Virus record (IMG/VR): IMGVR_UViG_3300043425_001539
Location: 124,001 to 188,000 of that record
Strand: one strand, 5' to 3'
Length of the DNA: 64,000 nt
Shown here: piece by piece, positions 1 to 64,000 of the stretch
How the letters are laid out: each line of letters opens with the position of its first letter
Numbering within the stretch: position 1 is the first letter of the stretch
Notes under the pieces: generated by a model
Databases searched by the model: none
The model's input: the letters and a program-made list of their open reading frames with translations, nothing else
Told to the model about the DNA's origin: nothing
Translations under genes and position numbers: made by a program

Positions 1-688
1 AAATTTTACGAGTTTTTCTTTCATAATCAGCCCCGCCCATATAACGGTATTCAAGATAACCTTTTTCAGCTTTTAAGAAATTCACCCCATAATATTTTTC
101 TGACGGAACTTTAAGAACATTTTTGCTAATATCAGTTTCCGTCGTATAAAATAATATTGCATTGGGGTGAATTTCTTTGATGCTTCTTGCATAAACTGAA
201 TCCCTTCTTTTTGGGAATATATCATAAACTTTTTCTTCATCAAATCCCAAAATGAATTTTACAATATTCATTTGCGGAATTTCAACTCTTGTTGGAATCT
301 TATTTGGGTCTATACTGATGTTTGCGTGAATTGAACATCTTTCATTTGTGTATCCGTTTGACTGAATCCATTCAAATACTTTAATGATAACGTTTCTTGC
401 TTCTGAATAATTTAAAGGCCCAGTAACCAATTCACACATTTTTTTGCCGCCTGAATAATCAGGCTCCAACTTAAAAACAGATGATGATGGCTGTACTGGC
501 GAGTGATACAAAGGCTTAGGTTCTTGAATATTACTTAATGCCATTGGAACTACCACTCTTTTTTTCAGAAATGCAGAAAGAGAACGTGCTGTTTCAATAA
601 TATCCATTGATGAATAAAATTCAAATTCCACCCCGATCCTGCTACCTGCAAGAATTTCATCTTCAGTATAAACCTTTTTGGTTTTCAT
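1..688 (-). CDS. Putative amidoligase (COOH-NH2 ligase family), runs off the left edge
   Basis: Manual translation from ATG at 688: MKTKKVYTEDEILAGSRIGVEFEFYS...KLEPDYSGGKKMCELVTGPL...RCSIHANIS. The GxExE, D.S, ExVT.P and C.xH.N.S motifs fit amidoligase_2. Absent from the ORF track because it has no stop in the window. Confidence 0.7.
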   Translation of the reverse strand, partial: MKTKKVYTEDEILAGSRIGVEFEFYSSMDIIETARSLSAFLKKRVVVPMALSNIQEPKPLYHSPVQPSSSVFKLEPDYSGGKKMCELVTGPLNYSEARNVIIKVFEWIQSNGYTNERCSIHANISIDPNKIPTRVEIPQMNIVKFILGFDEEKVYDIFPKRRDSVYARSIKEIHPNAILFYTTETDISKNVLKVPSEKYYGVNFLKAEKGYLEYRYMGGADYERKTRKI

Positions 689-703
689 TTTTTTAAGGTA
701 TTT

Positions 704-1900
704 TTATGCTTCATTTGGTATAGTCAAGTAGATTTTATCATTAATCACTTTATCTACTGTAACCATAATTTTTTCACCAACGTTATATTTCTTTTTCTTA
801 GTCTTGACTTCTTTTTGAGATATCATTCCTATAATATCTTTTTGCAATTTAACTAATACTCCAAAAGATTGAATTGAAATAATTTCCCCTGTTTTAACGG
901 TTCCCAAATTAGCATTTTTAAATTCTGTAATTTCTTTTAATCTAATTGCAGGATCTTCGTCAGTCAATATAATTTTTTTGTCATTGGTCACCTCTTTAAT
1001 CCAAAAAGAAATTTTATCACCTGGCCTAACTCGCCCTTCTTTAAATTTCTCTTTTAATTCGGGTGTCATTTTACTTGCGTGTATAAGTCCAGTAAATATA
1101 TCGTCAAACTCAATAAATATGCCATATTTTGCCGCACCTGTAATTGTTCCAGAATATTTCTTTTCTCTATCTAATTCATCAATTTTTTGCGGCAATATTT
1201 TAGAAATGTATTTTTTATATGAAAAAACAAATGTTGAACTTTCTTCTAAATAATCTTCAACCATAACTGGTACCTCTTTGCCTATCATTTCATCAAAATC
1301 TCTAACAATATTTGCTGCAGCAAGCGAACCTGGCAAAAAACCATCTACTCCTTGAACGTTAATAATAAATCCGCCATGATTTTTTCCAATTATTTTTCCA
1401 TAATAAGCGGTTTCATTTGCGGATATTTGTTCCATAAATTCATTCCGCGTCTTTTCGGTTTGCCCTGCATATAATGATGCTCGAGTATACGGATTAATAC
1501 CTTCAATTTTTACATGATAACCTTGATTTAAAAAAGATCTTTTCCAAGATTCATTTTTTGCATTTTCAATAAATTCTTCCTGCGTTAAACCAAGCATAGA
1601 GAAAAACTTACGTTCGCTATCCAGCTTAATTGTTGCGTCGATCATTCCTTCTAATGTAATTGCCATCTCTTTTTCGGAAACTCCGTAGATGTCAACCATT
1701 TTCATAATCATACCTTCATTAATTTCTTTACTGACTACATCAGATGCTACCATTAATTTACATAACTCTTCGGCATAAGGCTCGTGACAAAAAACTTTTC
1801 CTCCATATTTTTTGGATAGTTTTTTGTTTACAACTCGTCTTTCTGTAAGACTTAAAATTTCCCAATCAAATGCTGGGGACTGTTTTTTTTCTAAATTCAT
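704..1900 (-). CDS. rpsA: Ribosomal protein S1-like protein (three S1 RNA-binding domains)
   Basis: S1 repeats GKIIGKNHGGFIINVQGVDGFLPGS, GTITGAAKYGIFIEFDDIFTGLIHASKM and GEIISIQSFGVLVKLQKDIIGMIS; late-type GATATATA motif upstream. Confidence 0.8.
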   Translation of the reverse strand: MNLEKKQSPAFDWEILSLTERRVVNKKLSKKYGGKVFCHEPYAEELCKLMVASDVVSKEINEGMIMKMVDIYGVSEKEMAITLEGMIDATIKLDSERKFFSMLGLTQEEFIENAKNESWKRSFLNQGYHVKIEGINPYTRASLYAGQTEKTRNEFMEQISANETAYYGKIIGKNHGGFIINVQGVDGFLPGSLAAANIVRDFDEMIGKEVPVMVEDYLEESSTFVFSYKKYISKILPQKIDELDREKKYSGTITGAAKYGIFIEFDDIFTGLIHASKMTPELKEKFKEGRVRPGDKISFWIKEVTNDKKIILTDEDPAIRLKEITEFKNANLGTVKTGEIISIQSFGVLVKLQKDIIGMISQKEVKTKKKKYNVGEKIMVTVDKVINDKIYLTIPNEA

Positions 1901-1923
1901 ATTTTTTTAATTGGTCTATAAGT

Positions 1924-1931
1924 TATATATC
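1924..1931 (-). promoter_or_regulatory. GATATATA late-promoter-like motif
   Basis: Octamer recurring shortly upstream of start codons across the window; analogous to T4 TATAAATA. Confidence 0.6.
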
Positions 1932-1950
1932 TGTATTTGAAATGAATATG

Positions 1951-2241
1951 TTATGATATTATAGCAGCAGGTGAAGGAGCAACGGTTGCGCCTGTTTGAG
2001 CAACAGCTGAGCCTGCTGTTGTAACTGATTGCCCTGGAGGAATAATAATCGTTTGTGATCTAATATAAGAATCAATTGCAGGTGCGGCAATCGCTGCAAA
2101 AGTTTCCGCGGCAGCAAGTCTTGCCTCGAAGGAAACGTCAGTTCCTTGTGGGGAACTTGCAATTGTATTGGCAAACTCAAGCATAGCTTGTTCAAAAGCA
2201 TTTTTGAGTGCTAAATTTAATGTATCAGGTATAAGTGCCAT
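1951..2241 (-). CDS. Small baseplate-associated hypothetical protein (possible spike-tip protein)
   Basis: Directly follows the gp5-like spike gene; Ala/Pro/Thr-rich C-terminus. Confidence 0.4.
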   Translation of the reverse strand: MALIPDTLNLALKNAFEQAMLEFANTIASSPQGTDVSFEARLAAAETFAAIAAPAIDSYIRSQTIIIPPGQSVTTAGSAVAQTGATVAPSPAAIIS

Positions 2242-2242
2242 G

Positions 2243-3025
2243 TTATTTTGTTTTTGATATTAAACTTAATTCTGAACCGTTTAATGGAATTATAGGTGGG
2301 CTTGTGGGAGCGCCTAAATTTCCTATATGAGTGTGAGCATTAAAAATTTGTTGAAAGGTGTTTCCTTTAATCAAAGCTTCAGTTGCACCTTCGCCTAATT
2401 CAATTGCGCCAGCATCAATTACAGCTTTTTCGGTGGTAACATTGACTTGACTAGTAGATACAATATTAATTGTATCCCCTATTAATTCAATTATGCTTTC
2501 AGTATCTTTGTGTTGAATTGTTATACTTGAATCGGGATTAATTATTATCTGAGATTCTTTGTGAAAAACGTTCATACCTTTATTAGGGGTATAAAAAATC
2601 TTTACTTGTTCGTCATTATCATATAATAAAATATGAGAACCTTCATAAGAATCTTGAATTTCCTCAGATGCTTGAATGTTTAAATTTTGTATGAATGACC
2701 ATTCTGGTGAATATAAGTCGCCTGTAGGGAATACTACTTTTACTATTGTTCCTACTTTAGGAATTGAAATATCGCCAAAACCTTTAGTCTCTCCACCAGC
2801 AAAAAATTTACCATTTGCAGGCGACGCCCAGGGAATTTTATCAACAGATAATTCTGTTTTGGTTATTTGTCCTGTTGGATTTCCATTTTGAATTACAGGA
2901 TCTTCAGAATTAAATAAACCAAATATCTTTATTTTGCATCTCCCTTCTTTTTCAGGATCGTTTGCATCAAGCACTTCACCTATAAAAAACTTGCCAATAA
3001 GTTCTTCTTTGTTAAATGATTTCAT
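2243..3025 (-). CDS. gp5: Baseplate central spike, gp5/VgrG-like, without lysozyme domain
   Basis: OB-fold motifs GEVLDANDPEKEGRCKIKIFG, IPWASP and SIPKVGTIVKVVFPTGDLYSP; beta-helix repeats; C-terminal HTH metal-binding motif (NAHTHIG). Confidence 0.8.
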   Translation of the reverse strand: MKSFNKEELIGKFFIGEVLDANDPEKEGRCKIKIFGLFNSEDPVIQNGNPTGQITKTELSVDKIPWASPANGKFFAGGETKGFGDISIPKVGTIVKVVFPTGDLYSPEWSFIQNLNIQASEEIQDSYEGSHILLYDNDEQVKIFYTPNKGMNVFHKESQIIINPDSSITIQHKDTESIIELIGDTINIVSTSQVNVTTEKAVIDAGAIELGEGATEALIKGNTFQQIFNAHTHIGNLGAPTSPPIIPLNGSELSLISKTK

Positions 3026-4587
3026 TGCGGATTGTATATATTACCCAATCTAGCTTTTACTATATCTGGGCCTGTTAAAATATTTTTAGGTAAATTTGAC
3101 GAAACTAAACTTGAATTAGAATTAATGTTGTCTTCGACTGTTTTACCTAAATCGTTGGAAATTAAATTGGGATTATTTAGTTGCAAATCTTCAACCGTAT
3201 TTCCTATATTATTTACAATTAAATTTGAGCCACCTGGGTCTTGTAATGTGTTACCTAAGAAATTCGTTAATAATTCAACTTCTTCACCAGTTAAACCAAC
3301 ATTACCTAAACTATTTGGATTAATGCCGTTTTCGGCTGTAAATTGTTGAAGTACATTTTGAAACGTTGCCAGTGGATTATTTTGTAAACCTTGTAAAGCA
3401 TTAATTGTAGTTGATGCCGAAAACCCGTAAACATTTTCAAGACCAGCCGCTGTAATTATTTTACGAGCAATATTTATCAAAATGTCTTCTGGATCAAGAC
3501 CGCGTAAAGTACGTTCAGGCTTTTTTTGTTCAACCGGAGAAACCGCAGGTTTTGGAGGAAATACTGATTCGCGTGAAACGGTATTTGCTGCACTTGGCTG
3601 TGTTGCGGAAAAATTTTTACCGCCCAATGTTTCGTTGATTGTCCTTGATTGTGTGTTTAAATCTTTTATGTCATAACTATAATCGGCATTATAATAAGAT
3701 TCTTTTAAAACCGCTCCTAATAATCCGTATGAATTAACTTCAGAAATGTATGGTGTATTAATGATAATTTTATTAAGAGCTCTTGATTCAACTATTTTGG
3801 CAACAGATTCTAAATAATTTGGAGATGTTTCAATTATATCAAACGTACACATATCAAATCTAAAGGACAAAAATGTTGTTGTTGACCAAGGAGCTTTTAA
3901 AGATTTTTGAGTGTCAGAAACAACAGCAGAAGGCGAAGCAGCATTTGCAAAAACTCCATTAATATCACTTAAAATTACGCCGGTGTATGTGTTGTCGTTG
4001 TTAACATTAGTCCAATTGCTTAAGGAAGTATGCATAGGTCTTAATTCAGCAACAACAAGTTCCATTGCAAACATTCTTTGGTTTTCAGGTAGTGCATATC
4101 GCATCCATCCTGTATCAAAAACGGCCTTTCTGTAAAGATCCATTAAATATGTAATCTTAAGATCTATTGATTCCTCAGTTTCAAATGTTAATTTTTTATC
4201 TTTACCTCTAAATGAATTGCTAGGATTAATTTTCCAAATGTCTGAAAGACCGGAAACCTTTGTAAAATACCACGGAGCTTCTTTAAGAATTTGTAAAAAA
4301 CCAAGTTTAAATTGCCGTATCATATCAGCTCTTGCCAATTGATTTGTTCTAACAAAATAACTTACCGCTGAATCTGTATCAGTATCAGGCAAAAATAATC
4401 CTTGAGGAAAATAATCTAAATCAAGTTCACCGCTTGACTTTGAAAAATCTTGTGTATTAATTATTCTCCATTGAAATCCCAAGAATGTAGGATCTTGCCA
4501 TTCAAGAGCATATCCGCTTTGTGCTGTAGAAACTCTGGGCTGACCATAAGTTAAAAAATTCTTGGTTATTGAATCCGTGTATTTCAT
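3022..4587 (-). CDS. Putative baseplate/tail structural protein
   Basis: Position within the baseplate operon; no specific motif recognised. Confidence 0.45.
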   Translation of the reverse strand: MKYTDSITKNFLTYGQPRVSTAQSGYALEWQDPTFLGFQWRIINTQDFSKSSGELDLDYFPQGLFLPDTDTDSAVSYFVRTNQLARADMIRQFKLGFLQILKEAPWYFTKVSGLSDIWKINPSNSFRGKDKKLTFETEESIDLKITYLMDLYRKAVFDTGWMRYALPENQRMFAMELVVAELRPMHTSLSNWTNVNNDNTYTGVILSDINGVFANAASPSAVVSDTQKSLKAPWSTTTFLSFRFDMCTFDIIETSPNYLESVAKIVESRALNKIIINTPYISEVNSYGLLGAVLKESYYNADYSYDIKDLNTQSRTINETLGGKNFSATQPSAANTVSRESVFPPKPAVSPVEQKKPERTLRGLDPEDILINIARKIITAAGLENVYGFSASTTINALQGLQNNPLATFQNVLQQFTAENGINPNSLGNVGLTGEEVELLTNFLGNTLQDPGGSNLIVNNIGNTVEDLQLNNPNLISNDLGKTVEDNINSNSSLVSSNLPKNILTGPDIVKARLGNIYNPQ

Positions 4588-4602
4588 ATTAAAATTATAT
4601 AT

Positions 4603-6129
4603 TTAAGGAGCAGGCCACTCTCTTCTTCTAAGAAATAATGTTTGGTAAAAATCAGGCAAATTTGATTTTTTTCTATTTGAAAAAGTTCCAGCTGGCCCTA
4701 TACGATCAAAATTAAATATCATACCGTCCGTCATATAATAACCTGTATAAAATTGATCCACCGCGGCATAACTACTGTTTTCACCGGAATTTGCAACTTC
4801 TCCTGTTGCATTCATTAATCTTTTTTGATCATCAACAATATTTTGCATTAATATCGGAAGTTTTTCTCCATTTGCAATATTTGGATTCCATCGTTGTACA
4901 TCAATCTTTATAAAAAGCTTTGAAAGTTCTTCTCGGTTTCTTTGATTATGTATTTCGGAATAAAGATATTTGTCGTGCACATTTTTAGACTGAACACCTA
5001 ACCACATTTTTTTGTTTTGTGTTTTCCAATACTCGTATTGCGAAGGCGCTCCTATTGCTGTTGTGCCTTCACTTTTAGGGAATGTTCTACCTTTTAAAAT
5101 AATTTTGTTTTCCTCTGCGCCTGTGGTAGTTAATGGATCTATGTATAAATCCCAATATTTTAAACTTTTTTGGTCAAAAAATTGAACATGCGTTTTATAT
5201 CCCCACTTGTTTGCAACATCAGTACTTTGATTAATTATTTGATATTGTTTTATAAAAAAATTGGTATTTTGAAAATCGGACATATTTGTTAGTACCTTAG
5301 GCATATTAACCTGCCCAGCATCTTTGTAAGGTAAATCATCTGGGTAATATGCTTTAACCAATGAATAATCTAAAATAGCAGCGGGTACTTGACTTTCTCC
5401 TTCAAATTGATTATTTATGTTAATAAAATTTAAATGATAATAAATATCAATAAAGACTTTAAAAAAGTCTGATTGTGTTTTCCAAGAATGATCTGCTATA
5501 TGATTAATAAAATTAGACATACTATCTCCTGCGCATATCCAATTCATTGAATCATTTGTTGACGTTTCGTTTGTAGCAAATCCCAAGCCTAAATCTTTTG
5601 CTATATTTTGCAAAACTTCAAATGAACTACCTGTATACTCTTTAACAACTTCATCACGTATTCTAGGTATGAATAGTTCTCCTGATATAGCAACTGGAGC
5701 GCCAAGCCCTTCTTCACCGCCTTTACCTATATCAACTTTAGTAATAACATAATCATTTCTTACAGGCTTAAAAACATCATTTTTTGCTCGTATAAAAACA
5801 TTAATAATATCGCCGTCTTTAGGCATTGCCTGTGATGTAAAAGCGGTTGTACCAACCATGTCAAAAATAACAAAAATTTTAGGCAAAAACCCTGTACAAT
5901 CTATTCTAAAAGTGTCAAGTTCTTGTAAATTAATAACATAGTTGTTAATTGATATTAATGGATATTCTGTTCCTAAATTATTTTGTTCTTGATGACCTGT
6001 CGTTTCTTCTTTTTTGCCTTCAGGCAAATATTCACTTGTTCCTGTAAATACATCAGCAAGCGAAAGTTCATCCAAAACTATTTTTGGTTTAATTAAGGAT
6101 CTAATTATAGTTTTTTCTTCAGATGCCAT
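4603..6129 (-). CDS. Putative baseplate hub protein (gp27-like)
   Basis: SFEVLQNIAKDLGLGF and FYTGYYMTDGM motifs, size, and position between gp53-like and gp5-like genes. Confidence 0.55.
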   Translation of the reverse strand: MASEEKTIIRSLIKPKIVLDELSLADVFTGTSEYLPEGKKEETTGHQEQNNLGTEYPLISINNYVINLQELDTFRIDCTGFLPKIFVIFDMVGTTAFTSQAMPKDGDIINVFIRAKNDVFKPVRNDYVITKVDIGKGGEEGLGAPVAISGELFIPRIRDEVVKEYTGSSFEVLQNIAKDLGLGFATNETSTNDSMNWICAGDSMSNFINHIADHSWKTQSDFFKVFIDIYYHLNFININNQFEGESQVPAAILDYSLVKAYYPDDLPYKDAGQVNMPKVLTNMSDFQNTNFFIKQYQIINQSTDVANKWGYKTHVQFFDQKSLKYWDLYIDPLTTTGAEENKIILKGRTFPKSEGTTAIGAPSQYEYWKTQNKKMWLGVQSKNVHDKYLYSEIHNQRNREELSKLFIKIDVQRWNPNIANGEKLPILMQNIVDDQKRLMNATGEVANSGENSSYAAVDQFYTGYYMTDGMIFNFDRIGPAGTFSNRKKSNLPDFYQTLFLRRREWPAP

Positions 6130-6131
6130 AT

Positions 6132-6764
6132 TTAAGAATTATTTCTCAATCTCTGTTTTATCATTCTTGCAACAAATTCACTTTTGGATATTGGATCCTG
6201 TGAATCAACACCTGATCCGCTAACAGCGCCGCCTAAAACTAACTTACCGTTTATCAAAGCTATTTCTTGATCTCCAAAGTCTGCCAAATTAGGAGGGAGC
6301 GCCGGCGCATTATTTCCTTTAGAAGGATCTGGTTTTACAGCTTGACTTCTTTTATCAAAATCTCGCAATCTTGGGTCAACTGTAGATTTTTTCTCAGGAG
6401 TCATATATTGTTTTCTGATATCTTCTCTCTCCTCTGCATTTGTTTTTTGCGGGCGAATAAAATTCTCTGCAGAATTTAAGTCCCACACAGTAAATACTTG
6501 CCCTTCATCAATTGCAAAAGGATTTGACACTGCATTAAATTTTAAAACTTTTTCAATAGGCGAAAGATACCCATACATTTGCTGTGTTATTAGGTCTGGT
6601 CTCATTGCTTCATTTTTCCCAACTAAAAATAAATCAATACCAATTAATGACCCTTTATTTGGCGGATTTGTGTAATCTTTTGGTAAAAAATCAATAATAA
6701 CAGGACTTCTTTCGTCTCTTTGCCATTCAGGTTTATTATCAATTGTACTAGGAAATTCTATCAT
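6132..6764 (-). CDS. Baseplate wedge gp53-like / LysM-like protein
   Basis: MRPDLITQQMYG...VLKFNAVSNPFAIDEG motif typical of the gp53/LysM-like fold. Confidence 0.6.
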   Translation of the reverse strand: MIEFPSTIDNKPEWQRDERSPVIIDFLPKDYTNPPNKGSLIGIDLFLVGKNEAMRPDLITQQMYGYLSPIEKVLKFNAVSNPFAIDEGQVFTVWDLNSAENFIRPQKTNAEEREDIRKQYMTPEKKSTVDPRLRDFDKRSQAVKPDPSKGNNAPALPPNLADFGDQEIALINGKLVLGGAVSGSGVDSQDPISKSEFVARMIKQRLRNNS

Positions 6765-6773
6765 ATTAAAATT

Positions 6774-9053
6774 TTATTTTGAAGGAGGTGTTTGATTTGT
6801 GATAGGATCATCTACTGGATGCGCTGTACCTAAACCATACAAAGAAACATATGCTGATCTTGTTATCGGATCTTTTGCTAATTTAACTGGAGAGTACATT
6901 TGTTCGTATGCTTTTTCTCCGCCAACAATTGACGGTCTTTGTGCACGATTTCCTTGTACACCTTTCATAAGAGCTCTGCGGGATCCTTGTCCGCCGTTGC
7001 CTGCAGTTGTTGATGATATACCACCTCCAACAACTTCATTACCTGATTCTATCACTTGTCCATCTCTTGTTGTGGTTGATGTAGGTTTATCAACAACCGA
7101 CATTCTAGAACTATAAAACGTATCGGCATATCCTTTAGGTAATGCATATATTCTTCCTTGACCATAGTTAAACATCGATTCTATTGCATCTTTGTCTCTG
7201 GGCATAGCATGTTCCAGTGTGATTGTAATCTTAAGTTCAGTTGGAAAGTCATCAGGACCCAATTCATCATTAAATTCAATTTTTGAATTTGTGCAAATTA
7301 AATTACCTATCATCATTAAAGGGTTAAAAGGACTCCCCACTTGAAGATGCCATTCACCTGTAGGCGCGCCTGTTAATAATGCATGTAATCCTGAAAGTTG
7401 TCCTCTTTGCTGTGTTGTGTTTAACTTCATAAATTCTGTTGCACCTTTTGTTATAATTGTAGCTAAACCGCCTAAAGCGCCGTCCATTGAAAAATTATTA
7501 AATAAGTCGGCTATATTTTTATAAACTGCAGAAAATTGCGATTTAAGAGCATTAAAGAATCCGTTTGGATCACCTTTTAACCAAGCAGATCTTCCAGCAT
7601 CGCCTCCCAAAAACGGATCATTTAATCCACCTACCACGTGAGGAGCAAAACGATTCATACCGCCCCAAAAAGGTGCTGAAGCTGAAGTCATCAACAAAGC
7701 ATTTGCAAGAATATCTAATCCTGCAGCCTTTGTGTTAATACCTCCTATACTTCTGATTGAATATTCAAATACAAGATTAATCTCGTGTTTAAAATTTAAT
7801 CCTCGTTCTCTTGCCTGCACTTCAGTTATAACGTTTACCGGTCCTAATATTTTATTAACATACGGGCCATTATTATAAGGATCAATCGGAGTCATTGGGT
7901 CTTTACGATTTTTTGCGCCTTCAGCACCTGACTGTAAAAAACCTAATACTTTAGCAATATTTGCAGCGGGATTATTTATACTTGGTTGTTCGGTTGTTTG
8001 CGACACATCCCATACGTTTGCAGTAACGGGTTTCCATTTTAACCCAGTTTCAATAGGTCCTACTATTGATGAAATTTTATTGCCTGCATCTTCTCCTAAA
8101 TATGTAACCATGGTAGCCACGGGATACAAACGATCAAGCGGAACTTCTTTTCTTGCTTCTTGAGGTGATGTAACAGCATCGCTTACAGGATATGGATATC
8201 TTCTAAGAGTTACCATATAATTATTTGGAATTTTTTGCCACCATTTACAAAAAACGAAATCTTGATATTTATATGGAAACTTATATGCATTATCTTCTAA
8301 TGTCGACCAATTAATTATATTTGTAGTTGTTGGCGTTTTTGCTGCTCCTAAATTATCAGTTGTGCCTGGATTATTATAATCATAAAATCTAGGTTGATTT
8401 GATCTGTCTACTAAGTTTTTATTTTTTCCTTTACCACCTGCTGCTTGTAAATTTATGTATGCTTGCTCACTCATGATAGCAGGAACACCATAAAAAGGTG
8501 TAAGGTCAGACGTAACTACACTGTTATTATTTGCTGATTTTGGTATGCGTGGGTCATCTGTTTTTTTCGGCGGAATCATAAAACCGTCCACTAATTCTTT
8601 TTCTACATCAGTTTGCAAAGAATACAAAACCCGTGGTTGTTTATCTTTGTTATTTGCAACTAAATACACCAATCTTAAGTCAAGCGGCACATTATCATTC
8701 TGAATTGCTTCTCCTTCATCGCTTAAAGGAGTTGATGTACTTGCTGTAGTTGTTGCTGGTTCTTGTTGTAATACTTTTGATATAGTTTGGTCGGGAAAAT
8801 ATGTAGATATTAAAGTATTAATTAAACTGATATTTTGTGAAGAATTATTTGCATCAAACTGTTCAGGCAACGTTTCTTGGCCTGTTGATGCTTGTGCATA
8901 TTTAGAGCCGCCTGTTTTAATTACTCTAATGATAGTGCCAGTGTTTGTTTGGACCACTGTAGGCGGTCCTAAGTCCGAATTAGGATTTCCGCTTTGGAAA
9001 TTATTAGCATCAGTATTTCTGCTAAATGTTAATGACTGTGGATTTTTTGGCAT
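6774..9053 (-). CDS. Large virion structural protein (tail-tube initiator/baseplate-like C-terminus)
   Basis: First gene of the late baseplate operon; C-terminal GEWHLQVGSPFNP...DDFPTELKITITL resembles tube-initiator folds. Confidence 0.45.
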   Translation of the reverse strand: MPKNPQSLTFSRNTDANNFQSGNPNSDLGPPTVVQTNTGTIIRVIKTGGSKYAQASTGQETLPEQFDANNSSQNISLINTLISTYFPDQTISKVLQQEPATTTASTSTPLSDEGEAIQNDNVPLDLRLVYLVANNKDKQPRVLYSLQTDVEKELVDGFMIPPKKTDDPRIPKSANNNSVVTSDLTPFYGVPAIMSEQAYINLQAAGGKGKNKNLVDRSNQPRFYDYNNPGTTDNLGAAKTPTTTNIINWSTLEDNAYKFPYKYQDFVFCKWWQKIPNNYMVTLRRYPYPVSDAVTSPQEARKEVPLDRLYPVATMVTYLGEDAGNKISSIVGPIETGLKWKPVTANVWDVSQTTEQPSINNPAANIAKVLGFLQSGAEGAKNRKDPMTPIDPYNNGPYVNKILGPVNVITEVQARERGLNFKHEINLVFEYSIRSIGGINTKAAGLDILANALLMTSASAPFWGGMNRFAPHVVGGLNDPFLGGDAGRSAWLKGDPNGFFNALKSQFSAVYKNIADLFNNFSMDGALGGLATIITKGATEFMKLNTTQQRGQLSGLHALLTGAPTGEWHLQVGSPFNPLMMIGNLICTNSKIEFNDELGPDDFPTELKITITLEHAMPRDKDAIESMFNYGQGRIYALPKGYADTFYSSRMSVVDKPTSTTTRDGQVIESGNEVVGGGISSTTAGNGGQGSRRALMKGVQGNRAQRPSIVGGEKAYEQMYSPVKLAKDPITRSAYVSLYGLGTAHPVDDPITNQTPPSK

Positions 9054-9073
9054 TTATAATTAGACATTTTTTT

Positions 9074-9107
9074 TATATATCCAACAGAATATACAAAAAG
9101 ATATATA
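9074..9107. promoter_or_regulatory. Back-to-back divergent GATATATA late-promoter-like motifs
   Basis: TATATATC at 9074-9081 (minus strand, ahead of 9053) and GATATATA at 9100-9107 (plus strand, ahead of 9124). Confidence 0.65.
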
Positions 9108-9123
9108 AAGAAAAAAAATATCA

Positions 9124-9525
9124 ATGTATAAAGTTAAAACCTATGAAGAGTATTTTCCTAAATGGGTTAGCGATTCAACTGAGGATAGGAAAAAAGCTCA
9201 AATGAAAAAGCAAGCAAAAATGGACGATGACGATCCTTCTGCATATAAAAAAATGCCAGGCGACACAAAAGGAAAAGATAAATTAAAAAAATCTAAACAT
9301 ACAGTTAAATACCATGAATTGTATGGGAAGAATAATGAAGAAAAAGAAGGTGGTATGTATTTATCCGCATTGAATAATATTGTTACGCACTCAAGTGAAA
9401 TAATCAATCTTATAGATGAAAATATGGAATTGCCTGCATGGGTTCAGGACAAAATAACATTATCTGAACATAACATGGATGCTGTGTTAAATTTTTTAAA
9501 AACTACTATGAATGATGAAATATAA
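9124..9525 (+). CDS. Hypothetical T4-like internal head protein
   Basis: N-terminal MYKVKTYEEY tag; DDDPSAYKKMPGD..KSKHT and LPAWVQDKIT motifs recalled from T4-like phage proteins. Confidence 0.5.
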   Translation: MYKVKTYEEYFPKWVSDSTEDRKKAQMKKQAKMDDDDPSAYKKMPGDTKGKDKLKKSKHTVKYHELYGKNNEEKEGGMYLSALNNIVTHSSEIINLIDENMELPAWVQDKITLSEHNMDAVLNFLKTTMNDEI

Positions 9526-10582
9526 AGATTATTTACTTAAAAACTTTAATGATCATACGGTTTTAAATTACCCACAAACTCCTGAAGAATTTAAAAAGAT
9601 AGTAATGTTTTCAACAATGAGTCAAGAACAGGAGCAAAATCCTACAATTGTTGAAAAAATTAAAAAGGTTTTTTTATATCAAGATGATGCTGATGATTAT
9701 GCTTGTTCTTTAATGGAAAAAGAAATGCCCCTTTTACTTTGGGGTAAAAAAACTTTAATAGAAGAAAGCCAAATTCTTGCAATGACAAAATTTGATCCTT
9801 TTCCAAAAGGAATTTATAATAATCCAAAAAGTATAATTACAAGTAAAAAAGATTTAACTCAAATATATCAAAAAGAAAATTACAAGTTTTTGCCCAAAAC
9901 GTATTTTAATAAAAAAGATGCATTAGAAAATTTGGATTTTCCTATTATAGGTAAATCTTTAAACTCTTTTCAATCAAGAGGAGTTATAAAAATAAATAAT
10001 AAAAAGGAGCTTTCAGAATTATCAAATGAATACGATATTTTTCAACAGCAAATTAAAATTTCAAATGAATATCGTTTTATTTTTTTTAATGGATTTAACA
10101 CAGAAATAACATTATTATGCGGCTTTCATCGTAAACCTACCAACAAAAAGGCAAAAGATTTACGTGAGGCTATGAGTTTTACTTCTATGAAAGAAAAACA
10201 ACCTTCAGAATTTAAGTGGACGCAAGTTGATATAAATAAATTTGCAGATAAAGATCTTTTTGAAATTGCATCAGCTGTATTTAAACATAGCCCAGGATTA
10301 AACATAGTAGGAATTGACGTTGCTTATGAAAAAAATAACTCTAAACCTTATTACATAGAGCAAAATATAACACCTAGTATGATAGCTAATGTACCTTTTT
10401 TGGTATATAAATTTATTTATGAAGATGCATTTTATCCTTTAAGTAAATATACAATACAAAGATTGGAACAACTATCGTTAGGATATATTATCAAAAGACT
10501 TAAAGAAGACGATCTATTTGATGTAGAATCTCAATATGCTGGAATAAATTTAAAAGGAATTTCATATTCCGAAATAATGTAA
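9512..10582 (+). CDS. ATP-grasp ligase (RimK-like)
   Basis: FLPKTYF, FPIIGKS..SRGVIKI, FQQQI..EYRF, IVGIDV and YYIEQNITPS motifs. Confidence 0.7.
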   Translation: MMKYKDYLLKNFNDHTVLNYPQTPEEFKKIVMFSTMSQEQEQNPTIVEKIKKVFLYQDDADDYACSLMEKEMPLLLWGKKTLIEESQILAMTKFDPFPKGIYNNPKSIITSKKDLTQIYQKENYKFLPKTYFNKKDALENLDFPIIGKSLNSFQSRGVIKINNKKELSELSNEYDIFQQQIKISNEYRFIFFNGFNTEITLLCGFHRKPTNKKAKDLREAMSFTSMKEKQPSEFKWTQVDINKFADKDLFEIASAVFKHSPGLNIVGIDVAYEKNNSKPYYIEQNITPSMIANVPFLVYKFIYEDAFYPLSKYTIQRLEQLSLGYIIKRLKEDDLFDVESQYAGINLKGISYSEIM

Positions 10583-10583
10583 T

Positions 10584-11636
10584 ATGTTATTAAAATACGA
10601 TAGTTTTATAAAAAGACCGTTTAAAATAGGATTTTTCGGTGACATGGGATGTGAAACCATGCAGGTAGATACTATTATTGATTCAGATCCATTAATGTAT
10701 ATCAAAAAGTGGATGAATTCTTTAGATTTTAAAGTAGGCCAACTTGAAACAACTTTCAGTGGATATGAATCAGATTATCCTAAATTTTCATCCTCTGATG
10801 TCTTTGCAGAATACTTAAAAAACAATTTTGATTTATTATTAACAGCAAATAACCACAGTTTAGACGGAGGAATTAAAGGTGCTGTGCGCACATCTAAAAT
10901 ATTAGATGATTTAAAATTACCACATATAGGAACAGGGTTTATAGAAAAACCCAGAACTTTATATGACACAAATATAAACGGTTATACCGTAACATTTTTA
11001 AATTACGTAACATCAATCAATGGAGAAAAAAGCAAAAAGGAAGGCAAAATTTTCACGGACATTAATTCCGAAGAAATCCCATCAGGAGTCGTCAATTTTT
11101 ACGATGAAGCCGAAATTAAAGAAAAGATTAATATTGCGAAAAAGAGAAGTGATATCATCATTCCTACAATCCATCAAAGAAATTCAAGAAAAATAAGGGA
11201 ATTTGGTGAATACGCAACAGAAAAACAAATTGAAGATCTTGAAGCAATATTGGACATGGGTGCCAACATCGTCGTCGGAGCTCACCCTCATGATTTTCAA
11301 GGCGGCCGACTTTATTCAGAAAATCGCATTATCATTTATTCTTTAGGTAATTTTTATAGTGCAATGACTAATAAAAAATATCCAGTCAATTCAGGATGTG
11401 TTATGGTAATAACGTCAGACTCATATCAAAATTTAAGATATTCATTTTTACCTGTTTGCACATATAAAACAAATAATTTCTATTATGTATTACCAATGGC
11501 GCCTATTGAGGTAGGTGCTTATAAATTTATTAACAAGGATGACAGATATGAAATAACAAAAAAATTACAGGAAATTAGAGGGGTATTAAAAAGATGTGAT
11601 TTATCTGAAGAGGTTATTCAAATTCATCATTTATAA
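10584..11636 (+). CDS. CapA family metallophosphoesterase (poly-gamma-glutamate synthesis protein-like)
   Basis: GDM, QLETT, ANNHSLDGG, HIGTG, VVGAHPH and YSLGNF motifs. Confidence 0.85.
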   Translation: MLLKYDSFIKRPFKIGFFGDMGCETMQVDTIIDSDPLMYIKKWMNSLDFKVGQLETTFSGYESDYPKFSSSDVFAEYLKNNFDLLLTANNHSLDGGIKGAVRTSKILDDLKLPHIGTGFIEKPRTLYDTNINGYTVTFLNYVTSINGEKSKKEGKIFTDINSEEIPSGVVNFYDEAEIKEKINIAKKRSDIIIPTIHQRNSRKIREFGEYATEKQIEDLEAILDMGANIVVGAHPHDFQGGRLYSENRIIIYSLGNFYSAMTNKKYPVNSGCVMVITSDSYQNLRYSFLPVCTYKTNNFYYVLPMAPIEVGAYKFINKDDRYEITKKLQEIRGVLKRCDLSEEVIQIHHL

Positions 11637-12042
11637 AATTAATAGGCTGACATTTTATTATATGAACTTTTTTAGCGGTTGGATAATAAACTATTTCATG
11701 GAAAAGTTCATATAATTCTTCATTCTTTCCTTTATCCGTTAAAAAAATCACCTTTTCAATCGACGTTTCTAATTCAGCAAAATTAATCAGCCCTTTTATA
11801 CTTTCATAATTTATGTTAGGATTAATATAAATTATAGACTGCATCCTAGTGCCAGCGGATACAGTCTTTATTTGTTTTTTAATTTTTTCGTTGATTATAA
11901 AATAAGAATAATCGGTTAGATCTTCAGATAAATAACCTAAAGATCTAACCACTTCATTTGTATCTATGATTAATTGTTTTCTTAGATTCAAAAATGCTTT
12001 TCTCAATCTTTCTTTATCACCGTACGTTACGTACAAATTCAT
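11614..12042 (-). CDS. Hypothetical protein
   Basis: 142-aa ORF, translationally coupled to its neighbour. Confidence 0.6.
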   Translation of the reverse strand: MNLYVTYGDKERLRKAFLNLRKQLIIDTNEVVRSLGYLSEDLTDYSYFIINEKIKKQIKTVSAGTRMQSIIYINPNINYESIKGLINFAELETSIEKVIFLTDKGKNEELYELFHEIVYYPTAKKVHIIKCQPINFINDEFE

Positions 12043-12350
12043 TATTTATTCTTCTTTTTTCTGGCTTCACGTTCCTCATCTTTTAATTTTTCATTTAACA
12101 GAATTTGTTCAGCCTTTTCTTGGGTATATCCCATTTTTTCAATATAAAATTGAAGTCTTTTTGTATATAATTGTATTTCATTTTCAATCGCTATTGCTTC
12201 AAGATTTTCTTTGCGATCTTTTTGAATAGCTAAACTTTCTTCTTTTCTTTTCTGCAAAAGTTTTTCTTTAAGTTCTTTCGGAGCAATTTTTAAAAGTTTA
12301 TTTATGCCTAACTGCTTGTCAATTTTTCTTCTTTCTTTGCGATTATACAT
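12042..12350 (-). CDS. Basic coiled-coil hypothetical protein
   Basis: MYNRKERRK start; overlaps neighbouring genes. Confidence 0.6.
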   Translation of the reverse strand: MYNRKERRKIDKQLGINKLLKIAPKELKEKLLQKRKEESLAIQKDRKENLEAIAIENEIQLYTKRLQFYIEKMGYTQEKAEQILLNEKLKDEEREARKKKNK

Positions 12351-12888
12351 CTGTTGGTATTGATTTTTGATAAAAGAAATTAAATAATCTTAAAAATGCC
12401 GCAAGCGGAAGTAATTCATCAGTTGATAATCCTTCGTTTGCAGGTGCTAAATGAAATGTTGACATTTCTTCTTTTTTGCTTCCATCTCCTGTTGCCTCGC
12501 CTAAAGTAAGGCCAGATACATCAATAGCAAAAGTAGGTATCATTCTATCGCTATCTTTATATGGATAAAAATTTCCTAAATAAATTATGCGTCCTATCTG
12601 ATCTTGTGGACATTCAATTCCGCCTTCTTCTTTTAATTCACGTATTACCGTTTGAACCAAATCTTCATCCTCAGTTTCAACCGTGCCTGTTATTAATGTG
12701 TTTGCATAGCCACTTTCTCTAAAAGGATTATATTCTTTTAAAAAACCTATTTTATCCACAATATTATGTTCATCAACCGTAAAGGGCATCACTGCAATTG
12801 ACATAGTTTTAGCCTTTAGGCCTATTTGGCCTTCTATATCAATTACATCAAATTTTTTGGAACTATACAGTACTTTGTAATCTTTCAT
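12343..12888 (-). CDS. Nudix hydrolase
   Basis: Nudix box GTVETEDEDLVQTVIRELKEEGG; start reassigned to MKDYK. Confidence 0.85.
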   Translation of the reverse strand: MKDYKVLYSSKKFDVIDIEGQIGLKAKTMSIAVMPFTVDEHNIVDKIGFLKEYNPFRESGYANTLITGTVETEDEDLVQTVIRELKEEGGIECPQDQIGRIIYLGNFYPYKDSDRMIPTFAIDVSGLTLGEATGDGSKKEEMSTFHLAPANEGLSTDELLPLAAFLRLFNFFYQKSIPTDV

Positions 12889-13417
12889 TGCGTTTATTTT
12901 TTGTGGTTTTAACTTTTTTATCAAATGCTTTTTGCGCAATTTGTTCAGCAATCTTTTCTTTAATTGCGTCAGTCTGAATTGATGATGCTAAAAATTTTAG
13001 AATTTGTTCTTCTCCATTATCATAAGATGCTGATAAAACTTTCATTAATTCAACAGAAGGCAGATTAACATCAACTTCAATTGTGAATTTTTCTTTGGTT
13101 TTTTTGCTACTATGCAAAAGCTGTTCAAGCGGAGATAGCGCAACTTCTTTACTTGCTGTTATATCAGGCAAGTTATTTTTTTGAACCGCTTTTTTAACTT
13201 CTTTAACAGGTTGCGGCATTAAATCGGATAAAAACATTGCCTCATTTTCACTTGGAATTTCGATCAAATACTCATTGATAAGTAAAGTATTAATCATACT
13301 GCCATCATTAAAAACTAAGTACTCGATATTATCTTCTTTCCAAATTTCCCCCGAAGATTTAACTATTGTTCCAACTTTGTCACCTTTAGTCCATTGATAA
13401 ATTTGTTCTTTTGTCAT
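12863..13417 (-). CDS. Hypothetical protein
   Basis: Likely start MTKEQIYQW at 13417; the longer upstream extension overlaps the neighbouring gene. Confidence 0.6.
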   Translation of the reverse strand: MTKEQIYQWTKGDKVGTIVKSSGEIWKEDNIEYLVFNDGSMINTLLINEYLIEIPSENEAMFLSDLMPQPVKEVKKAVQKNNLPDITASKEVALSPLEQLLHSSKKTKEKFTIEVDVNLPSVELMKVLSASYDNGEEQILKFLASSIQTDAIKEKIAEQIAQKAFDKKVKTTKNKRNERLQSTV

Positions 13418-13442
13418 TTCTTTAATTTTAGTATATATTGGG

Positions 13443-13769
13443 TTAGATAATGATGTGATTTTTGTATTCTCGATGGTATTCTCGCATCCATTCTTCTGAG
13501 AAACCTTGGGCTGCCCACGAAAGGTAATCCTCTCTAAAAATTGCAAGAAATTCTTCAATGTGTTTTTCATAATTACCTTTGCTGAGCTGATTAAGTTGAT
13601 TGACAGGTATTCTAAATGTATGTTTTGTTCCTTTAATTCTCCAAAACATATTTATTAAGGTTCCAACATATCCATAACCATATTCTATTATTAAAGGAGT
13701 CCATTTTTGTGGTTTAATTTCAATTTCTGTTATACCCCACAACTCATCAAAATTTTTATGATACGGCAT
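13443..13769 (-). CDS. Hypothetical protein
   Basis: 108-aa ORF in operon orientation. Confidence 0.6.
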   Translation of the reverse strand: MPYHKNFDELWGITEIEIKPQKWTPLIIEYGYGYVGTLINMFWRIKGTKHTFRIPVNQLNQLSKGNYEKHIEEFLAIFREDYLSWAAQGFSEEWMREYHREYKNHIII

Positions 13770-13773
13770 GAAA

Positions 13774-13968
13774 TTATTTTTGAGTATTTTCGGTTGTTTC
13801 TAATGTTTTAAGCAAAAGTTCCAAAATATCTTCTCGTTTGATATTATGTAATTCTTGCATATTTTCTAAATCTTGTTTCATAATACGAATGGAGCCGTGT
13901 ACTTCTTCTCCATTTGAAATTTGGATTACTAATGAATCCCAATCATAAATAAAATTTTCTTGTGACAT
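13774..13968 (-). CDS. Hypothetical protein
   Basis: 64-aa ORF downstream of the bipartite promoter motif. Confidence 0.55.
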   Translation of the reverse strand: MSQENFIYDWDSLVIQISNGEEVHGSIRIMKQDLENMQELHNIKREDILELLLKTLETTENTQK

Positions 13969-13985
13969 ATTTTTGTTTTAATTAT

Positions 13986-14012
13986 TTATATTCAGATTAA
14001 AATAATGGTTTT
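13986..14012 (-). promoter_or_regulatory. Bipartite phage promoter motif AAAAC-N14/15-GAATATAA
   Basis: Same spacing recurs near 17755, 21185, 28510, 43036, 47455, 50265, 53485, 58350 and 63245. Confidence 0.6.
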
Positions 14013-14017
14013 AAAAA

Positions 14018-14062
14018 AAACAAAAAACCCGGAGGACTTTTAAATCTCCGGGTTTTTGTTTG
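14018..14062 (-). terminator. Intrinsic terminator (possibly bidirectional)
   Basis: aaaaacccggag...ctccgggttttt inverted repeat with T-tracts on both sides. Confidence 0.8.
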
Positions 14063-14073
14063 ATTAAAATTTC

Positions 14074-15111
14074 TTAGCGTTTTTTCCGATAAATACCTAC
14101 AGTAGATTCACGTGAAGTGTACCAACTAGAATAGGAAATTATATTGCCGTAACTCAAAATTTGTGATAGCGGAGCACCAGTTATTTGCAAAATTTGGCAA
14201 TGGGTATTACCGTCTGTAAACACCATAATATCGTCAAACCCAGCATAGTCTTTATAAGTTAGCATTTGAATTGCCAAAAACAGATTAGATAACTCATCAG
14301 GAGTTTTAATACCTTTCATAACCATGTTTGTCATTTCTTCTTTATATGAAGTTAAAGAATCAGGCATTTGTGATAAAGCCAAAACAAACTTAGCTGCTTC
14401 TGCTCTAGTGAATTTTTTATTGGCAACAGCAGGAAAAATATCTTTCTTGATAGTAGTTGAACTAATACCTCTACTTACAATTTCCGAACCTAAAATTTTA
14501 TTTACGTTATCTAAGGCATCAACTCCATTTACCAATCTTCCTATCGGAGAAAGCCTACCGTTTTTTCCTTTCACTTCAACATTTCTTTTGTTAATAGGAT
14601 CATAAAGATCTCCTTTAGTTCCTTTTTGAAATGTGGTAAATACCGAAAACATTAATTCGCCAGGTCCCATATCGCCTGCTAATGCAAAATAAAGTTCCTG
14701 AAAAAATTTATCAGAAAAACCTTTATAATATGAAGCTAATGCTGAATACGGGTCAAATAAATTTCCGTACATGGAAGTAGATGACATAGGCAAAGGATTG
14801 TTTTCCAGCAAATCAATTATTTGTCCTAAATTTTCAGGTCCTCCTGTGTATAATCTTTTTGCAAGATTTTTAACCTTTTCAGCTCCTTCAGCTCTTGCGG
14901 CAGGTGGTAACTTAGCAAAAGCAATATCTTTCAAATGATTAAATGCAGATTCAGCTAAAGTATTCTTAATTGAATTAACTTTTTCGCTAAACTTTGGATC
15001 GTCTGCATCAAGTGTACCAAGAACATCTTTGCCGGGAGTATCTTGGGCATTGATATATACCAAATTATTTTCTACAAGAAAATCTTGATAAGATAAGAAA
15101 TGTGTTTTCAT
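14074..15111 (-). CDS. Putative PD-(D/E)XK nuclease-like protein with internal-protein-type N-terminal tag
   Basis: GPGE...KGDLY...VEVKG motif; N-terminus MKTHFLSYQDFLVE. Confidence 0.5.
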   Translation of the reverse strand: MKTHFLSYQDFLVENNLVYINAQDTPGKDVLGTLDADDPKFSEKVNSIKNTLAESAFNHLKDIAFAKLPPAARAEGAEKVKNLAKRLYTGGPENLGQIIDLLENNPLPMSSTSMYGNLFDPYSALASYYKGFSDKFFQELYFALAGDMGPGELMFSVFTTFQKGTKGDLYDPINKRNVEVKGKNGRLSPIGRLVNGVDALDNVNKILGSEIVSRGISSTTIKKDIFPAVANKKFTRAEAAKFVLALSQMPDSLTSYKEEMTNMVMKGIKTPDELSNLFLAIQMLTYKDYAGFDDIMVFTDGNTHCQILQITGAPLSQILSYGNIISYSSWYTSRESTVGIYRKKR

Positions 15112-15317
15112 TCATGTTCTATTTTTAATTGGCGCAATGCATTGCTTGCAATATCTTGATAATAACTAGGATTATCCAACACTTTGATTATATATAACCC
15201 ATTCAAACTTTCTCCTTCCTTCATCTTTGATTTAATGTGTTCAAGAGGATTTGATATTGCTTTAAGAGCATTAATTGCTATTTCATATTTTTCTATTTCT
15301 ACGTTATTCAAGCTCAT
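15108..15317 (-). CDS. Hypothetical protein
   Basis: 69-aa ORF coupled to the next gene. Confidence 0.55.
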   Translation of the reverse strand: MSLNNVEIEKYEIAINALKAISNPLEHIKSKMKEGESLNGLYIIKVLDNPSYYQDIASNALRQLKIEHE

Positions 15318-15335
15318 TTTTGTGTTTATTAAAAA

Positions 15336-15593
15336 TTAAATTAGATCACTAAAATCTTCAGCTTCTTTTCCTTTATTAACAATTGCAAAACCATCTATAT
15401 AATCAACAATCCCACTTTTGCTAATTCCACGTATCTCGTGGTCCACTATCATAGTTCGAAAATGATCCCTAATTAAAGATTGCGCTTGCTCGATAGATTC
15501 AGCATTAACCAAAAAAGTTTCCATTTTTGATCGCAATTTACCCGTGTCAACATCTTCACTTGTTACACGTACTCGTACTGTCCAATGACTCAT
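15336..15593 (-). CDS. DUF4494-like protein
   Basis: W.VRV...GK....ETFLVNAESIEQAQ...EIRGISKS pattern of the Bacteroidota DUF4494 family. Confidence 0.55.
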   Translation of the reverse strand: MSHWTVRVRVTSEDVDTGKLRSKMETFLVNAESIEQAQSLIRDHFRTMIVDHEIRGISKSGIVDYIDGFAIVNKGKEAEDFSDLI

Positions 15594-15633
15594 AATTTAA
15601 TAATTTTAAAAAGGTTAAAAAATTTTATAATAT

Positions 15634-16248
15634 TTATACTTTTACTCTAAAATAAATGTAATAATCTTTATATAAAGGATTATTTTTGGGAAAATTTCCA
15701 ACATCGATTGCGTTTGGAATAACTTCCTTAATTGCTTTTGTTATAAATTCTTTAGAATGAGTTGTAGGATCGGTTGGATCCTTAATTGGCATTTCTACCG
15801 TAATATATTCCAATCGATTTAATTCTGTTTTTAAAAGTTCAGGTTTGTCATCTCTTTCATTTTTAGTAAAAGCATATTTTTTTATATCATCAGGTAATGC
15901 TTTAAACTCTTTGTGAGCATTTTTTTTAATTATTTCAATAAATTGTTTAATACCATCCAATAAATCATATAAATCTTTCTTTCCTTTAACGGTAACAAAG
16001 GATCCATACGTAGAAGTGTCAAGATCTTTTTCGACAGTTATTTCTTTGCCTACTAATGTTGGGATCAACCTATCTTGCAAATATCCTAAAACTTTTAAAT
16101 TCCCACCGCTATATTTAATTTTTCCTCCATACGAAAGAGCATATCTATCTCTTGATAAACCCCATCCAGGTGCTTCACCAAAATAAGTTTTTCTTAATGA
16201 TGCTTGTGCTTCATTGATAAATTGATCATAATCTTGAACGTAATTCAT
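15634..16248 (-). CDS. Hypothetical tagged protein, paralogue of 56706..57320
   Basis: MNYVQDYDQFINEA tag; shares G..P.W, I.Y.GG and L.G.K.F with the 56706 protein; both are 204 aa. Confidence 0.6.
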   Translation of the reverse strand: MNYVQDYDQFINEAQASLRKTYFGEAPGWGLSRDRYALSYGGKIKYSGGNLKVLGYLQDRLIPTLVGKEITVEKDLDTSTYGSFVTVKGKKDLYDLLDGIKQFIEIIKKNAHKEFKALPDDIKKYAFTKNERDDKPELLKTELNRLEYITVEMPIKDPTDPTTHSKEFITKAIKEVIPNAIDVGNFPKNNPLYKDYYIYFRVKV

Positions 16249-16276
16249 TTAATATTATTTTTTTAACTTATCGCTA

Positions 16277-16531
16277 TTATCTAGCGCTCTTCATCATGGA
16301 TTCACACTCTTTGGCTAATTCACTTATCATAGCTTCATTTAGATTTGCATATTCGCCCAACCATTTTTCGGCAATCTCCTCTTTATCTTTGCTATTATGA
16401 TATTCTTTCATTTCATTTAATGCAGATTCATAACAATTTTTTAAAGCTTCCCAACACTTTTCTGAAACAGCATTCTTTGTTTTGCTTGTATCTTTTTCCT
16501 TAATAAAATCGTCAAATCTTTTAACTTCCAT
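16277..16531 (-). CDS. Hypothetical tagged protein
   Basis: MEVKRFDDFIKE N-terminus; GATAAATA motif upstream at 16547-16554. Confidence 0.6.
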   Translation of the reverse strand: MEVKRFDDFIKEKDTSKTKNAVSEKCWEALKNCYESALNEMKEYHNSKDKEEIAEKWLGEYANLNEAMISELAKECESMMKSAR

Positions 16532-16560
16532 GGTATGGTTTTTATATATTTATCATTTGA

Positions 16561-16590
16561 TAAAGGAGGGTTTTTAGGCCCTCCTTTATT
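16561..16590 (-). terminator. Intrinsic terminator-like hairpin
   Basis: taaaggaggg...ccctccttta inverted repeat after the 16597 stop. Confidence 0.7.
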
Positions 16591-16596
16591 TTGATA

Positions 16597-17733
16597 TTAA
16601 AGCATTTCAATTAATTGAGGATAATCAACTTTAACATTTTTAGCAACATCTTCTAAATCAAGTTGTTTTTTGAACAAAAGATCAGATGCTTTGATTTGCA
16701 AATCAGCACGGTCAGTATATTCCATCGAAATTTTTTCCGGGTGTGACGCAATGTATGTAAGCATATTAAAAAAGTCATATGCGCAAATGCCTGAATTTGC
16801 TGTGCTTTGCCATTTATTTGATTTTTCTTTTACGTCAGTTCCGTATGCCTGATAAAAAGGTGAATCATCAAGATAAGAATAAATTATTTTATCATAGTTA
16901 TCATTCTGATTCTTGCGCTCAAACCACTTACGAAAATGATAAAATTCTGCAATAGAGATATTATTACTTTGCAAATGACGAACCGCGTGTTGTAGTTCCT
17001 GTGACATTGTTTCAGAATTTTGAATCAATGCTTTTTCAATTATGCTTTGAATCTTTTGATTGTTATATTTGGATTGTGTGATATTGCTATTAAAGCCATA
17101 TTGCATTCCAGTGTTTCCATTTGAACAAGAAAGCCTCTCAAAGAATGGAGCATAATTAAACTGTACTCCGCCAAATGAAAATCTTTCGCCAGTTTTCCAA
17201 ATGTCAACGCCTGTTCCAAACATATCAACATCAGAATTATTATCCAACAAAGTCAAGTCAACTAATCCACGAGATGCATCCAAACCGATACTTTTTAGTG
17301 AATATTCTTTTTCAGATTCAGCCAAAGAATCAGTAATCCACCCCAAAAAACGCTCCATATCTCGATTATCCTCTTTTTTCTTGTTTTCGTTCCGATTAAA
17401 TACGCTAATAATTTCTTTTTTGGTCATAGAAGAGCCCGGCCTTACTTTAGCATACATTTTATGTTCGGATTCAGCTTTTTGCAAACGCTTTGACACATTG
17501 TACCAATCTTCAGGACTCATTTTCTTTTCAAGATCAGTAAAATTGGAACGAACTCTTAAAGCATTTAATACACTTTTTTGTGCGTTTCCTGTTAATTTAA
17601 CATCATTCAAGAAAATTCCGTTTTCTATCTTTAGATCACCTAACTTAAATTCTTGAATTGAGAAGTTTGAAGCTTCTTTAAAAATTCGTTCAGATTCTTC
17701 CTGAATCTTTTGGATAACATTTTGGTTGTTCAT
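16597..17733 (-). CDS. DUF932-like phage protein
   Basis: FERLSCSNG motif (R..C.NG) characteristic of the DUF932 family. Confidence 0.5.
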   Translation of the reverse strand: MNNQNVIQKIQEESERIFKEASNFSIQEFKLGDLKIENGIFLNDVKLTGNAQKSVLNALRVRSNFTDLEKKMSPEDWYNVSKRLQKAESEHKMYAKVRPGSSMTKKEIISVFNRNENKKKEDNRDMERFLGWITDSLAESEKEYSLKSIGLDASRGLVDLTLLDNNSDVDMFGTGVDIWKTGERFSFGGVQFNYAPFFERLSCSNGNTGMQYGFNSNITQSKYNNQKIQSIIEKALIQNSETMSQELQHAVRHLQSNNISIAEFYHFRKWFERKNQNDNYDKIIYSYLDDSPFYQAYGTDVKEKSNKWQSTANSGICAYDFFNMLTYIASHPEKISMEYTDRADLQIKASDLLFKKQLDLEDVAKNVKVDYPQLIEML

Positions 17734-17779
17734 AAAAAAATTTATTTTTTATTTTTATATTCTAAGAATTTAAAAAGTT

Positions 17780-18307
17780 TTAAAAAGTAAGGTTGTAGTT
17801 AATAACTTTTATTGCGTAGTCATTTATACAAGGATGTCCAGTATTATACGCGCCTAATGCAAGTCTCCAATCTTTGTGTTTTTCATAAAGCATTTTCATT
17901 ATTCTCATTGATGCTTTAACATTCATGTCAATATCAGTCTGTAAATCTTCTTCAGTAAAATCCACATCAACAAAAGGATGCGCATATTTAGGCATAATTT
18001 GCATAGGCCCTACTGCGCCTGCATTTGACTTTAAAGAATGTTTGTATTTCCAATCATCAGGGCCTTTGTAGCGAGATTCTTGATACGCTATACCAAAAGC
18101 ATATTTTTTGGGTATGTTATATTCAGTAGAATATTTAGAAACATAATAATACATCTGAATACACGGAGGTGCAGATTGCAAAGTTTCAATCTTTTTTTCG
18201 TTAATATTGGTATCTTTAGGTCTTTGATAGTTATTAATTAAAAAAGATAAGCAAGATACTAATAATATACTTATAAGCACCTTGCTTATTATTTTTTTAT
18301 TCATCAT
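17780..18307 (-). CDS. Lytic transglycosylase (SLT domain) with N-terminal membrane anchor
   Basis: QES catalytic motif, AGAVGPMQIMP and ALGAYNTG; hydrophobic N-terminus; start reassigned to MMNKK. Confidence 0.85.
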   Translation of the reverse strand: MMNKKIISKVLISILLVSCLSFLINNYQRPKDTNINEKKIETLQSAPPCIQMYYYVSKYSTEYNIPKKYAFGIAYQESRYKGPDDWKYKHSLKSNAGAVGPMQIMPKYAHPFVDVDFTEEDLQTDIDMNVKASMRIMKMLYEKHKDWRLALGAYNTGHPCINDYAIKVINYNLTF

Positions 18308-18521
18308 TTTTAACGGCGCTTGATTTGCTAACAGGAGTAAAAATCCAAATAAATAGTTGCAGCCCAACGGCTTCCCAGAAATTTATTTGTTTTAATCCAA
18401 AAATTGAAGGCATAAGCCAATTCCATAAAAATAATGTAGGAAATCCTAGAATAACCATGACTAAAATCATTAATCCAAAGCCACCCAAAATAATAGATAA
18501 AATAGAGGTAAATTTATTCAT
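18297..18521 (-). CDS. Small membrane protein
   Basis: LWNWLMPSIFGLKQINFWEA motif; two hydrophobic segments. Confidence 0.65.
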   Translation of the reverse strand: MNKFTSILSIILGGFGLMILVMVILGFPTLFLWNWLMPSIFGLKQINFWEAVGLQLFIWIFTPVSKSSAVKNDE

Positions 18522-18525
18522 TTTT

Positions 18526-18846
18526 TTATTTTTTTGTTAATTCATAATCCCATGTTGCATTTTTTTCAAGATATTGCCACAAATCTTCGATTGATTCGCA
18601 AATAACTTTCCCATCTGCATCAAATGCCTGTAAATCTTTACGGGTGCCCCATTTTTTGTCATAGCACCACCATTCAAATATATCTTTTCCTTCTTTGCCG
18701 TATACAGCGCCAATTAAGTGACTATTTGCTTTTTGTAATGGTTCTATAAAATTTAACGAATCAATTCCCAATTTATAAAATGCGTCAAATAATTCTTCTT
18801 GCTTTTTTAAACATTCAACCACTTCTTTAAAAACTTCCAAATTCAT
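18526..18846 (-). CDS. Hypothetical protein
   Basis: FEWWCYD...IEDLWQYL, a pattern common in small phage proteins. Confidence 0.6.
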   Translation of the reverse strand: MNLEVFKEVVECLKKQEELFDAFYKLGIDSLNFIEPLQKANSHLIGAVYGKEGKDIFEWWCYDKKWGTRKDLQAFDADGKVICESIEDLWQYLEKNATWDYELTKK

Positions 18847-18847
18847 A

Positions 18848-19042
18848 TTATGTATTAATGTTTATATTTTTTATTTTTAGATGAATTATAGTTATCCAAG
18901 TTTCGATTATAATTAATTTAATGAACCAATCAAAATTCATTTTTTGCAAAACATCTGGCTTGTGCAAAGAATACAGCAATATTCCCATTAAACATGCATA
19001 TACTGCAAAATACCAATAACTAATTAATTTAGTAAATTTCAT
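18848..19042 (-). CDS. Small membrane protein
   Basis: Two hydrophobic segments. Confidence 0.5.
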   Translation of the reverse strand: MKFTKLISYWYFAVYACLMGILLYSLHKPDVLQKMNFDWFIKLIIIETWITIIHLKIKNININT

Positions 19043-19048
19043 AAGGTT

Positions 19049-19573
19049 TTAGGGTTTAATCCAATACCACATATCATTAACAGATTGAATTGGATTCATA
19101 TTTAAAGAAGCTGCAAATTCAGTTATTGCTTGTTGAACTTCTGAAATTGCTTGATAGTCATGAAACGAAAAAACTCCACCTGATTTAAGTTTAGGATAAT
19201 AATTTTGACAATCCAACAAAACTTGCTCGTATGTATGTAAACCATCAATAAAAATAAAGTCGATTGAATTATCTATAAAATTATCCACTGCGTTATCAGA
19301 AAAATCTTTGTATAATACAAATCTTTCGCCGAAAGTAGCAAGCCTTTCACTCATTTTTTCAAAACAAAAATCCCTTTGACTTTGAAAAAGCTCATAATCA
19401 TTCCAATCCTTATATCCTACGTAAGGATCGACGCCATACAAAGTTAATAATGAACGATTTGATAAAAGGGCATGCGCTGTATCTCCAAGATCAACTCCTA
19501 TTTCTATTCCCTGGATTTGTTTGTTTGTAGGTAATAGATTTAATAACCCATACCCAGCAACTTGTTGTTCCAT
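19049..19573 (-). CDS. Class I SAM-dependent methyltransferase (Methyltransf_24-like)
   Basis: GIEIGVDLG, GVDPY, DFIFIDGLHTYE and LKSGGVFSFHDY motifs. Confidence 0.85.
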   Translation of the reverse strand: MEQQVAGYGLLNLLPTNKQIQGIEIGVDLGDTAHALLSNRSLLTLYGVDPYVGYKDWNDYELFQSQRDFCFEKMSERLATFGERFVLYKDFSDNAVDNFIDNSIDFIFIDGLHTYEQVLLDCQNYYPKLKSGGVFSFHDYQAISEVQQAITEFAASLNMNPIQSVNDMWYWIKP

Positions 19574-19591
19574 AATATATTTTATTACTAT

Positions 19592-19798
19592 TTATCTTTG
19601 GATGATTTCTTTATCCCAATCAGAAGTATCATAATTAAATCCAATAACTACAAATTTGTCCTTGCCAGCTTTCCATTGTGTTTCTTTTAAAGAAGGCTTA
19701 TTTGTGTAAGCGTATGCGGTACCAATTTTATCAACCGCAGCAAAATTATAATTTTTTGGAATATCTTGTTTGGATAATTTTTTATTTTTCATTATCAT
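19592..19798 (-). CDS. Small hypothetical protein; single copy of the domain duplicated in 54840..55511
   Basis: KKLSKQDIP..YNFAAVD..G.AYAY...P...W...IG..YDTSDW. Confidence 0.6.
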   Translation of the reverse strand: MIMKNKKLSKQDIPKNYNFAAVDKIGTAYAYTNKPSLKETQWKAGKDKFVVIGFNYDTSDWDKEIIQR

Positions 19799-19985
19799 TA
19801 ATATTTTTTGTTGCTTTTTTCATCTCTTTGTGCATATCATATACATAGATACAAAAAAACAAGGTACTTAAAATAAAAATAGAATAGCCTCTGAATGTAT
19901 CTAATGTTAAACCATAAGCGGCTGAAATAGCAAGAAAAGTAGCCACAATAAATTTAATTACTTGACTAAAATAAAATTCTTTCAT
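19782..19985 (-). CDS. Small membrane protein
   Basis: Two predicted transmembrane segments. Confidence 0.5.
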   Translation of the reverse strand: MKEFYFSQVIKFIVATFLAISAAYGLTLDTFRGYSIFILSTLFFCIYVYDMHKEMKKATKNINDNEK

Positions 19986-20682
19986 ATTTAAAATATTTAA
20001 TTACAAAATCTGATATCGGCGGAAAAAGTTGTTTATTAACCTTTTTTGTGACTGCGTTATTAAGAATAACATTCATTCGTGTGCGGTTAAAATCTTCAAG
20101 AATTGAAGCGTCATCAATTGTTCTGACTAACTTATTATCATAATAAAATTTAACATAATCTTTTTGCCAATCAACTCGATATTTAATAAAATTTTTAGTT
20201 GGATCTTTAAACCCAAAATTATGAGTTTCTCCGCCGCAATCCATTTTTATTCCGTTTTTCTTATAATGCAAATTTGTTTCAACTTTCCAAATATTTCTTG
20301 GCTTAAGTAAATTTATGTTAAAATAATTTGGACACCAATCACTATAACCTTCAAAAACATCAATTTCAGGCGGCCAATCATCCCAGCTCCACATCCAAAA
20401 AGCAGGCCATAAATTTTTTCCATAAGGCAGCTTGGCCTCAACTTCATAACTACCATGAAAAAAGTCTCGATACGTACATGATACTAAACCTATTCCAACC
20501 GTAGATACAACATCTAAGTGTGGAAAATATCTAGGACTGTATGTTGTTTTTAAATGAAGATATCCATTGCCGTCAATCTCAACACAATGTGGATCATACC
20601 ACTGTTCAGATTTTTCGGGATGAATATCACCCCATCTTTCTTGTTTAATCCATTCGTATCCACACCAATTAATAGTTTCCAT
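19966..20682 (-). CDS. Glycoside hydrolase family 16
   Basis: LWPAFWM...WPPEIDVFEG catalytic ExDxxE motif. Confidence 0.85.
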   Translation of the reverse strand: METINWCGYEWIKQERWGDIHPEKSEQWYDPHCVEIDGNGYLHLKTTYSPRYFPHLDVVSTVGIGLVSCTYRDFFHGSYEVEAKLPYGKNLWPAFWMWSWDDWPPEIDVFEGYSDWCPNYFNINLLKPRNIWKVETNLHYKKNGIKMDCGGETHNFGFKDPTKNFIKYRVDWQKDYVKFYYDNKLVRTIDDASILEDFNRTRMNVILNNAVTKKVNKQLFPPISDFVIKYFKYERILF

Positions 20683-20980
20683 TTTTTAATCTTTTTTTTA
20701 TAGGATGCATATCCAATTTATCAACATCTTTTGATAAATTAATAAACATTTTTATAGCTTTTGCAAAATACATACCTTTTCTGTTAAAATGTGAATAACT
20801 AAGATTATTAATATGTAAATCTTTAGGTCCCCACAAGATCCAGTAATTAGTTTTGCGGCTGTCTTTTACTTTAGTATTTTTTTCTTCTTTATCATTTTTT
20901 ATCAGAACTAATTGATTATTTTTTCCAATAAAGTGATTAATAATAAAACAATTTCCTAATTTGGTATGATTTATTAACAT
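20669..20980 (-). CDS. Hypothetical protein
   Basis: 103-aa ORF in operon. Confidence 0.5.
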   Translation of the reverse strand: MLINHTKLGNCFIINHFIGKNNQLVLIKNDKEEKNTKVKDSRKTNYWILWGPKDLHINNLSYSHFNRKGMYFAKAIKMFINLSKDVDKLDMHPIKKRLKNGNY

Positions 20981-20984
20981 AATT

Positions 20985-21170
20985 TTAATTTAAAGAACGT
21001 GTCATAATTTTTTGAATATTTTCTGCGTTTTGATTTTTAAGTAATTTAATGTGATTTATTAAAATACTTATTTCCTCATCTTTTTTAAGAATCAAATCGC
21101 TTTGTGATTTGATTATCTTTTCAAAAGAATCAATGATATCTTTTGCTTCTTTGACAGAGTTAATATCCAT
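20985..21170 (-). CDS. Small coiled-coil hypothetical protein
   Basis: 61-aa ORF following the promoter motif. Confidence 0.5.
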   Translation of the reverse strand: MDINSVKEAKDIIDSFEKIIKSQSDLILKKDEEISILINHIKLLKNQNAENIQKIMTRSLN

Positions 21171-21201
21171 AATGTTTTATTTTTATATACATATATAATA
21201 A

Positions 21202-21234
21202 AAAAGTTCAAAGGAAATTATCCTTTGAACTTTT
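21202..21234 (-). terminator. Intrinsic terminator
   Basis: aaaagttcaaagga...tcctttgaactttt inverted repeat. Confidence 0.75.
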
Positions 21235-21249
21235 AAGTTATTAACATTT

Positions 21250-21939
21250 TTATCGATATAAAGCAACCGGGTATTCTTCTAATTCCCAAGGAACCTTATT
21301 TAAGAAAAAGTTTCTGATTAAAATCATATGCGGGCAATATCTTTCATGCGCATGAATCCTTGTGTTTTCTTTTCCGTATTTAAAATCATTTAATAAAAAA
21401 TCAATAAATTCTTGTTCAAACGGAGTAGAATGTAATTTTTCAAATTCTTCATATAGAAAAAAATGTTTTGCATACTTATAAGGCATCACAGCAAACACAT
21501 CAGATATTAATCCCCACGATTCAGCAACTGAAGTTTTTACAGAATTTAATGATTGATTAATAGTAAAATTTGTTAAAAAAGCAAGATCATACCTTGAAAA
21601 AATTATATTGTCATAAGTATCTTTTGGCACTAAATTATATGCTTCTTTTCTGCCATAGTGCATTGATGCATTTTGCCACAATTTATCACTATTAGGTCCT
21701 TTTAAGAATTTCTTTTTAATTCTTGCTTCTATGTTTAAAAATTCTGAATTATCATTTAGATTTTTGCATTTTATTTGTTTAGGCTTTAATGTATCAACAA
21801 TCTTTTGATATTCTTTTTCATTATTACTCCATAAATGACAATAAACATCAAGATTATTTGCATTAATAAAATTGACTATTGTATCTGCGGTTTTTTCAAA
21901 TGTTCTAAATTCGCCCGCCAAAATTAAACAGTTTTTCAT
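21250..21939 (-). CDS. Putative glycosyltransferase-like protein
   Basis: CLILAGEFRT, DVYCHLW, YDNIIFSRYD and ISDVFA; paralogous to the adjacent gene. Confidence 0.55.
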   Translation of the reverse strand: MKNCLILAGEFRTFEKTADTIVNFINANNLDVYCHLWSNNEKEYQKIVDTLKPKQIKCKNLNDNSEFLNIEARIKKKFLKGPNSDKLWQNASMHYGRKEAYNLVPKDTYDNIIFSRYDLAFLTNFTINQSLNSVKTSVAESWGLISDVFAVMPYKYAKHFFLYEEFEKLHSTPFEQEFIDFLLNDFKYGKENTRIHAHERYCPHMILIRNFFLNKVPWELEEYPVALYR

Positions 21940-22697
21940 TGCTCTAATTGTATCATTTGATGAAATTCATCATTTACCCAAACCCCTTGGATTCTTAACG
22001 GATTTTCTTTTCTGACTAAACCTACATTAATGAACCGATTTCTCATTAAATTGTTTATGACGCCTTCTTTGGTTAATTGAGCTTTAAGCATAGGTTCTCC
22101 GTTCATATCTACTCCTTGGTGGTAAAAGTTTGATAAGTTATCATAAGTACCAGCAATTTTATAAAAATTTTCTTGTGAAGAGATTGAAAAATTATCATTA
22201 AACCACCCCATCACAGGACAATTATCAGGAACCCAAATGCGATCGCCAACCAATTCTTTAAGTGGTCTTAATCCTTTCACGGCTGAATCGGTTCTCATTT
22301 TAAAAACCAAATCATAAGATTTTCCGCTCTGTTTTAAAAGCTCGCCTACTTGTGCTTGCGAATAATACATCCTATGAACTATTTCAGGCGAAGTAGGAGC
22401 GGGTGTTCTTGAAAAAACTTTTGAATCATTAACAAATGTTCTTTCTTCTTCAACCAGCAACGCAGCTGGTTCATAGATATCTTCAATCTTTTCCTTAATG
22501 TTTTCTATATCAATTACAGCTGAAGATTCTTCAATCGAAGTCCACGGAGACCGCATGTAATTTTTTGCATCTTTAGGTTTCCAAAGGTGCATATAAACAT
22601 CAACTTCACCTTCCGCTTTAATATCCCGTAAAAATTCCAGGATTTCAGCGTTGTTATAAAAACGGGGTTGCCCGTAAAAACATAATGCTATTTTCAT
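21936..22697 (-). CDS. Putative glycosyltransferase-like protein
   Basis: MKIALCFYGQPR, DVYMHLW, YDLVFKMRTD, FNDNF and GEPML motifs. Confidence 0.6.
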   Translation of the reverse strand: MKIALCFYGQPRFYNNAEILEFLRDIKAEGEVDVYMHLWKPKDAKNYMRSPWTSIEESSAVIDIENIKEKIEDIYEPAALLVEEERTFVNDSKVFSRTPAPTSPEIVHRMYYSQAQVGELLKQSGKSYDLVFKMRTDSAVKGLRPLKELVGDRIWVPDNCPVMGWFNDNFSISSQENFYKIAGTYDNLSNFYHQGVDMNGEPMLKAQLTKEGVINNLMRNRFINVGLVRKENPLRIQGVWVNDEFHQMIQLEQ

Positions 22698-23581
22698 ACA
22701 AATTTGTTTGTTAAAAGTTCTTTCCAAGGTTGATATCTATCATATTGATGAACTATTGCGTACGGTTCACCCAACGCATTGCATACTTGTCCATCCTTCA
22801 TTTGAGGCAATCCACACAACATAACATCAGTAAATTTTTTATGCGCTCTAAATCTTTCATACGAATCGTATTCACTTCTTTTTTTGGTTGACCATTCAGG
22901 AGTGTTCATAGGAATTGCATACAAAGTTCCTAAATTTGCACACCACGTAGAATCTCCTCCACATATTTTGGTTTTTTCATCAAAAATTCGGCGAATTGCT
23001 AAATTATAATAGCACTGATCAACAAAAGCACCAGGGTCTTTGCCAAAATATGCAAGTTCAGCTATTGCGGTAAATACTTTAATTATCATGTCTTTTTTGC
23101 CAGCAATAATACCTGAACATAAAGTTTCATAATTTTTCATAAGATCAAAAAAGGTGTTTCCAAAATGACGTTGTAACATATCACCATTCCAATCTTCATG
23201 TTTATACTTTACTCCTTCGCCTGTTGCTATAATACTATATTCTTCAATGTTATCTTTTACCCATTTTCCTGGGTCAGATTGAAACACAACATCTCTTATG
23301 TCTGTGGTGATAACAACATCATAATTTTTCCCGTATTCACCTTCTAATATACCAGCAAAATCCAAAAATCTTTGAGTTGCAATGTTTAAATCTCCATTTA
23401 CAGTTCCTAGAATAACTCCGATATTTTGACTTTTAAGATATTCAGGTACTGTTTCGTCAATAGGATCATATACTACAACCAATACATCTCCATCAAATTC
23501 TACTTTTTTAAGACTATTTACCCAAGGTTTTAAATCATCAACTGTATAACCTCCAGCTGCTGCAATTAAACAAGTTTTCAT
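22694..23581 (-). CDS. GT-A fold glycosyltransferase-like protein
   Basis: TTDIRDVVFQSDP, CSGIIAG, DQCYYN and IVHQYDR motifs. Confidence 0.65.
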   Translation of the reverse strand: MKTCLIAAAGGYTVDDLKPWVNSLKKVEFDGDVLVVVYDPIDETVPEYLKSQNIGVILGTVNGDLNIATQRFLDFAGILEGEYGKNYDVVITTDIRDVVFQSDPGKWVKDNIEEYSIIATGEGVKYKHEDWNGDMLQRHFGNTFFDLMKNYETLCSGIIAGKKDMIIKVFTAIAELAYFGKDPGAFVDQCYYNLAIRRIFDEKTKICGGDSTWCANLGTLYAIPMNTPEWSTKKRSEYDSYERFRAHKKFTDVMLCGLPQMKDGQVCNALGEPYAIVHQYDRYQPWKELLTNKFV

Positions 23582-24732
23582 ATTTGTGACTTTTTGTGTT
23601 TAAGATAATCAAATAATTCTTTTTCGTTAAAGCGCCCAAGATTTTTTTGCGCAAACCACATATTTTTTCTAATCCGTGCTTTATTTTTTGCATCAAGTTT
23701 TGGATTTTTAAGAAGGTGCATACATGCTGTTTCACATTCTTGAAACCGACCGGTATGAAAAGCTGATACTGAAAATTCATCAAGAGCAAGAAATTCATAT
23801 GCAGCGGTTGCAATGAATAATAAATCTTTTTGAGGATAGGGAGTTTGCGCAGCAATCTTACCAAAATAATATGCATGTTCAAGCATTCGTCTTTTCCTTG
23901 CCTCAATTGCAAGAAGCCAAACAGGTTCAAGACGCCATGGTCTTAAAGACCATGCTTTCATAAGATCAGGTAAAAAATCATGCCAACTATCACCTCGATT
24001 AACTTTACCCCATCCTACCATATATTGTGCGTACCACACTTCCTCGTCCCATCCACCTGCTTCTACGCGTTTTTGATACCATTCAATTGATTTATCCCAT
24101 TGATCCGTATCTCTGTATGATTGAGCAAGATAGAACATATATCGCGCATTCCAAGGCTCATCAGCAATTCCTTGTGTTAATAAACGTATGTCCCGTTCAA
24201 ATTTGTCGTGCTTTGATCCGCCGTCGGATATATCATTAAACCACAAAGAATCCATTTTTTCTCTGGATTTAAAACCTCCTTCACAATCATAATATTCGTG
24301 AGTTACGCCGATACATCGCCATGTTTTTTGTGCATTTAATAATCGAAAGTTGTAATAACTTGTTCCATTATTTTCCTGCATCACATCGTATGCATCAATT
24401 CTTTGATCTAACATGGATTTTTTAAATCCTCTGTTTTCCAATACCATGTCAGCATCAGTAAGAAGAATCCAGTCCCCCCACTTAGTTGCATATGATAAAG
24501 CTTCGTCACGATTATGACCAAAATTAATCCAAGGTCTTTCAATTAATTCACCAGGCTTGTCTTTAAGAAATTTTTTAATTAGATCCTGTGTTCCATCAGT
24601 TGATCCAGTGTCAACTATGCACCATGTGTCAATTATATCATAAACAGATTTTAGACACCTTTCGATAATTTTTGACTCATTTTTGACAATCATATTAAGC
24701 ACGATTGTCTTGCCATTCTTTTTAATGCTCAT
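23578..24732 (-). CDS. GT2 glycosyltransferase with TPR repeats
   Basis: MIVKNES..IERCL, VDTGSTDGT, NFGHNR, TDAD and VTHE motifs; TPR-like FYLAQSY. Confidence 0.85.
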   Translation of the reverse strand: MSIKKNGKTIVLNMIVKNESKIIERCLKSVYDIIDTWCIVDTGSTDGTQDLIKKFLKDKPGELIERPWINFGHNRDEALSYATKWGDWILLTDADMVLENRGFKKSMLDQRIDAYDVMQENNGTSYYNFRLLNAQKTWRCIGVTHEYYDCEGGFKSREKMDSLWFNDISDGGSKHDKFERDIRLLTQGIADEPWNARYMFYLAQSYRDTDQWDKSIEWYQKRVEAGGWDEEVWYAQYMVGWGKVNRGDSWHDFLPDLMKAWSLRPWRLEPVWLLAIEARKRRMLEHAYYFGKIAAQTPYPQKDLLFIATAAYEFLALDEFSVSAFHTGRFQECETACMHLLKNPKLDAKNKARIRKNMWFAQKNLGRFNEKELFDYLKHKKSQI

Positions 24733-24783
24733 TAATTTTTTGTTTTAACAATTTATATATCTTAAATTAATTATTATCAGAAA

Positions 24784-25620
24784 TTAAATCCAACCGTTTT
24801 CTTTAATTTGATTTATAACATATTCAGGAGTAATAGTTTTGGAACATTCAAATTGCTTATTAGTTCCTTTGTTTATAGGGCACCACATCCAATCCATAGG
24901 GTCAAACTTAAATTTATTAACTTCGTGAAAACAACCGTGACATACATTAGGATTTATAATTCTTACACAATCTTCAACAAATTCATTCCAAGTATGCGTT
25001 ACACCGGATATCATTACTACCTTTTTGCCCATTGCGTGTGCCACCCAAGCCATTCCTGATGAAACTCCTACAAAAAAATCAGAGTGGTAAATGTAATTCA
25101 TGGAATCTTCTATCGAATTATCCAATCTTCTAACCGCTGATTTTGGAACATAGTTCCAATTGCCCGGGACTCCAAAAGATTCACCTTGATCTATACAAAC
25201 CGGAGTTATTTCATTTTTTCTCAACATTTTACTCAAAATATCCCAACCGTTTGGATAATTCCAATATTTGCATTGAGCGGTAGTGTGCATTCCTATGGAA
25301 GCATATCTTGATTTAATAGGTCTATCTTTAGGTGTAAAATCAACTTTAGGTCTAATGTAAGTCCAGTCAGTAAACCCTAAATCCCTGGCAAAACCTTCTT
25401 GCAATGGAAGATCAAAATGATAATTAATTTCTACCACTTTATCAAATTGAACATTTACATGATCAAAATTTAACGTTGGATATGAATTTCTAAAAAGTTT
25501 AGACCAAGCGCACTCTACATAAACCTCACATTTTTCACGCTTTTGAAATTCAAGAACAGCAGGCATACCACCTATGGTATCACCCAAAGATTTAGTTGTA
25601 AATTTAACAAGTATTTTCAT
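24784..25620 (-). CDS. Protein O-heptosyltransferase-like (Aah/TibC, GT9-like)
   Basis: SLGDTIG, TAQCKYWN and GVSSGMAWVAHA; Cys iron-finger pattern VCHGC...WCP...FECSKTI. Confidence 0.75.
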   Translation of the reverse strand: MKILVKFTTKSLGDTIGGMPAVLEFQKREKCEVYVECAWSKLFRNSYPTLNFDHVNVQFDKVVEINYHFDLPLQEGFARDLGFTDWTYIRPKVDFTPKDRPIKSRYASIGMHTTAQCKYWNYPNGWDILSKMLRKNEITPVCIDQGESFGVPGNWNYVPKSAVRRLDNSIEDSMNYIYHSDFFVGVSSGMAWVAHAMGKKVVMISGVTHTWNEFVEDCVRIINPNVCHGCFHEVNKFKFDPMDWMWCPINKGTNKQFECSKTITPEYVINQIKENGWI

Positions 25621-25874
25621 TAAAATTGTTTTAAACGGCCAGATTTCCAATCTTCCATTGTATGCTCAACATCAATTGTATGTTCACTGGAATAAAAATG
25701 CAAAATTGGTTTATCATTTTTATTTTTGCCGATTAAATTTAATCCGCACCCTTCGCATAACACAGGATAACACTCGTTTGCCTTTATCTCTTCCAAAATT
25801 TTATAAACATCAATGCCTGGTTTAATCTTTTTTCCAAACATTTCTTTTGAACATACATTGCAAAAATCTGCCAT
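25620..25874 (-). CDS. Small Zn-finger-like protein
   Basis: MADFCNVC...LCEGCG. Confidence 0.6.
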   Translation of the reverse strand: MADFCNVCSKEMFGKKIKPGIDVYKILEEIKANECYPVLCEGCGLNLIGKNKNDKPILHFYSSEHTIDVEHTMEDWKSGRLKQF

Positions 25875-25888
25875 AATGATTTAATAAT

Positions 25889-26389
25889 TTAATATTGTGA
25901 GGTGAAAAATTTATTTGGGTATGTTATATCAAAAGAAGAATTTGTCCCGAAAGATATTGATTCAACAAAATCTTGATATTGACTTTTTAATTTAGATTCT
26001 GTCACAAAAACTTGAGTTTCAAGATCTTTAATTCTTTCCTTAAGATTATTAACATCGGACAAACCCAGCAATTTGTATAAAGAGTCAATTAAATCTTTGT
26101 TATGCAATTTAATTTCTTCTAAAATTTCTTCTGAATGATCACTTTGTAAAAGACCAACAAGCTTTTGAATGCACTGAGTTATTTCTTCTTCAATAGGATC
26201 GACAATTTCAAAATAGTCTTCGTAATTTGGTACAATAGAAAGAAATATATCTTTGGATGTATTTTCATCTAATGTTAGTGTAATATACCCATCTGACTTC
26301 CATGTTACATAAGAATCCTTACTTATGCTAAATATTTCTGTTCCATGCAAAACAAAAAAATCTTTAATTACTCTAAGTTTTTTTTCCAT
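25889..26389 (-). CDS. Hypothetical protein
   Basis: 166-aa ORF. Confidence 0.55.
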   Translation of the reverse strand: MEKKLRVIKDFFVLHGTEIFSISKDSYVTWKSDGYITLTLDENTSKDIFLSIVPNYEDYFEIVDPIEEEITQCIQKLVGLLQSDHSEEILEEIKLHNKDLIDSLYKLLGLSDVNNLKERIKDLETQVFVTESKLKSQYQDFVESISFGTNSSFDITYPNKFFTSQY

Positions 26390-26398
26390 AGTATAAAT

Positions 26399-26647
26399 TT
26401 AATTAATAACCCAACCTTTGGATAATGAATTATTTAGCCAAGTATCAACGTCTTTTTGAATAATCATGCTTACTTGTTCATACTTTTTTGTTGTGTTTCG
26501 TATTTTCACAACATAAACAAACCAAGAATCATCCGGGTCTTCAATGTATTCTATTGAATATGGCGAACGTTTCTTAGTAAGAACATAAAGTTTTTTTGCT
26601 TCTTTTAATTCTTCAGCATATTTATCAAAATTTACTTTGCCTTTCAT
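26399..26647 (-). CDS. Hypothetical protein
   Basis: 82-aa ORF with ATGA coupling. Confidence 0.55.
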   Translation of the reverse strand: MKGKVNFDKYAEELKEAKKLYVLTKKRSPYSIEYIEDPDDSWFVYVVKIRNTTKKYEQVSMIIQKDVDTWLNNSLSKGWVIN

Positions 26648-27078
26648 TCATATTTATCTTTTGAGACTGTAATTTTTGCAATTATTCTTCTGCTATCTAA
26701 TTTTTCTATTGTCTCTTCAACCATTTTTTGATATTCCACATCAACGTTATAATCACTTATAAGGGAAGATTTGCGATACACTGGGGTAATTATTGCGCTA
26801 TTGCCCATAGGTGAAATCTCGTCAATTCTAAAGACGGACAGCGCTATCCCATGCTTATCTTCAAACGCTTTCGAAATATAATCGCCTGCTTCTATGGGTA
26901 TTAACGCTTGTTTTTCTCTATCTTGATCAGCAAAAATTGCATATTTTAAATTTTTATCTTTTCCGTAAATAACAGTTGATCTTCTAAGGTCAGAAAAAGT
27001 CATAACGCTTTCCCATAAGCAAGGCACTCCATTTCTTGTTCTTGCAATTTTAATCTTCTTTTCTTTAATTTCTTCCAT
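26644..27078 (-). CDS. Hypothetical protein
   Basis: 144-aa ORF. Confidence 0.6.
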   Translation of the reverse strand: MEEIKEKKIKIARTRNGVPCLWESVMTFSDLRRSTVIYGKDKNLKYAIFADQDREKQALIPIEAGDYISKAFEDKHGIALSVFRIDEISPMGNSAIITPVYRKSSLISDYNVDVEYQKMVEETIEKLDSRRIIAKITVSKDKYE

Positions 27079-27085
27079 AATTTTA

Positions 27086-27943
27086 TTATTGAATCCAAAA
27101 ATAATTACTTAAAATTTCTTTTGCTGATTCATTGGTTATTTTAGTTTCGTTGGATTGATTAACTAATTCCTGTACGTCGGAAATAAATTTTTGCCCAGTT
27201 GGCAATAATATATATTGCCCATCTTTAGAATTAAATAGCGGTTCTTTAAGCATAAAATAGACAGGATCTTTTGCAGATTCTTTGGATATACGATCAGCTT
27301 TTTCAAAGTGTCTTTCATAATAATGAATATTATCAGCACAATGATAATACTTACCAAGTTCAATATCTTGATATGTTTCACGAAGCCAATGCCACATTGT
27401 CTGTTGAACAAAAGCAAAAAAAGGAGCATCAAAAGTCAATCCATAAAACATATCATTTGACCTCATTTGTACTTTCATATTTAATTTATTATCTCTAATC
27501 CAAAAATTAAGATACATTGTACAAACAAAATCTTTATTGCCTTCATATTGGTATTTAGGACGATTAACAAAACATACCGCTTGACGTGTATGTTTGTCCT
27601 TAATTAATGATTTTTTTGCCCATTCTAATTGTTCATCAAACAAAATGTACCCATAGTTTGAATTTACATACCCTTCGGGTGTTGCAATTTTTTGCCAAAA
27701 GTTTGAAAAATTATTAATAAAACTTGTGTTTGTATCACGTTGCAAATACCAAGATAATTCTCCTAAAAAATATTTCCAATCAAAAGGTCTTGCCTTAAAA
27801 TCTAAAATTGTAAAATTAGGATCAAGTTCAAGTGTTTGAAGCTCAAGTTCTTTTACCTGAAGACCTCTGGGTGAAGAATGAATTCCTTCATTGTTAATTT
27901 TTTCAATTAGCTGTTTAAACTGATTATTTATAGAATTATTCAT
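27086..27943 (-). CDS. Thymidylate synthase-family enzyme, probably dCMP-modifying (hydroxymethylase/hydroxylase-like)
   Basis: SNYG, TRQA, DFVCT catalytic Cys, MRSND and HYYERH motifs; Asp (GLTFDAP) at the position of ThyA Asn177. Confidence 0.75.
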   Translation of the reverse strand: MNNSINNQFKQLIEKINNEGIHSSPRGLQVKELELQTLELDPNFTILDFKARPFDWKYFLGELSWYLQRDTNTSFINNFSNFWQKIATPEGYVNSNYGYILFDEQLEWAKKSLIKDKHTRQAVCFVNRPKYQYEGNKDFVCTMYLNFWIRDNKLNMKVQMRSNDMFYGLTFDAPFFAFVQQTMWHWLRETYQDIELGKYYHCADNIHYYERHFEKADRISKESAKDPVYFMLKEPLFNSKDGQYILLPTGQKFISDVQELVNQSNETKITNESAKEILSNYFWIQ

Positions 27944-28502
27944 TAATAAAAGATTTGATTTGATTGTATATTAAATTAAAGTCTGTATAACTATTATCTT
28001 TGTTTACTTTAATTTTCATTTTATTGATAATTGATGATTTTTCATATGCATTTAAAAATAAATCAATTTCTTTTTGTTTATCTTCTATTTTTGCTGAATA
28101 TGAGTTGCCATCATCTTTTGATGCAACAAATTCGGCATCAGCATATAAAAGAATTAAATAAATTTCAGTGTTTTTATAAAATGAAAAATCTTGTTCTAAA
28201 TGCCAAACCCAGGATTCGGGATTACTATTCCTAAATAACTGTCCATATACAAGTTCACCAATATGAGACCTATTCCAAAACATTATCATATCATTCTTAT
28301 AATACTTATCATTATTTAATGTCCAATATAAACGAAAGTTATCGAAAAAAGTTTTTTTCTGATATTTTGTTTTTTCTTCATTCGTATTACCTATAGGAAA
28401 CGACCAATGTTTTTTAATCACATTTCTTTTTTCTTCAACCAATTTATTAATAACAGTATCTTTTCCTGTTCTATCGGTACCTTCTAATATAATAAGTTTC
28501 AT
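27936..28502 (-). CDS. dNMP / thymidylate kinase
   Basis: P-loop ILEGTDRTGKDT; NRSHIGELVYG. Confidence 0.8.
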   Translation of the reverse strand: MKLIILEGTDRTGKDTVINKLVEEKRNVIKKHWSFPIGNTNEEKTKYQKKTFFDNFRLYWTLNNDKYYKNDMIMFWNRSHIGELVYGQLFRNSNPESWVWHLEQDFSFYKNTEIYLILLYADAEFVASKDDGNSYSAKIEDKQKEIDLFLNAYEKSSIINKMKIKVNKDNSYTDFNLIYNQIKSFINE

Positions 28503-28535
28503 ATTGTTTTTATATTCAAAAGATTTTATAAAGTT

Positions 28536-29300
28536 TTATAAATATCTTCGGGCAATAATGTTGTATGTAGTATCAATATTTTTAATATTAACTTCGGTTA
28601 ATGCATCGATGTATTTCTTGTTTGTCGATTCCCAGATATGGTGACAGTATGCATTAGGATATTCGTGTGCTTCTTCAAATAATTTTATGGATCCTGTCTT
28701 AGACCATGTTGGGTAATGAAAGGCATCATAAGGTAAAATGGTCAAATGATCATTATATGCACCACTCTCCCACATTTTAAGTGGTAATTTTATTGAATGA
28801 ATATTCCAAGTATCATCTTTTAGCCCAGTTGCTGAAAATGTTTTATACTCTTCATACCAATCGGCAATAAATTTATTATTAGGCTCGGCTAAAATAACAG
28901 CGTTACCAATACCTAATTCTCGTTTACCTTCGTACCCTATAACACATTTATGAATTAACAAATCATTATACGATTTAACTGTAATTGTATCAATGTCCAA
29001 ATAAATTCCACCTACTTTTTTGAGTATTTCTAAACGTAAAACATCAGCTTGATGCGCAGGGTGTTTAACAGGATTACCAAATATTTCTGTTGGCGGTTGA
29101 ATAATATTTAGCTTAACATATTCTTTAGATTTAACAATATCCCACCATTCTCCCGTAGGTTCTTGGTCGCAATATAAATCAATAGAAAATCCTGGATTAC
29201 AGATAAAAGCTGATTCTATTGCAAGATAGTGAGTAATTCCAAATGATTTATGTTTATTTTCTTTTGATAAAAAAATGAAATGTATTTTATTAGGTATCAT
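28536..29300 (-). CDS. GT32-like glycosyltransferase (DXD motif)
   Basis: IPNKIHFI and HQADVLRLEILKKVGGIYLDIDT. Confidence 0.85.
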   Translation of the reverse strand: MIPNKIHFIFLSKENKHKSFGITHYLAIESAFICNPGFSIDLYCDQEPTGEWWDIVKSKEYVKLNIIQPPTEIFGNPVKHPAHQADVLRLEILKKVGGIYLDIDTITVKSYNDLLIHKCVIGYEGKRELGIGNAVILAEPNNKFIADWYEEYKTFSATGLKDDTWNIHSIKLPLKMWESGAYNDHLTILPYDAFHYPTWSKTGSIKLFEEAHEYPNAYCHHIWESTNKKYIDALTEVNIKNIDTTYNIIARRYL

Positions 29301-29301
29301 A

Positions 29302-30516
29302 TTAAAATAGGTTTTTTGATTTTATATTTTTATGCGTATAATCTATCTTTTGTAAAATATTATTTTGTTTCACAAATTCACCCCCAAAATCTTTGATTTC
29401 TCCTTTTATGAATCTAACTACTTCATTTGTCCAATCCATCGCAGTGGTCACAGGAACATTTTGACAAATGTGATTCATTTTAACGGCTGTCATTTCAAAA
29501 TCGTGTGGCAATCCCATTAAATGCATTGCTTCTCTAATCGTTAATCCTCTTTCTTTGGTTGGATGAATAATTGAAGAATTTTTAGAAATAATTGCATTGG
29601 TTGCATCTTTAAAAATAAGAGGAGAACCATCCCACCATCCTAAGTTCATTGACATTTTATTTTTAACATGCGCTGCTATTTTTTCTATTCCTTTTTCGTT
29701 GTTTTCACGCCCCCAATTTTCAAATTCATTCAATAAATTTTCCTTTATTACCCATTGTAACATTGTTTTGTATGAGCTGTCAGTTATTTTCTGAATAGTC
29801 CATCCTTTTTCTTTTGCAAAAAGAAACCAAGGATTATTTTTAATGTCTCCAATTCCAAAAAATTCGTCCATGTGTTTGACGTTATCAGGTATTTGATCCA
29901 AATATTCGGCTAAATTAGGAGCTTTTCTACTATAAAAATTTAGAATAGGAGCTTCGCTGTCTTTCCAAAAAAAATAAAAAGTTCGCATTCGATGTTGAGG
30001 TATTCCGTGTAAAAAAGTATCGGTTTTAATCACTGACATTGAATACCCAAATTCTTTTCCGATTGACCGTAAATTTTCAAGTACTTTTTCTCCCATTCCA
30101 CTGTATAGTCCAGGTGCATTTTCTCCCCAAAAAACTTTTGGTTTAATTTGTCCTAAAACCAATTTAGCGGTTTTATACATCCATTCATTTTGTATTGCAT
30201 CCGCCCCTCGTGCTCTATCAGAACCTCCATTATTGCTATTTAGCATTGATAATCCTGCACAAGGACAAACGCTTGAAACAAAATCAACATCTTCAAATAA
30301 AGCACTTTCTACATCAGGTAATGTATTTTCATCTGGGTCAACCAACATATACGGGCTTTCGGAAAAATAATTAATGCAATGACTATCATTATCCTGAAAC
30401 GCAGGATAAGATAGAATAAAAGATGGCTCCGATTCTGTAACTTTTTTATTTGCTACTGTCATCCCACCAATAAGCGGTACAACACTTCCGTATTTAATTT
30501 TTTTAATAGACTTCAT
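29302..30516 (-). CDS. DNA cytosine-C5 methyltransferase-like protein with degenerate SAM-binding motif I
   Basis: CPCAGLS (motif IV), GENAPGL (VI), PQHRMRTF (VIII), RGLTIREAMHLMGLP and QNVPV; motif I reads VPLIGG instead of FxGxGG. Confidence 0.75.
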   Translation of the reverse strand: MKSIKKIKYGSVVPLIGGMTVANKKVTESEPSFILSYPAFQDNDSHCINYFSESPYMLVDPDENTLPDVESALFEDVDFVSSVCPCAGLSMLNSNNGGSDRARGADAIQNEWMYKTAKLVLGQIKPKVFWGENAPGLYSGMGEKVLENLRSIGKEFGYSMSVIKTDTFLHGIPQHRMRTFYFFWKDSEAPILNFYSRKAPNLAEYLDQIPDNVKHMDEFFGIGDIKNNPWFLFAKEKGWTIQKITDSSYKTMLQWVIKENLLNEFENWGRENNEKGIEKIAAHVKNKMSMNLGWWDGSPLIFKDATNAIISKNSSIIHPTKERGLTIREAMHLMGLPHDFEMTAVKMNHICQNVPVTTAMDWTNEVVRFIKGEIKDFGGEFVKQNNILQKIDYTHKNIKSKNLF

Positions 30517-30523
30517 TTTTTTG

Positions 30524-31279
30524 TTAAAACAATTGTTTATTATTTATCAAGTTTCCAGATATAACAGTTTTTGCTCTTTCTTCAAAATATTCCCATTTTT
30601 TAGGATTTTTAGCTCCTTGTGTTTTGCAAGATCTTAAATTTTCGTCCCAACTCCTTTTCCAACCAGCAATATCCGAATATGAAGATATTGTTTTAATAAT
30701 TGAAGGTGTTATTTGATACGTCATATTTTGAGGCTGAATGTGTTCAGCTAAAAATACATCTATTGACATTGAACATTTACCGTCATCTTCATTATCAACT
30801 ATATGTATTACTTTTTCTAATCCTTTATGTGTAAACAACATTGCATGAGTTAACAATGTGTATTGTGAAAGAGCAACCATATCATTAATAGGAGCCGATG
30901 GATATTTATCAGCACATCCTAAATATAATAGATCAAATTCAACTATACCTGATGAATTAAACCAAGCATCTAATTGTTCATACAAATCTTCGGGTATTAA
31001 AGCATCATCCTCAAGAACCAATATTCGATTATATCCTTTTTTCAAGGCATCTCGATAAATTTCTATATGCGATGACCAACATGCAATACAGGAAGGCTTT
31101 TTAACTCTTGTTCCTTTTCTATGTTTTTCTAAATCAATATCTGCTGCTTTGGTTGCATCCCAACGCTGGACATTAAGCCCAGCGTTGTTTGCCGTTTTTT
31201 GAATTTCATTCCACCTATCCTGTCTAAAATCCAAATTTATTACATATGCCGCATCCCAAAATTTTTCAAAGTTTTTCAT
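30524..31279 (-). CDS. GT25 glycosyltransferase
   Basis: YVINLDFRQDR, ACWSSH, ILVLEDDA and LLYLG motifs. Confidence 0.85.
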   Translation of the reverse strand: MKNFEKFWDAAYVINLDFRQDRWNEIQKTANNAGLNVQRWDATKAADIDLEKHRKGTRVKKPSCIACWSSHIEIYRDALKKGYNRILVLEDDALIPEDLYEQLDAWFNSSGIVEFDLLYLGCADKYPSAPINDMVALSQYTLLTHAMLFTHKGLEKVIHIVDNEDDGKCSMSIDVFLAEHIQPQNMTYQITPSIIKTISSYSDIAGWKRSWDENLRSCKTQGAKNPKKWEYFEERAKTVISGNLINNKQLF

Positions 31280-31306
31280 TTAATCTTAATAATATTTTTC
31301 ATTCAG

Positions 31307-32701
31307 CTAGAATAAAGACTTTGCTTTTACTTTAGCCAACTCTTTAATTTTTTGAACCAAAGGTTCCTCAATAATTTCTCTTAAAATTTCATCATTATAT
31401 TCTTCGCTCAATTTAATATTTACATTCGTTTCTTCTAAAAAACCGTTGAAAATGTTTGCTAGGAATGTTCCTTTACGTACACCTTTTAGGAATTTAACCT
31501 GCAATTCTTTTACCAATTTAATTCTCATAGCAGGATTTGATTCAAGTTCTTCAATCTTATCAAACATTTCCTGTGGAGTTTTAACTCTAATGTAATGATC
31601 CTTTGGTACTAAAGAATATTGCGTATCATAGTCAGGGTGAAAAAATGGAACTACTCCAACTCGCAGCATTTCAGCGTATTTACTGGTTACCCAATTAGGA
31701 CGAATTGGTATAATTAAAGTATAGCGAGTTCTTTTAAAGATTTCATCAATCTCATCAGCTGTTTTAAACCCTTTAAATTGTGAATAATTTGCAGTAAACC
31801 GTTCGTCCCATTTTCCATATATGTGATAATCATCTGAACCAGGACGATTTAAAATCCACGTTTTAAGAGCTTCTAATCTGTAGTCAATTTCTTGATGACC
31901 GTAAGCAGATTGCATTGCAACAACCGAAAATTTAACATCTCTCTCGTTATCTGGCGGTTCAATGGCTTCTCCAATTAAATTTAGTTTTTCAATTCCTGAA
32001 TATTTAAGAAAGAAATCTTCAGTTATTTCCTGTCCTTGTGATGGATTTGGATATGTATCATAATGCACCAAATTTATAGTTTCATTGTATTGCGCTATTC
32101 CCATTTTGGGTGCATTAACCATATCCCGCCATTTTTGAGTTTTCTTAATGTATCTGGGATCAGTCATTACCATGTACCATGGAATTTTTGACATATTTAG
32201 CCAATGAACAATCGGAGCACTATAAATTAGTGTCATGTCCAAAGTAGTTGTCATTCTGCTATTATCACGAATGCTTGGAATAATTCCTGGAATATTAACC
32301 ATCGTTAAACCTTGTGAAGCAAAACCTATACCAAAATCAGGCTGTTCTAAATGAGATACTTTTTCCCACAAATTTTTGTATGCTTCAATGTCTTTATTAC
32401 TTCTATCATTTAAACTTCCATCCTCATTTTTTGTTCTACCAGAAGATGTACTAATACCAAATTCAGTATAAATATCACGAATTATTCCTCTTGGATCAAT
32501 TTCAATTTTTTCTTGATTTGTGAGTTTTTTCCAGTCGCTTCTTTGCATAATCCAAAGTTCACTCACCGAGGCATTTCTTGCAAGACCAAAAAATAATTTA
32601 TAATATTCTGAACTGCCGTCTGACCTTTTTATTTTATTTTTGTTAAATTTTAAAGAAGAACCGATAGGGAAAATGGCAATCTTTATGTTTTCAGTTTTCA
32701 T
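31307..32701 (-). CDS. GT-B glycosyltransferase, phage DNA-glycosyltransferase-like
   Basis: TDPRY, IYGKW, RYTLIIP and WVTSKYAEMLRVGVVPFFHPDYD; lies in the nucleotide-modification block. Confidence 0.55.
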   Translation of the reverse strand: MKTENIKIAIFPIGSSLKFNKNKIKRSDGSSEYYKLFFGLARNASVSELWIMQRSDWKKLTNQEKIEIDPRGIIRDIYTEFGISTSSGRTKNEDGSLNDRSNKDIEAYKNLWEKVSHLEQPDFGIGFASQGLTMVNIPGIIPSIRDNSRMTTTLDMTLIYSAPIVHWLNMSKIPWYMVMTDPRYIKKTQKWRDMVNAPKMGIAQYNETINLVHYDTYPNPSQGQEITEDFFLKYSGIEKLNLIGEAIEPPDNERDVKFSVVAMQSAYGHQEIDYRLEALKTWILNRPGSDDYHIYGKWDERFTANYSQFKGFKTADEIDEIFKRTRYTLIIPIRPNWVTSKYAEMLRVGVVPFFHPDYDTQYSLVPKDHYIRVKTPQEMFDKIEELESNPAMRIKLVKELQVKFLKGVRKGTFLANIFNGFLEETNVNIKLSEEYNDEILREIIEEPLVQKIKELAKVKAKSLF

Positions 32702-32703
32702 AA

Positions 32704-34113
32704 TTAAAAATAATTGTTAAGTTTATTTTTCCAATTTTTGTTAAATGTTTTAATACTAAAAAGTTCTTCTAAATCATCAAGAAGTTTTTCACGTTCTTCA
32801 ATGTTTTCGTCAAAATATTTGACTTTTTGTTCTATATCTTTATGTGAATACACTAACAATTTAGATTGTATATATTCCGGTATTTGCAAATAAGCAGGAT
32901 CATAAAGAGGATCCAATAGTGGAAGAATTCTTAACCGCGCATATAATATCGGACGAAAATTTAAAGAATCATAATTTGATACACATCTAAATAATATTCC
33001 ATATTTATAGCGTGCAACTTGATCTTCATATTCATCAGGCACTAAATGTCCTAAATAATGAGGATGATTTTCCACATCATATAAAAGTTCAGAAAAAACC
33101 TCTTTTACTTTATTAAGATATTTATCGTTGCGTGATTTAGAGTGCAAAATTCCATTAGATCTTAGCGGAATGTATAAGCCAGCATCCGGAACTCGTAAAT
33201 TTTTAAGATATTTTTCCCATAGTTCAATCCTTCCTCCTTTTTCTTGAAATATAGTACCTGCAAAAAATACTGATTTATCTTTTTTACGCTTATCACTGCC
33301 AAACGATAATAAATCAATTTTTTTGTTTCTGCCATCCCATATAATATGTTGCAATTCCCCTATCGGAAATTCATAATAATCTCTGGTTCCTCTCTTATCA
33401 TCTTTAAAATAATATGCTTTAAACGGAATATTTTCATATTCAAAAATAGGAGAATAAAAAGCAGGATCATTTATAAATGCATATGCTGTATCAAAATTTT
33501 TGGCTTCTTTGAAAGCATACTTAACTAAATTGACAGTTATGTTTTTGAAATGTGACCCAAAAGCCAAAATCCTACATTTTGCATCAAAATTTTTGCATAT
33601 CTTTCGATTGGCAATTTTAATTTTTTCCAATTCAAAAGTATCAGGATTAATAGAATCATGGAATTCATTTTGCTGCAAATGTAAATCTAAATGTTCTTTT
33701 TTAGAAACATAAGAAGTCAACGGCAAAATAAAATCATCAGGATTAAATATTAATATTTTGGATAATTTAGAAAAAAATCCTTTTCCAAAAGTTTTGACAA
33801 ATTCCTCTGTTAAAATATTATGATTATATTCACAGTTAGAATCTTCTAAATCATCTACTCTCTTAAATCTTTCACTTTTTAAATATTTAATATAAATCTG
33901 ATCAATCCCCCACACTTGCCCATATTTTAAAAGTTCTTCATTATCATCTTTTTGGCCAGTTAAAATAACTAAGTTATATTTTTCTGTTAAAAATTCCATA
34001 ACAGGTACAGAAAATCCCATTATGTATGACATTCTTTTAAAATTTCTTGGCATTATACATAGTGCCATAGGTTTTTCTGAAGGCTCTACATCATTAAATT
34101 TAGTGTATAACAT
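32704..34113 (-). CDS. GT-B glycosyltransferase, T4 beta-glucosyltransferase-like C-terminus
   Basis: FINDP, VFFAGT...GGR and SLNFRP...ILPLLDPLYD motifs. Confidence 0.5.
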   Translation of the reverse strand: MLYTKFNDVEPSEKPMALCIMPRNFKRMSYIMGFSVPVMEFLTEKYNLVILTGQKDDNEELLKYGQVWGIDQIYIKYLKSERFKRVDDLEDSNCEYNHNILTEEFVKTFGKGFFSKLSKILIFNPDDFILPLTSYVSKKEHLDLHLQQNEFHDSINPDTFELEKIKIANRKICKNFDAKCRILAFGSHFKNITVNLVKYAFKEAKNFDTAYAFINDPAFYSPIFEYENIPFKAYYFKDDKRGTRDYYEFPIGELQHIIWDGRNKKIDLLSFGSDKRKKDKSVFFAGTIFQEKGGRIELWEKYLKNLRVPDAGLYIPLRSNGILHSKSRNDKYLNKVKEVFSELLYDVENHPHYLGHLVPDEYEDQVARYKYGILFRCVSNYDSLNFRPILYARLRILPLLDPLYDPAYLQIPEYIQSKLLVYSHKDIEQKVKYFDENIEEREKLLDDLEELFSIKTFNKNWKNKLNNYF

Positions 34114-34116
34114 AAT

Positions 34117-35724
34117 TTATTTGGATAAATTCTTTTCTTTAATTAAATTAATACAGCGGATTAAAAAAGCACGTTGCCTGTTTGGATCATCTGAATGGAA
34201 AGGAATTGCTGTTAAAAGTAAAAGAATTGCCAATCTTTCAAGTAATTCCGTATCATATCCCAATTCATTTAATAATTCTTTTAGAAATAAATGTAATTCT
34301 TTAGAATTTTCAACCCAATTTATTTCAACTACTTCTTGATTATCTTTTTTAACAATCTTATATCTATCAGCAATTAACATGGAATACCCGCAATAAAAAT
34401 CTTGCAACAGTTTTCCCATATCATATCGCATATCACCAGCAGTTCCTACTATATCCCCAAAACTCCCGCGTGGGTCTACAAATTTAATGTTTCCGCTATA
34501 TGCATCATATATGATATTTGCTAAATGGCTATCACCGTGTATTACTCCTGACCAATTTGGATTTTTGGAAAGTTCGGTTGCAGTGTTTTCAAAAAAAGTA
34601 TTTACTAATTGCTGTTGTTCTTGAGAAATTTTAACTTGTTTAAATATTGTTGCAAGACGATCAGCATTTCTTTGGTAATAATTTCTATAGCAAACGTCAT
34701 TAACATTCAGATTTTCTAAATTAGAATCTTTACATAAAAAGATTGAATGATGTACTTTTATAATTTTACGAATGATCTCTCGCCAAACATCAAGTCTTAA
34801 ATTATCATAAACAAGAACTTCATTTAAGGCAACGCCAGGTTCAAGTGACATTTCTAAAACACCATAATCACTATCCAACACTCTTGGACAAAATAAAGAT
34901 TGGAATTTATTTAATGATTTAAACCATTTCTTTTCCTGCTCAATCTTTTCTTTTTTAATCTCTGTGTCTGAGGTTTTTGTAATAGTCCCAAAAAAAGTGT
35001 TAACTTCAATTTTATTAAACGCTCTTGCGGATCTATTTAATAAACGTGCTTTTGATTCATAATATGAATTTAACTCTCCACAATCATACCAATACTGTGC
35101 TTCAATTAAATAATCCCCCCAATTCAGTTTAGATAATCTAGCATATTCAGTAAGTAATTCAGCAATTTGGTGTTCTCCTTTATGTGTTGGACAAATCATT
35201 CCTCTTTTAACTGAATCCACAAAAATATCTCTAGACGTAAAATTATACACTCCAATTAATGCTAAATTAGTTGGCGGGTCAGATAATTTATCATATAATT
35301 TTCCATTATGGTCAATCAGGCACCAGCGTTGTGGGTCGTCTACTTTATTGACAGCTAAAAAATCATTATTATAATCAAATTCATCAAGACATATAGTATC
35401 ACCTAGCCAAACAGTAACTGGCCCAGGCTGTTCTGATGCGTCTGCACCCAACATAATTGCATGTAATGGGCCTTTTTTATCACGCTGAGTTACAAATTTA
35501 AAATTTAACTGCGGGTAAACTCTTTTCAAGAATTTTCGAATATCTCCAAGTTCATTTTCAACTATAATGTATTCTGAAAACTTTGTTTTTGATTTTTCTA
35601 AATGTTCAATAATATAACTGATTAATGGCCTGCCATTTACAGGTATCATTGCTTTACTAACGCCATTAGATAATGGTTTCATGCGAGTTGCTAAGCCCGC
35701 CGCTGGGATAATAACTGTCCTCAT
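34117..35724 (-). CDS. Sugar-phosphate nucleotidyltransferase fused to an APH-like kinase
   Basis: IIPAAGLATRMKP..SKAMIPVNGRP, WLGD and WYDCG; kinase motifs IHGDSHLANI, FVDPRG and YDMGKL. Confidence 0.8.
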   Translation of the reverse strand: MRTVIIPAAGLATRMKPLSNGVSKAMIPVNGRPLISYIIEHLEKSKTKFSEYIIVENELGDIRKFLKRVYPQLNFKFVTQRDKKGPLHAIMLGADASEQPGPVTVWLGDTICLDEFDYNNDFLAVNKVDDPQRWCLIDHNGKLYDKLSDPPTNLALIGVYNFTSRDIFVDSVKRGMICPTHKGEHQIAELLTEYARLSKLNWGDYLIEAQYWYDCGELNSYYESKARLLNRSARAFNKIEVNTFFGTITKTSDTEIKKEKIEQEKKWFKSLNKFQSLFCPRVLDSDYGVLEMSLEPGVALNEVLVYDNLRLDVWREIIRKIIKVHHSIFLCKDSNLENLNVNDVCYRNYYQRNADRLATIFKQVKISQEQQQLVNTFFENTATELSKNPNWSGVIHGDSHLANIIYDAYSGNIKFVDPRGSFGDIVGTAGDMRYDMGKLLQDFYCGYSMLIADRYKIVKKDNQEVVEINWVENSKELHLFLKELLNELGYDTELLERLAILLLLTAIPFHSDDPNRQRAFLIRCINLIKEKNLSK

Positions 35725-36116
35725 ATTAAATTTTCTTTTATAATAATTGATTCGTAATTTTTAGATTTTTCAGTAATAAATGATTTAAGAGAAAGATTTC
35801 TATTATCTACATAAACAGGATTTTTCCCCCAAGGTTTGCCTGTGTGTAATTCGTGGTATTTAACATTAAATCTGCTCAGCCAATCTATTAAGATTGGTTC
35901 GTGATATTCTTTTATTTTTTCTTTGTTTCCATTAAAAGTGCGATAACCGCGCGCGGTAAACAAGATAATTTTATGCCCTTCATCAAATAATTGATTTATT
36001 TTATATATTGTTTCTTTGATAGGTACAGCGTTTGGATAATCATAAGACCCTGAATCCAATTTAGGAGCATCACATATAGTACCGTCAATATCTATAATAA
36101 AAGTCATTAATTCCAT
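35721..36116 (-). CDS. HAD-family phosphatase (capsule biosynthesis phosphatase-like)
   Basis: IDIDGTIC, LFTARG and GKPW..YVDN motifs. Confidence 0.8.
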   Translation of the reverse strand: MELMTFIIDIDGTICDAPKLDSGSYDYPNAVPIKETIYKINQLFDEGHKIILFTARGYRTFNGNKEKIKEYHEPILIDWLSRFNVKYHELHTGKPWGKNPVYVDNRNLSLKSFITEKSKNYESIIIKENLI

Positions 36117-36343
36117 TATAAAATTTTTATTTTTTTTACCCAAATTGTGTCACCAGGAAATAGGTTTTTGTTAGTTACAAAAGTACCGCATTTTGTAAAT
36201 ACCTGGGTTTGGATTCTTTCAGATTGACCATGCATCAAAACTTTTGTTTTTTGAGATCTTTCAACAACACAAGGACATTTAGTTGTTAAACTATCAACAC
36301 ATGAAGATAATGTAAATAAAGTACTTAAAATAAATATTTTCAT
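36116..36343 (-). CDS. Small lipoprotein
   Basis: Lipobox LSSC after a hydrophobic N-terminus. Confidence 0.55.
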   Translation of the reverse strand: MKIFILSTLFTLSSCVDSLTTKCPCVVERSQKTKVLMHGQSERIQTQVFTKCGTFVTNKNLFPGDTIWVKKIKIL

Positions 36344-36356
36344 ATTTATTCTATAC

Positions 36357-37334
36357 TTAAAATTTAAAAAGTTTTTGATTATAGAAATAAAACATACCTA
36401 TTTCTGATGAATTTTCGTTTAAAATTTCTATATTTTCAAGAATAAATCCATTACTTAAAAATAAATTTAGCAAATCATTTTTAATTGTTTTTGAATGATA
36501 TTCAATAGCAACTTTTTTAATTTTATTTTGTAAAAAAGATTGATCCAAAGAATTAAAAATTTCAAATTCAGCGCCTTCACAATCAACTTTTAAATAATCA
36601 ATTTTATCTAAATTTTCTTGAGCAATTAAATCATTTAAACTAATTGCGTTTACAAAAATTTCTTGTGATATAGCATCAAAAAAATTATTTTGAGTTTCTG
36701 GGTTATAAATTCTGTTGGAAACACCACCTTCAGCTAATAAAAAATTAATAGTTCCTGATTTATCCGAAACGGCATATTTATAACATTTAATGTTGTTAAA
36801 ACTACTTACATTTTTCTCTAAACACTCATATTCTTTAGGGCTTGGTTCAACTGCAACAACTTTGCTTGGATTAAAATTTTGCGCATAGACGGAAAACATT
36901 CCTAAATTAGCCCCAATGTCAACAACAACATCATCTTTTTCTATTTTTACAAAGTCCCTGTCATAAATTTTATCATAAAAAACTTCCATCAAAGTATAAA
37001 ATGCTGGGAGATTGATGTGATTAAAAAATATTTTTTTTCCGTTAACAACTGGAGATCTATAAGAACCTGCTAAAATAACCGTTTCTTTTTGTATTAATTC
37101 TTCAAGTTCTACGATAAAAGATATTTTTGTAAGATATCTATCCATTATTGCAGGAATGATATAATATGAAGAATTTTCGGATAATTCCCAATTATCAAAA
37201 ACACATACAGGAAGTAAACTTTCATCATCATAAATACTCACTTTATATTTGTGTATTCCTGGATATTTTACAGTAAAATGAATTTCGCTTAATTCTTGAT
37301 TAACTTGATCTAATTCAATTAATTTATTCATCAA
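36357..37334 (-). CDS. FkbM family methyltransferase
   Basis: VVDIGANLG, AVEP and YLKVDCEGAE motifs. Confidence 0.85.
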   Translation of the reverse strand: MMNKLIELDQVNQELSEIHFTVKYPGIHKYKVSIYDDESLLPVCVFDNWELSENSSYYIIPAIMDRYLTKISFIVELEELIQKETVILAGSYRSPVVNGKKIFFNHINLPAFYTLMEVFYDKIYDRDFVKIEKDDVVVDIGANLGMFSVYAQNFNPSKVVAVEPSPKEYECLEKNVSSFNNIKCYKYAVSDKSGTINFLLAEGGVSNRIYNPETQNNFFDAISQEIFVNAISLNDLIAQENLDKIDYLKVDCEGAEFEIFNSLDQSFLQNKIKKVAIEYHSKTIKNDLLNLFLSNGFILENIEILNENSSEIGMFYFYNQKLFKF

Positions 37335-38811
37335 TTTTATTATTTATGTGGAAAATTACTTGATTGTAATAGTTTAAAAAATGCTCATTATACAAATCCC
37401 ATTTGATATCTATTCCGTCCAACGAATAAACATCAAACTGTTTAAATCTTGGTAGGTATTCATATATAAATTTTTTAAATTTTTCTTTTCGTTCTTGATT
37501 TTCAAGGTGCCATTCACCTACAATTACTTTAACATTATTAACCAAAAAATCTATGTTTTCTTCATTAAATATGTAATATTCGCCGCCTTCACAATCAGTT
37601 TTCAAAAAATCAATATATTCAATTGCATATAATTCTCTGAAAGTTTTAAATTTAATTGTTTCTACGTTTCCATTCCAAAAATATGTATCAAATGCATTAG
37701 TAATGCCATCTCCTTCATATATTGCCTTATTAATATTACAAACAGGCATACCTAAAGTATTCTTTACAAGAATGGGAAATTCAACTTTAGAAGGTTCCAA
37801 TGTATATACTTGAAGAGGCTTTTTATCTAAAATAAAATATGTAAAAGGACCTACACTTGCACCAATATCAACCACTATATCGCCTTCTTGAACATCATAA
37901 AGCTTGTTATAAACTTTTTCGATAAATATTTCATTAATTAAAAATTCTTTAGTCGATGTGTGTTCCATCGGTCCCCAGTTAAAATTTGCCAATAAACTAT
38001 TTTTTTGGTATTGAGAATCAATAATGTTAACATAAAAAATTGGTAATGATAATTTCATTGCGGCTGGCAATATCAGCATTTCTTTGTTCCAATAAAAATA
38101 AATGTGAATAAGATGAACGGGATAAGAATGATATCCCATATCATGTGGGATTGCATAATCTTCTCTAACATCCCAAATATTATATCCTAATCTATAAATA
38201 GCATTACTTTGTTCTACTTGTCCTACTTCCTCAGCCCTGCGATAATTATATTCAGCATTTTCTGTTATTTCTGTTGTATGAGGTAAACATCCATATTTTT
38301 CCCATGCTTCATTTAGAACTTTATAAGAAGAAAAACCTATTGAATTTCCTGCGTGTACAGGCGCTGGATATTCAGGAGTAGGTCTTCTAACAACCATACA
38401 AAGATATCCGGTATTAGGTAAACTATTAAATTTTTTAATTAAATATTGGTCAAAATTATTTATGTTAAAGAAATAATCGTCTTCGGTGAATATGTAATAG
38501 TCATACGTATCTTTATATTTTCCAAATACATCTGACCATGCTCCATAACTCATGCCAATGTTTTTTCTTTGTATTAATTCTACATCAGCATTTCTGATTT
38601 TATTAGGAATTAATTCTTGTGCTTGCGCAAATAATTCTGAGTGTTCATTTTCATAATTAACAACAAAAACTATTTTTTCTAAATCATGTTCTAGATTACA
38701 TAAATCATTAATTTGTGTTTTTAAATAAATTAATCGGTCTTGGTCATACACAGAATTACTATGTCTTCTGTTACCAAACCAAACACAACATACATAACAT
38801 ACTTTATTCAT
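37324..38811 (-). CDS. Glycosyltransferase-like domain fused to FkbM methyltransferase
   Basis: N-terminal NIGMSYG...YIFTEDDY; C-terminal VVDIGASVG and FLKTDCEGGE. Confidence 0.75.
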   Translation of the reverse strand: MNKVCYVCCVWFGNRRHSNSVYDQDRLIYLKTQINDLCNLEHDLEKIVFVVNYENEHSELFAQAQELIPNKIRNADVELIQRKNIGMSYGAWSDVFGKYKDTYDYYIFTEDDYFFNINNFDQYLIKKFNSLPNTGYLCMVVRRPTPEYPAPVHAGNSIGFSSYKVLNEAWEKYGCLPHTTEITENAEYNYRRAEEVGQVEQSNAIYRLGYNIWDVREDYAIPHDMGYHSYPVHLIHIYFYWNKEMLILPAAMKLSLPIFYVNIIDSQYQKNSLLANFNWGPMEHTSTKEFLINEIFIEKVYNKLYDVQEGDIVVDIGASVGPFTYFILDKKPLQVYTLEPSKVEFPILVKNTLGMPVCNINKAIYEGDGITNAFDTYFWNGNVETIKFKTFRELYAIEYIDFLKTDCEGGEYYIFNEENIDFLVNNVKVIVGEWHLENQERKEKFKKFIYEYLPRFKQFDVYSLDGIDIKWDLYNEHFLNYYNQVIFHINNKIDE

Positions 38812-39764
38812 TATTTTAAATGTTTAATATAATTTATGGCAAAAAAATGATTTTTATCAATTTGTGTAAAATCATATTCTTTTTCCAATGTTTTGTCAAT
38901 AATTATTTTTATACTATCAATTTCATCAATACTTCCAATTCTATTTAATCTCCAAACATTATTACTCATTTTAACATTTAATGTTGATTGATTATTAACT
39001 ATAAAAAAAGTGTCAATATCTTTTTCATATTTGTTAAATCCTAATACAAAGCTGTATATGCTTTCTCCATCACTTAAAACAATAGCCCAATCATCATTAT
39101 TATCAGTGTTAAATAAATTTGTTTTTATGCAAGCGTTGTATTTATCCAAATTTTCTTGATATGCAACATCTAAATCAAAGAATTCCTTACTAAATTCTTC
39201 TAAAACTTTGCAATTATTTGAATTTACGTATCTTTCTACATTGTTATCAAAATAATTTATCCAATCATTTGTCAAAACCGAAATATTTAACGAATATGAT
39301 GAATAAACGCCCAAATTAGCAGGATGATTATACCAAATTATTGGATGATTATCCAATTTAATTGAGTTTTCTTCTAAAATTTTGTGATCAACAATAATAC
39401 TATCATATTCTAAAAAATGCAGTTTGTTGTACCCAATAGCTTTACAAAATTTTATACCATCAAATATTAATTTTCCTGCTGCAATTATATGATTAAATTT
39501 TTTCACTTCTGATGTAGAAATATGAAACAAATCATTACGCCAAGCTAACGAAAATTTATGATAAAAATTAGTAAGCAGTTGGTTTTCTTTATTATAAATA
39601 ACATAATTACATAGTTCAAAGACTTCATCAGAAAGTTTTGAATTTGCTGAAACCACCACATCATATTTTTCTCGATTAATTGAATTTATTAAATTAATCA
39701 ATAATTTTTTCCTAACTAAATCAGGTGTGTGCGCAGTTATTAAAATAACTTCTTTATTAGTCAT
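38811..39764 (-). CDS. Glycosyltransferase-like hypothetical protein (paralogue of 41455..42456)
   Basis: VILITAH, YNKENQL and HFLEYD versus MISTY, YTKENPV and FHLIYD in the paralogue. Confidence 0.5.
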   Translation of the reverse strand: MTNKEVILITAHTPDLVRKKLLINLINSINREKYDVVVSANSKLSDEVFELCNYVIYNKENQLLTNFYHKFSLAWRNDLFHISTSEVKKFNHIIAAGKLIFDGIKFCKAIGYNKLHFLEYDSIIVDHKILEENSIKLDNHPIIWYNHPANLGVYSSYSLNISVLTNDWINYFDNNVERYVNSNNCKVLEEFSKEFFDLDVAYQENLDKYNACIKTNLFNTDNNDDWAIVLSDGESIYSFVLGFNKYEKDIDTFFIVNNQSTLNVKMSNNVWRLNRIGSIDEIDSIKIIIDKTLEKEYDFTQIDKNHFFAINYIKHLK

Positions 39765-40242
39765 ATTTATATTCCGATCTTAGCATTGACATTATACAAG
39801 AATCAATGTAAACATTATTTTTTAGTACTTCTTGTCTTTTTGTTCCTTCATTAAAAAAACCTAACTTATGATATAAATTAATTGCTCGTTTATTGGTTAC
39901 AAGAACTTCAAGAGAAACTTTGTTTAAATTATAGTCGCCAAAAAGAATTGGCAAAAATTTTTTATACGCTTGGTATCCATAACCTTTTCCTTGAAATTTT
40001 GGATGAATATCTGCGCCTACATATATATTTTTGCTTTCTTGTGAATGATTGCTTAATCTAAAATATCCTATTCTTTCTTCGTTTAACCATATAATCCAAT
40101 AGTCTGGTTTAAATGTATTAAACCAGACCAAAGATTCGTCAACAGTAAAAGTCCTTGAATCGTGTAAATATTCTTGAGCGACAAGATTTCTTGTTTCATT
40201 AAGAAACGGTACATCTTCCACTGTTATTTTTTTTATAATCAT
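39757..40242 (-). CDS. GNAT N-acetyltransferase (PseH/RimJ-like)
   Basis: FQGKGYG and LEVLVTNKRAINLYHKLGF; adjacent to a sugar aminotransferase. Confidence 0.85.
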   Translation of the reverse strand: MIIKKITVEDVPFLNETRNLVAQEYLHDSRTFTVDESLVWFNTFKPDYWIIWLNEERIGYFRLSNHSQESKNIYVGADIHPKFQGKGYGYQAYKKFLPILFGDYNLNKVSLEVLVTNKRAINLYHKLGFFNEGTKRQEVLKNNVYIDSCIMSMLRSEYKYD

Positions 40243-40248
40243 TTTAAT

Positions 40249-41430
40249 TTACCATCCTTTTTTGATACAATCTACAATATATTCACGCTCTTCGTTTGTA
40301 ACCCACCATCCAACTGGTATTGACACAATTTTAGGAATTGTATTATCCAATACGGGTAAATGCGAAATATAATCTCTAACCGCAGTATGTTTATCATTTC
40401 GCTCGTGAACTTGTGAAACTACAATATTGCATTCTTTCATCCATTTATAAAAACCGTCTCTGTCTTCAACCAACATACTGTATATCCAAAATGCTGATTC
40501 ATGGTCAGGATTTCTTTCCAACAAAGTAAGGCCATTGCTACCTGCTAAATTACGATCATAATAAGCGGCGTTTTCCTGGTGTCTTTTGATAATTTTTTCG
40601 GAATGTTTTAAGTTTTCCATTCCAACAGTTGCGCACACATCATTCATATGAAATTTAAAACCCCATTCAATAATATCTGCTTCACATCTGAAATCTTTGC
40701 GGTTTCCTTCGCGGTCAATTCCATACCAACGTATTAATTTTCCTCTGTCATGCAATTCTTTGTGTGGAGACAATAATAGACCGCCATCAATTGAAGTTAT
40801 ATGTTTAATTGCTTGCAGTGAATACATGGTTAAATTTCCATGCGTTCCGATATGTTTACCTTTATACTTTGACCCAAAAGAATGCGCGCCATCTTCGATA
40901 ACAGCAGGCTTAAAGCCGTACATTTGATATGCCTTGTTTTGTATCTGTTTAATTTTATCAAGATCAATAGGATATCCACCCCAATGTACAGCCATTATCA
41001 CTTTTGTTTTTGGAGTAATTTTTCTAGCTAAATCATCCAAATCCATGTTTAATGTATTGGGATCAATGTCAACCCATTTGATTTTTAAACCATTTGCTAA
41101 TATAGGCCAGTTACTTGCAGTGCATGTCATTGCTGTTGTTAACACCTCATCACCCGGTTCTAATCCGGGCCAATTATATTCTACATTTGCAACTCCGTGA
41201 TACATTTTTTGGGAAATTTCAGGCTTTTTAAGCATGTGTAGTGCCATGTGTAATGCTGAAGTTCCTGCATTTAATGTTAGTACATAATCATGGTTAAAAT
41301 ATTCTTTAAGTTGTTTTTCAAATTCATCAACTTTAGGGCCTTGACCAATATAACCACTGTTTAATACCTTTCCTACTTCTTCAGCGGCAGTAGGCGCCAT
41401 AAAAACTTTGAATAGTTGAATAGTTTCCAT
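40249..41430 (-). CDS. DegT/DnrJ/EryC1/StrS sugar aminotransferase
   Basis: GTSALH, AVHWGG, IEDGAHSFG and SLQAIKHITSIDGG motifs. Confidence 0.9.
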   Translation of the reverse strand: METIQLFKVFMAPTAAEEVGKVLNSGYIGQGPKVDEFEKQLKEYFNHDYVLTLNAGTSALHMALHMLKKPEISQKMYHGVANVEYNWPGLEPGDEVLTTAMTCTASNWPILANGLKIKWVDIDPNTLNMDLDDLARKITPKTKVIMAVHWGGYPIDLDKIKQIQNKAYQMYGFKPAVIEDGAHSFGSKYKGKHIGTHGNLTMYSLQAIKHITSIDGGLLLSPHKELHDRGKLIRWYGIDREGNRKDFRCEADIIEWGFKFHMNDVCATVGMENLKHSEKIIKRHQENAAYYDRNLAGSNGLTLLERNPDHESAFWIYSMLVEDRDGFYKWMKECNIVVSQVHERNDKHTAVRDYISHLPVLDNTIPKIVSIPVGWWVTNEEREYIVDCIKKGW

Positions 41431-41454
41431 TAATATTTAATTTATTTATTTATC

Positions 41455-42456
41455 TTATGAATAAAAAGAGTCATATTGAATTTGGTTAAAACTTATTTTT
41501 GAATAAAGTTCAGTCAAATCCATTTCTGAATTATTCCATTTTATTTTTATTGTATTAATTTTACTTGATTGTATCGGAATTTCGCAAACATCCCACGAAA
41601 TAGGATTAATGATATATTCTTCATTATTAACAATTATGCAAATTTCTTTAATTTCTGTTTTTAAATCATAAAAAACCATTCTAAGATTTCCTGATTGAAT
41701 TACATCATATGAATCATTTTCTTGATTCCAAACGGTTTCTTCGGGGTTTTTACTAATAAAAAATTTAAAGTCTTTATGAATTTTATAATCAAAAAAATCG
41801 TACCCTGTCCAATAGTGAATTAAATCTTTAACCACAAGATCACCAGATTTTATGTTAAATTTTTTAATCCATCGTTCAACATGTGTTTCTGCAATACCGT
41901 TTGTTTTTATATAAAGATCATAGTCAATTTCATTAACAATATTTTTTAAGATTTCGCGGTTTAAAACCATAAAATGTAAACATGAATACCAAATTAGCGT
42001 CGGGTCATGCGGATCAACTCTAGGATAAACTACATTAATATCCGATGATTCAAATTTATTTAATACCTCGTCAGTTATCTCTAAATCATATATCAAGTGA
42101 AAAAAGATATCATAATCAAACGTTAATGCAATTTCACTGATTTTTTTAGTTTGATATAAAGCAGCCCAGCCGTAATCACCAACTCCTCTATGAAATGTTA
42201 TTTTTTTACCTGTATTGGTAAAAAAAGAATACCAATGAGTATATTGCCTTATTGGATAATTTAAAACTGGATTTTCTTTGGTGTAAAAGAAAAAAGAAAA
42301 CTCTTTGATTACCTCATCAGGCATAATTAAATGATTAGGACCTATTCCTATTACATCAATGCCAAGAGATTTTATTTTTTTTATGTTGTTTAATAAAATA
42401 TCAAGTTTTTCTTGAGTATCACAATAAGTGCTAATCATAGCAATTTTTTTACTCAT
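41455..42456 (-). CDS. Glycosyltransferase-like hypothetical protein
   Basis: Similar to the 38811 protein; glycan-cluster context. Confidence 0.5.
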   Translation of the reverse strand: MSKKIAMISTYCDTQEKLDILLNNIKKIKSLGIDVIGIGPNHLIMPDEVIKEFSFFFYTKENPVLNYPIRQYTHWYSFFTNTGKKITFHRGVGDYGWAALYQTKKISEIALTFDYDIFFHLIYDLEITDEVLNKFESSDINVVYPRVDPHDPTLIWYSCLHFMVLNREILKNIVNEIDYDLYIKTNGIAETHVERWIKKFNIKSGDLVVKDLIHYWTGYDFFDYKIHKDFKFFISKNPEETVWNQENDSYDVIQSGNLRMVFYDLKTEIKEICIIVNNEEYIINPISWDVCEIPIQSSKINTIKIKWNNSEMDLTELYSKISFNQIQYDSFYS

Positions 42457-42461
42457 ATTAA

Positions 42462-43016
42462 TTATTTCTGTTTATGTAAATTAATAAATTCATCAATATT
42501 ATCTGACCACAATTGCATTGCATTAATTTTTATTTTGTTTTCGTCCCAGTCCCACCAAGATATGTTTAATAAATCTTGAATCTGAGATTCGGTAAATCTA
42601 TATTTTACTATTCTTGCTGGATTTCCTGCAACAATTGCATACGGAGGCACATCTTTTGTCACAACAGAACCAGCTGCAACTATTGCTCCGTTGTGAATTG
42701 TTATTCCTGACATTATGGTTGCTTTTGCGCCTATCCAAACATCATTTTCAATTATAATGTCGCCTTTAGCTGAAGGATGTCCCATTTGCATGTGCATATT
42801 GGCAATTTCTTCGGTAACAGGACCCCATAATTGCGAACTTGTGGTAACCCAATCAGGTCTGTGATTTGCATGTAAGAAAAAGTTACAATCTCTGCCTATA
42901 GAATTATACTTACCTGCTATAATTCGATATGAATTGCTCCAAGATATAATATTAATGTTGCGATCAAAATAAGTGCCTCTGTCAGCAGAAAGTAAATGAA
43001 TATTTTCTATGCTCAT
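42462..43016 (-). CDS. CatB/Vat-like hexapeptide O-acetyltransferase
   Basis: KGDIIIENDVWIG...GSVVTKDVPPYAIVAGNPAR...WWDW. Confidence 0.9.
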   Translation of the reverse strand: MSIENIHLLSADRGTYFDRNINIISWSNSYRIIAGKYNSIGRDCNFFLHANHRPDWVTTSSQLWGPVTEEIANMHMQMGHPSAKGDIIIENDVWIGAKATIMSGITIHNGAIVAAGSVVTKDVPPYAIVAGNPARIVKYRFTESQIQDLLNISWWDWDENKIKINAMQLWSDNIDEFINLHKQK

Positions 43017-43065
43017 AAATGTTTTGATTAAATTTTTATATTCAAATATAAATAATTAGTTTTAA

Positions 43066-43839
43066 CTATATTAATGCGTACTTGTCTATTGTATTAATTT
43101 TTTCAATTAAAAATTGGCCCAAATATTTCTCAAATTCTTTAAATTCTGATGTGTTTCTAAAAATAACCCATTCATCGGCCCATTCTGTGATTCCCCAATT
43201 TATTTTTCCAATAGGTTCTCGATTCAAAGAAATGTGTATTCCATGAACAGGTCTGTATTCATTTTCATAATCAAAATAAGAAAATCTTTTTTTAACTAAT
43301 TCATATAAAAAAACTTCGTCGTGATTATGTAATCTCTTTTCAATTAAATCGGCGTAAGGAGGTAATGGATAGTAATTATCCCACAAGGAAAAATGAAGCC
43401 CTGTTAATCTGCGATACTGCTGGTTTTCATCAGCAACTTTTCTAACAATATTGCTGTATGGAAGACCTGTTTTTTCCATATCTTTGACGTGAAGAGATAA
43501 CAAATCTTTTTGCAAACAAATTATGTCAATATCGGAAATGTAAATATATTTAGATTTAACCGTTGGTTCAATTATAAATCTTGATAAATTTGGAACACAA
43601 GTTATTTTGTTCTTTTTATGAATAATTACGCCAACTTCAATCTTATTGATTAAAAACCTATTTGGAAATATTTTTGAAATGTAAGATATAGCCTTTTGTG
43701 TCTCTTCACTTAATTCATCATCATAACCTATTTCAATAAATGCAGTTGGATTATGATACAAATGTGAAAAAACAAACAAAGGAATAAAATTATTGTAAGA
43801 CTTATTACAACATGTATAAATATTTAAGGTTTCTTTCAT
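43066..43839 (-). CDS. GT-A-like hypothetical protein
   Basis: YIYISDIDI DXD motif; RLTGLHF and RPVHGIH. Confidence 0.55.
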   Translation of the reverse strand: MKETLNIYTCCNKSYNNFIPLFVFSHLYHNPTAFIEIGYDDELSEETQKAISYISKIFPNRFLINKIEVGVIIHKKNKITCVPNLSRFIIEPTVKSKYIYISDIDIICLQKDLLSLHVKDMEKTGLPYSNIVRKVADENQQYRRLTGLHFSLWDNYYPLPPYADLIEKRLHNHDEVFLYELVKKRFSYFDYENEYRPVHGIHISLNREPIGKINWGITEWADEWVIFRNTSEFKEFEKYLGQFLIEKINTIDKYALI

Positions 43840-44387
43840 TAGATTAAGTGTTCTATAAATTTTTTATTGCCTCCTCTATACCAGTGATATAGATATAAAC
43901 CTCTTATTAAATAAAATTTTAATTGGTGCTTTTGTAATTTCCAATGCAAATCATTATCCACGCCAAGCATACCTTCAGCTTTAAATCCGCCGATTGTTTT
44001 CCAGGTGCTTTTTTTAATTAAAATTAAAAAGCCACTCATAACAGCATTTTTTGGCTTATTTGTTACATCAATAACCGATGAATCATAAATAACTTTCATT
44101 TTTTCACCAAAATCTCTATGATATTTTATGTTATCATTAAAAATATCAACACCAGGCGCAATTTGCCATTCGCATCCTACTCTGTTTGTAAATCCCGTAA
44201 AACAAGAAGCGTCGGGATTTTCCATTAAAGCTTTTTCTATGATTAATCCATAATCAGGTGTTGTGAAAATTGTATCACCGTCAACTATACAAGCCCAATC
44301 ATCATCATTCGGCAAAATTTCCATGAAAGAATTATAATACTGGCCTATATTTTTATTTGCATCAAAAGGGATTGTATAATATATCAT
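43839..44387 (-). CDS. GT2-like glycosyltransferase
   Basis: WACIVDGD, SGFLILIKKSTW..IGGF and GVDND motifs. Confidence 0.7.
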   Translation of the reverse strand: MIYYTIPFDANKNIGQYYNSFMEILPNDDDWACIVDGDTIFTTPDYGLIIEKALMENPDASCFTGFTNRVGCEWQIAPGVDIFNDNIKYHRDFGEKMKVIYDSSVIDVTNKPKNAVMSGFLILIKKSTWKTIGGFKAEGMLGVDNDLHWKLQKHQLKFYLIRGLYLYHWYRGGNKKFIEHLI

Positions 44388-45445
44388 ATTGGTTTTCCGT
44401 TTATAAAGTTTTGCAACTGTCCGTAATCTTTTCTAATTTTTACTTTTTTTGCAATGCTTGAATTGTGTGTCCAAAGCCAAAAGTAATCTGAGCAAATAAT
44501 ATTAGAGTTTAATGGTTTAATATTAATTGGGTACTTCCATAATACATAGTTAAAAGATATCTGATCTCTTTTGGAATATTTTAAAACTTGTTCCCACCAC
44601 ATATTACATAAAAATCGAACTTCTTTAACGTTTTTTCGATAAATAATACCTGTTTGGACCATTCCCCAATTTTCAGGATATCCTTCATTCTTATATATTT
44701 CTGTTTGTTTAATTAAGATTTTTTCATCATCTTTTTTAAATTTAATACAAGCATCTCTTTCCTGGTAAACACAAATTCTGTCAGGGTGCGCAGAAACTGC
44801 AAAAATGTCTTGAGGAGTCAAAAATTTTTGCATAAATTGTTGCGGAGAATTAATAATTTCTACAGTACCATCAATCCATATAGAAGTTTCATATTCAGGT
44901 AAAAATAAATGAGGTAAAATTTTTAACGCTCTTGCTCTTTTTGTTTGATCCAAAAAATTTAAAATTTTAGGTATTTCTCTTATTTCCCATTTTTTATATC
45001 TGCCTGGTCTAATAAGATTGGTAAAACAAATATAATCCCAAGAATCGTCATAATTGCCTATATCTTTAAGATTATCATAATCACCCGAAATACATGTGTA
45101 TATTACTTTTTTATTTTTGGTTTCAATAAATTCATTTGCTTCTATATTTTGATAAAAAAATTCGATTGATTCATTGGCTTTTTCAGGTCTATGTACAGTA
45201 ATTGCTTCTACAGAAAATTCGTCAATTTTATATTGTAGTCCTGTTTTTCTACCTTGCTTAAGCCAATGTCTTAAAGCTAAAAATTCATTATTAATGTTTT
45301 TAGCTTTTAATTGCGAATTAATAAAAATATAATCTTGCCAGTCAAAATCTTCGGGTACATGCGGATGATTTCTTAATCGTTCAAGTTGCTTTGTTGTCGC
45401 GTCTTCGCGTAGCCTCTCAAATTTTTCATTTCTTGGGTCCTTCAC
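44384..45445 (-). CDS. DUF616 (TOD1/MUCI70-like) glycosyltransferase with N-terminal FDW..Y repeat
   Basis: IYTCISGDYD, KILPHLFLP..SIWIDG, HPDRICVYQE and RDQISFNY; GTG start. Confidence 0.75.
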   Translation of the reverse strand: MKDPRNEKFERLREDATTKQLERLRNHPHVPEDFDWQDYIFINSQLKAKNINNEFLALRHWLKQGRKTGLQYKIDEFSVEAITVHRPEKANESIEFFYQNIEANEFIETKNKKVIYTCISGDYDNLKDIGNYDDSWDYICFTNLIRPGRYKKWEIREIPKILNFLDQTKRARALKILPHLFLPEYETSIWIDGTVEIINSPQQFMQKFLTPQDIFAVSAHPDRICVYQERDACIKFKKDDEKILIKQTEIYKNEGYPENWGMVQTGIIYRKNVKEVRFLCNMWWEQVLKYSKRDQISFNYVLWKYPINIKPLNSNIICSDYFWLWTHNSSIAKKVKIRKDYGQLQNFINGKPI

Positions 45446-45473
45446 TTTATGCGTTTTTTATAGCATATATATC

Positions 45474-45505
45474 AAAAAAGGAAAGGTACACTTAAGTACC
45501 TTTCC
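45474..45505 (-). terminator. Intrinsic terminator ending the Ro60 transcript
   Basis: ggaaaggtac-acttaa-gtacctttcc hairpin followed by a U-tract on the minus strand. Confidence 0.8.
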
Positions 45506-45528
45506 TATATTAATTAAAAAAACAACAA

Positions 45529-47154
45529 CTATTTATTTTCAATTTCATCCCACGCTTTTATAATTGCGTCAGCATATTGTGCCTCTTTACCTGTCCATCC
45601 TGTTAAAATTGCTCCGCGATATAATGTTTCAGGCAAAACAGAATTTGTATATCCGCCCACCTGAACAGAAAACACATTTACCTTTGGATTTACAGTTTTA
45701 CGATATTGTCGAATAACAGCAAGAACGTCGAGATATGATGAATAATTTGAAGATCTGTAAGTAAACTCTTTAGGTAATTCATCATGCCCAAACAATTCGC
45801 CTCGGCCAGCCTGCATATCTGAATAAATAAAAACTGTGTCATAATGAATTTTTTCGTTTAGTGCAGCATTCCAAAATAACCAAAGACCATTTTCGGTGTT
45901 AGATCCTGTTCTTTTACCTTTCTCTGTAATGTCTGTAAGTTGACTTAATATTCCGTTTCTTTTGGAAATAGGTGTCATTGTTAATCTGTCGCCAAAAACT
46001 CCAACCTCTCCATTGTCAGCTTGTTTTGCAGTTATAACTGAAGACAAATTAGCAATATCAGCAATAGTAATTTTCCCATATTCCGAATTAAATGTGCCCC
46101 AGGCAGAACCAGAATTGTCTGATAAGCATGCAACCTTGCCTTTTAATTTAGGCATATTTGCAACTGAAATATCAATACACTCTTCAAGAGCATCAAGAAT
46201 TTGCTGCTTATAAGGAATGTCAGTGCTTTTAATAATGTTAAAAGCAGTATAATACCTAAATGGGAATTGCTTTCCTTGTAAAACTCCTGCTTTTAATTGC
46301 TCAAGAATTTGTGTTGCTTGATCTTGTGATAATTCAGATTTTGAAAAAATTCCGCGCAAATTCCTCAACAAGGCCATATGAGGAACTTTAATTGTATTCA
46401 AAATTTCCACCCATGTCTTGCCACTTGATTTTAACATTTCCCAAGTTTGCTCAGTTTCTTTTATCGCAACGGTACCTGTACGCATCAATTCATTGATAGT
46501 TTCATTGTTTGCGTGAGATAACCTTACCAAGTCAATTAGCCTTTTTCCTTTATACTTATTAATTTGATATCTAGACATTGATTCTAAAGAATCAGCCCAA
46601 GACCTCTTAAGAATTGAAGGTAAACCTTTTTTAGACCCGTTTAAATACATATAATATTCAAATTGGTTAGTTATGTCGTCAGGACGCGGTGTAATTTCTT
46701 TAGCAAAAGCGCGCATATAACCTGGATTTTTGGCATTAAATTCCACCCGATTTTTGTGACGAATTGCTCTAACATAAATAACCGCGGGATTCAAGCGCAT
46801 TAAGTATTCATTACGTAATTCCTTGGCAAACTCCAAGGTTCCTAAATAATCATAATCCAATGCGTTGTCAATTACTCGCTCAAACACTTGCCCAGCATCT
46901 TCATTTGGGGATATCAAGTCAGCAAAAATAAAATCCGCAGATAATTTCGAAGGATATTCAACCTTGATACCTTTTCTATAGTACTGCGGTTCGCCAAAAA
47001 TTGAGCTCGTTGCAACCATTTTGAGTGTTTGCAAAGGGTTAACTTTAAATGAAGTACCGCCCATAAAGTTTTGTTCAGCTTGCGCTTCATACATAGAGAT
47101 TTCTGCTTTTCTTTGAACGACTTCCTTGGATGCTGATGAGCTTAATCTTGACAT
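45529..47154 (-). CDS. rsr: Ro60 / TROVE domain RNA-binding protein with vWA domain
   Basis: FGEPQYY, LRNEYLMRLNP, YQINKY, MALLRNLR and KQFPFRYYTA; MIDAS DNSGSA and IYSDMQ. Confidence 0.9.
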   Translation of the reverse strand: MSRLSSSASKEVVQRKAEISMYEAQAEQNFMGGTSFKVNPLQTLKMVATSSIFGEPQYYRKGIKVEYPSKLSADFIFADLISPNEDAGQVFERVIDNALDYDYLGTLEFAKELRNEYLMRLNPAVIYVRAIRHKNRVEFNAKNPGYMRAFAKEITPRPDDITNQFEYYMYLNGSKKGLPSILKRSWADSLESMSRYQINKYKGKRLIDLVRLSHANNETINELMRTGTVAIKETEQTWEMLKSSGKTWVEILNTIKVPHMALLRNLRGIFSKSELSQDQATQILEQLKAGVLQGKQFPFRYYTAFNIIKSTDIPYKQQILDALEECIDISVANMPKLKGKVACLSDNSGSAWGTFNSEYGKITIADIANLSSVITAKQADNGEVGVFGDRLTMTPISKRNGILSQLTDITEKGKRTGSNTENGLWLFWNAALNEKIHYDTVFIYSDMQAGRGELFGHDELPKEFTYRSSNYSSYLDVLAVIRQYRKTVNPKVNVFSVQVGGYTNSVLPETLYRGAILTGWTGKEAQYADAIIKAWDEIENK

Positions 47155-47180
47155 AATAAAAATTGGTTTAATAAGTTAAA

Positions 47181-47262
47181 AAATCGAGAATATCAAAAAG
47201 AGTTTTTAATAAAGTATCATTTACAAATTGATTTTGAAGTAACTCTTTTTCCGCTTCGATTT
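47181..47262 (-). ncRNA. Y RNA-like element 1
   Basis: AAAUCGA-AGCGG-AAAAAGAGUU-ACUUCAA...AACUCUUUUU-GAUAUUC-UCGAUUU. Terminal stem plus inner stem; ends 26 nt upstream of the Ro60 ATG. Confidence 0.7.
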
Positions 47263-47263
47263 G

Positions 47264-47336
47264 AGCAACAAGCGAGACTCGAACTCGCAACATTTAGTTT
47301 GGAAAACTAACACTCTACCAATTGAGCTATTGTTGC
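47264..47336 (-). tRNA. tRNA-Gly(TCC)
   Basis: Cloverleaf: GCAACAA/TTGTTGC acceptor, TTAGT-TTTCCAA-ACTAA anticodon arm, TTCGAGT T-loop; no encoded CCA. Confidence 0.9.
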
Positions 47337-47341
47337 TTATT

Positions 47342-47426
47342 TTTTCTTGAGAAAATTATTAAAGGTGTTGGTGTGTGAAAATTCTAAAACAATTTTGAAG
47401 TAACCTTTAATACCGCTTCAAGAAAA
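47342..47426 (-). ncRNA. Y RNA-like element 2
   Basis: UUUUCUUGA-AGCGG-UAUUAAAGGU-UACUUCAA...ACCUUUAAUA-AUUUUC-UCAAGAAAA. Same architecture as element 1 with compensatory stem changes. Confidence 0.7.
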
Positions 47427-47431
47427 TATTT

Positions 47432-47482
47432 TTTTTAAAGAACGTTTGTAGATATAATATACAAGTAATGATAAATAGTTTT
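47432..47482 (-). promoter_or_regulatory. Promoter and leader duplicated upstream of both RNA transcription units
   Basis: ttttttaaagaacgtttgtagatata...ataaatagtttt is near-identical to 50241-50292 and contains the AAAAC-N15-GTAT motif. Confidence 0.7.
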
Positions 47483-47507
47483 TGTGATTTGATATTTTTT
47501 TTTAAAT

Positions 47508-48254
47508 TTAATCAAACGGCAAAGAAACTCCTCTTTTTCCAACAACGGCACAAGATAAAAAGTTTGCAAAACTTATTGAAGCGTTCAAATCCTTTGTTTC
47601 TAAATAAGTAATACCAAAAGCCGCAACAAAAGTATCTCCTGCACCACTTACATCAATGGTTTCTTTTGGATTTTTAAGAGCGAATGTTTTGTTGTTTATC
47701 ATCGCTCCTCTTGCGCCCAGTGTAACAATAATATTACTTTTATCAGAAATATGCAAATTGTTTGACATTTCGCTTTCGTTTAACTTAATAAATGTAAATT
47801 CTTTAACAATTTCATCAGTTAAAATTTTCTTGGAATCCAACAAAGTTAATTTGCCATTTTTTGCTATTTTTAATAAATCATCATGCCCTAAAAAACCTTT
47901 GTTATAATCACTTACAATTACTAAATCCGCTTCTTTAATCTCTTTTATATTTTCTTCTGTGATGTTAATTTTTCCAACTGGTTGCAATTCTCCGTCATCA
48001 ATTCTAACAATCATTTGGTTTGACTTTTCATCAACAATCCTTGTTTTTTTAATCAATTCTTTCTGATGCCAAAATGTTATACTTGTCTCGGGATTTATTG
48101 ATTTAATGTTTTCTACAACATTTCCTGCCATTCCAGGGTTTTGTGTAGTTTTAATTGGATTAAAAACTGGAACAGGCGCTTCAGGACACAGCCTAACAGT
48201 TTTTCCATAAATAAATTCATCAGTACAAAGTTCACCTATAACTATTACTTTCAT
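47508..48254 (-). CDS. rfaE1: Heptose-7-phosphate kinase-like PfkB protein (HldE/RfaE domain I)
   Basis: RLCPEAPVPV, GMAGNV, IVSDYNKG, VTLGARGA and DVSGAGDTF motifs. Confidence 0.85.
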   Translation of the reverse strand: MKVIVIGELCTDEFIYGKTVRLCPEAPVPVFNPIKTTQNPGMAGNVVENIKSINPETSITFWHQKELIKKTRIVDEKSNQMIVRIDDGELQPVGKINITEENIKEIKEADLVIVSDYNKGFLGHDDLLKIAKNGKLTLLDSKKILTDEIVKEFTFIKLNESEMSNNLHISDKSNIIVTLGARGAMINNKTFALKNPKETIDVSGAGDTFVAAFGITYLETKDLNASISFANFLSCAVVGKRGVSLPFD

Positions 48255-48720
48255 AATTTAAAATTTTTGTTGTTGAATATTTTTCAATTCTTGGAAAAAA
48301 AATTAGTTCTTTAGCATATTCACTTCCTATAACTCCATTTTTGCGATACTCTTCTCCTACTATTAAATAATCAGGGTTTAATCTTTTAATTGCATTTTTA
48401 AGTTCTTCTGAGTCATCAAAAACAATAATGTTTGATACATAAACTATCGAGCTTAACATCTCAATTCTATCTTTTAAAGAATTATACGGTCGCAATTCGC
48501 CTTTTAACTCTTTAATTCTACGATCTGTGTCAATTCCTACTGTTACTTCCCCGTATGAATAAGCATATTTAAGTAAACGAATATGACCGTTGTGTAACAC
48601 ATCAAAAGTACCGTTAACCCAAACCTTTTTATTTAATTTACTATAATGATTTGGCGCAGGAAGACTGGAATAAAAATCCCAGTCTTCATCATCAAGAAAT
48701 TTAGTGGTTTCTTTATTCAT
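48232..48720 (-). CDS. rfaE2: Heptose-1-phosphate adenylyltransferase-like protein (RfaE domain II / cytidylyltransferase)
   Basis: VNGTFDVLHNGH, VGIDTD..LKGELRP and YSTTKI; start reassigned to MNKETT. Confidence 0.85.
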   Translation of the reverse strand: MNKETTKFLDDEDWDFYSSLPAPNHYSKLNKKVWVNGTFDVLHNGHIRLLKYAYSYGEVTVGIDTDRRIKELKGELRPYNSLKDRIEMLSSIVYVSNIIVFDDSEELKNAIKRLNPDYLIVGEEYRKNGVIGSEYAKELIFFPRIEKYSTTKILNYESNSYR

Positions 48721-48725
48721 GTGTA

Positions 48726-49112
48726 CTACTTTTGCGAATCGCCAGCCCAAACTCGGTAACTGTCTTCATCAAAGTGTTGTGTTGATACTTCAAAAACAAT
48801 GCCATCTGTAAGAGCTTCAAGTTGATGCGGTTGTCCTGGATATTGTCGAACAGAGTCTCCTTCTCTTAATGTTATTTCATTGACTTTTGCGGTTTGCGTA
48901 TCTATCCAACGATAAATAAATTCGCCTTCTTTAACATACCAAGTTTCATCTTTAAGCATGTGATAATGCATTGAAAATTTTGCGCCTGCTTTAAAACACA
49001 AAAGTTTTCCGCAATAAAATTCATTATTTTCAAATACAATCTCATGTCCCCATCCTTTAGGAACATTGCATTCTTTGCACTCCTTTGCATTGAATATGTT
49101 TGGTTTTTTCAT
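48726..49112 (-). CDS. Cupin (mannose-6-phosphate isomerase-like)
   Basis: KGWGHE, FSMHYHMLKDETWYV, PH.L and EVST..F.EDSYR motifs. Confidence 0.8.
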   Translation of the reverse strand: MKKPNIFNAKECKECNVPKGWGHEIVFENNEFYCGKLLCFKAGAKFSMHYHMLKDETWYVKEGEFIYRWIDTQTAKVNEITLREGDSVRQYPGQPHQLEALTDGIVFEVSTQHFDEDSYRVWAGDSQK

Positions 49113-49141
49113 AAAAATATATTTGATTTATATATTCAGAG

Positions 49142-49212
49142 CAGAAGCATTAGGATTCGAACCTAAAATAACGCTTTTGGAGAGCGCCATGATACCTTTT
49201 CACCATACTCCT
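49142..49212 (-). tRNA. tRNA-Trp(CCA)
   Basis: AGGAGTA/TGCTTCT acceptor, GCGCT-CTCCAAA-AGCGT anticodon arm, TTCGAAT T-loop, G73. Confidence 0.88.
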
Positions 49213-49216
49213 GTAT

Positions 49217-49390
49217 TTATTCACAGTATTTATTTTTTCTGCACTTGTATTTATTCTCTTCTTTCTTTTTATCTTTAAATACTTTAGGGGCAAACCTTCC
49301 ATCATAGAATCCTTGTTCCTGGGCATTTTTTCTTTGTTTACCCATTTCAATTTTCCTAAGTTGTTCTGAAGTTATCACAAATTTTTTCAT
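49217..49390 (-). CDS. Small basic protein, candidate ArfA-like ribosome rescue factor (57 aa, not in ORF track)
   Basis: MKKFVITSEQLRKIEMGKQRKNAQEQGFYDGRFAPKVFKDKKKEENKYKCRKNKYCE. It exactly fills the gap between tRNA-Gln and tRNA-Trp and has an AT-rich start context. The ArfA likeness is inference. Confidence 0.55.
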   Translation of the reverse strand: MKKFVITSEQLRKIEMGKQRKNAQEQGFYDGRFAPKVFKDKKKEENKYKCRKNKYCE

Positions 49391-49412
49391 ATTAAAATTT
49401 TTAAATTGTGAG

Positions 49413-49483
49413 TTATCTGATCTGGGCTCGAACCAGAAATTTAGGACTCAAAAACCTACGTGATACCATTTCACTATCAGACA
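49413..49483 (-). tRNA. tRNA-Gln(TTG)
   Basis: TGTCTGA/TCAGATA acceptor (U1-A72), TAGGT-TTTTGAG-TCCTA anticodon arm, TTCGAGC T-loop. Confidence 0.85.
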
Positions 49484-49488
49484 ATATG

Positions 49489-49562
49489 TAGGCCTGGCAG
49501 GGTACGATCCTGCAACCCCTGAATTAAAAGTTCAGTGCTCTATCCATTTGAGCTACAAGCCT
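49489..49562 (-). tRNA. tRNA-Lys(TTT)
   Basis: AGGCTTG/CAGGCCT acceptor, CTGAA-CTTTTAA-TTCAG anticodon arm; atypical ATCGTAC T-loop. Confidence 0.88.
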
Positions 49563-49569
49563 ATATTTG

Positions 49570-49641
49570 AGCCTTCTGTCGGACTCGAACCAACATCTTC
49601 TAAATTACAAATTTAAAGCTTTACCATTAAGCTAAGAAGGC
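49570..49641 (-). tRNA. tRNA-Thr(TGT)
   Basis: GCCTTCT/AGAAGGC acceptor, TTAAA-TTTGTAA-TTTAG anticodon arm, TTCGAGT T-loop. Confidence 0.88.
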
Positions 49642-49649
49642 AATTTGTG

Positions 49650-49725
49650 TCCGAGAAGAAGGGTTCGAACCTTCATGATGTCTGGTTCCCAAAACCAGAG
49701 GCTTAGCCAATTAGCCCATTCTCGG
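49650..49725 (-). tRNA. tRNA-Pro(TGG)
   Basis: CCGAGAA/TTCTCGG acceptor, CTGGT-TTTGGGA-ACCAG anticodon arm, TTCGAAC T-loop. Confidence 0.88.
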
Positions 49726-49735
49726 AAATTTGATT

Positions 49736-49777
49736 AAAAACAAAAAGGTCCAGATAATTTAATTACCTGGACCTTTT
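49736..49777 (-). terminator. Intrinsic terminator inside the tRNA operon (attenuator terminator)
   Basis: RNA AAAAGGUCCAGGUAAU-UAA-AUUAUCUGGACCUUUU followed by UGUUUUU. Confidence 0.85.
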
Positions 49778-49799
49778 AAGAATAATAATTACTATTATA

Positions 49800-49919
49800 C
49801 TAAGGTCCAGTATCTGGCCACGTAGACGGTTGTTGAACACAACCAATAACACCAACCGGTGTAGCAACTGTTTTGCTTGTTGCTTTTGAAATTTTAGCTG
49901 ATGTGATTTGTTGTTTCAT
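49800..49919 (-). CDS. Putative attenuator leader peptide (39 aa, not in ORF track)
   Basis: MKQQITSAKISKATSKTVATPVGVIGCVQQPSTWPDTGP*. Its last codons contain CUGGACCUU, complementary to the 5' arm of the downstream terminator. Confidence 0.7.
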   Translation of the reverse strand: MKQQITSAKISKATSKTVATPVGVIGCVQQPSTWPDTGP

Positions 49920-49938
49920 ATTTTTAATTTTAATTTAG

Positions 49939-50010
49939 TGGCGGGGCCGGGAATCGAACCCGAACCTCCAGGTTATGAGCCTGGCGAACTACCGTTATTA
50001 CCACCCCGCA
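49939..50010 (-). tRNA. tRNA-Met(CAT), initiator-like
   Basis: TGCGGGG/CCCCGCC acceptor with a 1:72 mismatch, CCAGG-CTCATAA-CCTGG anticodon arm, TTCGATT T-loop; weak D-stem. Confidence 0.8.
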
Positions 50011-50019
50011 ATGTTTTAG

Positions 50020-50094
50020 AGATCATAGAAAGAATCGAACTTTCGCTTACCGGCGCGGACGCCCTTTCCGGCTTTCTACCAACAGAATATGGTC
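50020..50094 (-). ncRNA. tRNA-like RNA lacking a canonical anticodon loop
   Basis: GACCATA/TATGATC acceptor, TTCT-GTTGGT-AGAA D-arm and GAAAG-TTCGATT-CTTTC T-arm; the anticodon arm GCCGG/CCGGT closes a 14-nt loop. Confidence 0.6.
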
Positions 50095-50116
50095 AATTTT
50101 TACTATTATATATTTT

Positions 50117-50240
50117 TTCTTTTCTTGAGAATTTTAACCAAAGGCGTTAAGAAAGGGGGAAAGCAAATTTCAGTGTTAAAACCTATATTGCTTAGTAGAG
50201 CTATATTGAAGTAACCATCGGTACCGCTTCAAGAAAAGAA
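50117..50240 (-). ncRNA. Y RNA-like element 3 (larger variable domain)
   Basis: UUCUUUUCUUGA-AGCGG-UACCGAUGGU-UACUUCAA...GCCUUUGGU-UAAAAUUC-UCAAGAAAAGAA. Confidence 0.7.
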
Positions 50241-50292
50241 TTTTTTAAAGAACGTTTGTAGATATAATATACACAAGATAATAAATAGTTTT
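50241..50292 (-). promoter_or_regulatory. Promoter and leader of the Y3-tRNA-attenuator unit
   Basis: Duplicate of 47432-47482. Confidence 0.7.
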
Positions 50293-50309
50293 CAGAAAAT
50301 AAAAAATAT

Positions 50310-50525
50310 TTATTTATTTTTTGTGCTTTCTGCTATGATATAAAAAATGTATTTAATCATAACAAAAATATACGGCATGCAAGCTGCAATTCCCAATTTT
50401 AGATGCCATATTTGGTACCCAAACATATAAGAAAAACCGGCCAAAACTCCTAAAAAGAGTGGGAGAAATATTACATAAATAATAAAATATGCCTCCCACT
50501 GTAATCTATCAAAGAATAATTTCAT
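50310..50525 (-). CDS. Small membrane protein
   Basis: Two predicted transmembrane segments. Confidence 0.55.
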   Translation of the reverse strand: MKLFFDRLQWEAYFIIYVIFLPLFLGVLAGFSYMFGYQIWHLKLGIAACMPYIFVMIKYIFYIIAESTKNK

Positions 50526-50542
50526 ATATTTTTATATTTTTA

Positions 50543-51091
50543 TTACCACAATCCATCAGAACTTTTAATATCCTTGACTTTAGACAAATCCCAATCAAAA
50601 TCTGAATGAACTTTAGATTTACTAAATATGCCTTTCATATATCTGACATTTCTAATATCCCAATTTCTTAGATTACCATCAAAAGGAGTATCATAAAACA
50701 TAGATGCCATGTTGGTTACTTTACTAACATTCCACCCGCTAACGTCACCCTTAAAAGGTGTCCCTTCAAACATACCTTCCATGTTGGTTACATTGCTAAC
50801 GTCCCATTCGCTAATGTCACCTTTAAAATCTGACCCATAAAACATGTAGGACATATTTTTTACATTACTAACATTCCATTCGCTAATGTTGCCATTAAAA
50901 GGCATTTCTGCAAATAAGAATGACATGTCTTTAATTCGCGAAACATCAACATGACTTAAATCTGCATTAGGCCCAAATTTAGCTATTTCATTTTCAATTA
51001 TCGACTCTAAAGATTTCCGATCTATTGCATAAATAACTTTGTTTTGAGCAGCTTCGTTAAGAAACTGATCGAAAGATTTTAAATTTTTCAT
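50543..51091 (-). CDS. BspA-type / DUF285 leucine-rich repeat protein with N-terminal tag
   Basis: 24-aa repeats FNGxISxWNVSNVxNMxxMF; N-terminus MKNLKSFDQFLNEA. Confidence 0.85.
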   Translation of the reverse strand: MKNLKSFDQFLNEAAQNKVIYAIDRKSLESIIENEIAKFGPNADLSHVDVSRIKDMSFLFAEMPFNGNISEWNVSNVKNMSYMFYGSDFKGDISEWDVSNVTNMEGMFEGTPFKGDVSGWNVSKVTNMASMFYDTPFDGNLRNWDIRNVRYMKGIFSKSKVHSDFDWDLSKVKDIKSSDGLW

Positions 51092-51095
51092 TTTT

Positions 51096-51872
51096 TTAAA
51101 TTTTTATATGTTTCAGACCATACATTCTATCTACATTATCAGCCTTTGATAAATTCCATTGACTAATATCGCCTTTAAACTTAGAGTCTAAGAACATTAT
51201 AAATACATCTCTGACATTGCTAACGTCCCATTTGCTAATGTCGCCGTTAAATCGAGATTCTGCAAACATGTGCGTCATATCTCTAACTTTGCTAACATTC
51301 CACTTGCTGATGTCACCGTTAAAAGTTGTCTTTTGAAACATGTGCGACATATCAATAACTTTGCTGACATCCCACTTGCTGATGTCGCCATTAAATTTAG
51401 ACCCTTCAAACAATGATGACATCATTTCAACATTACTTACATCCCATTGACTAATGTCGCCGTTAAATTTAGAATATGCAAACATATCAGACATATCACG
51501 TACATTGCTTACATCCCACTTGCTAACATCGCCGTTAAACGAAGAATGACGAAACATTCCCCACACAGTGCGAGCATTACTAACATTCCACTTGCTAACA
51601 TCGCCGTTAAATTTTGAGAATGCAAATGTATCATTAAAATTAGTAACATTGCTTACATCCCACTTGCTAACGTCGCCGTTAAATTTTGTACCTGAAAAAG
51701 CGGCGCTTATATCGGTTAGACCTGAAACATCAATGTGATTTAAGTCAGCATTTGGTCCTAGCAATTGAATTTCTTTTAAAATAATTGGTTTTAATTCTTT
51801 TGCGTTCTTTGGGACAATAATTTCGCGTTCTGCTTCATTAAGAAACTGATCAAATGTTTTTAAATTTTTCAT
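51096..51872 (-). CDS. BspA-type / DUF285 LRR protein with N-terminal tag
   Basis: Tandem 24-aa FNGDVSKWDVSNV repeats; N-terminus MKNLKTFDQFLNEA. Confidence 0.85.
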   Translation of the reverse strand: MKNLKTFDQFLNEAEREIIVPKNAKELKPIILKEIQLLGPNADLNHIDVSGLTDISAAFSGTKFNGDVSKWDVSNVTNFNDTFAFSKFNGDVSKWNVSNARTVWGMFRHSSFNGDVSKWDVSNVRDMSDMFAYSKFNGDISQWDVSNVEMMSSLFEGSKFNGDISKWDVSKVIDMSHMFQKTTFNGDISKWNVSKVRDMTHMFAESRFNGDISKWDVSNVRDVFIMFLDSKFKGDISQWNLSKADNVDRMYGLKHIKI

Positions 51873-51897
51873 TTACTATGTTTTTTTTTATATATAT

Positions 51898-52737
51898 TTA
51901 GTTAAACAAATCTTCTTTAGACGTTACGTCTCGCAGATTTGTCAAATTCCACATATGAACACTTCTTTTAAATTTAGATCCTTGGAAGATACTTTCAATG
52001 TATTGCACTTGTCTTACGTCCCACTTACTAATGTCTTGATTAAATGATGAGCCATTAAACATAAAACTCATATTTTCTACATTGCTAACGTTCCATTTGC
52101 CGATGTTTTGATTAAATCGAGAGTCAGCAAACATCCATTGCATATCGGTAACATTTAATACATTCCAATTGCCGATGTCTTGATTAAATTTCGATAACCT
52201 AAACATATATGACATATCAGTTACTCGTCTTACGTTCCACTTGCTGATGTCACCGTTAAATTGTGATTCCGTAAACATTCCACGCATCAGCTCTACATTA
52301 CTCACGTTCCAACCACTGATATCTCCTTTAAATTTGGAATCTTTGAACATATTAGACATATCAATGACATTACCAACATCCCATTTGCTGATATCTTTAT
52401 TGAACTCTGATCCTTCAAACATACCTGACATATCTTTTACTTTGCCAACATTCCACTTGCTGATGTCACTATTAAAATGAGAATACAAAAACATATTTTT
52501 CATAGAAGTAACATTGCTAACATCCCACTTGCTGATATTGCCTTTAAATTGTGACCCTTCAAACAAGGATACCATGTTGGTAACTTGCGAAACGTCAATA
52601 TGATTCAGATCTGCTTTAGGTCCAAGTCTAGCAATTTCGCTTTCTACTATATCCTTTAAAGTTTGTCGATCTTTAGCAATAATAGTTTCTTGTGTAGCTT
52701 CATTAAGAAAATGTTCAAAAGTTTTTAAATTTTTCAT
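51898..52737 (-). CDS. BspA-type / DUF285 LRR protein with N-terminal tag
   Basis: Tandem 24-aa repeats; N-terminus MKNLKTFEHFLNEA. Confidence 0.85.
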   Translation of the reverse strand: MKNLKTFEHFLNEATQETIIAKDRQTLKDIVESEIARLGPKADLNHIDVSQVTNMVSLFEGSQFKGNISKWDVSNVTSMKNMFLYSHFNSDISKWNVGKVKDMSGMFEGSEFNKDISKWDVGNVIDMSNMFKDSKFKGDISGWNVSNVELMRGMFTESQFNGDISKWNVRRVTDMSYMFRLSKFNQDIGNWNVLNVTDMQWMFADSRFNQNIGKWNVSNVENMSFMFNGSSFNQDISKWDVRQVQYIESIFQGSKFKRSVHMWNLTNLRDVTSKEDLFN

Positions 52738-52770
52738 TTACTATGTTTTTATTAATTTTAATATTGCACA

Positions 52771-53442
52771 TTATTTTTTTGCATATGAAGAGATTTTCCA
52801 ATTTGAAGTATCCCCCTTGAAAGCTGAGTTATTAAACATGTCGGTCATATCCTCAACCTTACTAACATTCCACTTGCTGATATCTTGATTAAATTCTGAA
52901 GATTGAAACATTCCAGCCATATCATAAACATTACCTACATTCCATTTGCTGATGTCTTTGTTAAATCTTGAGTCTTGAAACATCCAAGACATATCAGTAA
53001 CATTACTAACATTCCACTTGCTGATATCTTGATTAAATTCTGAATAAGCAAACATACCAGTCATAACTTTTACGTTGCTTACATTCCACCTGCTGATATC
53101 TTGATTAAATTCTGATGATGCAAACATATAGGCCATTAATCGAACATTCCGAACATTCCATCCTGAAATGTTACCATTAAAGACTGACTCCTGAAACATA
53201 TAGGACATGTTTTCAACTTGACTAACATCCCATTTACTTATGTTGCCGTTAAAATCTGAATTTTTAAACAACCCCGACATATCTTTAACTTTTGATACAT
53301 CAATATGATTTAAATCCGCCGTAGAACCTTGTGTTTTGATTGCATCTTCAATTAGCTTTATTAAATCTGCTTTATCTTTAGCAATAATTGTTGTGCCTGC
53401 TGCTTCATTAAGAAACTGCTCAAAGGTTTTAAAATTTTTCAT
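52771..53442 (-). CDS. BspA-type / DUF285 LRR protein with N-terminal tag
   Basis: Tandem 24-aa repeats; N-terminus MKNFKTFEQFLNEA. Confidence 0.85.
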   Translation of the reverse strand: MKNFKTFEQFLNEAAGTTIIAKDKADLIKLIEDAIKTQGSTADLNHIDVSKVKDMSGLFKNSDFNGNISKWDVSQVENMSYMFQESVFNGNISGWNVRNVRLMAYMFASSEFNQDISRWNVSNVKVMTGMFAYSEFNQDISKWNVSNVTDMSWMFQDSRFNKDISKWNVGNVYDMAGMFQSSEFNQDISKWNVSKVEDMTDMFNNSAFKGDTSNWKISSYAKK

Positions 53443-53554
53443 TTACTTTGTTTTTTTATACTTCAATTCGGGTATTTACAAATATTATATACTACTTTTT
53501 CCAAAAGTTCTTAAAATATAAATATTATTTTTACCGATAGTTTTATTTTTTAAA

Positions 53555-53851
53555 TTAATTTGAAGATTCTTCTGTCTCTTCAACAACTTGTTTTTTTTCT
53601 TTTTGGATTTGATTCACAATGTATCCCGCAACCGCAAATTCAGCCCCTGCCCATAGCACTGCATCAGATGCTGTTAATTTTTCTACATTTTCATAAAAAA
53701 ACCAAACCATTCCTGATTGGCCAATTATAAATGCAATACTTGATTCTATTCTTTTTTTGGAAAAAAAGGATTCTTTTGATGTGTATATAAATCCTATTTC
53801 TTGTATAAACCATTTGATATTAGTCCAACCAAAAAACCATTTTTTGTTCAT
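53555..53851 (-). CDS. Small membrane protein (possible holin)
   Basis: SKKRIES followed by two hydrophobic segments and a charged tail; GATATATA upstream at 53880-53887. Confidence 0.45.
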   Translation of the reverse strand: MNKKWFFGWTNIKWFIQEIGFIYTSKESFFSKKRIESSIAFIIGQSGMVWFFYENVEKLTASDAVLWAGAEFAVAGYIVNQIQKEKKQVVEETEESSN

Positions 53852-53913
53852 TTTACATAGGCATATTTTTTAATTACTTTATATATCCATAAATGTATAA
53901 TGAACAAAGCATA

Positions 53914-54189
53914 TTATGATTGATACACTTCTTTGTAAATTTCGGCTAATTTAGTATAATCAGCAACTCCATATATACGAGTGGCAACGTCGCCGTTTTT
54001 AATAAAAACTGTATGTGGAACGCTTTTAATGTTATATTTACGCGCCAGCTCAAAATTTGCATCTTCATCAATATCCAAATCTTGAATCTCTACAGTATTT
54101 TGGTATTCTTCAGAAAATTTTTGAAATGAAGGTGCCATTGCTTTACAAGGTCCGCACCAGCTGGCAGAAAATTTAATAATCTTATTCAT
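53914..54189 (-). CDS. trxA: Thioredoxin
   Basis: FSASWCGPCK active site; IKSVP. Confidence 0.9.
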   Translation of the reverse strand: MNKIIKFSASWCGPCKAMAPSFQKFSEEYQNTVEIQDLDIDEDANFELARKYNIKSVPHTVFIKNGDVATRIYGVADYTKLAEIYKEVYQS

Positions 54190-54391
54190 ATTCATTCTTT
54201 AAATTTATATAAATCTTAACTTTTTCGTTTTCTTTTGCCGTCATAAACTCGTTATAAATCATTAATGAAAACTCATCTTTAAAAATTAATGAATCCGGGT
54301 TGACTATGTAATTTTTAAAAAAATTATACTCGCTGTTCTTTGCGCATTGAATAATTTTCTCAGTATCTAAAATTCTTTTATTAAATCCCAT
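54182..54391 (-). CDS. Hypothetical protein
   Basis: MGFNKRI start; coupled to thioredoxin. Confidence 0.55.
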   Translation of the reverse strand: MGFNKRILDTEKIIQCAKNSEYNFFKNYIVNPDSLIFKDEFSLMIYNEFMTAKENEKVKIYINLKNEYE

Positions 54392-54402
54392 AATCTTGTT
54401 AG

Positions 54403-54530
54403 TTAAAAATCTGTTTGTGTGCTTTGTAGACGTTTATCCCAAAAAAAGTTAGCATTCTGTATTTCATAATATATAGCTTTATTTTAGGCATTAATCTCTG
54501 ATATACACCAATCCTCAAACAGATTTTTAA
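54403..54530 (-). ncRNA. Putative rod-shaped structured RNA or leader
   Basis: Perfect 15-bp terminal inverted repeat TTAAAAATCTGTTTG/CAAACAGATTTTTAA plus inner helix GGUGUAUAUC/GAUAAACGUC; starts 6 nt after GATATATA. Confidence 0.5.
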
Positions 54531-54547
54531 TTTGTTTATATATCATA

Positions 54548-54817
54548 CTATTCTTGATTCAATTCTTTCATTCCACGGTGAATATCCTTGATAGTGTAAA
54601 TACCTTGTGGACTATTGTCAACAGGATAGACTTTTGTTTTTGGCGGCAAAAATTTTGCGATTGGTGATTTCCAATAAAAATTTTTATAGCCTCGGAAAGC
54701 AACCTCAACTATTTCCACATCATCATCGTCCAAAATATCTGAAATGTCCGTATCTTCATCAATTTTAATATCTAACAATGAATTATCTTTAATAATAACT
54801 GCGAATAGTGTACTCAT
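54548..54817 (-). CDS. Hypothetical protein
   Basis: 89-aa ORF. Confidence 0.55.
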   Translation of the reverse strand: MSTLFAVIIKDNSLLDIKIDEDTDISDILDDDDVEIVEVAFRGYKNFYWKSPIAKFLPPKTKVYPVDNSPQGIYTIKDIHRGMKELNQE

Positions 54818-54839
54818 ATTTATGTTTTTTAAATGTTAA

Positions 54840-55511
54840 TTAATGTTTTTTAACCGCATCTTTAACTCTGTTAATTAAGCTAGAAATTTCTTCGACATTA
54901 TCCACCGACCAAGCTTCTGTTTTTAGGATAACAAAACCTCCATCAGTACGGTCAAGACCTAAGTCTGAAACAACTTCTATGGTTAAAGTTTGATCTTCTC
55001 CATTAACGCAGTCGCCTTCCTGCCAAAATTCAAATTTTGCTGACATAAGTACTGCTTCTTGTGAATCTAAATCTTTTTTATTTTCTAAAGTATTATCCAT
55101 AATTTCTTCAGGTTTCTTTTTCATAATTAAACTATTCTGCCAGCTGCTTGTATCAAATCCTTCACCTAAATAAATAAAATGCTTGTCTTTTGATGACCAG
55201 TGTCCACACTGAGACTTTGATCTTATTAAAACAGGTTCATTTGCATAAGCAAAAGCTAATCCGTTTTCATTAACCGCAACATAATTGTATTGGTCAGGTA
55301 TGTCTTTTTCGGATAGCTGTTTAATCTTTCTTATGACAGAATGTTCCCAATTACTAGAGTCAAAGCCATAATCAATAAATTCCATTCCTTCTCCATACCA
55401 AATATCTGAAAAATGTCGTGGCACATCTTTAAATCCTTTAGCAAGACCGTCAGGATCAACAGCAGCCCATTCACAATTTTCAGGTATGTCCTGTTGTGAT
55501 AATTTTTTCAT
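54840..55511 (-). CDS. Hypothetical protein with two tandem ~63-aa repeats and an acidic C-terminal domain
   Basis: KKLSQQDIP..WAAVD..G.A and KQLSEKDIP..YVAVN..G.A repeats. Confidence 0.6.
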   Translation of the reverse strand: MKKLSQQDIPENCEWAAVDPDGLAKGFKDVPRHFSDIWYGEGMEFIDYGFDSSNWEHSVIRKIKQLSEKDIPDQYNYVAVNENGLAFAYANEPVLIRSKSQCGHWSSKDKHFIYLGEGFDTSSWQNSLIMKKKPEEIMDNTLENKKDLDSQEAVLMSAKFEFWQEGDCVNGEDQTLTIEVVSDLGLDRTDGGFVILKTEAWSVDNVEEISSLINRVKDAVKKH

Positions 55512-55531
55512 ATAAATAATTATTTAATTTG

Positions 55532-55825
55532 TTAAAGATCCCAACTCAAGATTAAAGTGTGTACAATTTCACCTTTATTGTTGCGCTCTTCTTTTTCATT
55601 TACCGTTATTCCATTATCTTTCAACTTTTGTATCAAAGAATTTTGAAAGCGCTTTTTGTCTGTGATCTGCAAAGAAGATGCATTCTTTTTAACAGCACTT
55701 AAACACAATTCAGCAATCTTTTCATAATTGATATTATTAAAAGATGGATTAGTGCCTTCTTCATTTTGCTTTTTAACAAGTTCAGTGCGCGCTTCTTTTA
55801 GTTGTTCAAACAGAGTTTTTTCCAT
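55532..55825 (-). CDS. Hypothetical protein
   Basis: 97-aa ORF. Confidence 0.55.
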   Translation of the reverse strand: MEKTLFEQLKEARTELVKKQNEEGTNPSFNNINYEKIAELCLSAVKKNASSLQITDKKRFQNSLIQKLKDNGITVNEKEERNNKGEIVHTLILSWDL

Positions 55826-55828
55826 AAT

Positions 55829-56182
55829 TTATATTTTGTTATTTTTTATAAAATCTTCTAGAATTTCATTTATGCAAGTACCGCCATCATAATAAACAGC
55901 AGTATAAGAAATGCTGCCATCTGCATTGGTGTGAAATACTTGTATGTCTTCATATGCAGCTTTAGAGATTTCTTTCTCAATCATCCAAATGGTATTATCT
56001 GAAAAATTAAAAATATAGTCTTCAAAATCTTCACACTCACTTGAATAATAATCATAATAAGTCACACCAGGAGGCAACCCTTCAGTTAACGGTCCAATCT
56101 GTTCTTTGCACCATTCTTCGATTGTCTTACCTTGTAAATTAATTTGTTTTAATTTTCCAATGTCTAATCTAGTTTCACTCAT
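55829..56182 (-). CDS. Hypothetical protein
   Basis: 117-aa ORF with YYDGGTC motif. Confidence 0.55.
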   Translation of the reverse strand: MSETRLDIGKLKQINLQGKTIEEWCKEQIGPLTEGLPPGVTYYDYYSSECEDFEDYIFNFSDNTIWMIEKEISKAAYEDIQVFHTNADGSISYTAVYYDGGTCINEILEDFIKNNKI

Positions 56183-56240
56183 ATTATTTAAAATTATAAA
56201 TTCTTCATTGTTTTGTCGATTAATTTTTTACTTATTAAAT

Positions 56241-56271
56241 AAAAAAATCTTGAATTTTACAACTCAAGATT
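56241..56271 (-). terminator. Probable intrinsic terminator
   Basis: aatcttga...tcaagatt inverted repeat with an A-tract on the plus strand. Confidence 0.55.
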
Positions 56272-56321
56272 ATTTAACTCCTTATTAAGGATATTTGGTA
56301 TTTTAGGGGTAGGCGTGTTTT

Positions 56322-56693
56322 TTAGTCTTGAGTAAAATCTTCAATCTTGTCATTGAAAGAAGATTGTTGATATGAAGATAAATTCTTAATTTCATCGCGT
56401 TTTCTTGGAGTTAACTCAATTACAGTGTACCCCATTCGGTAATACTTCTTTTCTGCTGCTGTCAAATTTTTATTACGGCGTTTTGCAACTTCTTTTAAAG
56501 CTTCTTTGTCATTACCTGTTTCCATAACATCGCCCCAAGTTCCTTTAACAAAAATTGGGTATGTTCTTTTAGTGCCAATTGAACCTCCGTAATAAACCAA
56601 AGCAAATTGGTCAGATAAATTTACTTCATTACCTTCGTTGAGAAATTCTTCCGATTCGTTGATAAAATTATCAAAGTTTTGAATATGTTTCAT
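56322..56693 (-). CDS. Hypothetical tagged protein
   Basis: N-terminus MKHIQNFDNFINESEEFLNE. Confidence 0.65.
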   Translation of the reverse strand: MKHIQNFDNFINESEEFLNEGNEVNLSDQFALVYYGGSIGTKRTYPIFVKGTWGDVMETGNDKEALKEVAKRRNKNLTAAEKKYYRMGYTVIELTPRKRDEIKNLSSYQQSSFNDKIEDFTQD

Positions 56694-56705
56694 ATTTGTG
56701 TTTTT

Positions 56706-57320
56706 TTATCCTACAATTGAAAAACTTAATTGATTTTCAGAAACTACCAAATTATAAACTTTATTAAATAGAGTCTCAACCTCACGTTTAATATCTGATT
56801 CAAGCTGTGCCCTACTTTTTTGTGCAAAGTATTGTTTTAGAGATGCTTGTTTAAAAATATTTGCAGTACTCCGGTAATTGCGTGCGCTTCCTACAAATGA
56901 AACATTGACAGTTCTAGTTTTTGCCGAAGGTATATTACTGATTTGCATGTCTTTTCCCAACTTAGATTTCACCAAATCATTGTTTGCATTTTGCATCACT
57001 GCATCAACAAATAGTTTCAATCCAGCTAAAAAATCGCCCATTTCGTTTGCATTAAAATACGGTCCGCTACCTTGAGAAACAATTGTGTATTTATCTCCCC
57101 AACCGCTTTCTGCTATGTCACTTGTTACTGCATCATACCTACCTGTGCTTATTTTGCTTGGAACGGCCATAACAGGTACTTTGCCTCCAGCATATTGGAT
57201 GGTAGCAGAATACCTTAAATCGCCGTATTCACCTACTCTCCATTGTGGCTTTCCTCCTGTCAAAGAAGCCTCGTTAAGATTTTCATTGATAAAATTATCA
57301 AAATTTTGAATGTGTTTCAT
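56706..57320 (-). CDS. Hypothetical tagged protein, paralogue of 15634..16248
   Basis: N-terminus MKHIQNFDNFINENLNEA. Confidence 0.65.
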   Translation of the reverse strand: MKHIQNFDNFINENLNEASLTGGKPQWRVGEYGDLRYSATIQYAGGKVPVMAVPSKISTGRYDAVTSDIAESGWGDKYTIVSQGSGPYFNANEMGDFLAGLKLFVDAVMQNANNDLVKSKLGKDMQISNIPSAKTRTVNVSFVGSARNYRSTANIFKQASLKQYFAQKSRAQLESDIKREVETLFNKVYNLVVSENQLSFSIVG

Positions 57321-57334
57321 ACTTGTGTTTTTTT

Positions 57335-57949
57335 TTAATTATAAATTTTTGATTTATCAACAACTGTTGAAATTTGCCAATCCGATATATCTCCATTAAA
57401 CTTTGAGTTCTTAAATATACCATTCATAGTCAAAACTCTTCCAACATCCCACTTGCTAACATCGCCATTAAACTTTGAATCCGCAAACAGCAATCTCATA
57501 TCTTCAACATTTTTAGTATTCCATTTACTAACATCGCCATTAAACTCAGATCCTTCAAACATACTCTGCATATTTGCAACATTGCTTACATCCCATTTGC
57601 TAATGTCGCCATTAAACTTGGATCCTTCAAACATGCTTTTCATATTAGCAACATTGCCTACATTCCACTTGCTAATGTCACCATTAAATTTCGAGAATGC
57701 AAACATGCCTTTCATATTGGCTACCTTTCCCACATTCCACTTGCTAATGTCACCATTAAAAGGTGAGTACATAAACAAGTCAGACATATCAGTTATTTTG
57801 GATACATCTATGTGATTCAAATCAGCATTTGGTCCTTGCTCTGCTATTTCGGTTTTAACCAATTTTAAAAGCTCGGTTCGATTTGCAGGAACAACAGTTT
57901 CTTGTGTTGCTTCATTTATAAACTGTTCAAATGTTTTAACTGTTTTCAT
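57335..57949 (-). CDS. BspA-type / DUF285 LRR protein with N-terminal tag (fifth paralogue)
   Basis: FNGDISKWNV 24-aa repeats; N-terminus MKTVKTFEQFINEA. Confidence 0.85.
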   Translation of the reverse strand: MKTVKTFEQFINEATQETVVPANRTELLKLVKTEIAEQGPNADLNHIDVSKITDMSDLFMYSPFNGDISKWNVGKVANMKGMFAFSKFNGDISKWNVGNVANMKSMFEGSKFNGDISKWDVSNVANMQSMFEGSEFNGDVSKWNTKNVEDMRLLFADSKFNGDVSKWDVGRVLTMNGIFKNSKFNGDISDWQISTVVDKSKIYN

Positions 57950-57952
57950 TGG

Positions 57953-58315
57953 TTATTTATATTTTAAATTTGAAATTTCGTCAATTAAACCTCCTAAGTT
58001 ATAGTCGCTTTGTCTTGAACCGCTAAAAAAATGATCTTGAATTTTTTTATTAGTCGCGGAAGAATATATGTTTTTGTCCCAATCAATTCGGTCTATTGTC
58101 ATATAATATCCCACATCTTCACCGCTGCTAAATCCTTTTGCTGTATATTTTTTATTTGAATTAGGCCTATCATCTGTGATAGCATAAGTTACTTTCAAGT
58201 CAAGATTAAGTGGAACAGAAATACCATCAATTGTGTAATTATCCAATTTAATATTTATGGTATTTAATTCTTCACTTTCATTTAAAAAAGTTTCAAACGT
58301 TTTAATTTTTTTCAT
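57953..58315 (-). CDS. Hypothetical tagged protein
   Basis: N-terminus MKKIKTFETFLNES. Confidence 0.65.
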   Translation of the reverse strand: MKKIKTFETFLNESEELNTINIKLDNYTIDGISVPLNLDLKVTYAITDDRPNSNKKYTAKGFSSGEDVGYYMTIDRIDWDKNIYSSATNKKIQDHFFSGSRQSDYNLGGLIDEISNLKYK

Positions 58316-58389
58316 GTCTTTTTTATTTTTCTTTTAAACCTTGCAGTATTTATATTCAAATTCTGCAAATAGTTTTAATAATTGCAATT

Positions 58390-58629
58390 TTATTTTTGTA
58401 AAGTTAGCACTTTAACAACATTCATTTGCGCATTTAATACTTCGCCAATTGCGTGTTGGTAAAAGTCAAACGGCTGTCTTTCTTGATCTTTTGCATTATT
58501 TCTTGCTTCATTTAACAGATCAATAAGTTCAGCACAAAGTTGCTTTGCTCTTGCCACTTTGTCATCACCTGATGGATTAAAATTTATGCCAACTATGTTT
58601 TGTCCTAATGTTTTTTCTTTGTTTTCCAT
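58390..58629 (-). CDS. Acb2/Tad1-like helical-hairpin protein (candidate cyclic-nucleotide sponge)
   Basis: LG...VGINFNPSGDDKVARAKQLCAELIDL...AQMNVVK pattern. Confidence 0.5.
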   Translation of the reverse strand: MENKEKTLGQNIVGINFNPSGDDKVARAKQLCAELIDLLNEARNNAKDQERQPFDFYQHAIGEVLNAQMNVVKVLTLQK

Positions 58630-58631
58630 GT

Positions 58632-59009
58632 TTAATCTTTATTTCCGATAAAATAACTGATAGATGCTGTTGATACCAAAGTATAGGCAACTAAGTTATC
58701 AGTTACAACTTCGCCACCTACAGGTAAAAATGCAACATCACCAGGAGAAAGTTTAACAAACGGATCTCCGGTTGTACCAAATCCAACAAACACAGGAACC
58801 GCGTTTGATGTTGGAGTTGAAAAATAGCAATATGCTGATGAACCGTCAATATCATGAACATTTAATAATTGAGCATCGGTACCAACAGTAACAGTGCTAA
58901 AAGATGAATAATCTCCATTGATTGGGTTATTATTAATTACGGTAAAAGAAACGGGAGATGGGAATAAATCCGTTGACTCCAATTTGATTGTACTTTTGAG
59001 TGTAGACAT
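58632..59009 (-). CDS. Beta-rich hypothetical protein
   Basis: KLSPGDVAFLP; 125 aa. Confidence 0.55.
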   Translation of the reverse strand: MSTLKSTIKLESTDLFPSPVSFTVINNNPINGDYSSFSTVTVGTDAQLLNVHDIDGSSAYCYFSTPTSNAVPVFVGFGTTGDPFVKLSPGDVAFLPVGGEVVTDNLVAYTLVSTASISYFIGNKD

Positions 59010-59066
59010 TTTATTTTGGTATTTTTTTATTCTTTAGTATATATTCATGTCTTTGAACACTTAAAA

Positions 59067-59480
59067 TTAAGAATTTTTAAGTACAATTTTTTCCGCAATA
59101 ACAACAGCTTCTTCAATAGTAATAGACGGTAAATCTTTTATTACACCAAATGCGGTATAAACCAATTCATTTTCAAGATTTTGCCTTTTGGCATTTCTTA
59201 ATCCTTCTTTAATCCTTTGTAAATGTAATTCTTTTGTATCATGTTCATACTGTATCTTAAAAGGACCAGTAAGTGTAACAATTTCCTCTAAATCATCTTG
59301 TGCATCTTTAATTATAAAATATGTATTTGAGTCAAGAGATACACGCAGAGGGTCATCTACATCATTGATATTGTTGGAAAATTTAACGGGAGGCGTAGAT
59401 AAGTTGCCTAATTCCAATTCTTTAACCCATTTAAAAAAAGTATCAAAATCTTTTTGATTAATATAAATAGTCACTTTCAT
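59067..59480 (-). CDS. Hypothetical protein
   Basis: 137-aa ORF. Confidence 0.55.
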   Translation of the reverse strand: MKVTIYINQKDFDTFFKWVKELELGNLSTPPVKFSNNINDVDDPLRVSLDSNTYFIIKDAQDDLEEIVTLTGPFKIQYEHDTKELHLQRIKEGLRNAKRQNLENELVYTAFGVIKDLPSITIEEAVVIAEKIVLKNS

Positions 59481-59488
59481 AGATTAAT

Positions 59489-59519
59489 AAAAAATGAGGG
59501 TTAAGTATATTAACCCTCA
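59489..59519 (-). terminator. Intrinsic terminator
   Basis: tgagggttaa-gtata-ttaaccctca hairpin with a U-tract on the minus strand. Confidence 0.75.
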
Positions 59520-59528
59520 ATGAAAAAA

Positions 59529-59708
59529 TTATTCTTCAGGCTTTTTAGAATTTTGTATTTCTATTCGCAAATCTTGAGCAAGAACTTTTAAATCCTGCAT
59601 ATACTTACGTGCCCGTGTGCCTGCTGCTTTGTTTCCTGACGCATAAAACTTTTCAATGTCGGATTTTGCCGCAGTAACTACTTCTAAAATTTGATTGTAA
59701 ATTTCCAT
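59529..59708 (-). CDS. Histone H1-like Hc1 family protein
   Basis: GNKAAGTRARKYMQDLKVLAQDLR; start reassigned to MEIYNQ; GATATATA at 59733-59740. Confidence 0.8.
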   Translation of the reverse strand: MEIYNQILEVVTAAKSDIEKFYASGNKAAGTRARKYMQDLKVLAQDLRIEIQNSKKPEE

Positions 59709-59742
59709 AAATCTGTTTAATTGTTTAAAAATTATATATCTC

Positions 59743-60813
59743 TTATAATCCGTACCTGGATTTAGTGCTATTAAATTCTTGTAAAATTGAAGATGTGTCA
59801 AGATTACTTGTCCAAATTTTAAAGGCACCCATATACGCATTCATATAGTAAGAATTTCCTCCTATTGCTCCAATCCACCAGTTTGGGTTATTAACACCTA
59901 TATTTGCTACAGGTGTTCCTCCACCCGTAGTTGCAATTTCAACTCCATTTTTATAAAATTTAATTGTTTGATTGGTCCTGTTAAATACATAAGTTATCAT
60001 TTGCCATGTATTTTCAGTTACGGTATCATTTGCTGTAAATTGTGTTCCGCCAGCCAAACCATTCCCAGCTTCAAAATTAAGATTTCTGTTTTGTGTTTGC
60101 CACCCATTCCATGATGCTTTAAAACCGTTTGTGTTGGTGTTTGCTGCAGCATTTGACATCAAGCAATTAATGCTAAACTCTGACCTTGGATATACCCACC
60201 CATTAATTGTTATAGTATTTCCAAAATTATATTGACCAAATGATATTTTATCCGCGCCTCCATCAAAATCAAAAACGCCGCTTGCAATTCCTGCATTATA
60301 AGCTGCGCCTGATATAGTACCGACGGCTCCTGTTACATTTCCTAAAGAACCTATATTATTTAAAACGGTGCCTGATCCTGAATATGAAGAAGAAATTCCT
60401 GCATCATAATAAAATTGTGCAGTAATTCCTACAGTAGGTGACCAAGATGTCCAAAAATTGTTTAATGTCATCCAATCTTTTGCGTCACTTGCAGACGCAA
60501 AGGGGCCTGTGCCTGATACTTCGCGAGATAACACATTTGCTAATCCCAAAAAAGAATTATCGGTTTTTTCTACAGATCTCCAAAATTGAACATTACCATC
60601 GTTACTTCCATCAGCTGTAGGAAAATTTGCGCCTGTGACAGCCAAAGCAACTATATATCCCAAATCTTCATCAGGACCAGCAAACCACTTAATACCTCCT
60701 GGATTTTTTGAATAATCCACGGTATTATTGCCAATCGCTAAATTTCCTGATTGCGTTGCACCTGTAATTGCAGACATTGAAGGATTATATGAAAAAGGTC
60801 TAACTGTTGCCAT
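59743..60813 (-). CDS. LamG/concanavalin-like domain virion protein
   Basis: YYDAGISSSYSGSGT, FDFDG, TITINGWVY, WQMITYV and FYKNG motifs. Confidence 0.75.
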   Translation of the reverse strand: MATVRPFSYNPSMSAITGATQSGNLAIGNNTVDYSKNPGGIKWFAGPDEDLGYIVALAVTGANFPTADGSNDGNVQFWRSVEKTDNSFLGLANVLSREVSGTGPFASASDAKDWMTLNNFWTSWSPTVGITAQFYYDAGISSSYSGSGTVLNNIGSLGNVTGAVGTISGAAYNAGIASGVFDFDGGADKISFGQYNFGNTITINGWVYPRSEFSINCLMSNAAANTNTNGFKASWNGWQTQNRNLNFEAGNGLAGGTQFTANDTVTENTWQMITYVFNRTNQTIKFYKNGVEIATTGGGTPVANIGVNNPNWWIGAIGGNSYYMNAYMGAFKIWTSNLDTSSILQEFNSTKSRYGL

Positions 60814-60819
60814 ACAATA

Positions 60820-61302
60820 TTATCTTGTTAATGATGTATTTGTTAAATTTAATTCTCCTTTCATACCCACGTCGCGAGATTTCCAGTAATCTTTACCGTA
60901 TGATATGAATATTTCTTCTCCTGCTTTAATAATTCTTGAAGCTCTGAAAACAATTCTTTCCTTGTTTTCATCGTAATGCCATCTAGCGTTAGGCTGGTTT
61001 CTGTGATTATATAATGATCCGTTTCCTAGTGCTAGTGCATACTTGTTATCTTCAAGTTTAAACGCATAATCAATTAGTGAAGTATTAACAATTTCTTCTT
61101 TGGCAACAATTAAAACTGGGCATTCTTCAATTACTTCATTATCGGTAATTGGTTCAATAGCCCAAATACCTAATCCATCTACTTGTGAATTACCAACGGC
61201 TACTTTATCCCATTTTTTTACGGTTGGTGTTTTTCTTAAAAGTCCACCTCCATGTACAAAAATATCAGACTCTAATATTTCTTCAAAAGATTTAAAATCC
61301 AT
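60820..61302 (-). CDS. SET-domain protein-lysine methyltransferase
   Basis: GLGIWA, SLYNHRNQPNA and IKAGEEIFISYG..YW; likely start MDFKSFEEILES. Confidence 0.85.
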   Translation of the reverse strand: MDFKSFEEILESDIFVHGGGLLRKTPTVKKWDKVAVGNSQVDGLGIWAIEPITDNEVIEECPVLIVAKEEIVNTSLIDYAFKLEDNKYALALGNGSLYNHRNQPNARWHYDENKERIVFRASRIIKAGEEIFISYGKDYWKSRDVGMKGELNLTNTSLTR

Positions 61303-61312
61303 TTTATCTGAT

Positions 61313-63145
61313 TTATTTTTTAAATGCCATATATTCCTCAAATTTCATAAATCTTTTTGGAACATTTTTATTTTCCTTTTTAATATCATCTTCATCATCT
61401 TTCTTTTCTTCCTCAGGCGCTTTTTCGTCATCTTTCTTTTCCTCCTCAGGTTTCTTTTCCTCAGGCGCTTTTTCGTCATCTTTCTTTTCCTCCTCGGGTT
61501 TCTTTTTATCTTCTTTATCTTCCTCGGGTTTTTTAACATCTGAAGTTTTTTCCTCAGGCTCTTTTTCTTCGCCACCTAAATCTTTCAATTCTTGTATTGC
61601 ATTTGTGATAGCTTCAGTGTCTTTTTCAGGCTCCAATTTAGGAAATTCTTTAAATGCTTTTGCTTCGTCGGGCATTTCTTCATCCTCGCTTTCTATTCCT
61701 TTGTTAACCAATTCAACCATACGGTTGCGCAAATTAATTTGGTTTATCTTTGCTTGTTTAATTTTTTGTAAATCAGTGATTCCTTCGGTTGCAATTTTCT
61801 TTTTATCTTCGCCATCATAAGAATTAATACTTTTAAGTATAACACTTTTGATAGTACCTAAAGGGTCTTTTGATTCAGTTTCTTCGATAATTAAATTAAT
61901 TGCCTCACTTAATTTAAAATTAATCATTCTGAATGAAGCAAAAGAAATTGATTCACTCATATTTTTTAATTCTTCTTTATAACCGTCAACCGTTTGTTTT
62001 GCTTTTTCTAAAGCATCACTAATTAATTTAGCTTTTTCTTCGTCGCCTGCTTCTTCAGCAGATTTTAACTCTTCTTCAGCTTTTTTAATTTTTTCTTCAG
62101 CTGACTCAATTCTATCTTTAAGTTCTTTGGTTTTTGAATCTTCAGTTTTTTCATCAGAAGATTTGTCAGATGTTTTATTTTGCTTGTCTTGAATAGCTTT
62201 TTCTATATCGACCCACTTTTTGTAAACTTCATTTGCTTTATTTGTGTACTCTGTGTATGCATCTTGCCATTGAGTAATTCCATACTTATTTAGAGATTCA
62301 ATTTGTTTATTTGCTTTTTCAAATTGTTCATCAACATTTTCATCAACATTTTCATCATCTTTAACATCAGACAGCTTATTTTTTAATTCTTCAGATGTTT
62401 TTTTATCTCCCGTATCAGTTGCTATTTGAATTGCTTCTTCAAGAACCTCAATGTCAGCATTTCTTTTTGCTTCAGCAAATTCAAGATCCCATTTTTTCTT
62501 AAATGAACTTCCCAATATGTTGGATTGAAGTTCAATAAATTTTTCTTGTTTTTTTTCTATTTTTTCTTTTTCGGTTGTGTAATTATTTTCTGCCTTTTTC
62601 CACGCAACCTCTTTCATGTTTTCAGCTTTTTCCAATTCCTTTTTAGCATTTTCGGTATTACCTTTTGCCGCTGCTAATTTTTGATCTCGCTGTTTTCTTA
62701 ACTGCTCTTGTTTTGCTGAGTTCCCTTCAGCTCGTTTAATCATTTCACGGTACTCGTCTTCAATTTGTGTTACAGCTGATTTATCTTCATCATCAGACGA
62801 TGATTTGGTTTTTGCTTTAAGCGGCTCAATAACTTCAGTTTTATATTTATGATCAAATACATATTTTGATCTATCAGCGCTGGAATTTTTATAAGCTTCA
62901 ATATATGGTTTTAATGAACTTTTTAATGACGTATAAATTGTTCTATTATACACAGACTTTGCAGCCAATAAAGCAATGGATAACGTTCCTGCTGCTACTA
63001 CATTTGCAACCGATTCCAATTCATTTCCTCCACCCCACGAAAATGGACCAATATCTAATCGAGTTGCCTCATCACCTGAAAATTCATAAAGATGTTCATT
63101 GCTTTCAACAACAGTCTTTCTTTCAAGATAATCTTTAAACTTCAT
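61313..63145 (-). CDS. Acidic coiled-coil protein, probable prohead core/internal protein
   Basis: E/K-rich coiled coil right after the capsid gene; MKFKDYLE N-terminus; GATATATA at 63171-63178. Confidence 0.55.
   Translation of the reverse strand: MKFKDYLERKTVVESNEHLYEFSGDEATRLDIGPFSWGGGNELESVANVVAAGTLSIALLAAKSVYNRTIYTSLKSSLKPYIEAYKNSSADRSKYVFDHKYKTEVIEPLKAKTKSSSDDEDKSAVTQIEDEYREMIKRAEGNSAKQEQLRKQRDQKLAAAKGNTENAKKELEKAENMKEVAWKKAENNYTTEKEKIEKKQEKFIELQSNILGSSFKKKWDLEFAEAKRNADIEVLEEAIQIATDTGDKKTSEELKNKLSDVKDDENVDENVDEQFEKANKQIESLNKYGITQWQDAYTEYTNKANEVYKKWVDIEKAIQDKQNKTSDKSSDEKTEDSKTKELKDRIESAEEKIKKAEEELKSAEEAGDEEKAKLISDALEKAKQTVDGYKEELKNMSESISFASFRMINFKLSEAINLIIEETESKDPLGTIKSVILKSINSYDGEDKKKIATEGITDLQKIKQAKINQINLRNRMVELVNKGIESEDEEMPDEAKAFKEFPKLEPEKDTEAITNAIQELKDLGGEEKEPEEKTSDVKKPEEDKEDKKKPEEEKKDDEKAPEEKKPEEEKKDDEKAPEEEKKDDEDDIKKENKNVPKRFMKFEEYMAFKK
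61409..61495. repeat. 48-bp-period coding tandem repeat (KKPEEEKKDDEKAPEE)
   Basis: ttcctcaggcgctttttcgtcatctttcttttcctcctc occurs at 61409 and 61457. Confidence 0.85.
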
Positions 63146-63275
63146 AAACTAAAAAGATTTTTTGTTTATCTATATATCTTTATAGTTAATGAGAATAATG
63201 TTCTTAGAATCTTTTTTTCTTTAGGACCAATATGCATATTTGTTTTATACACATTTTAAAAAAAGTTTTATAAGT

Positions 63276-63306
63276 AAAAAAAGAGGGTGGCCATTGGCCA
63301 CCCTCT
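63276..63306 (-). terminator. Intrinsic terminator after the major capsid gene
   Basis: agagggtggcca-t-tggccaccctct hairpin with a U-tract. Confidence 0.85.
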
Positions 63307-63327
63307 AAGCGTATCTTCTTATAATGC

Positions 63328-64000
63328 TTAAGCAATAGTTGAAGAAGTAGATACTTGATCCCAGAAAGTACCGTTAAGATCTTTCAAGTTAATCAAGAAT
63401 GTGAAGTATTGCGTTTGTGGGTGGAAACCAGCCTCAACAAGTGCATAACGAGATTTAACAGCAATTTTTGGTGCCATTGTACCTTCTGCAATTGTTTGGA
63501 TAGATTCAGCCATCAAGTATGGCATGAACTTAAGACCTGGCTCTTCATCAGCGCCTTTTCTACCAACAAGAATACGAGTATCTTCGTACTTCATATTTGG
63601 ATCAACATAAATCGTCATACCAGCGATCGTTCCCAATGGGTAAAGAGCGCCGTTATTTTGATTTACTGTGTTAGCCAATGGGTAGAAAGTAAACTGTGCA
63701 GAATCCTGAAGTGCTGTTGCAATTTGCAAGTTAGTCACTACAAAGTTACCTGGTCCACGACGGCCGCGTTGTGCAACAACGTTTGCCGCAGCAAGAACTT
63801 TGGATTGGATTCTTCTTTGGAAAGTACCTTGGTTTTCAAAAGTAGTTGCAGAAGAAGTTCCGTATACTTGAACATCTGGGCAAGGAATTGAAACCAATGA
63901 GTTTTCTTTACCAATGAAACGAGCATTACCAGTTGATGTTTGGTCAACAAGGGTAAGGTTAAGGTTAACACCGTCTACATTGTAGAAATCATAGTGGTTC
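63328..64000 (-). CDS. gp23: Major capsid protein (T4 gp23-like), 3' part; runs off the right edge
   Basis: RGRRGPGNFVVTN, GTIAGMTIYVDP and FMPYLM...MAPKIAVKSRYA; the frame stays open to the window end. Confidence 0.85.
   Translation of the reverse strand, partial: NHYDFYNVDGVNLNLTLVDQTSTGNARFIGKENSLVSIPCPDVQVYGTSSATTFENQGTFQRRIQSKVLAAANVVAQRGRRGPGNFVVTNLQIATALQDSAQFTFYPLANTVNQNNGALYPLGTIAGMTIYVDPNMKYEDTRILVGRKGADEEPGLKFMPYLMAESIQTIAEGTMAPKIAVKSRYALVEAGFHPQTQYFTFLINLKDLNGTFWDQVSTSSTIA

What the first reader, a model, noticed from the sequence alone, without database searches (positions are those of the whole stretch)
9124..63145. A T4 capsid-targeting-like N-terminal tag on ~16 unrelated proteins: an injected payload arsenal
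Seen: the consensus M-K-x(1-4)-[TSN]-[FY]-[ED]-x-[FY]-[LI]-N-E, or close variants, starts the genes at 9124, 9512, 10584, 15111, 16248, 16531, 51091, 51872, 52737, 53442, 56693, 57320, 57949, 58315, 61302 and 63145. Two neighbours share an identical MKHIQNFDNFINE on otherwise unrelated bodies. Known: T4 internal proteins carry a ~10-aa capsid-targeting sequence (IPIII MKTYQEFIAE) that the prohead protease cleaves after Glu. Inference: a modular, shuffled packaging tag delivers LRR proteins, a nuclease-like protein, a SET methyltransferase, an ATP-grasp ligase and CapA into the capsid and then into the host.
Basis: partly seen in the sequence, partly recalled or inferred. Interest (0 to 1): 0.75.

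Follow-up and report, generated by a model that had tools for sequence, protein, structure and literature searches.

The report
Capsid-address tag on jumbo-phage proteins
A freshwater jumbo phage puts the same 13-residue N-terminal label, built like phage T4's capsid-targeting sequence and ending in its own head protease's probable cut site, on about 30 unrelated proteins, and hundreds of uncultivated relatives do the same, so the label probably marks what these phages load into their heads.

Summary
The consensus is M-K-x-[IV]-K-x-F-[ED]-x-F-[LI]-N-E, usually with Glu at residue 13. It starts 11 of the 16 listed genes; all 11 are on the minus strand. The SET gene has a decayed version. The genes at 9124, 9512 (ATP-grasp-like), 10584 (CapA-like) and 63145 do not carry it.

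Genome-wide (238 kb) 30 genes carry it, on 24 body types with no BLASTP similarity to each other. Shuffled proteomes give 1-4 hits against 39 observed.

The phage has T4-type head genes. These include an S77 (gp21-family) prohead protease fused to a scaffold-like region with about nine 14-residue repeats of Y-x-E-Y-[LIV]-A-E, which has the same architecture as the tag. The capsid protein's conserved 43-residue N-terminus ends in an invariant L-N-E. A conserved [IV]-N-E also closes the protease domain.

The tag's aromatic, aromatic, aliphatic and Glu positions match the T4 CTS positions shown experimentally to drive targeting and cleavage.

The tag occurs in at least 120 IMG/VR stretches, and in published 462-kb and 636-kb huge phages, alongside the same protease fusion. 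Orthologues gain, lose or decay it as a module.

Best reading: a cleavable capsid-targeting propeptide. Packaging, cleavage and injection are inferred, not shown. I found no published description.

The parts
14074..15111 (-). Tagged gene, 345 aa. N-terminus MKTHFLSYQDFLVE|N. The body is possibly PD-(D/E)xK nuclease-like.
   Evidence: PSSM 20.9. No Pfam or PHROG hit. Of 11 homologues, 4 keep the tag, 2 have a decayed one and 5 lack exactly that segment. The motif D168...E179-V-K181 is invariant. The AF2 model has pLDDT 87. Foldseek found nothing. VIA-align gave a weak hit to HhaI endonuclease, Z 3.8.
15634..16248 (-). Tagged gene, 204 aa. N-terminus MNYVQDYDQFINE|A. Body unknown.
   Evidence: PSSM 29.4. 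No Pfam or PHROG hit. Weak BLASTP similarity to the body of 56706-57320 (E 8e-5).
16277..16531 (-). Tagged gene, 84 aa. N-terminus MEVKRFDDFIKE|K (Glu at residue 12).
   Evidence: PSSM 24.6. No family hit.
50543..51091 (-). Tagged DUF285 (BspA-type leucine-rich repeat) protein, 182 aa. N-terminus MKNLKSFDQFLNE|A.
   Evidence: Pfam PF03382, E 4e-49. PSSM 34.2.
51096..51872 (-). Tagged DUF285 protein, 258 aa. N-terminus MKNLKTFDQFLNE|A.
   Evidence: PF03382, E 5e-71. PSSM 36.0.
51898..52737 (-). Tagged DUF285 protein, 279 aa. N-terminus MKNLKTFEHFLNE|A.
   Evidence: PF03382, E 4e-108. PSSM 34.7.
52771..53442 (-). Tagged DUF285 protein, 223 aa. N-terminus MKNFKTFEQFLNE|A.
   Evidence: PF03382, E 1e-67. 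PSSM 36.2.
56322..56693 (-). Tagged gene, 123 aa. N-terminus MKHIQNFDNFINE|S. Body unknown.
   Evidence: PSSM 35.7. No family hit. An RNA library holds exact contigs over it; this is weak evidence because DNA carry-over is possible.
56706..57320 (-). Tagged gene, 204 aa. Its tag peptide, MKHIQNFDNFINE|N, is identical to its neighbour's. Body unknown.
   Evidence: PSSM 34.2. The tag codons differ from the neighbour's at 3 synonymous sites. No informative Atlas match.
57335..57949 (-). Tagged DUF285 protein, 204 aa. N-terminus MKTVKTFEQFINE|A.
   Evidence: PF03382, E 5e-54. PSSM 36.0.
57953..58315 (-). Tagged gene, 120 aa. N-terminus MKKIKTFETFLNE|S. Body unknown.
   Evidence: PSSM 31.5. No family hit.
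60820..61302 (-). SET-domain protein, 160 aa from the ATG at 61302. It carries a decayed tag, MDFKSFEEILE|S.
   Evidence: PF00856, E 2e-15. About 17 phage orthologues begin M-[DN]-F-K-x-F-E but mostly lack F-[LI]-N-E. More distant SET homologues have no N-terminal extension.
9512..10582 (+). ATP-grasp-like protein, 356 aa. NOT tagged here (MMKYKDYLLKNFND...).
   Evidence: Weak ATP-grasp Pfam hits below the cut-offs. PSSM negative. Its homologue in relative G010 starts ...MLFEQFLNE|S.
9124..9525 (+). Not tagged (MYKVKTYEEYFPKW: no aliphatic-x-Glu).
10584..11636 (+). Not tagged.
   Evidence: PF09587, E 4e-39. N-terminus MLLKYDSFIKRPF.
61313..63145 (-). 610-aa Lys/Glu-rich, probably coiled-coil protein directly downstream of the capsid gene. 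Not tagged. Possibly a scaffold or decoration protein.
   Evidence: No Pfam or PHROG hit. Sequence shown.
63328..64000 (-). 3' part of the gp23-type major capsid gene. The gene runs on to window-equivalent 65199. Its N-terminal 43 residues end in the invariant ...YHSLNE|G.
   Evidence: PF07068, E 1e-34. N-terminal conservation across about 27 related loci.

Best explanation
The shared N-terminus is a cleavable capsid-targeting propeptide, the functional counterpart of the T4 capsid-targeting sequence (CTS).

The tag is about 13 residues long. It has an aromatic residue at P7 and P4, Leu/Ile at P3, Asn at P2 and Glu at P1. It is made at the extreme N-terminus of soluble cargo proteins.

Inferred steps:
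1. During head assembly the tag associates with the prohead core. That core is built here by a protein that fuses the gp21-family protease to a scaffold-like region, which itself consists of tandem copies of a tag-like motif (Y-x-E-Y-[LIV]-A-E every 14 residues). The tag probably behaves as one extra 'scaffold repeat' and co-assembles with the array.
2. After the shell closes, the protease cuts after Glu in [LIV]-x-E. This trims the capsid protein's 43-residue propeptide (...LNE|), separates its own domains ([IV]-N-E| after the protease domain), chops the repeat array, and removes the tag from each cargo.
3. The cargo stays in the head with the DNA. By analogy with T4 IPs and Alt, at least part of it is ejected into the host.

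What is shown here: the motif, its position, its statistics, its modularity, its co-occurrence with the protease fusion, and the matching junction motifs. Targeting, cleavage and ejection are inferred.
For: 1. Positional and statistical specificity of the tag. Glu is at residue 13 in 234 of 259 tags collected from IMG/VR loci.

2. The bodies are unrelated. Genome-wide there are 24 BLASTP clusters. Distinct Pfam domains include DUF285, cytidylyltransferase-like, 2H phosphoesterase/Acb1-like and an AAA_16/HTH protein (the last below cut-off). A LicD protein has a lower-scoring tag. PAP2 and Hint-domain proteins carry shorter variants that fall outside the count of 30.

3. T4-type head module. 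The S77 protease domain has E 2e-13 and is 42% identical to cyanophage gp21. The capsid protein is gp23-type.

4. Match to the T4 CTS. The real CTS, MKTYQEFIAE|A, fits the same core [FYW]..[FYW][LIV].E. Published mutagenesis assigns targeting to CTS residues 4 and 7 (the two aromatics) and processing to residues 8 and 10 (Ile, Glu) (PMC9026906).

5. Distribution of the core motif. In this genome it occurs 51 times: 27 at N-termini, 9 in the protease's C-terminal repeat array and 15 elsewhere in 74 kaa. Relatives carry up to 16 YSEYLAE repeats.

6. Junction motifs. The capsid protein N-terminus is conserved for 43 residues, ends in an invariant L-N-E and then diverges. Glu165 is invariant in [IV]-[NY]-E|S at the end of the protease domain, and SLNE|S near the C-terminus is nearly invariant.

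7. Clade-wide spread and co-occurrence.
- At least 120 IMG/VR stretches match the exact pattern, and many hold several tagged ORFs.
- 21 of 25 large tag-bearing contigs encode an S77 protease in a 500-820-aa open frame.
- Whole relatives have 24 tags (G010) and about 5 tags (G029).
- Huge phages LR756500 and LR756504 have 10 and 7 tags.
- Lak-A1, PAU and pT24, which lack the repeat array, have none above control.

8. Modularity between orthologues.

9. Selection acts on the peptide, not the DNA: the tag codons vary synonymously.

10. No tagged body has a TM-like segment, against 31 of 269 untagged proteins.

11. Prokaryote genomes (596 Gb) give only 75 isolated single matches.
Against: - There is no protein-level evidence: no virion proteome, no mapped N-termini and no cultured host.
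- The similarity to the T4 CTS is at the level of a 7-residue pattern, too short to prove homology.
- The complex prediction of protease-scaffold plus a tagged protein gave no answer (score 0.10).
- Thirty different cargo species, about 10% of genes, is far more than T4's handful. Some bodies (LicD, PAP2, cytidylyltransferase-like) are not obvious injected effectors.
- Several tags lack the Glu or the second half (SET, 70262, 71093, 72220, 61914), so cleavage cannot be universal.
- The tag/repeat co-occurrence is phylogenetically non-independent.
- Three of the 'tag-negative' relatives are 15-33% complete fragments.
- The promoter evidence is only an A-rich leader enrichment.
Confidence: 0.7

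Rival explanations
1. The tag is only a protease-removable pro-sequence. It keeps the enzymes inactive or marks them for timed processing, and has no role in capsid targeting. The proteins act in the infected cell and are not packaged.
For: The [LI]-N-E end matches the putative protease sites in the capsid protein and the protease. Many bodies are ordinary enzymes.
Against: In T4, the studied member of this protease family acts on proteins assembled in the prohead core (PMC5694885). A 13-residue peptide is unlikely to mask 24 different folds. The conserved aromatic P7/P4 positions are the T4 targeting positions, not the processing ones. Decayed tags that keep only the F-K-x-F-E half (SET orthologues) would be pointless for a pure cleavage signal.
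Confidence: 0.1
2. The tag is an address or assembly label for some other destination. Examples are a phage-made compartment, the membrane-proximal assembly site, a chaperone or another virion part such as the tail or baseplate.
For: Only sequence-level inference links it to the head. Tagged genes cluster away from the head module. The complex prediction was uninformative.
Against: The same motif is repeated about 9-16 times in the protease-linked scaffold region and closes the capsid protein propeptide. The tag co-occurs with that protease fusion. There is no hydrophobic or signal-peptide character.
Confidence: 0.1
3. The conservation is at the nucleic-acid level. It would be a translation-initiation or leader cassette, or a recombination handle copied with the promoter, and the peptide itself has no function.
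For: A-rich leaders (TAAAAAAA) are enriched upstream of tagged genes, 10/30 against 17/268. Tagged genes lie in arrays where cassette exchange is plausible.
Against: Tag codons vary freely at synonymous sites while the peptide is kept, within and between genomes that share only 94 of 320 proteins. The conserved features are physico-chemical: aromatic, aliphatic and Glu at fixed spacing.
Confidence: 0.03
4. Paralogy or chance: one expanded gene family with a conserved N-terminus, or an AT-rich-genome artefact.
For: Five window genes are DUF285 paralogues. The genome is 32% GC.
Against: There are 24 unrelated body clusters with different Pfam domains. Shuffles give 1-4 hits against 39 observed. 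The reversed-pattern controls gave 0 in the tag-bearing whole genomes and 0-2 per record with the looser pattern. Orthologues exist with and without the tag.
Confidence: 0.02

Closest known systems
Capsid-targeting sequence (CTS) of phage T4 internal proteins IPI/IPII/IPIII and Alt (Mullaney & Black 1996; reviewed in PMC9026906, PMC3012670)
   Same: - It is a short propeptide at the extreme N-terminus.
- It has an aromatic-x-x-aromatic-aliphatic-x-Glu core; T4 reads YQEFIAE.
- It ends in the gp21-type [LI]-x-E site.
- It is shared by otherwise unrelated proteins and lies in variable gene arrays.
- The phage encodes a gp21-family protease.
   Different: - It is 13 rather than 10 residues long, with Asn fixed at P2 and an acidic residue at P6.
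- About 30 carriers per genome, against a handful in T4.
- The carriers include LRR proteins and metabolic-type enzymes rather than small basic proteins.
- The protease is fused to a scaffold-like array of tag-like repeats, whereas in T4 gp21 and gp22 are separate.
- It is found in uncultivated jumbo and huge phages (130-636 kb) whose capsid protein is only distantly gp23-like.
- Nothing has been shown experimentally.
Propeptides of head/ejection proteins of phiKZ-like giant phages (phiKZ gp175, SPN3US gp245 substrates; PMC5694885)
   Same: The protease is gp21-related and cuts after Glu. Many internal head proteins are processed. Paralogues share identical N-termini. The protease auto-cleaves its C-terminus.
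   Different: Their cleavage motif is A/S/G-x-E, and their propeptides are mostly over 100 residues. Here P3 is Leu/Ile/Val as in T4, and the tag is 13 residues.
T4 scaffolding core proteins gp22/gp67/gp68
   Same: They are helical core proteins cut into small peptides at repeated [LI]-x-E sites. CTS proteins associate with this core.
   Different: Here the scaffold-like region is part of the protease polypeptide and is a regular 14-residue repeat. No sequence similarity to gp22 was detected.
DUF285 / BspA-type leucine-rich repeat proteins (Pfam PF03382)
   Same: Five tagged window genes match strongly.
   Different: The family is normally found in cell-surface or secreted bacterial proteins. 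Here the proteins have no signal peptide and carry the phage tag instead.

Membership tests
T4-type capsid-targeting sequence (CTS) propeptide | A short (10-20 aa) segment at the extreme N-terminus of the precursor. | tested here: met
   The tag starts at Met1. Glu is at residue 12-16 in all 30 G000 tags, and at residue 13 in 234 of 259 collected tags.
T4-type capsid-targeting sequence (CTS) propeptide | It ends in the prohead-protease site, aliphatic-x-Glu. | tested here: met
   P3 is I/L/V in 98% of tags and P1 is Glu in 100% of collected tags, though this was partly imposed by the search pattern. Five weaker G000 tags lack the Glu.
T4-type capsid-targeting sequence (CTS) propeptide | The phage encodes a gp21-family (S77) prohead protease and a gp23-type shell. 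| tested here: met
T4-type capsid-targeting sequence (CTS) propeptide | The same tag sits on otherwise unrelated proteins. | tested here: met
   24 BLASTP-unrelated clusters and several different Pfam domains.
T4-type capsid-targeting sequence (CTS) propeptide | Residues needed for targeting (T4 positions 4 and 7, aromatic) are conserved. | tested here: met
   P7 is F/Y in 98% and P4 is F/Y in 99% of tags. The T4 assignment comes from PMC9026906.
T4-type capsid-targeting sequence (CTS) propeptide | Descent from the T4 CTS (sequence homology). | tested here: inconclusive
   Only a 7-residue pattern match to MKTYQEFIAE. This is too short for a statistical test of homology.
T4-type capsid-targeting sequence (CTS) propeptide | The carrier proteins are present in the head, and the tag is removed after Glu. 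| not testable with these tools
   No virion proteome or isolate exists. No cultured phage in the collection has the protease fusion.
T4-type capsid-targeting sequence (CTS) propeptide | The tag is sufficient to package a foreign protein. | not testable with these tools
   This needs an experiment. The complex prediction gave no answer.
phiKZ/SPN3US-type long head-protein propeptides | Cleavage motif A/S/G-x-E and propeptides mostly over 100 aa. | tested here: not met
   P3 is L/I/V and the tag is 13 aa. The motif description is from PMC5694885.
Peptidase S77 (T4 gp21) prohead protease | Match to the family profile above the curated cut-off. | tested here: met
   47 bits against a cut-off of 27. 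The catalytic residues were not examined individually.
PD-(D/E)xK nuclease (for the 345-aa cargo at 14074-15111) | A D...(D/E)-x-K catalytic motif on the restriction-endonuclease fold. | tested here: inconclusive
   D168/D171...E179-V-K181 is invariant. Foldseek found no match. The best relevant VIA-align hit is HhaI, Z 3.8. The Atlas leads are weak.

The most novel reading that the evidence does not exclude
A large clade of uncultivated jumbo and huge phages (130-636 kb, from freshwater and other environmental samples) uses one 13-residue 'address label' that is a single copy of the scaffold's own repeat unit. Cargo would load by co-polymerising with a protease-scaffold fusion and be released by the same protease. 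On this reading 5 to more than 30 proteins per genome are pre-loaded and delivered with the DNA, so the injected proteome of uncultivated phages could be read from sequence. The pre-loaded set includes a 2H/Acb1-like phosphoesterase that could destroy cyclic-nucleotide immune signals, a nuclease-like protein, LRR proteins and a SET enzyme. Decayed tags that keep only the targeting half would be packaged without cleavage.
Probability: 0.3. Interest if true: 0.85.

Novelty: new variant of a known kind. Interest (0 to 1): 0.7.

Why it matters
If the tag works as in T4, it gives a sequence-only rule for predicting which proteins uncultivated jumbo and huge phages carry in their heads and probably inject. 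That is a class of early-acting host-takeover and counter-defence factors which is otherwise invisible without an isolate.

It also suggests how targeting works: the tag mimics a scaffold repeat. This point is still unresolved for T4 itself.

It extends the CTS principle far outside the T-even group.

It offers a compact, naturally portable packaging signal.

I found no paper containing the tag strings. None of the papers that mention capsid-targeting sequences and that I opened describes this clade.

Tried and rejected
- Complex prediction of the protease-scaffold (with a 25-row alignment) against the 120-aa tagged protein gave a score of 0.10, below the mark. The tool says this is no evidence either way.
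- PHROGs on 10 tagged or neighbouring proteins found no family.
- A single-sequence AF2 model of the 345-aa cargo was poor, with pLDDT 41. The alignment-based model was good, with pLDDT 87. Foldseek against the PDB still found nothing, and VIA-align gave only Z below 5.
- Megablast of 18 kb of the window against cultured-phage records found no match.
- The late-promoter idea (T4 TATAAATA) yielded only an A-rich leader enrichment and a loose ATATAAAA, which is not convincing.
- Host inference from a scan of prokaryote genomes gave 75 scattered single matches in unrelated taxa, which is uninformative.
- Read laying showed the phage in several freshwater and subsurface samples, and exact contigs in one RNA library. 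That cannot prove transcription.
- I considered and rejected a signal peptide or membrane anchor, because no hydrophobic segment is present.
- I rejected a RiPP/graspetide leader for the neighbouring ATP-grasp, because the carriers are folded 80-450-aa proteins.
- I rejected paralogy and chance.

Full report
**1. What the window is.** The window is bases 124,001-188,000 of a 238,475-bp IMG/VR virus record. The record is 32% GC, is estimated 84% complete, and has about 93% of its genes on the minus strand. It comes from freshwater metagenomes and recurs in several independent samples. It has T4-type head genes:
- a gp23-family capsid protein, whose 3' end is window 63328-64000;
- a Pfam S77 (gp21) prohead protease just beyond the window.

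The protease domain is about 42% identical to cyanophage gp21. The capsid protein is closest to those of metagenomic huge phages (LR7565xx) and Lak phages. It is more distantly related to those of Tenacibaculum phage pT24 and Sphingomonas phage PAU.

**2. The observation.** I translated from each of the 16 listed starts.
- Eleven show a clear common N-terminus, M-K-x-[IVL]-[KQ]-x-[FY]-[DE]-x-F-[LI]-x-E: 15111, 16248, 16531, 51091, 51872, 52737, 53442, 56693, 57320, 57949 and 58315. All are on the minus strand.
- The SET gene (61302) has a shortened version, MDFKSFEEILE|S.
- The three plus-strand genes (9124, 9512, 10584) and 63145 do not have it.

The statistics exclude chance:
- The strict core [FYW][DENQ].[FYW][LIV].E occurs 26 times in the proteome, 21 of them in the first 30 residues.
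- A PSSM gives 39 hits of 8 or more, against 1-4 in shuffled proteomes. Nearly all strong hits start at residue 1-4 or at an internal Met that is the likelier start.
- Genome-wide, 30 genes carry the tag. They cluster at 47-52 kb, 62-75 kb, 138-140.5 kb, 174.5-182.3 kb and 192-204 kb.
- After the tag is removed, these genes fall into 24 clusters with no BLASTP similarity to each other.

The five DUF285 proteins are paralogues, so their shared tag alone would prove nothing. The rest do. The two adjacent genes with identical tag peptides have unrelated bodies, and their tags differ at three synonymous sites.

**3. The bodies.** Pfam finds the following:
- DUF285 (BspA-type LRR), five genes;
- a cytidylyltransferase-like domain;
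- a 2H phosphoesterase with an Acb1-like match just below the cut-off;
- LicD;
- AAA_16/HTH (both below cut-off);
- SET, with the decayed tag;
- PAP2 and a Hint/intein-containing protein, both behind shorter tag variants that are not among the 30.

The others have no Pfam or PHROG match.

The 345-aa protein at 14074-15111 has an invariant D...E-V-K motif. Only weak fold leads point to restriction endonucleases. 'Nuclease-like' is therefore a lead, not a finding.

None of the 30 tagged bodies has a TM-like segment, against 31 of 269 untagged proteins.

**4. Anatomy of the head module.**

*Protease ORF.* The protease ORF (G000 189221-191065, 614 aa) has four parts. The S77 domain covers about residues 20-160. 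A linker follows, then about nine tandem 14-residue repeats, each containing Y-x-[EN]-Y-[LIV]-[AG]-E (residues 263-381), and then a conserved C-terminal domain. In 25 aligned relatives, Glu165 is invariant in [IV]-[NY]-E|S immediately after the protease domain. An S-L-N-E|S site near the C-terminus is nearly invariant. The repeats reach 16 copies of YSEYLAE.

*Capsid protein.* Its first 43 residues are conserved across about 27 related loci and end in an invariant Y-H-[SA]-L-N-E. After that the sequences diverge. This is the pattern expected of a propeptide cut after L-N-E, the same three residues that end the tag.

*Motif distribution.* In this genome the core [FYW]..[FYW][LIV].E occurs 51 times: 27 at N-termini, 9 in the repeat array and 15 elsewhere.

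**5. Comparison with T4, using real data.**
- From the T4 record, IPII and IPIII begin MKTYQEFIAE|A and IPI begins MKTFKEF...ITE|A.
- The review PMC9026906 reports that the first 10 residues of IPIII suffice for packaging.
- It also reports that residues 4 and 7 (Tyr, Phe) matter for targeting, residues 8 and 10 (Ile, Glu) matter for processing, and Asp at position 10 blocks cleavage but not targeting.
- Counted back from the Glu, these are P7, P4, P3 and P1. Those are exactly the four positions that are nearly invariant in the tag: F/Y 98%, F/Y 99%, I/L/V 98%, E.
- They are also the conserved positions in the scaffold repeats.
- T4 core proteins and propeptides are cut by gp21 after Glu (PMC5694885).
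- phiKZ-type giants use A/S/G-x-E and long propeptides, so the present tag is T4-like rather than phiKZ-like.

**6. Distribution.**
Many of those loci hold several tagged ORFs, some up to 14.
- *Protease co-occurrence.* Twenty-one of 25 large tag-bearing contigs encode an S77 protease in a 500-820-aa open frame. The four misses are all 26-54% complete.
- *G010.* This complete 256-kb relative has 24 tagged genes, mostly in one array at 193-200 kb. It shares only 94 of 320 proteins with this genome.
- *G029.* This 245-kb relative has about 5 tags, without the acidic P6.
- *G003.* This 482-kb contig has 23 exact matches.
- *Published huge phages.* LR756500 (462 kb) has 10 tags and LR756504 (636 kb) has 7. 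Their proteases carry 2 and 12 repeats.
- *Phages without tags.* Lak-A1, PAU and pT24 have no repeat array (PAU has a separate protease and scaffold) and show no tags above control. Three fragments with a 780-aa, repeat-poor protease show no tags either.
- *Prokaryote genomes.* 596 Gb gave only 75 isolated single matches.

The tag/repeat association is real but phylogenetically non-independent.

**7. Modularity.**
- The 345-aa protein's orthologues come with the tag (4), with a decayed tag (2), or with a clean deletion of exactly that segment (5).
- The tagged cytidylyltransferase-like protein corresponds to the C-terminal part of an untagged 626-aa G010 protein.
- The 2H/Acb1-like protein has a decayed tag here (...FIALFE|K) and a canonical one in G010.
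- About 17 phage SET orthologues keep M-[DN]-F-K-x-F-E but have mostly lost F-[LI]-N-E. More distant SET proteins have no extension.

Tag codons vary synonymously throughout, so the peptide is what selection keeps.

**8. Mechanism.** The best-supported reading is a cleavable capsid-targeting propeptide.

Shown here:
- the motif, its N-terminal position and its statistics;
- its modularity;
- its match to the functional positions of the T4 CTS;
- the same motif in the scaffold-like array, and the same L/I-N-E at the capsid and protease junctions;
- its co-occurrence with the protease fusion.

Inferred:
- the tag binds the assembling core, most simply by acting as one more copy of the scaffold repeat;
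- the protease removes it after Glu;
- the cargo stays in the head and at least part of it is ejected into the host.

My confidence is about 0.7 for targeting plus cleavage, and lower for ejection. Some carriers may be core components rather than effectors. One candidate is the 104-aa tagged protein just upstream of the protease, which has a 130-aa tagged counterpart at the same position in G010.

**9. Rivals.** I considered four:
- a pure pro-sequence without targeting;
- an address to another destination;
- a nucleic-acid-level cassette;
- paralogy or chance.

The last two are contradicted. The first two cannot be excluded without protein data, but they explain the aromatic positions, the scaffold repeats and the half-decayed tags less well.

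**10. Novelty.** The principle, a short CTS shared by diverse internal proteins, has been known for T-even phages since the 1990s (PMC3012670, PMC9026906). Four things are new here:
- the specific 13-residue tag;
- its scale, up to about 10% of genes;
- its presence across a large clade of uncultivated jumbo and huge phages;
- the protease-scaffold fusion built from tag-like repeats.

A full-text search for six tag strings found no paper. The jumbo-phage comparative paper and the Far-T4 paper do not mention it. I rate it a new variant of a known kind, with interest 0.7.

**11. Limits.**
- Gene calls are my own longest-ATG ORFs.
- The IMG/VR tag logo is biased by the search pattern.
- The negative relatives are few and some are fragments.
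- The complex prediction was uninformative.
- No cultured relative with the fusion protease was found, so the decisive experiments need either an isolate or metaproteomics.

Noticed in passing
G000 189221-191065 (- strand; just beyond the window end, locus L139:1221-3065): The prohead protease is fused to a scaffold-like region made of about nine 14-residue repeats (Y-x-E-Y-[LIV]-A-E). Relatives have up to 16 copies. [IV]-N-E is invariant at the end of the protease domain.
   Followed up: yes
window 9124-11636 (+ strand): A three-gene plus-strand island lies in an almost entirely minus-strand genome. It holds a 133-aa ORF, an ATP-grasp-like protein and a PGA_cap (CapA-like) protein, which might be a poly-gamma-glutamate-type module. 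The ATP-grasp homologue in relative G010 carries the tag.
   Followed up: partly
window 47263-50010: A cluster of seven tRNA genes (Gly, Trp, Gln, Lys, Thr, Pro, Met) lies on the minus strand. It follows a TROVE (Ro60-like) domain protein at 45529-47154. Rfam found no Y-RNA-like partner at gathering threshold.
   Followed up: partly
window 19966-45445: A long block holds sugar and glycosyl-transfer genes (GH16, GT2 and others). It also holds a thymidylate-synthase-family gene (27086-27943), the family that includes dCMP hydroxymethylase. This may be DNA or surface hypermodification machinery.
   Followed up: no
window 704-1900: A 398-aa phage protein has S1 RNA-binding domains (E 9e-21). It sits next to baseplate-like genes, including a weak Phage_base_V match at 2243-3025.
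   Followed up: no
window 61313-63145: A 610-aa Lys/Glu-rich, low-complexity protein lies directly downstream of the capsid gene, with no family match. Its C-terminus (...KFEEYMAFKK) faintly recalls the tag. It may be a scaffold or decoration protein.
   Followed up: partly
G000 75249-76988 (locus L138:11249-12988, - strand): A 579-aa protein has a Hint/intein-splicing domain behind a short tag variant (MTFLKYKEFLIQE|S). It is a possible self-cleaving cargo.
   Followed up: no
G000 196819-197370 (locus L139:8819-9370, - strand): A 2H phosphoesterase has an Acb1 (anti-CBASS) Pfam match of 26.5 bits, just under the 27-bit cut-off. It sits behind a decayed tag, and its G010 orthologue has a canonical tag. 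If packaged, it would be a pre-loaded counter-defence enzyme.
   Followed up: partly
window 56307-58079: A freshwater metatranscriptome library holds exact-matching contigs over four tagged genes. DNA carry-over cannot be excluded.
   Followed up: partly

What the first reader, a model, noticed from the sequence alone, without database searches (positions are those of the whole stretch)
19049..49112. ~30 kb glycan factory including a protein O-heptosylation pathway
Seen: more than 10 glycosyltransferase-like genes, three methyltransferase domains, an aminotransferase with a GNAT, an O-acetyltransferase, GH16, a cupin, an Aah/TibC-like heptosyltransferase with the Cys iron-finger, and split HldE kinase and adenylyltransferase. 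Known: HldE activities make ADP-heptose, the donor for Aah/TibC. Inference: the phage glycosylates its own virion proteins or remodels the host surface; several of these units start at late motifs (24754, 45466). GmhA and GmhB were not seen in this window.
Basis: partly seen in the sequence, partly recalled or inferred. Interest (0 to 1): 0.6.

Follow-up and report, generated by a model that had tools for sequence, protein, structure and literature searches.

The report
Phage sugar-gene island with heptosyltransferase
A large T4-like phage carries a 30-kb block of soluble sugar-making and sugar-attaching enzymes, including a cut-down relative of the TibC/Aah protein heptosyltransferases and its own route to the donor ADP-heptose; relatives of this enzyme are in hundreds of uncultured phages, and what they glycosylate is unknown.

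Summary
The listed genes are real and at the stated coordinates. ORF 24784-25620(-) passes the NCBIfam Aah/TibC equivalog cut-off (204 vs 200 bits). It keeps the catalytic Asp and the four iron-finger Cys. It lacks the N-terminal beta-barrel, Arg-286 and the hydrophobic thumb tip. ORFs 47508-49112 are a cupin, an HldE-C-like adenylyltransferase and an HldE-N-like kinase.

The block is composite:
- 27086-34113 is probably a 5-hydroxymethylcytosine DNA-modification module (T4 gp42-like enzyme, kinase, C5-methylase-like gene, glycosyltransferases), syntenic in four related phages.
- 45529-47482 holds a Ro60/TROVE gene, a structured RNA and tRNA-Gly.

New points:
- The genome is T4-like and carries a second, 1118-aa GT4-GT-A-BAHT fusion.
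- At least 585 IMG/VR contigs encode BAHT domains, often beside an FkbM methyltransferase.
- Cupin-adenylyltransferase-kinase is a recurrent phage operon, sometimes preceded by the HAD phosphatase found here at 35721. This suggests non-orthologous replacement of GmhA and GmhB.

None of the 35 proteins has a clear membrane segment. The acceptor (virion protein, host surface or DNA) is unresolved. Novelty: a new variant of a known kind; moderately interesting.

The parts
48726..49112 (-). Metal-binding cupin, 128 aa. Candidate manno-type sugar-phosphate aldose-ketose isomerase standing in for GmhA.
   Evidence: Cupin_2 1.3e-9, with weak Lyx_isomer and MannoseP_isomer hits. H49, H51, E56 and H96 are invariant in 31 homologues. 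AlphaFold model has pLDDT 89.6; the top PDB matches are D-lyxose/D-mannose isomerase 7nzo/7nzp. 429 IMG/VR relatives; the order cupin-adenylyltransferase-kinase holds in 31-38 of 79 loci.
48232..48750 (-). HldE C-domain-like heptose-1-phosphate adenylyltransferase. The likely ATG is at 48720.
   Evidence: CTP_transf_like 8.1e-19. rfaE_dom_II 9.7e-25, 87 bits, below the cut-off of 181.5. HxGH and STT motifs are visible in the translation.
47508..48254 (-). HldE N-domain-like (PfkB) heptose-7-phosphate kinase, 248 aa, shorter than the 315-position model.
   Evidence: PfkB 3.7e-15. rfaE_dom_I 1.1e-36, 126.6 bits, below the cut-off of 345. The only PDB hit is the D-beta-D-heptose 7-phosphate kinase 4e84. 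GAGD motif present.
45529..47482 (-). Not glycan genes: TROVE/Ro60-like protein (45529-47154), tRNA-Gly(UCC) at 47263-47336, and a structured RNA element at 47337-47482 that recurs at 50115-50292.
   Evidence: TROVE 1.6e-8. tRNA. Direct repeats D1, D2 and D8. Folds have z-scores of -3.4 and -2.1; the closing stem is the same in both copies while the inner stems differ in sequence.
45466..45506 (-). Strong terminator hairpin (45479-45506) followed by the GATATATA motif (45466-45473), 21 nt before the start of the TOD1-like gene.
44384..45445 (-). TOD1/MUCI70-type glycosyltransferase-like protein.
   Evidence: PF04765 5e-23.
43066..44387 (-). Glycosyltransferase (43839-44387, phrog_14179) and an unannotated 257-aa ORF (43066-43839).
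39757..43016 (-). Amino-sugar tailoring set: hexapeptide acyltransferase (42462-43016), a 38811-like protein (41455-42456), a DegT/PseC-like aminotransferase (40249-41430) and a GNAT (39757-40242).
   Evidence: (PseC 2.2e-60, below cut-off).
38811..39764 (-). GT-A-fold domain plus a C-terminal beta-sandwich. This family is fused to, or lies next to, BAHT domains in other phages and in this genome's own 1118-aa protein.
   Evidence: Model pLDDT 71.7; Foldseek matches GT-A enzymes at E 1e-5 with low TM 0.31-0.41. Homologues and fusions.
36357..38811 (-). Two FkbM-type methyltransferase domains: 36357-37334, and the C-terminal part of 37324-38811, whose N-terminal 300 aa are unannotated.
   Evidence: PF05050 2.1e-18 and 2.4e-7. 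An FkbM homologue lies within 6 kb of the BAHT in 33 of 80 phage loci, often 60-75 nt downstream or fused.
35721..36143 (-). Small HAD phosphatase (DxDGT). Candidate heptose-1,7-bisphosphate 7-phosphatase standing in for GmhB. Here it overlaps the start of the next gene by 4 nt.
   Evidence: TIGR01689 EcbF/BcbF 7.7e-22, below cut-off. A homologue lies directly upstream of the cupin in L018, L020, L074 and L076. It is homologous to the cyanophage genes mis-labelled 'phosphoheptose isomerase'.
34117..35724 (-). Fusion of a sugar-1-phosphate nucleotidyltransferase and an APH-type kinase: a second activation route of unknown product.
   Evidence: NTP_transferase 1.8e-15, APH 1.4e-3. RmlA/GalU-like; weak HddC and MurU hits.
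27086..34113 (-). Probable DNA (5-hydroxymethylcytosine) modification module:
- dCMP hydroxymethylase-like, 27086-27943
- dNMP-kinase-like, 27936-28502
- GT32-like, 28536-29300
- C5 DNA-methylase-like, 29302-30516
- GT25, 30524-31279
- GT-B, 31307-32701
- GT-B-like, 32704-34113
   Evidence: The best PDB hit of 27086 is T4 dCMP hydroxymethylase, E 3.2e-18, with Asp at the position of T4 Asp179. A canonical ThyA lies elsewhere in the genome. The block is syntenic in L101-L104 at 36-60% identity. 32704 has protein-language-model look-alikes that include a T4 beta-glucosyltransferase cluster.
25620..27078 (-). Four small ORFs of unknown function (144, 82, 166 and 84 aa). The last is Cys-rich (CxxC...CxxxxCxxC) and its stop overlaps the BAHT start (TAATG).
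   Evidence: Homologues of 26644, 26399 and 25620 travel with the DNA-modification block in L101-L104.
24784..25620 (-). Short (278 aa) TibC/Aah-family heptosyltransferase: catalytic domain plus iron finger, no beta-barrel.
   Evidence: TIGR04414 204.3 bits against a cut-off of 200, covering profile positions 84-373 of 374. TibC 4rap E 4.6e-34 over TibC residues 98-379. Residue mapping.
23578..24761 (-). GATATATA motif (24754-24761) and a GT2 glycosyltransferase with a TPR domain (23578-24732).
21202..23581 (-). Three unannotated ORFs followed by a 14-bp-stem terminator at 21202-21234. 22694-23581 has no family. 21936-22727 and 21250-21939 both match phrog_13607, and the former resembles an S-SM2 'capsular polysaccharide biosynthesis protein'.
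19049..20682 (-). GH16 glycoside hydrolase (19966-20682) and a Methyltransf_24/TylF-like methyltransferase (19049-19573), beyond the terminator.
50543..53442 (-). Outside the finding: four tandem DUF285/BspA-like paralogues made of perfect 24-aa solenoid repeats with three conserved Ser per turn. A speculative acceptor lead only.
   Evidence: DUF285 3.8e-49. Strongest internal repeats in the genome. The family is common in large myoviruses.

Best explanation
The region is a composite island of soluble enzymes in a T4-like phage of at least 238 kb. It has three parts.

1. Donor supply.
- A fused nucleotidyltransferase-kinase gives a second activated donor of unknown identity.
- An aminotransferase, a GNAT and a hexapeptide acyltransferase tailor amino sugars.

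2. Transfer and decoration.
- A barrel-less TibC/Aah-family heptosyltransferase puts heptose on Ser of a cytoplasmic protein acceptor.
- Neighbouring GT-A and GT-B enzymes extend the glycan and FkbM methyltransferases decorate it.
- The acceptor is most probably a phage structural protein made late. This step is inferred, not shown.

3. An embedded module at 27086-34113 makes 5-hydroxymethyl-dCMP and probably glycosylates the phage DNA.

Shown here: the family memberships, the synteny and the motifs. Inferred: the substrates of the cupin and the HAD, the acceptor, and the timing.
For: Family and residue evidence:
- BAHT membership at the curated cut-off, with the catalytic Asp, T226, K230, W305 and all four iron-finger Cys retained.
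- A second, fuller BAHT domain (TibC residues 38-380, E 2.7e-67) in an 1118-aa GT4-GT-A-BAHT protein of the same genome.
- HldE is the best family for both the kinase and the adenylyltransferase; the kinase's only PDB hit is a heptose-7-phosphate kinase.

Comparative evidence:
- The cupin-adenylyltransferase-kinase operon recurs in 31-38 of 79 viral loci. It is preceded by the HAD in 4 loci and by a BAHT fusion in L091.
- The same four gene types sit together in cyanophage S-CAM1.
- The cupin keeps its metal ligands, and its nearest solved folds are D-lyxose/D-mannose isomerases.
- No canonical GmhA or GmhB in the genome.
- BAHT domains are found in at least 585 viral contigs, mostly fused to other glycosyltransferases and paired with FkbM.

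Context in this window:
- None of the 35 proteins has a clear membrane segment; one window of one protein is borderline.
- A TPR-bearing GT2 lies next to the BAHT.
- The GATATATA motif is shared with giant ORFs and with the operon containing the gp23 homologue.
- DNA module.
Against: - The short BAHT lacks the beta-barrel, whose deletion abolishes TibC activity. It has Ser for the sugar-binding Arg-286, and Gly/Asn for the thumb-tip Phe-265/Val-266 needed for the dodecamer. It may therefore bind another donor or acceptor, or be inactive on its own.
- The kinase and adenylyltransferase score well below the equivalog cut-offs.
- The cupin also occurs without the kinase nearby (about 25 of 79 loci), and near a GDP-fucose synthase in 19 loci. 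It could be a mannose-6-phosphate isomerase or an epimerase. Generic cupins score almost as well in Foldseek.
- Here the HAD is coupled to the nucleotidyltransferase-kinase gene, not to the heptose trio.
- The heptose trio lies near a BAHT in only 1 of 80 BAHT loci.
- No acceptor was identified.
- LPS-core glycosyltransferases are also soluble, so the lack of membrane proteins does not exclude host LPS as the target.
Confidence: 0.5

Rival explanations
1. Host-surface remodelling. The enzymes act as auxiliary metabolic genes on the host's LPS core, lipooligosaccharide or outer-membrane proteins during infection. This would change the cell surface, for example to exclude other phages. It is the usual reading of cyanophage 'LPS' islands.
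For: - GT25 (an LPS/LOS family), GT9-related and GT4-type enzymes are typical of core assembly, and such enzymes are soluble.
- Cyanomyoviruses carry homologous heptose genes in islands annotated as LPS or capsule genes.
- Viromics papers file viral heptosyltransferases under LPS biosynthesis (PMC8066274).
- The pathway steps missing from the phage (a dehydratase for the aminotransferase, an epimerase) must come from the host.
Against: - The heptosyltransferase matches the protein-modifying BAHT equivalog (204 bits) and LPS heptosyltransferase I only at E 0.007.
- There is no lipid-carrier transferase, flippase, ligase or exporter.
- The late-type promoter motif is shared with large, presumably structural genes.
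- Surface remodelling late in a lytic cycle has little obvious benefit (inference).
Confidence: 0.22
2. Most of the glycosyltransferases and donor pathways serve DNA hypermodification. Hydroxymethylcytosine in phage DNA would be decorated with one or more unusual sugars, and the 'glycan factory' is mainly an anti-restriction system.
For: - A gp42-like dCMP hydroxymethylase with the cytosine-specifying Asp, a kinase, a C5-methylase-like gene and glycosyltransferases form a block conserved in four related phages.
- 32704-34113 has look-alikes in a T4 beta-glucosyltransferase cluster.
- T-even phages are known to glycosylate hydroxymethylcytosine (own knowledge).
Against: - The conserved block covers only about 27-34 kb. 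The BAHT, FkbM genes, heptose trio and amino-sugar genes are absent from it in L101-L104.
- The BAHT family is known only as a protein Ser transferase (PMC4358343).
- The similarity to T4 beta-glucosyltransferase is a protein-language-model lead without sequence support.
- No dCTPase of the MazG type was found.
Confidence: 0.13
3. The short BAHT is a decayed or non-catalytic remnant. It could also be a subunit that works only with another protein, such as the 84-aa Cys-rich product of the overlapping upstream gene or the 1118-aa BAHT. On this reading the heptose genes feed only the 1118-aa enzyme.
For: - Loss of the beta-barrel, Arg-286 and the thumb tip.
- In TibC, deletion of the first 80 or 95 residues abolishes activity (PMC4358343).
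- The gene is absent from the syntenic block of relatives.
Against: - The same short stand-alone form (274-307 aa, 41-51% identical) recurs in about 10 of the 80 best viral loci and in a related 202-kb phage. This indicates selection on the form.
- The catalytic Asp, three of the four sugar-binding residues and the iron finger are kept.
- Arg-286 is also replaced in five of seven phage homologues, including long ones.
Confidence: 0.15

Closest known systems
TibC / Aah bacterial autotransporter heptosyltransferases (BAHT family; PDB 4rap; PMC4358343)
   Same: GT-B-like catalytic domain, about 35% identical over TibC residues 98-379. Shares the catalytic Asp-110, T226, K230, W305 and the Cys-339/342/358/370 iron finger, and passes NCBIfam TIGR04414 at the cut-off.
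   Different: - Phage-encoded.
- No N-terminal beta-barrel (TibC 1-97).
- Arg-286 replaced by Ser; Pro-300 replaced by Ser (as in Aah, which accepts both D,D- and L,D-heptose); thumb tip Phe/Val replaced by Gly/Asn.
- No autotransporter or AIDA repeats in the genome.
- Most phage relatives are C-terminal domains of 600-1600-aa multi-glycosyltransferase proteins.
ADP-L-glycero-beta-D-manno-heptose pathway of E. coli (GmhA, HldE, GmhB, HldD), and the split HldA/HldC of Burkholderia and Neisseria (own knowledge; PDB 4e84)
   Same: Separate PfkB kinase and cytidylyltransferase-fold adenylyltransferase whose best families are the two HldE domains.
   Different: - No SIS isomerase, no HAD-IIIA GmhB and no SDR epimerase.
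- A metal cupin and an EcbF/BcbF-type mini-HAD travel with the two enzymes instead.
- The product would be the D,D isomer unless the host epimerises it.
Heptose/'LPS' gene islands of cyanomyoviruses (S-CAM1, S-SM2, P-SSM2, P-TIM68)
   Same: Homologous cupin (41-48% identity), kinase, nucleotidyltransferase and HAD genes lie side by side, in T4-like genomes, among glycosyltransferases.
   Different: - The cyanophage records call the HAD 'phosphoheptose isomerase' and the cupin 'nucleotidyltransferase' or 'cysteine dioxygenase'.
- S-CAM1 carries a gene annotated as HldD epimerase next to its heptose genes.
- Among cultured phages a BAHT was found only in Microcystis phage Mel-JY01. The three other GenBank records with one are uncultured phages of 636-735 kb.
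T4 gp42/gp1/alpha- and beta-glucosyltransferase system for hydroxymethylcytosine DNA
   Same: dCMP-hydroxymethylase-like enzyme with the cytosine-specifying Asp, an adjacent nucleotide kinase, a canonical ThyA elsewhere in the genome, and glycosyltransferases next door.
   Different: - The glycosyltransferases here are GT32-, GT25- and divergent GT-B-type.
- A C5 DNA-methylase-like gene (two copies in relatives) is part of the block.
- No MazG-type dCTPase was found.
Autonomous virion glycosylation in giant eukaryotic viruses (review PMC4691112, title and abstract only) and in mycobacteriophages (own knowledge)
   Same: A virus-encoded set of soluble glycosyltransferases, sugar-nucleotide enzymes and methyltransferases, with no membrane-bound glycan-assembly or export component.
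   Different: Those systems use other glycosyltransferase families. Heptose and BAHT-type enzymes have not, to my knowledge or in the searched library, been reported for virions.

Membership tests
BAHT (Aah/TibC autotransporter O-heptosyltransferase, TIGR04414) | Score at or above the curated equivalog cut-off | tested here: met
   204.3 bits against a cut-off of 200, E 2.8e-60, covering profile positions 84-373 of 374. The margin is narrow.
BAHT (Aah/TibC autotransporter O-heptosyltransferase, TIGR04414) | Catalytic base Asp-110 | tested here: met
   The 'LGD' motif aligns with TibC 108-110. The position is invariant in 8 phage homologues.
BAHT (Aah/TibC autotransporter O-heptosyltransferase, TIGR04414) | Four iron-finger cysteines (TibC 339, 342, 358, 370) | tested here: met
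   C237, C240, C257 and C269 of the 288-aa frame align with them. Iron binding itself was not tested.
BAHT (Aah/TibC autotransporter O-heptosyltransferase, TIGR04414) | [quoted passage not shown] | tested here: inconclusive
   T226, K230 and W305 are kept. Arg-286 aligns with Ser. Only 2 of 7 phage homologues keep the Arg.
BAHT (Aah/TibC autotransporter O-heptosyltransferase, TIGR04414) | N-terminal beta-barrel (TibC residues 1-97), required for TibC activity | tested here: not met
   The protein starts at the equivalent of TibC residue 98, and the upstream ORF's stop overlaps its ATG. The genome's 1118-aa BAHT does cover TibC 38-380.
BAHT (Aah/TibC autotransporter O-heptosyltransferase, TIGR04414) | Beta-hairpin thumb with a hydrophobic tip (Phe-265/Val-266) for dodecamer assembly | tested here: not met
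   The aligned residues are Gly and Asn. The oligomeric state was not tested.
BAHT (Aah/TibC autotransporter O-heptosyltransferase, TIGR04414) | Partner autotransporter with AIDA-type beta-helix repeats as acceptor | tested here: not met
   No PF16168 match in the genome at E up to 0.1. No conserved structural neighbour in 80 viral loci.
ADP-heptose biosynthesis pathway | Heptose-7-phosphate kinase (HldE N domain / HldA) | tested here: inconclusive
   It is the best family, at 126.6 bits against a cut-off of 345. The protein is truncated relative to the model. The only PDB hit is 4e84.
ADP-heptose biosynthesis pathway | Heptose-1-phosphate adenylyltransferase (HldE C domain / HldC) | tested here: inconclusive
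   It is the best family, at 87.1 bits against a cut-off of 181.5. Glycerol-3-phosphate cytidylyltransferase is next, at 58.5 bits.
ADP-heptose biosynthesis pathway | SIS-fold sedoheptulose-7-phosphate isomerase GmhA | tested here: not met
   No SIS_2 match in the 238-kb record. The cupin is proposed as an analogue on synteny and fold only.
ADP-heptose biosynthesis pathway | HAD-IIIA phosphatase GmhB | tested here: not met
   No TIGR01656 match. An EcbF/BcbF-type HAD is present and is syntenic with the cupin in other phages.
ADP-heptose biosynthesis pathway | SDR epimerase HldD | tested here: not met
   No PF01370 match in the genome.
dCMP hydroxymethylase (T4 gp42 type) | Thymidylate-synthase fold, closest to gp42, with Asp in place of the uracil-specifying Asn | tested here: met
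   1b5e E 3.2e-18 against about 1e-9 to 1e-12 for thymidylate synthases. 'LTFD' aligns with T4 'FRND'. The role of Asp179 is from own knowledge. A separate ThyA scores 302 bits.
T4-like myoviruses | gp23-type capsid protein, gp20-type portal, T4-type large terminase | tested here: met
   PF07068 9.5e-35, PF07230 4.2e-69, PF03237 7.1e-20.

The most novel reading that the evidence does not exclude
T4-like environmental phages carry a self-sufficient protein O-heptosylation system. It has a non-orthologous ADP-heptose pathway, in which a metal cupin replaces GmhA and a mini-HAD replaces GmhB. This feeds a phage-specific radiation of iron-finger BAHT enzymes (at least 585 contigs), which, together with fused glycosyltransferases and FkbM methyltransferases, coat virion proteins with methylated heptose glycans. 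The bacterial 'autotransporter' heptosyltransferases would then be a small offshoot of a mainly viral family.
Probability: 0.25. Interest if true: 0.8.

Novelty: new variant of a known kind. Interest (0 to 1): 0.6.

Why it matters
BAHT enzymes are known as virulence-associated modifiers of adhesins in a few Gram-negative pathogens. Finding them in hundreds of uncultured phages suggests that phage protein glycosylation is far more common than the few studied cases imply. In these phages they are usually fused to other glycosyltransferases and paired with methyltransferases.

Such glycosylation could affect virion stability, host recognition and immune or defence evasion.

The cupin and mini-HAD give a directly testable case of non-orthologous replacement in a well-studied pathway. 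They also correct a recurrent mis-annotation in cyanophage genomes ('phosphoheptose isomerase' for a HAD phosphatase).

Splitting off the hydroxymethylcytosine module prevents over-counting 'glycan' genes in this and related phages.

Tried and rejected
Searches and tests that gave nothing usable:
- Near-identity DNA search against GenBank phages: no match.
- PHROGs on flanking and unannotated genes: almost nothing.
- Pfam at a relaxed E-value on nine unannotated ORFs: nothing usable.
- Pfam on the giant ORFs (1906, 2490 and 2154 aa): no families.
- Sequence search of PDB with 31307 and 32704: no hits, so the T4 beta-glucosyltransferase likeness stays a protein-language-model lead.
- Complex prediction of the short BAHT with the DUF285 repeat protein 51096-51872: no answer, which is neither support nor evidence against.
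No environment, host or expression data were obtained, and read laying was not used.
- One strand folding failed on a length limit and was resent shorter.

Ideas considered and dropped or weakened:
- I checked whether the SDR gene near the cupin in 19 loci is HldD. It is a GDP-fucose synthase. This weakens an exclusive cupin-heptose link rather than supporting it.
- The search for the kinase elsewhere in five cupin-bearing contigs found it in one of five fragmentary records, which is not decisive.
- Cupin relatives in 185,579 prokaryote genomes: only four, all on MAG contigs that are probably phage. This gives no bacterial context to test the GmhA-analogue idea.
- The weak TcdA/TcdB Pfam hit of the GT32-like gene (22 residues around the DXD motif, below cut-off) is the shared nucleotide-sugar motif and nothing more.

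Full report
**What the window is.** The window is bases 124001-188000 of a single 238,475-bp IMG/VR virus record (linear, CheckV 84% complete).
- The genome encodes a gp23-type capsid protein, a gp20-type portal and a T4-type terminase, so it is a large T4-like myovirus.
- GC content is about 30%, and all genes of the finding lie on the minus strand.
- A 136-kb contig from another sample carries the same region at about 100% identity (L002).
- No GenBank phage is close at the DNA level.

**Check of the observation.**
- Seven genes have profile-level glycosyltransferase support: GT2+TPR at 23578-24732, TibC-like at 24784-25650, GT32-type at 28536-29300, GT25 at 30524-31279, GT-B at 31307-32701, a PHROG glycosyltransferase at 43839-44387 and a TOD1/MUCI70-like gene at 44384-45445.
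- Three more have weaker support. 38811-39764 folds with a GT-A-like N-domain and a beta-sandwich (pLDDT 72; Foldseek E 1e-5 to GT-A enzymes). 41455-42456 is a weak paralogue of it (E 0.002), and its Atlas model resembles the middle domains of viral 'Aah/TibC family' proteins. 32704-34113 is a distant paralogue of the GT-B next to it (E 2e-5).
- Several ORFs stay unannotated: 21250, 21936, 22694, 43066, the N-terminal half of 37324, and four small ORFs at 25620-27078.

**The heptosyltransferase.** ORF 24784-25650 scores 204.3 bits on TIGR04414 against a cut-off of 200. It aligns with TibC residues 98-379 (E 4.6e-34).
- The real start is almost certainly the ATG at 25620, which overlaps the stop of the upstream 84-aa Cys-rich ORF (TAATG). 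That gives 278 aa.
- I mapped the residues defined in the TibC structure paper (PMC4358343). Kept: catalytic Asp-110, Thr-226, Lys-230, Trp-305 and the four iron-finger Cys.
- Changed: Arg-286 is Ser. Pro-300 is Ser, as in Aah, which tolerates both heptose epimers. The thumb tip Phe-265/Val-266 is Gly/Asn. The beta-barrel (1-97), whose deletion kills TibC, is absent.
- The genome holds a second BAHT domain outside the window (genome 199163-202519, 1118 aa). It is organised as GT4, then a 38811-like GT-A, then a BAHT covering TibC 38-380 with Arg-286 and a hydrophobic thumb tip.

**How widespread the BAHT domain is.**
- Only 4 of 50,697 GenBank phage records carry a relative: three uncultured phages of 636-735 kb and Microcystis phage Mel-JY01.
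- In the best 80 loci, about 85% of the domains are the C-terminus of 600-1600-aa proteins with GT4 or GT-A domains. About ten are short stand-alone genes of 274-307 aa like this one.
- A related 202-kb phage also has the short form.
- An FkbM methyltransferase homologue lies within 6 kb in 33 of 80 loci. It is often 60-75 nt downstream, and in L130 and L133 it is fused.
- Other neighbours include further GT9 enzymes, a GT4-FkbM fusion, sulfotransferases and T4 gp59.
- The searched literature has no paper on phage TibC-like enzymes. Viromics papers file viral heptosyltransferases under LPS biosynthesis.

**The donor pathway.**
- 47508-48254 and 48232-48750 hit the two HldE domains best, but below the equivalog cut-offs. 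The kinase's only PDB hit is a heptose-7-phosphate kinase.
- The cupin upstream of them is remarkably conserved: 429 viral relatives, the best 80 at 64-87% identity, with His-His-Glu-His invariant.
- In 31-38 of 79 loci the order is cupin-adenylyltransferase-kinase with overlapping or abutting genes. In four loci a homologue of the window's HAD (35721-36143) comes directly before the cupin. In L091 a BAHT fusion does.
- In cyanomyoviruses S-CAM1 and S-SM2 the same four gene types are adjacent. The genes annotated there as 'phosphoheptose isomerase' are in fact homologues of this HAD, with its DxDGT motif.
- The cupin model (pLDDT 89.6) is closest to D-lyxose/D-mannose isomerases and to the CapF cupin, although generic cupins follow closely.
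- The genome has no SIS GmhA, no HAD-IIIA GmhB and no SDR epimerase.
- Inference: four enzymes for four steps, with the cupin as a manno-type aldose-ketose isomerase and the HAD as the 7-phosphatase.
- Counter-evidence: about 25 loci have the cupin without the kinase nearby. 19 loci have a GDP-fucose synthase close by, so a mannose-6-phosphate isomerase role is possible. In this window the HAD is translationally coupled to the nucleotidyltransferase-kinase fusion at 34117-35724, whose product is unknown.

**A DNA-modification module inside the block.**
- 27086-27943 matches T4 dCMP hydroxymethylase best (E 3.2e-18) and has Asp where thymidylate synthases have the uracil-specifying Asn. A canonical ThyA lies elsewhere in the genome.
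- Four related contigs (50-60% identity) share this syntenic order: 32704-like, two C5-methylase-like genes, the GT32-like gene, the kinase, the hydroxymethylase, then 26644-like and 26399-like. They have no BAHT there.
- 32704-34113 has protein-language-model look-alikes in a T4 beta-glucosyltransferase cluster, without sequence support in PDB.
- I therefore read 27086-34113 as a hydroxymethylcytosine synthesis and probable glycosylation module, at moderate confidence.

**Organisation of the region.**
- Strong minus-strand terminators at 45479-45506 and 21202-21234 bracket a 24-kb run of 31 tightly packed genes.
- The octamer GATATATA sits 21-22 nt before the starts at 45445 and 24732. Genome-wide it occurs 32 times on the coding strand and twice on the other. 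It precedes several giant ORFs and the operon that contains the gp23 homologue. It resembles the T4 late promoter TATAAATA (own knowledge), so 'late' is a reasonable inference, not a result.
- None of the 35 proteins has a convincing membrane segment. There is no lipid-carrier transferase, flippase or exporter among the annotated families.

**The acceptor.** It was not identified.
- The genome has no AIDA repeats.
- The strongest internal repeats in the genome belong to four tandem DUF285/BspA-like paralogues at 50543-53442. They are perfect 24-aa solenoid turns with three conserved Ser, 1.4-4.3 kb upstream of the heptose trio. Such genes are common in large myoviruses.
- They do not co-occur with BAHT or cupin genes within 6 kb in other phages. 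A complex prediction gave no answer. They are a lead only.

**Verdict.**
The enzyme-donor pairing is sound and gains comparative support. The block, however, is a mosaic, the heptosyltransferase is a truncated variant, and the target is unknown.
- My best estimate puts a soluble, probably phage, protein acceptor ahead of host-surface remodelling and of a DNA-only role.
- The novelty lies in three things: the phage radiation of BAHT domains, their pairing with FkbM methyltransferases, and the candidate cupin and mini-HAD replacements in ADP-heptose synthesis.

Noticed in passing
window 45529-47482 and 50115-50292: A TROVE/Ro60-like gene lies next to a roughly 100-nt element: a promoter-like stretch plus a hairpin containing GAAGCGGTA...GGTTACTTCAA. 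The element occurs twice, 2.8 kb apart, each copy followed by a tRNA or tRNA-like stretch. Both copies fold with the same closing stem and with inner stems of different sequence (z-scores -3.4 and -2.1). These are candidate phage Y-like RNAs. Rfam gave only a weak sub-threshold YrlA hit elsewhere (22 bits).
   Followed up: partly
window 49141-50010: An array of six tRNA genes (Trp, Gln, Lys, Thr, Pro, Met), plus tRNA-Gly at 47263-47336, separates the heptose trio from the DUF285 genes.
   Followed up: partly
whole genome; in the window at 1924, 9074, 24754, 45466, 53880, 54537, 59733, 60652, 63171 (minus strand): The octamer GATATATA occurs 32 times on the coding strand and twice on the other. 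Most copies lie 5-56 nt upstream of start codons, including those of giant ORFs and of the operon with the gp23 homologue. It is probably this phage's late-type promoter element.
   Followed up: partly
window 50543-53442: Four tandem DUF285/BspA-like paralogues share a 45-aa N-terminus and consist of perfect 24-residue repeats with three conserved Ser per repeat. Homologous multi-copy families occur in Aeromonas, Campylobacter and Synechococcus large myoviruses.
   Followed up: partly
genome 199163-202519 (L011:11163-14519, minus strand): An 1118-aa protein outside the window combines a GT4 domain, a 38811-like GT-A domain and a nearly full-length TibC-like domain with the iron finger, about 10 kb from the gp23 homologue.
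   Followed up: yes
L092 (S-SM2 SSM2_207, SSM2_210) and L093 (S-CAM1 N330309_113): The cyanophage genes annotated 'phosphoheptose isomerase' are 103-109-aa HAD phosphatases (DxDGT), homologous to window 35721-36143. They are not SIS isomerases. The adjacent cupin is variously labelled 'nucleotidyltransferase' or 'cysteine dioxygenase'.
   Followed up: yes
window 29302-30516; L101-L104: A C5 cytosine-methylase-like gene with the Pro-Cys motif sits inside a block that also makes hydroxymethyl-dCMP. Relatives carry two tandem copies. It is unclear what it methylates if the cytosines are already substituted at C5.
   Followed up: no
window 17780-18367 and 19966-20682: An SLT lytic transglycosylase and a GH16 hydrolase with an intact ExDxxE motif and no signal peptide flank the low end of the block. 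They may serve in lysis or as a polysaccharide depolymerase.
   Followed up: no
genome 187328-189199 and 189221-191092: Two adjacent ORFs of exactly 623 aa each. The first is the gp23 homologue. The second has a 14-residue internal periodicity and carries the promoter motif.
   Followed up: no

What the first reader, a model, noticed from the sequence alone, without database searches (positions are those of the whole stretch)
27086..36116. Candidate new cytosine hypermodification pathway
Seen: a thymidylate-synthase homologue with Asp at the pyrimidine-specificity position, a dNMP kinase, two phage-type GT-B enzymes, a nucleotidyltransferase-kinase fusion, a HAD phosphatase and a C5-MTase-like gene, all clustered. 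Known: Asp versus Asn at this site distinguishes T4 dCMP hydroxymethylase from ThyA, and RB69-type phages cluster an NTP-transferase, a phosphatase and a dNMP kinase to arabinosylate modified cytosine. Inference: the DNA carries a sugar-modified (possibly di-glycosylated) C with a phage-made NDP-sugar, and the gene set differs from T4 and RB69.
Basis: partly seen in the sequence, partly recalled or inferred. Interest (0 to 1): 0.65.

Follow-up and report, generated by a model that had tools for sequence, protein, structure and literature searches.

The report
Phage sugar-modified hydroxymethylcytosine gene cluster
A large uncultured T4-related phage carries a tight operon that most likely replaces cytosine in its DNA with hydroxymethylcytosine and then decorates it with phage-made sugars, a new variant of a known anti-restriction strategy that includes an unexplained methyltransferase-like partner.

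Summary
Window 27086-36143 (minus strand) is one tightly packed operon of nine genes. They are a thymidylate-synthase (TS) homologue, a Tmk-like nucleotide kinase, a GT32-like glycosyltransferase (GT), a C5-methyltransferase-like gene, a GT25, two GT-B enzymes, a nucleotidyltransferase-kinase fusion and a HAD phosphatase.

The TS homologue matches T4 dCMP hydroxymethylase at every diagnostic position tested, including L143D and N177D. It keeps Asp169, so it lacks the D169N mark of the RB69-type 5-hydroxy-dCMP synthases. The base is therefore predicted to be 5hmC, not 5hoC.

The least expected result concerns the methyltransferase-like gene. It belongs to a virus-only clade with altered motifs (PLIGG, PCA). 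All 31 TS genes found near clade members are hydroxymethylase-type, and a GT-B usually sits beside it. Its role is unknown.

The sugar identity and the DNA chemistry are untested. I rate this a new variant of a known kind.

The parts
27086..27943 (-). Thymidylate-synthase homologue, predicted dCMP hydroxymethylase (5hm-dCMP synthase), 285 aa
   Evidence: PF00303 E 2.6e-18. The best PDB relative is T4 dCMP hydroxymethylase, E 3e-18. At E. coli ThyA positions 80/143/146/147/169/173/177/209 it reads W-D-C-T-D-G-D-Y, the same as T4 gp42; RB69 gp48 reads A-E-C-T-N-V-D-F.
27936..28502 (-). Tmk-like P-loop nucleotide kinase, 188 aa, predicted to turn 5hm-dCMP into 5hm-dCDP
   Evidence: phrog_761 thymidylate kinase E 5e-10. 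25% identical to the RB69 in-cluster kinase gp45, E 3e-5, and no T4 gp1 homologue was found elsewhere in the genome. Conserved next to the TS gene in relatives.
28536..29300 (-). GT32-like GT-A glycosyltransferase with a DXD motif, 254 aa
   Evidence: PF04488 Gly_transf_sug E 6e-12. Motif YLDIDT at residue 102. 36% identical orthologues lie in the clusters of L005-L007.
29302..30516 (-). C5-cytosine-methyltransferase-like protein of a virus-only clade, 404 aa, role unknown
   Evidence: PF00145 E 2.4e-20. The catalytic PC, ENx, QxRxR and N of motif X are kept, but motif I is PLIGG and motif IV is PCA, invariant across about 85 relatives. Two paralogues are present in relatives. Linked to hydroxymethylase-type TS and GT-B genes.
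30524..31279 (-). GT25-family GT-A glycosyltransferase, 251 aa
   Evidence: PF01755 E 1.9e-13. LEDDA motif. A GT25 also sits in the cluster of relative L018.
31307..32701 (-). GT-B glycosyltransferase with the fold of T4 DNA beta-glucosyltransferase, 464 aa
32704..34113 (-). Second GT-B glycosyltransferase with a T4-BGT-like fold, 469 aa (no Pfam hit)
34117..35724 (-). Sugar-1-phosphate nucleotidyltransferase fused to an APH/choline-kinase-type kinase, 535 aa (AfhE-like architecture)
   Evidence: PF00483 E 1.8e-15 with weak APH. Motifs GLATR..SK and HGDSHLAN. The kinase part is 26% identical to RB69 gp52, E 1e-5. 55-58% identical orthologues occur in relatives, and homologues in XG4 and Planchet.
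35721..36143 (-). Small HAD phosphatase (AfhF-like), 132-140 aa
   Evidence: DIDGT motif. PDB 1xpj E 1e-16 and 9iqw (HY126 deposition series) E 1e-8. RB69 gp51 33% identity, E 1.7e-11. TIGR01689 capsule biosynthesis phosphatase E 8e-22.
26399..27078 (-). Two small conserved proteins of unknown function (144 aa and 82 aa) directly downstream of the TS gene
   Evidence: Conserved in the same position in L004-L007, L018, L020 and L060. No Pfam, PHROG or Atlas match.
22694..24732 (-). GT2 glycosyltransferase with TPR repeats plus a 295-aa partner, syntenic with the cluster in the closest relatives; membership uncertain
   Evidence: PF00535 E 5e-13, with weak SunS-type peptide glycosyltransferase similarity. 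56-58% identical orthologues lie downstream of the TS gene in L004/L022, L018 and L020.
36357..45445 (-). Adjacent sugar-tailoring island. It holds two FkbM methyltransferases, a PseH-like GNAT, a PseC-like aminotransferase, a Vat-like hexapeptide acetyltransferase and two further GTs. It may supply or tailor the sugar, or may serve another glycan.
   Evidence: The island lies between the HAD and TROVE genes, which are only about 1.6-3 kb apart in relatives L018 and L033. PseC-like genes lie about 7 kb upstream of the MTase-like gene in 12 of 80 loci. The hexapeptide acetyltransferase is 81% identical to one inside the L006 cluster.
47508..49112 (-). Split HldE-like pair (heptose-7-P-kinase-like PfkB and heptose-1-P-adenylyltransferase-like) plus a cupin: a possible second NDP-sugar route
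   Evidence: TIGR02198 E 1e-36 and TIGR02199 E 1e-24. PF01467 and Cupin_2. Homologues of the small nucleotidyltransferase sit directly beside the MTase-like/GT-B pair in several other lineages.

Best explanation
This is a cytosine-hypermodification operon of a distant T4-like jumbo phage. It most likely yields glycosylated 5-hydroxymethylcytosine.

The steps below are inferred from homology; none is shown biochemically.

1. A gp56-like dCTPase, encoded outside the window, drains dCTP to dCMP.
2. The TS homologue hydroxymethylates dCMP with methylene-tetrahydrofolate.
3. The in-cluster Tmk-like kinase and host NDP kinase produce 5hm-dCTP, which the T4-like polymerase incorporates in place of dCTP.
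4. The kinase-nucleotidyltransferase fusion and the HAD phosphatase build an NDP-sugar by the AfhE/AfhF logic: phosphorylate C1 of a sugar phosphate, remove the distal phosphate, then add NMP. The starting sugar phosphate comes from the host or from neighbouring phage genes.
5. After replication, one or both BGT-like GT-B enzymes attach sugar to the 5hmC hydroxyl in DNA.
6. The GT25 and GT32-like GT-A enzymes probably extend the chain.
7. The C5-MTase-like enzyme is a conserved partner. My best guess is that it C5-methylates cytosines that escaped replacement. Direct action on 5hmC is not excluded.
For: - The TS signature W80/D143/C146/T147/D169/G173/D177/Y209 is identical to T4 gp42. The diagnostic positions come from PMC13326640.
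- The genome holds a T4 gp56 homologue (E 2e-24), a dCMP deaminase, a separate canonical ThyA, and T4-like gp41/43/44/46/47/61/uvsX/gp2/gp4.
- Both GT-B models (pLDDT 91-93) have T4 DNA beta-glucosyltransferase as their best solved match, 3 Z units above other GT-B enzymes. The top viral match is annotated DNA beta-glucosyltransferase.
- The HAD matches 1xpj, 9iqw and RB69 gp51. The fusion has the AfhE architecture and matches RB69 gp52.
- Operon order is conserved in relatives and in cultured phages.
- VPE25/VFW, relatives of Planchet, have bisulfite-resistant cytosines (PMC4999554).
Against: - There is no chemical or enzymatic evidence.
- Sequence-profile similarity of the GT-B proteins to T4 BGT is not significant, and the GT-B fold is generic.
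- GT25, GT32 and GT2 families normally act on LPS, polysaccharide or protein. The cluster sits inside a 25-kb sugar island that could serve virion or cell-surface glycans.
- No arabinose-5-P isomerase or other first-step enzyme was identified, so the sugar is unknown.
- A canonical C5-MTase has no substrate in fully hmC-substituted DNA, so its conserved presence is not explained by the simple model.
- Most close TS relatives (73 of 80 loci) lack the MTase-like gene within 10 kb, and 75 of 80 lack these GT-B genes there.
Confidence: 0.65

Rival explanations
1. The phage makes 5hmC (plain, or glucosylated by one GT-B with host UDP-glucose). Most of the glycosyltransferases and the NDP-sugar enzymes instead build a glycan on virion proteins or the host envelope, and sit next to the nucleotide genes only because of the surrounding sugar island.
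For: The cluster is embedded in a 23.5-49 kb island. That island holds FkbM methyltransferases, PseC/PseH-like enzymes, a hexapeptide acetyltransferase, TOD1-like and GT2-TPR (SunS-like) transferases and an HldE-like pair, all typical of surface-glycan pathways. GT25 and GT32 are LPS or polysaccharide families.
Against: The HAD, the fusion, the GT-B genes, the MTase-like gene, the kinase and the TS gene keep their order in relatives that lack the large island. The same HAD, fusion, GT-B and TS module occurs in XG4 and in Enterococcus phages without such an island. Both GT-B models match a DNA glucosyltransferase best.
Confidence: 0.15
2. The system is an RB69/DLP3/HY126-type pathway. The TS homologue would be a flavin-dependent 5-hydroxy-dCMP synthase, and the DNA would carry arabinosyl-5-hydroxycytosine.
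For: The component list is the same: Tmk-like kinase, GT-B enzymes, TS homologue with Asp177 and an acidic residue at 143, an AfhF-like HAD and an AfhE-like fusion.
Against: The diagnostic D169N is absent. W80, G173 and Y209 follow T4 gp42, not RB69 gp48. The protein aligns with T4 gp42 over 211 residues (E 5e-18) but with RB69 gp48 over only 77 (E 1e-5). No SIS-type arabinose-5-P isomerase was found in the 84%-complete genome.
Confidence: 0.05
3. The modification is essentially methylation. The C5-MTase-like enzyme, and possibly the TS homologue acting as a dCMP methylase, would give 5mC, and the glycosyltransferases would be unrelated.
For: The MTase-like protein keeps the catalytic Cys, Glu, Arg-x-Arg and Asn. 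Cyanophage S-TIM5 has a member of the clade outside any hypermodification cluster: the nearest TS homologue lies about 2.4 kb away on the opposite strand.
Against: Position 143 of the TS homologue is Asp, the hydroxymethylase type, not hydrophobic (criterion from PMC13326640). The MTase-like gene lies inside the GT operon and next to a GT-B in many lineages.
Confidence: 0.04

Closest known systems
T4/T-even hydroxymethylcytosine glucosylation (gp56 dCTPase, gp42 dCMP hydroxymethylase, gp1 kinase, alpha- and beta-glucosyltransferases)
   Same: The TS active-site signature is the same as gp42. A gp56 homologue and T4-like replication genes are present. Two GT-B enzymes have T4 BGT as their best structural match.
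   Different: - The kinase is Tmk-like, not gp1-like.
- The phage encodes its own NDP-sugar enzymes instead of relying on host UDP-glucose.
- Two or three extra GT-A enzymes and a C5-MTase-like gene sit in the operon.
- All genes are clustered rather than scattered.
Arabinosyl-5-hydroxycytosine (Afh) clusters of RB69, DLP3 and HY126 (PMC13326640)
   Same: It has the same parts list and operon logic: Tmk-like kinase, TS homologue acting on dCMP, GT-B DNA glycosyltransferases, an AfhF-like HAD and an AfhE-like nucleotidyltransferase-kinase fusion.
   Different: - The TS homologue lacks D169N and the other RB69-type changes, so 5hmC rather than 5hoC is predicted.
- No arabinose-5-P isomerase was found.
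- Sequence identity is only 26-33%.
- GT-A enzymes and a C5-MTase-like gene are added.
Phage TET / C5-methyltransferase / glycosyltransferase hypermodification clusters (PMC8256090)
   Same: A C5-MTase-family gene is linked to DNA glycosyltransferases. Relative L018 has a weak hit to the TET-associated glycosyltransferase family.
   Different: No TET/JBP dioxygenase is present in the genome. The hydroxymethyl group is predicted to come from a pre-replicative TS homologue, so the MTase-like product is not needed as a TET substrate.
Enterococcus phages VPE25/VFW/Planchet, Pseudoalteromonas phage XG4 and Bacillus phage G
   Same: They are cultured phages with homologous modules: hydroxymethylase-type TS, kinase, HAD, nucleotidyltransferase (fused to a kinase in XG4 and Planchet) and a GT-B of the 464-aa family. 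XG4 and phage G also have the MTase-like gene. VPE25 cytosines resist bisulfite.
   Different: The sugar is not known in any of them. They lack the second GT-B family, the GT25 and GT32-like genes and the large sugar island. Identities are 26-43%.

Membership tests
[quoted passage not shown] | Thymidylate synthase fold and family membership, with the catalytic Cys (ThyA C146) | tested here: met
   PF00303 at 66.5 bits, above the cut-off of 24.3. Cys is aligned with T4 C148 and ThyA C146.
[quoted passage not shown] | Asp at ThyA N177 (cytosine specificity) and an acidic residue at ThyA L143 (water access, giving a hydroxymethyl rather than a methyl product) | tested here: met
   D177 and D143 in the window protein and in all four close relatives. 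The criteria are as stated in PMC13326640.
[quoted passage not shown] | Converts dCMP and methylene-THF to 5hm-dCMP | not testable with these tools
   Needs expression and LC-MS, or an enzyme assay.
5-hydroxy-dCMP synthase (RB69 gp48 / DLP3 gp80 type) | Asn at ThyA D169 (the D169N diagnostic residue) | tested here: not met
   Asp is kept at 169. Positions 80, 173 and 209 also follow T4 gp42 (W, G, Y), not RB69 gp48 (A, V, F). The criterion comes from PMC13326640.
T4 DNA beta-glucosyltransferase-like GT-B (DNA hmC glycosyltransferase) | Two-Rossmann GT-B fold closest to T4 BGT | tested here: met
T4 DNA beta-glucosyltransferase-like GT-B (DNA hmC glycosyltransferase) | Significant sequence homology to T4 BGT | tested here: inconclusive
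   hhalign of the family profiles against T4 BGT gave E 0.013 and 0.028, probability below 4%. There is a weak phrog_7922 beta-glucosyltransferase hit, E 4e-4. BFVD's top hit (E 1e-36) carries only an automatic name.
T4 DNA beta-glucosyltransferase-like GT-B (DNA hmC glycosyltransferase) | Transfers sugar from an NDP-sugar to 5hmC in duplex DNA | not testable with these tools
   Needs an in vitro assay on hmC-DNA.
Afh-type phage NDP-arabinose pathway (AfhE fusion, AfhF phosphatase, arabinose-5-P isomerase) | Bifunctional nucleotidyltransferase plus kinase protein | tested here: met
   NTP_transferase at residues 5-229 and an APH-type kinase at 256-449 with HGDSHLAN. The kinase domain matches RB69 gp52, E 1e-5.
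Afh-type phage NDP-arabinose pathway (AfhE fusion, AfhF phosphatase, arabinose-5-P isomerase) | Small HAD phosphatase of the 1xpj/AfhF type adjacent to the fusion | tested here: met
   1xpj E 1e-16, 9iqw E 1e-8, RB69 gp51 33% identity. It overlaps the fusion gene by 4 nt.
Afh-type phage NDP-arabinose pathway (AfhE fusion, AfhF phosphatase, arabinose-5-P isomerase) | Phage-encoded SIS-type arabinose-5-phosphate isomerase | tested here: not met
   There is no PF01380 match and no RB69 gp55 match in the 238-kb record. The record is estimated 84% complete, and a Gram-negative host could supply arabinose-5-P.
DNA cytosine-5 methyltransferase (PF00145) | Catalytic motifs IV (Pro-Cys), VI (Glu-Asn-x), VIII (Q-x-R-x-R) and X (Asn) | tested here: met
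   CPCAG, GENAP, PQxRxR and QNVP are conserved in about 85 family members. Pfam gives 73.6 bits against a cut-off of 22.
DNA cytosine-5 methyltransferase (PF00145) | Canonical AdoMet-binding motif I (F-x-G-x-G-G) and the P-C-Q form of motif IV | tested here: not met
   Motif I is (I/V)-P-L-I-G-G: Phe becomes Val or Ile and the first Gly becomes Leu, as aligned to E. coli Dcm FAGIGG. Motif IV is P-C-A. Both are invariant in the clade. The N-terminal third does not align significantly to any solved C5-MTase.
TET-dependent cytosine hypermodification | TET/JBP dioxygenase encoded with the C5-MTase and the glycosyltransferase | tested here: not met
   No PF12851 match in the genome at E 0.1.

The most novel reading that the evidence does not exclude
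The virus-only C5-MTase-like clade (PLIGG / PCA / ENAP / QNVP) may not be an ordinary methylase. It could be a post-replicative enzyme that works on hydroxymethylcytosine or its glycoside. It might use covalent C6 catalysis or an enlarged cofactor pocket to install or exchange a group at the 5-position.

In that case these phages would carry a so far undescribed cytosine derivative. With four to five glycosyltransferases and the adjacent amino-, acetyl- and methyl-sugar genes, the DNA might also bear an unusually complex oligosaccharide.
Probability: 0.15. Interest if true: 0.85.

Novelty: new variant of a known kind. Interest (0 to 1): 0.55.

Why it matters
Hypermodified cytosines are a main phage defence against restriction enzymes and CRISPR. 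They are also a source of enzymes for epigenetic sequencing and DNA labelling.

This cluster combines a T4-type base (5hmC) with the phage-made NDP-sugar logic so far tied to 5-hydroxycytosine phages, and it adds extra transferases. It therefore predicts a sugar-hmC adduct that has not been described.

It also exposes a large virus-only clade of C5-methyltransferase-like enzymes, with at least 525 relatives in IMG/VR. The clade is genomically tied to dCMP hydroxymethylases and BGT-like transferases. Classical hmC biology does not expect this link, and it can be tested directly in cultured carriers such as Pseudoalteromonas phage XG4.

Tried and rejected
- Megablast of the 9-kb cluster against 50,697 phage records found nothing. 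Comparison had to be made at protein level.
- The promoter and terminator scan of 22-38 kb gave counts equal to shuffled sequence, so it says nothing about operon boundaries.
- hhalign of both GT-B family profiles against the T4 BGT sequence was not significant. Only the fold supports the BGT link.
- MazG (PF03819) and trimeric dUTPase (PF00692) searches of the genome were negative. The dCTPase candidate was found only with T4 gp56 itself as the query.
- SIS and TET/JBP searches were negative.
- The ESM Atlas look-up of the conserved 144-aa protein gave no usable hit. It also has no Pfam or PHROG match.
- The GT32-like and GT25 proteins have almost no relatives in sequenced phage records.
- Literature searches found no paper describing the pairing of a C5-MTase with a dCMP hydroxymethylase. 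The 2013 comparative-genomics paper on DNA base modification systems is not held.
- I considered complex prediction for the MTase-like/GT-B pair and did not run it, because I do not claim that they bind.

Full report
**What is there.**
The window is bases 124001-188000 of a 238,475-bp IMG/VR virus record that is about 30% G+C and estimated 84% complete. From 23.5 kb to 49 kb every gene lies on the minus strand.

In order of transcription they are:
- a HAD phosphatase (35721-36143);
- a nucleotidyltransferase-kinase fusion (34117-35724);
- a 469-aa protein without a Pfam hit (32704-34113);
- a 464-aa Glyco_trans_1_2 protein (31307-32701);
- a GT25 (30524-31279);
- a C5-methyltransferase-like protein (29302-30516);
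- a GT32-like DXD transferase (28536-29300);
- a Tmk-like kinase (27936-28502);
- a thymidylate synthase (TS) homologue (27086-27943).

Two GT-A transferases had been overlooked.

**Which base.**
The best solved relative of the TS homologue is T4 dCMP hydroxymethylase (E 3e-18).

A 2026 study showed that the RB69 and DLP3 TS homologues make 5-hydroxy-dCMP, not 5-hydroxymethyl-dCMP. It named the diagnostic positions in E. coli ThyA numbering (PMC13326640):
- N177D marks cytosine as substrate;
- an acidic residue at L143 marks a non-methyl product;
- D169N marks the 5-hydroxy enzymes.

I aligned the window protein with E. coli ThyA, T4 gp42, RB69 gp48 and others, all fetched with the tools. At positions 80/143/146/147/169/173/177/209 the window protein and its four relatives read W-D-C-T-D-G-D-Y, exactly as T4 gp42 does. 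RB69 gp48 reads A-E-C-T-N-V-D-F. The protein aligns with gp42 over 211 residues (E 5e-18) but with gp48 over only 77.

The genome also has a second, canonical ThyA with L143 and N177 (302 bits), a dCMP deaminase and a homologue of T4 gp56 dCTPase/dUTPase (E 2e-24). Homologues of T4 gp41, gp43 (in two pieces), gp44, gp46, gp47, gp61, UvsX, gp2 and gp4 mark it as a distant T4-like phage. No gp1-type kinase was found, so the in-cluster Tmk-like kinase is the candidate for 5hm-dCMP. It is weakly similar to the RB69 in-cluster kinase gp45.

Together this is the T4 scheme for replacing dC by 5hmdC. It is an inference from homology, not a shown activity.

**The transferases.**
I built family alignments from metagenomic homologues. 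The 469-aa protein has 44 homologue clusters, all unnamed. The 464-aa protein has at least 141. Both folded with high confidence, at pLDDT 92.8 and 91.4.

Profile-to-sequence comparison with T4 BGT is not significant. The link therefore rests on fold and gene context only.

The two GT-A proteins carry their family motifs, YLDIDT and LEDDA. They recur in relatives' clusters: the GT32-like gene in L005-L007 and a GT25 in L018. Their acceptor is unknown, and chain extension is my inference.

**The sugar donor.**
The fusion has a sugar-1-phosphate nucleotidyltransferase N-domain (GLATR...SK) and an APH/choline-kinase-type C-domain (HGDSHLAN).

The HAD has the DIDGT motif. It matches PDB 1xpj (E 1e-16), the same structure reported as the best hit for RB69 gp51 and DLP3 gp81. 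It also matches 9iqw, which by its code I take to belong to the HY126 deposition series (E 1e-8), and RB69 gp51 directly (33% identity).

In HY126, RB69 and DLP3 this pair (AfhE, AfhF) converts arabinose-5-P via the 1,5-bisphosphate and the 1-phosphate to UDP-arabinofuranose. The third enzyme of that pathway, an SIS-type arabinose-5-P isomerase, is absent here. I therefore accept the activation logic but leave the sugar open: a host-derived pentose or other sugar phosphate is possible.

The surroundings offer further possibilities.
- A 9-kb block (36357-45445) lies between the HAD and a TROVE gene. It holds two FkbM methyltransferases, PseH-like and PseC-like enzymes, a hexapeptide acetyltransferase and two more transferases. 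In relatives L018 and L033 the HAD and TROVE genes are only about 1.6-3 kb apart.
- A split HldE-like kinase/adenylyltransferase with a cupin lies at 47508-49112.
- PseC-like genes and the small nucleotidyltransferase recur next to the MTase-like/GT-B pair in other viral lineages. This hints that such genes can belong to DNA-sugar pathways but does not prove it.

**The methyltransferase-like gene.**
It passes the Pfam threshold and keeps the catalytic Pro-Cys, Glu-Asn, Q-x-R-x-R and motif-X Asn. Motif I, however, is (I/V)PLIGG instead of FxGxGG, and motif IV is PCA instead of PCQ. Both changes are invariant in about 85 relatives. Its N-terminal third does not align significantly with any solved C5-MTase.

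The clade has at least 525 relatives in IMG/VR and is virus-only in the Atlas clusters. Close relatives of this phage carry two adjacent paralogues that differ mainly in the region between motifs VIII and IX.

Among the 80 best loci:
- 31 have a TS homologue within 10 kb;
- 27 have a 464-type GT-B;
- 24 have a 469-type GT-B.

All 31 TS genes lie on the same strand as the MTase-like gene. Twenty-eight show the full hydroxymethylase signature W-D-C-T-D-G-D-Y. The other three ORFs are cut by contig ends and match it at every position they cover. The MTase-like gene usually lies directly downstream of a GT-B.

The reverse link is weak. Of the 80 closest hydroxymethylase-type TS loci, only 7 have the MTase-like gene nearby and only 5 have these GT-B families.

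No TET/JBP gene is present, so this is not the known MTase-TET-transferase route.

A classical C5-MTase cannot methylate 5hmC, so the conserved linkage needs another explanation. The conservative reading is sequence-specific C5-methylation of cytosines that escape replacement. The bolder reading is action on hmC itself. From memory, and not tested here, enlarging the HhaI pocket at the residue equivalent to the Q of PCQ is known to admit larger transferable groups. I could not decide between these readings.

**Relatives and cultured carriers.**
The full block is: HAD, fusion, one AGT-like or 464-type GT-B, the 469-type GT-B, one or two MTase-like genes, a GT-A and/or an EEP nuclease, the kinase, the TS gene, then two small conserved proteins and a GT2-TPR pair. 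It occurs in about seven further IMG/VR contigs.

Reduced versions occur in cultured phages:
- Pseudoalteromonas phage XG4: TS, HAD, fusion, GT-B, MTase-like gene;
- Bacillus phage G, gp301-gp319;
- Enterococcus phages of the VPE25/Planchet group. VPE25 and VFW cytosines were shown to resist bisulfite and restriction (PMC4999554).

Their TS homologues all show the T4-type signature.

**Verdict.**
The refinement is that the base is predicted to be 5hmC rather than the 5hoC of RB69.

The kind of system is known. The combination is not described in the literature I could search: a T4-type base, Afh-like sugar activation without the isomerase, two BGT-like and two GT-A transferases, and a dedicated C5-MTase-like clade. 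I rate it a new variant of a known kind.

Confidence is 0.65 in the main model. The principal rival (0.15) is that much of the sugar machinery serves a non-DNA glycan.

Noticed in passing
window 36357-45445 (-): A 9-kb sugar-tailoring block lies between the HAD gene and the TROVE gene. It holds two FkbM methyltransferases, an unknown 317-aa protein, a PseH-like GNAT, a PseC-like aminotransferase, an unknown 333-aa protein, a Vat/CatB-like hexapeptide acetyltransferase, a phrog_14179 GT and a TOD1/MUCI70-like GT. Relatives L018 and L033 have only about 1.6-3 kb there. The acetyltransferase is 81% identical to one inside the L006 cluster, far above the roughly 50% of its neighbours, which suggests recent exchange.
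   Followed up: partly
window 47508-49112 (-): A split HldE-like pair (RfaE domain I-like PfkB kinase and RfaE domain II-like adenylyltransferase) sits with a WbuC-like cupin, which may indicate an ADP-heptose-like route. Homologues of the small nucleotidyltransferase sit next to the MTase-like/GT-B pair in other viral contigs (L047, L050, L054, L069, L073).
   Followed up: partly
window 45529-47336 and 49141-50010 (-): A TROVE (Ro60-like) protein gene is followed by a tRNA-Gly. A six-tRNA array (Trp, Gln, Lys, Thr, Pro, Met) bounds the sugar island. No Y-RNA-like Rfam hit was found.
   Followed up: partly
window 50543-53442 (-): Four tandem paralogues are made of DUF285 (BspA-type) repeats, with scores up to 356 bits.
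   Followed up: no
genome G000:C1:59287-60366 and 42366-43238 (outside the window): The T4-like DNA polymerase gp43 is encoded in two pieces about 16 kb apart. The gp56-like dCTPase gene lies directly next to the N-terminal piece.
   Followed up: no
genome G000:C1:221096-222157 (L001): The canonical ThyA (363-aa open frame) carries an insertion of about 36 residues between the catalytic Cys region and the RS(x)D motif, relative to E. coli ThyA.
   Followed up: no
L009 (Cyanophage S-TIM5) 8766-9602 and 11986-13203: The annotated ThyA of S-TIM5 reads W-C-C-H-D-G-D-Y: Asp177 but Cys143 and His147. This pattern matches neither ThyA, T4 gp42 nor RB69 gp48. The phage also has a member of the MTase-like clade and a protein named DNA alpha-GT in BFVD.
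   Followed up: no
L004 8354-9061, L007 8735-9433, L018 about 11227: Relatives carry an endonuclease/exonuclease/phosphatase-family nuclease inside the modification cluster, where this phage has glycosyltransferases. It may be a nuclease for unmodified DNA.
   Followed up: no
L018 5709-6488: A 259-aa protein in the closest divergent relative's cluster has a weak, sub-threshold hit to the TET-associated glycosyltransferase family PF20691 (E 9e-4).
   Followed up: no
window 17780-18367, 19966-20682, 25889-26389 (-): Three further genes were noted: an SLT lytic transglycosylase, a GH16 glycoside hydrolase, and a small protein with a weak Kinase-PolyVal hit just downstream of the cluster.
   Followed up: no
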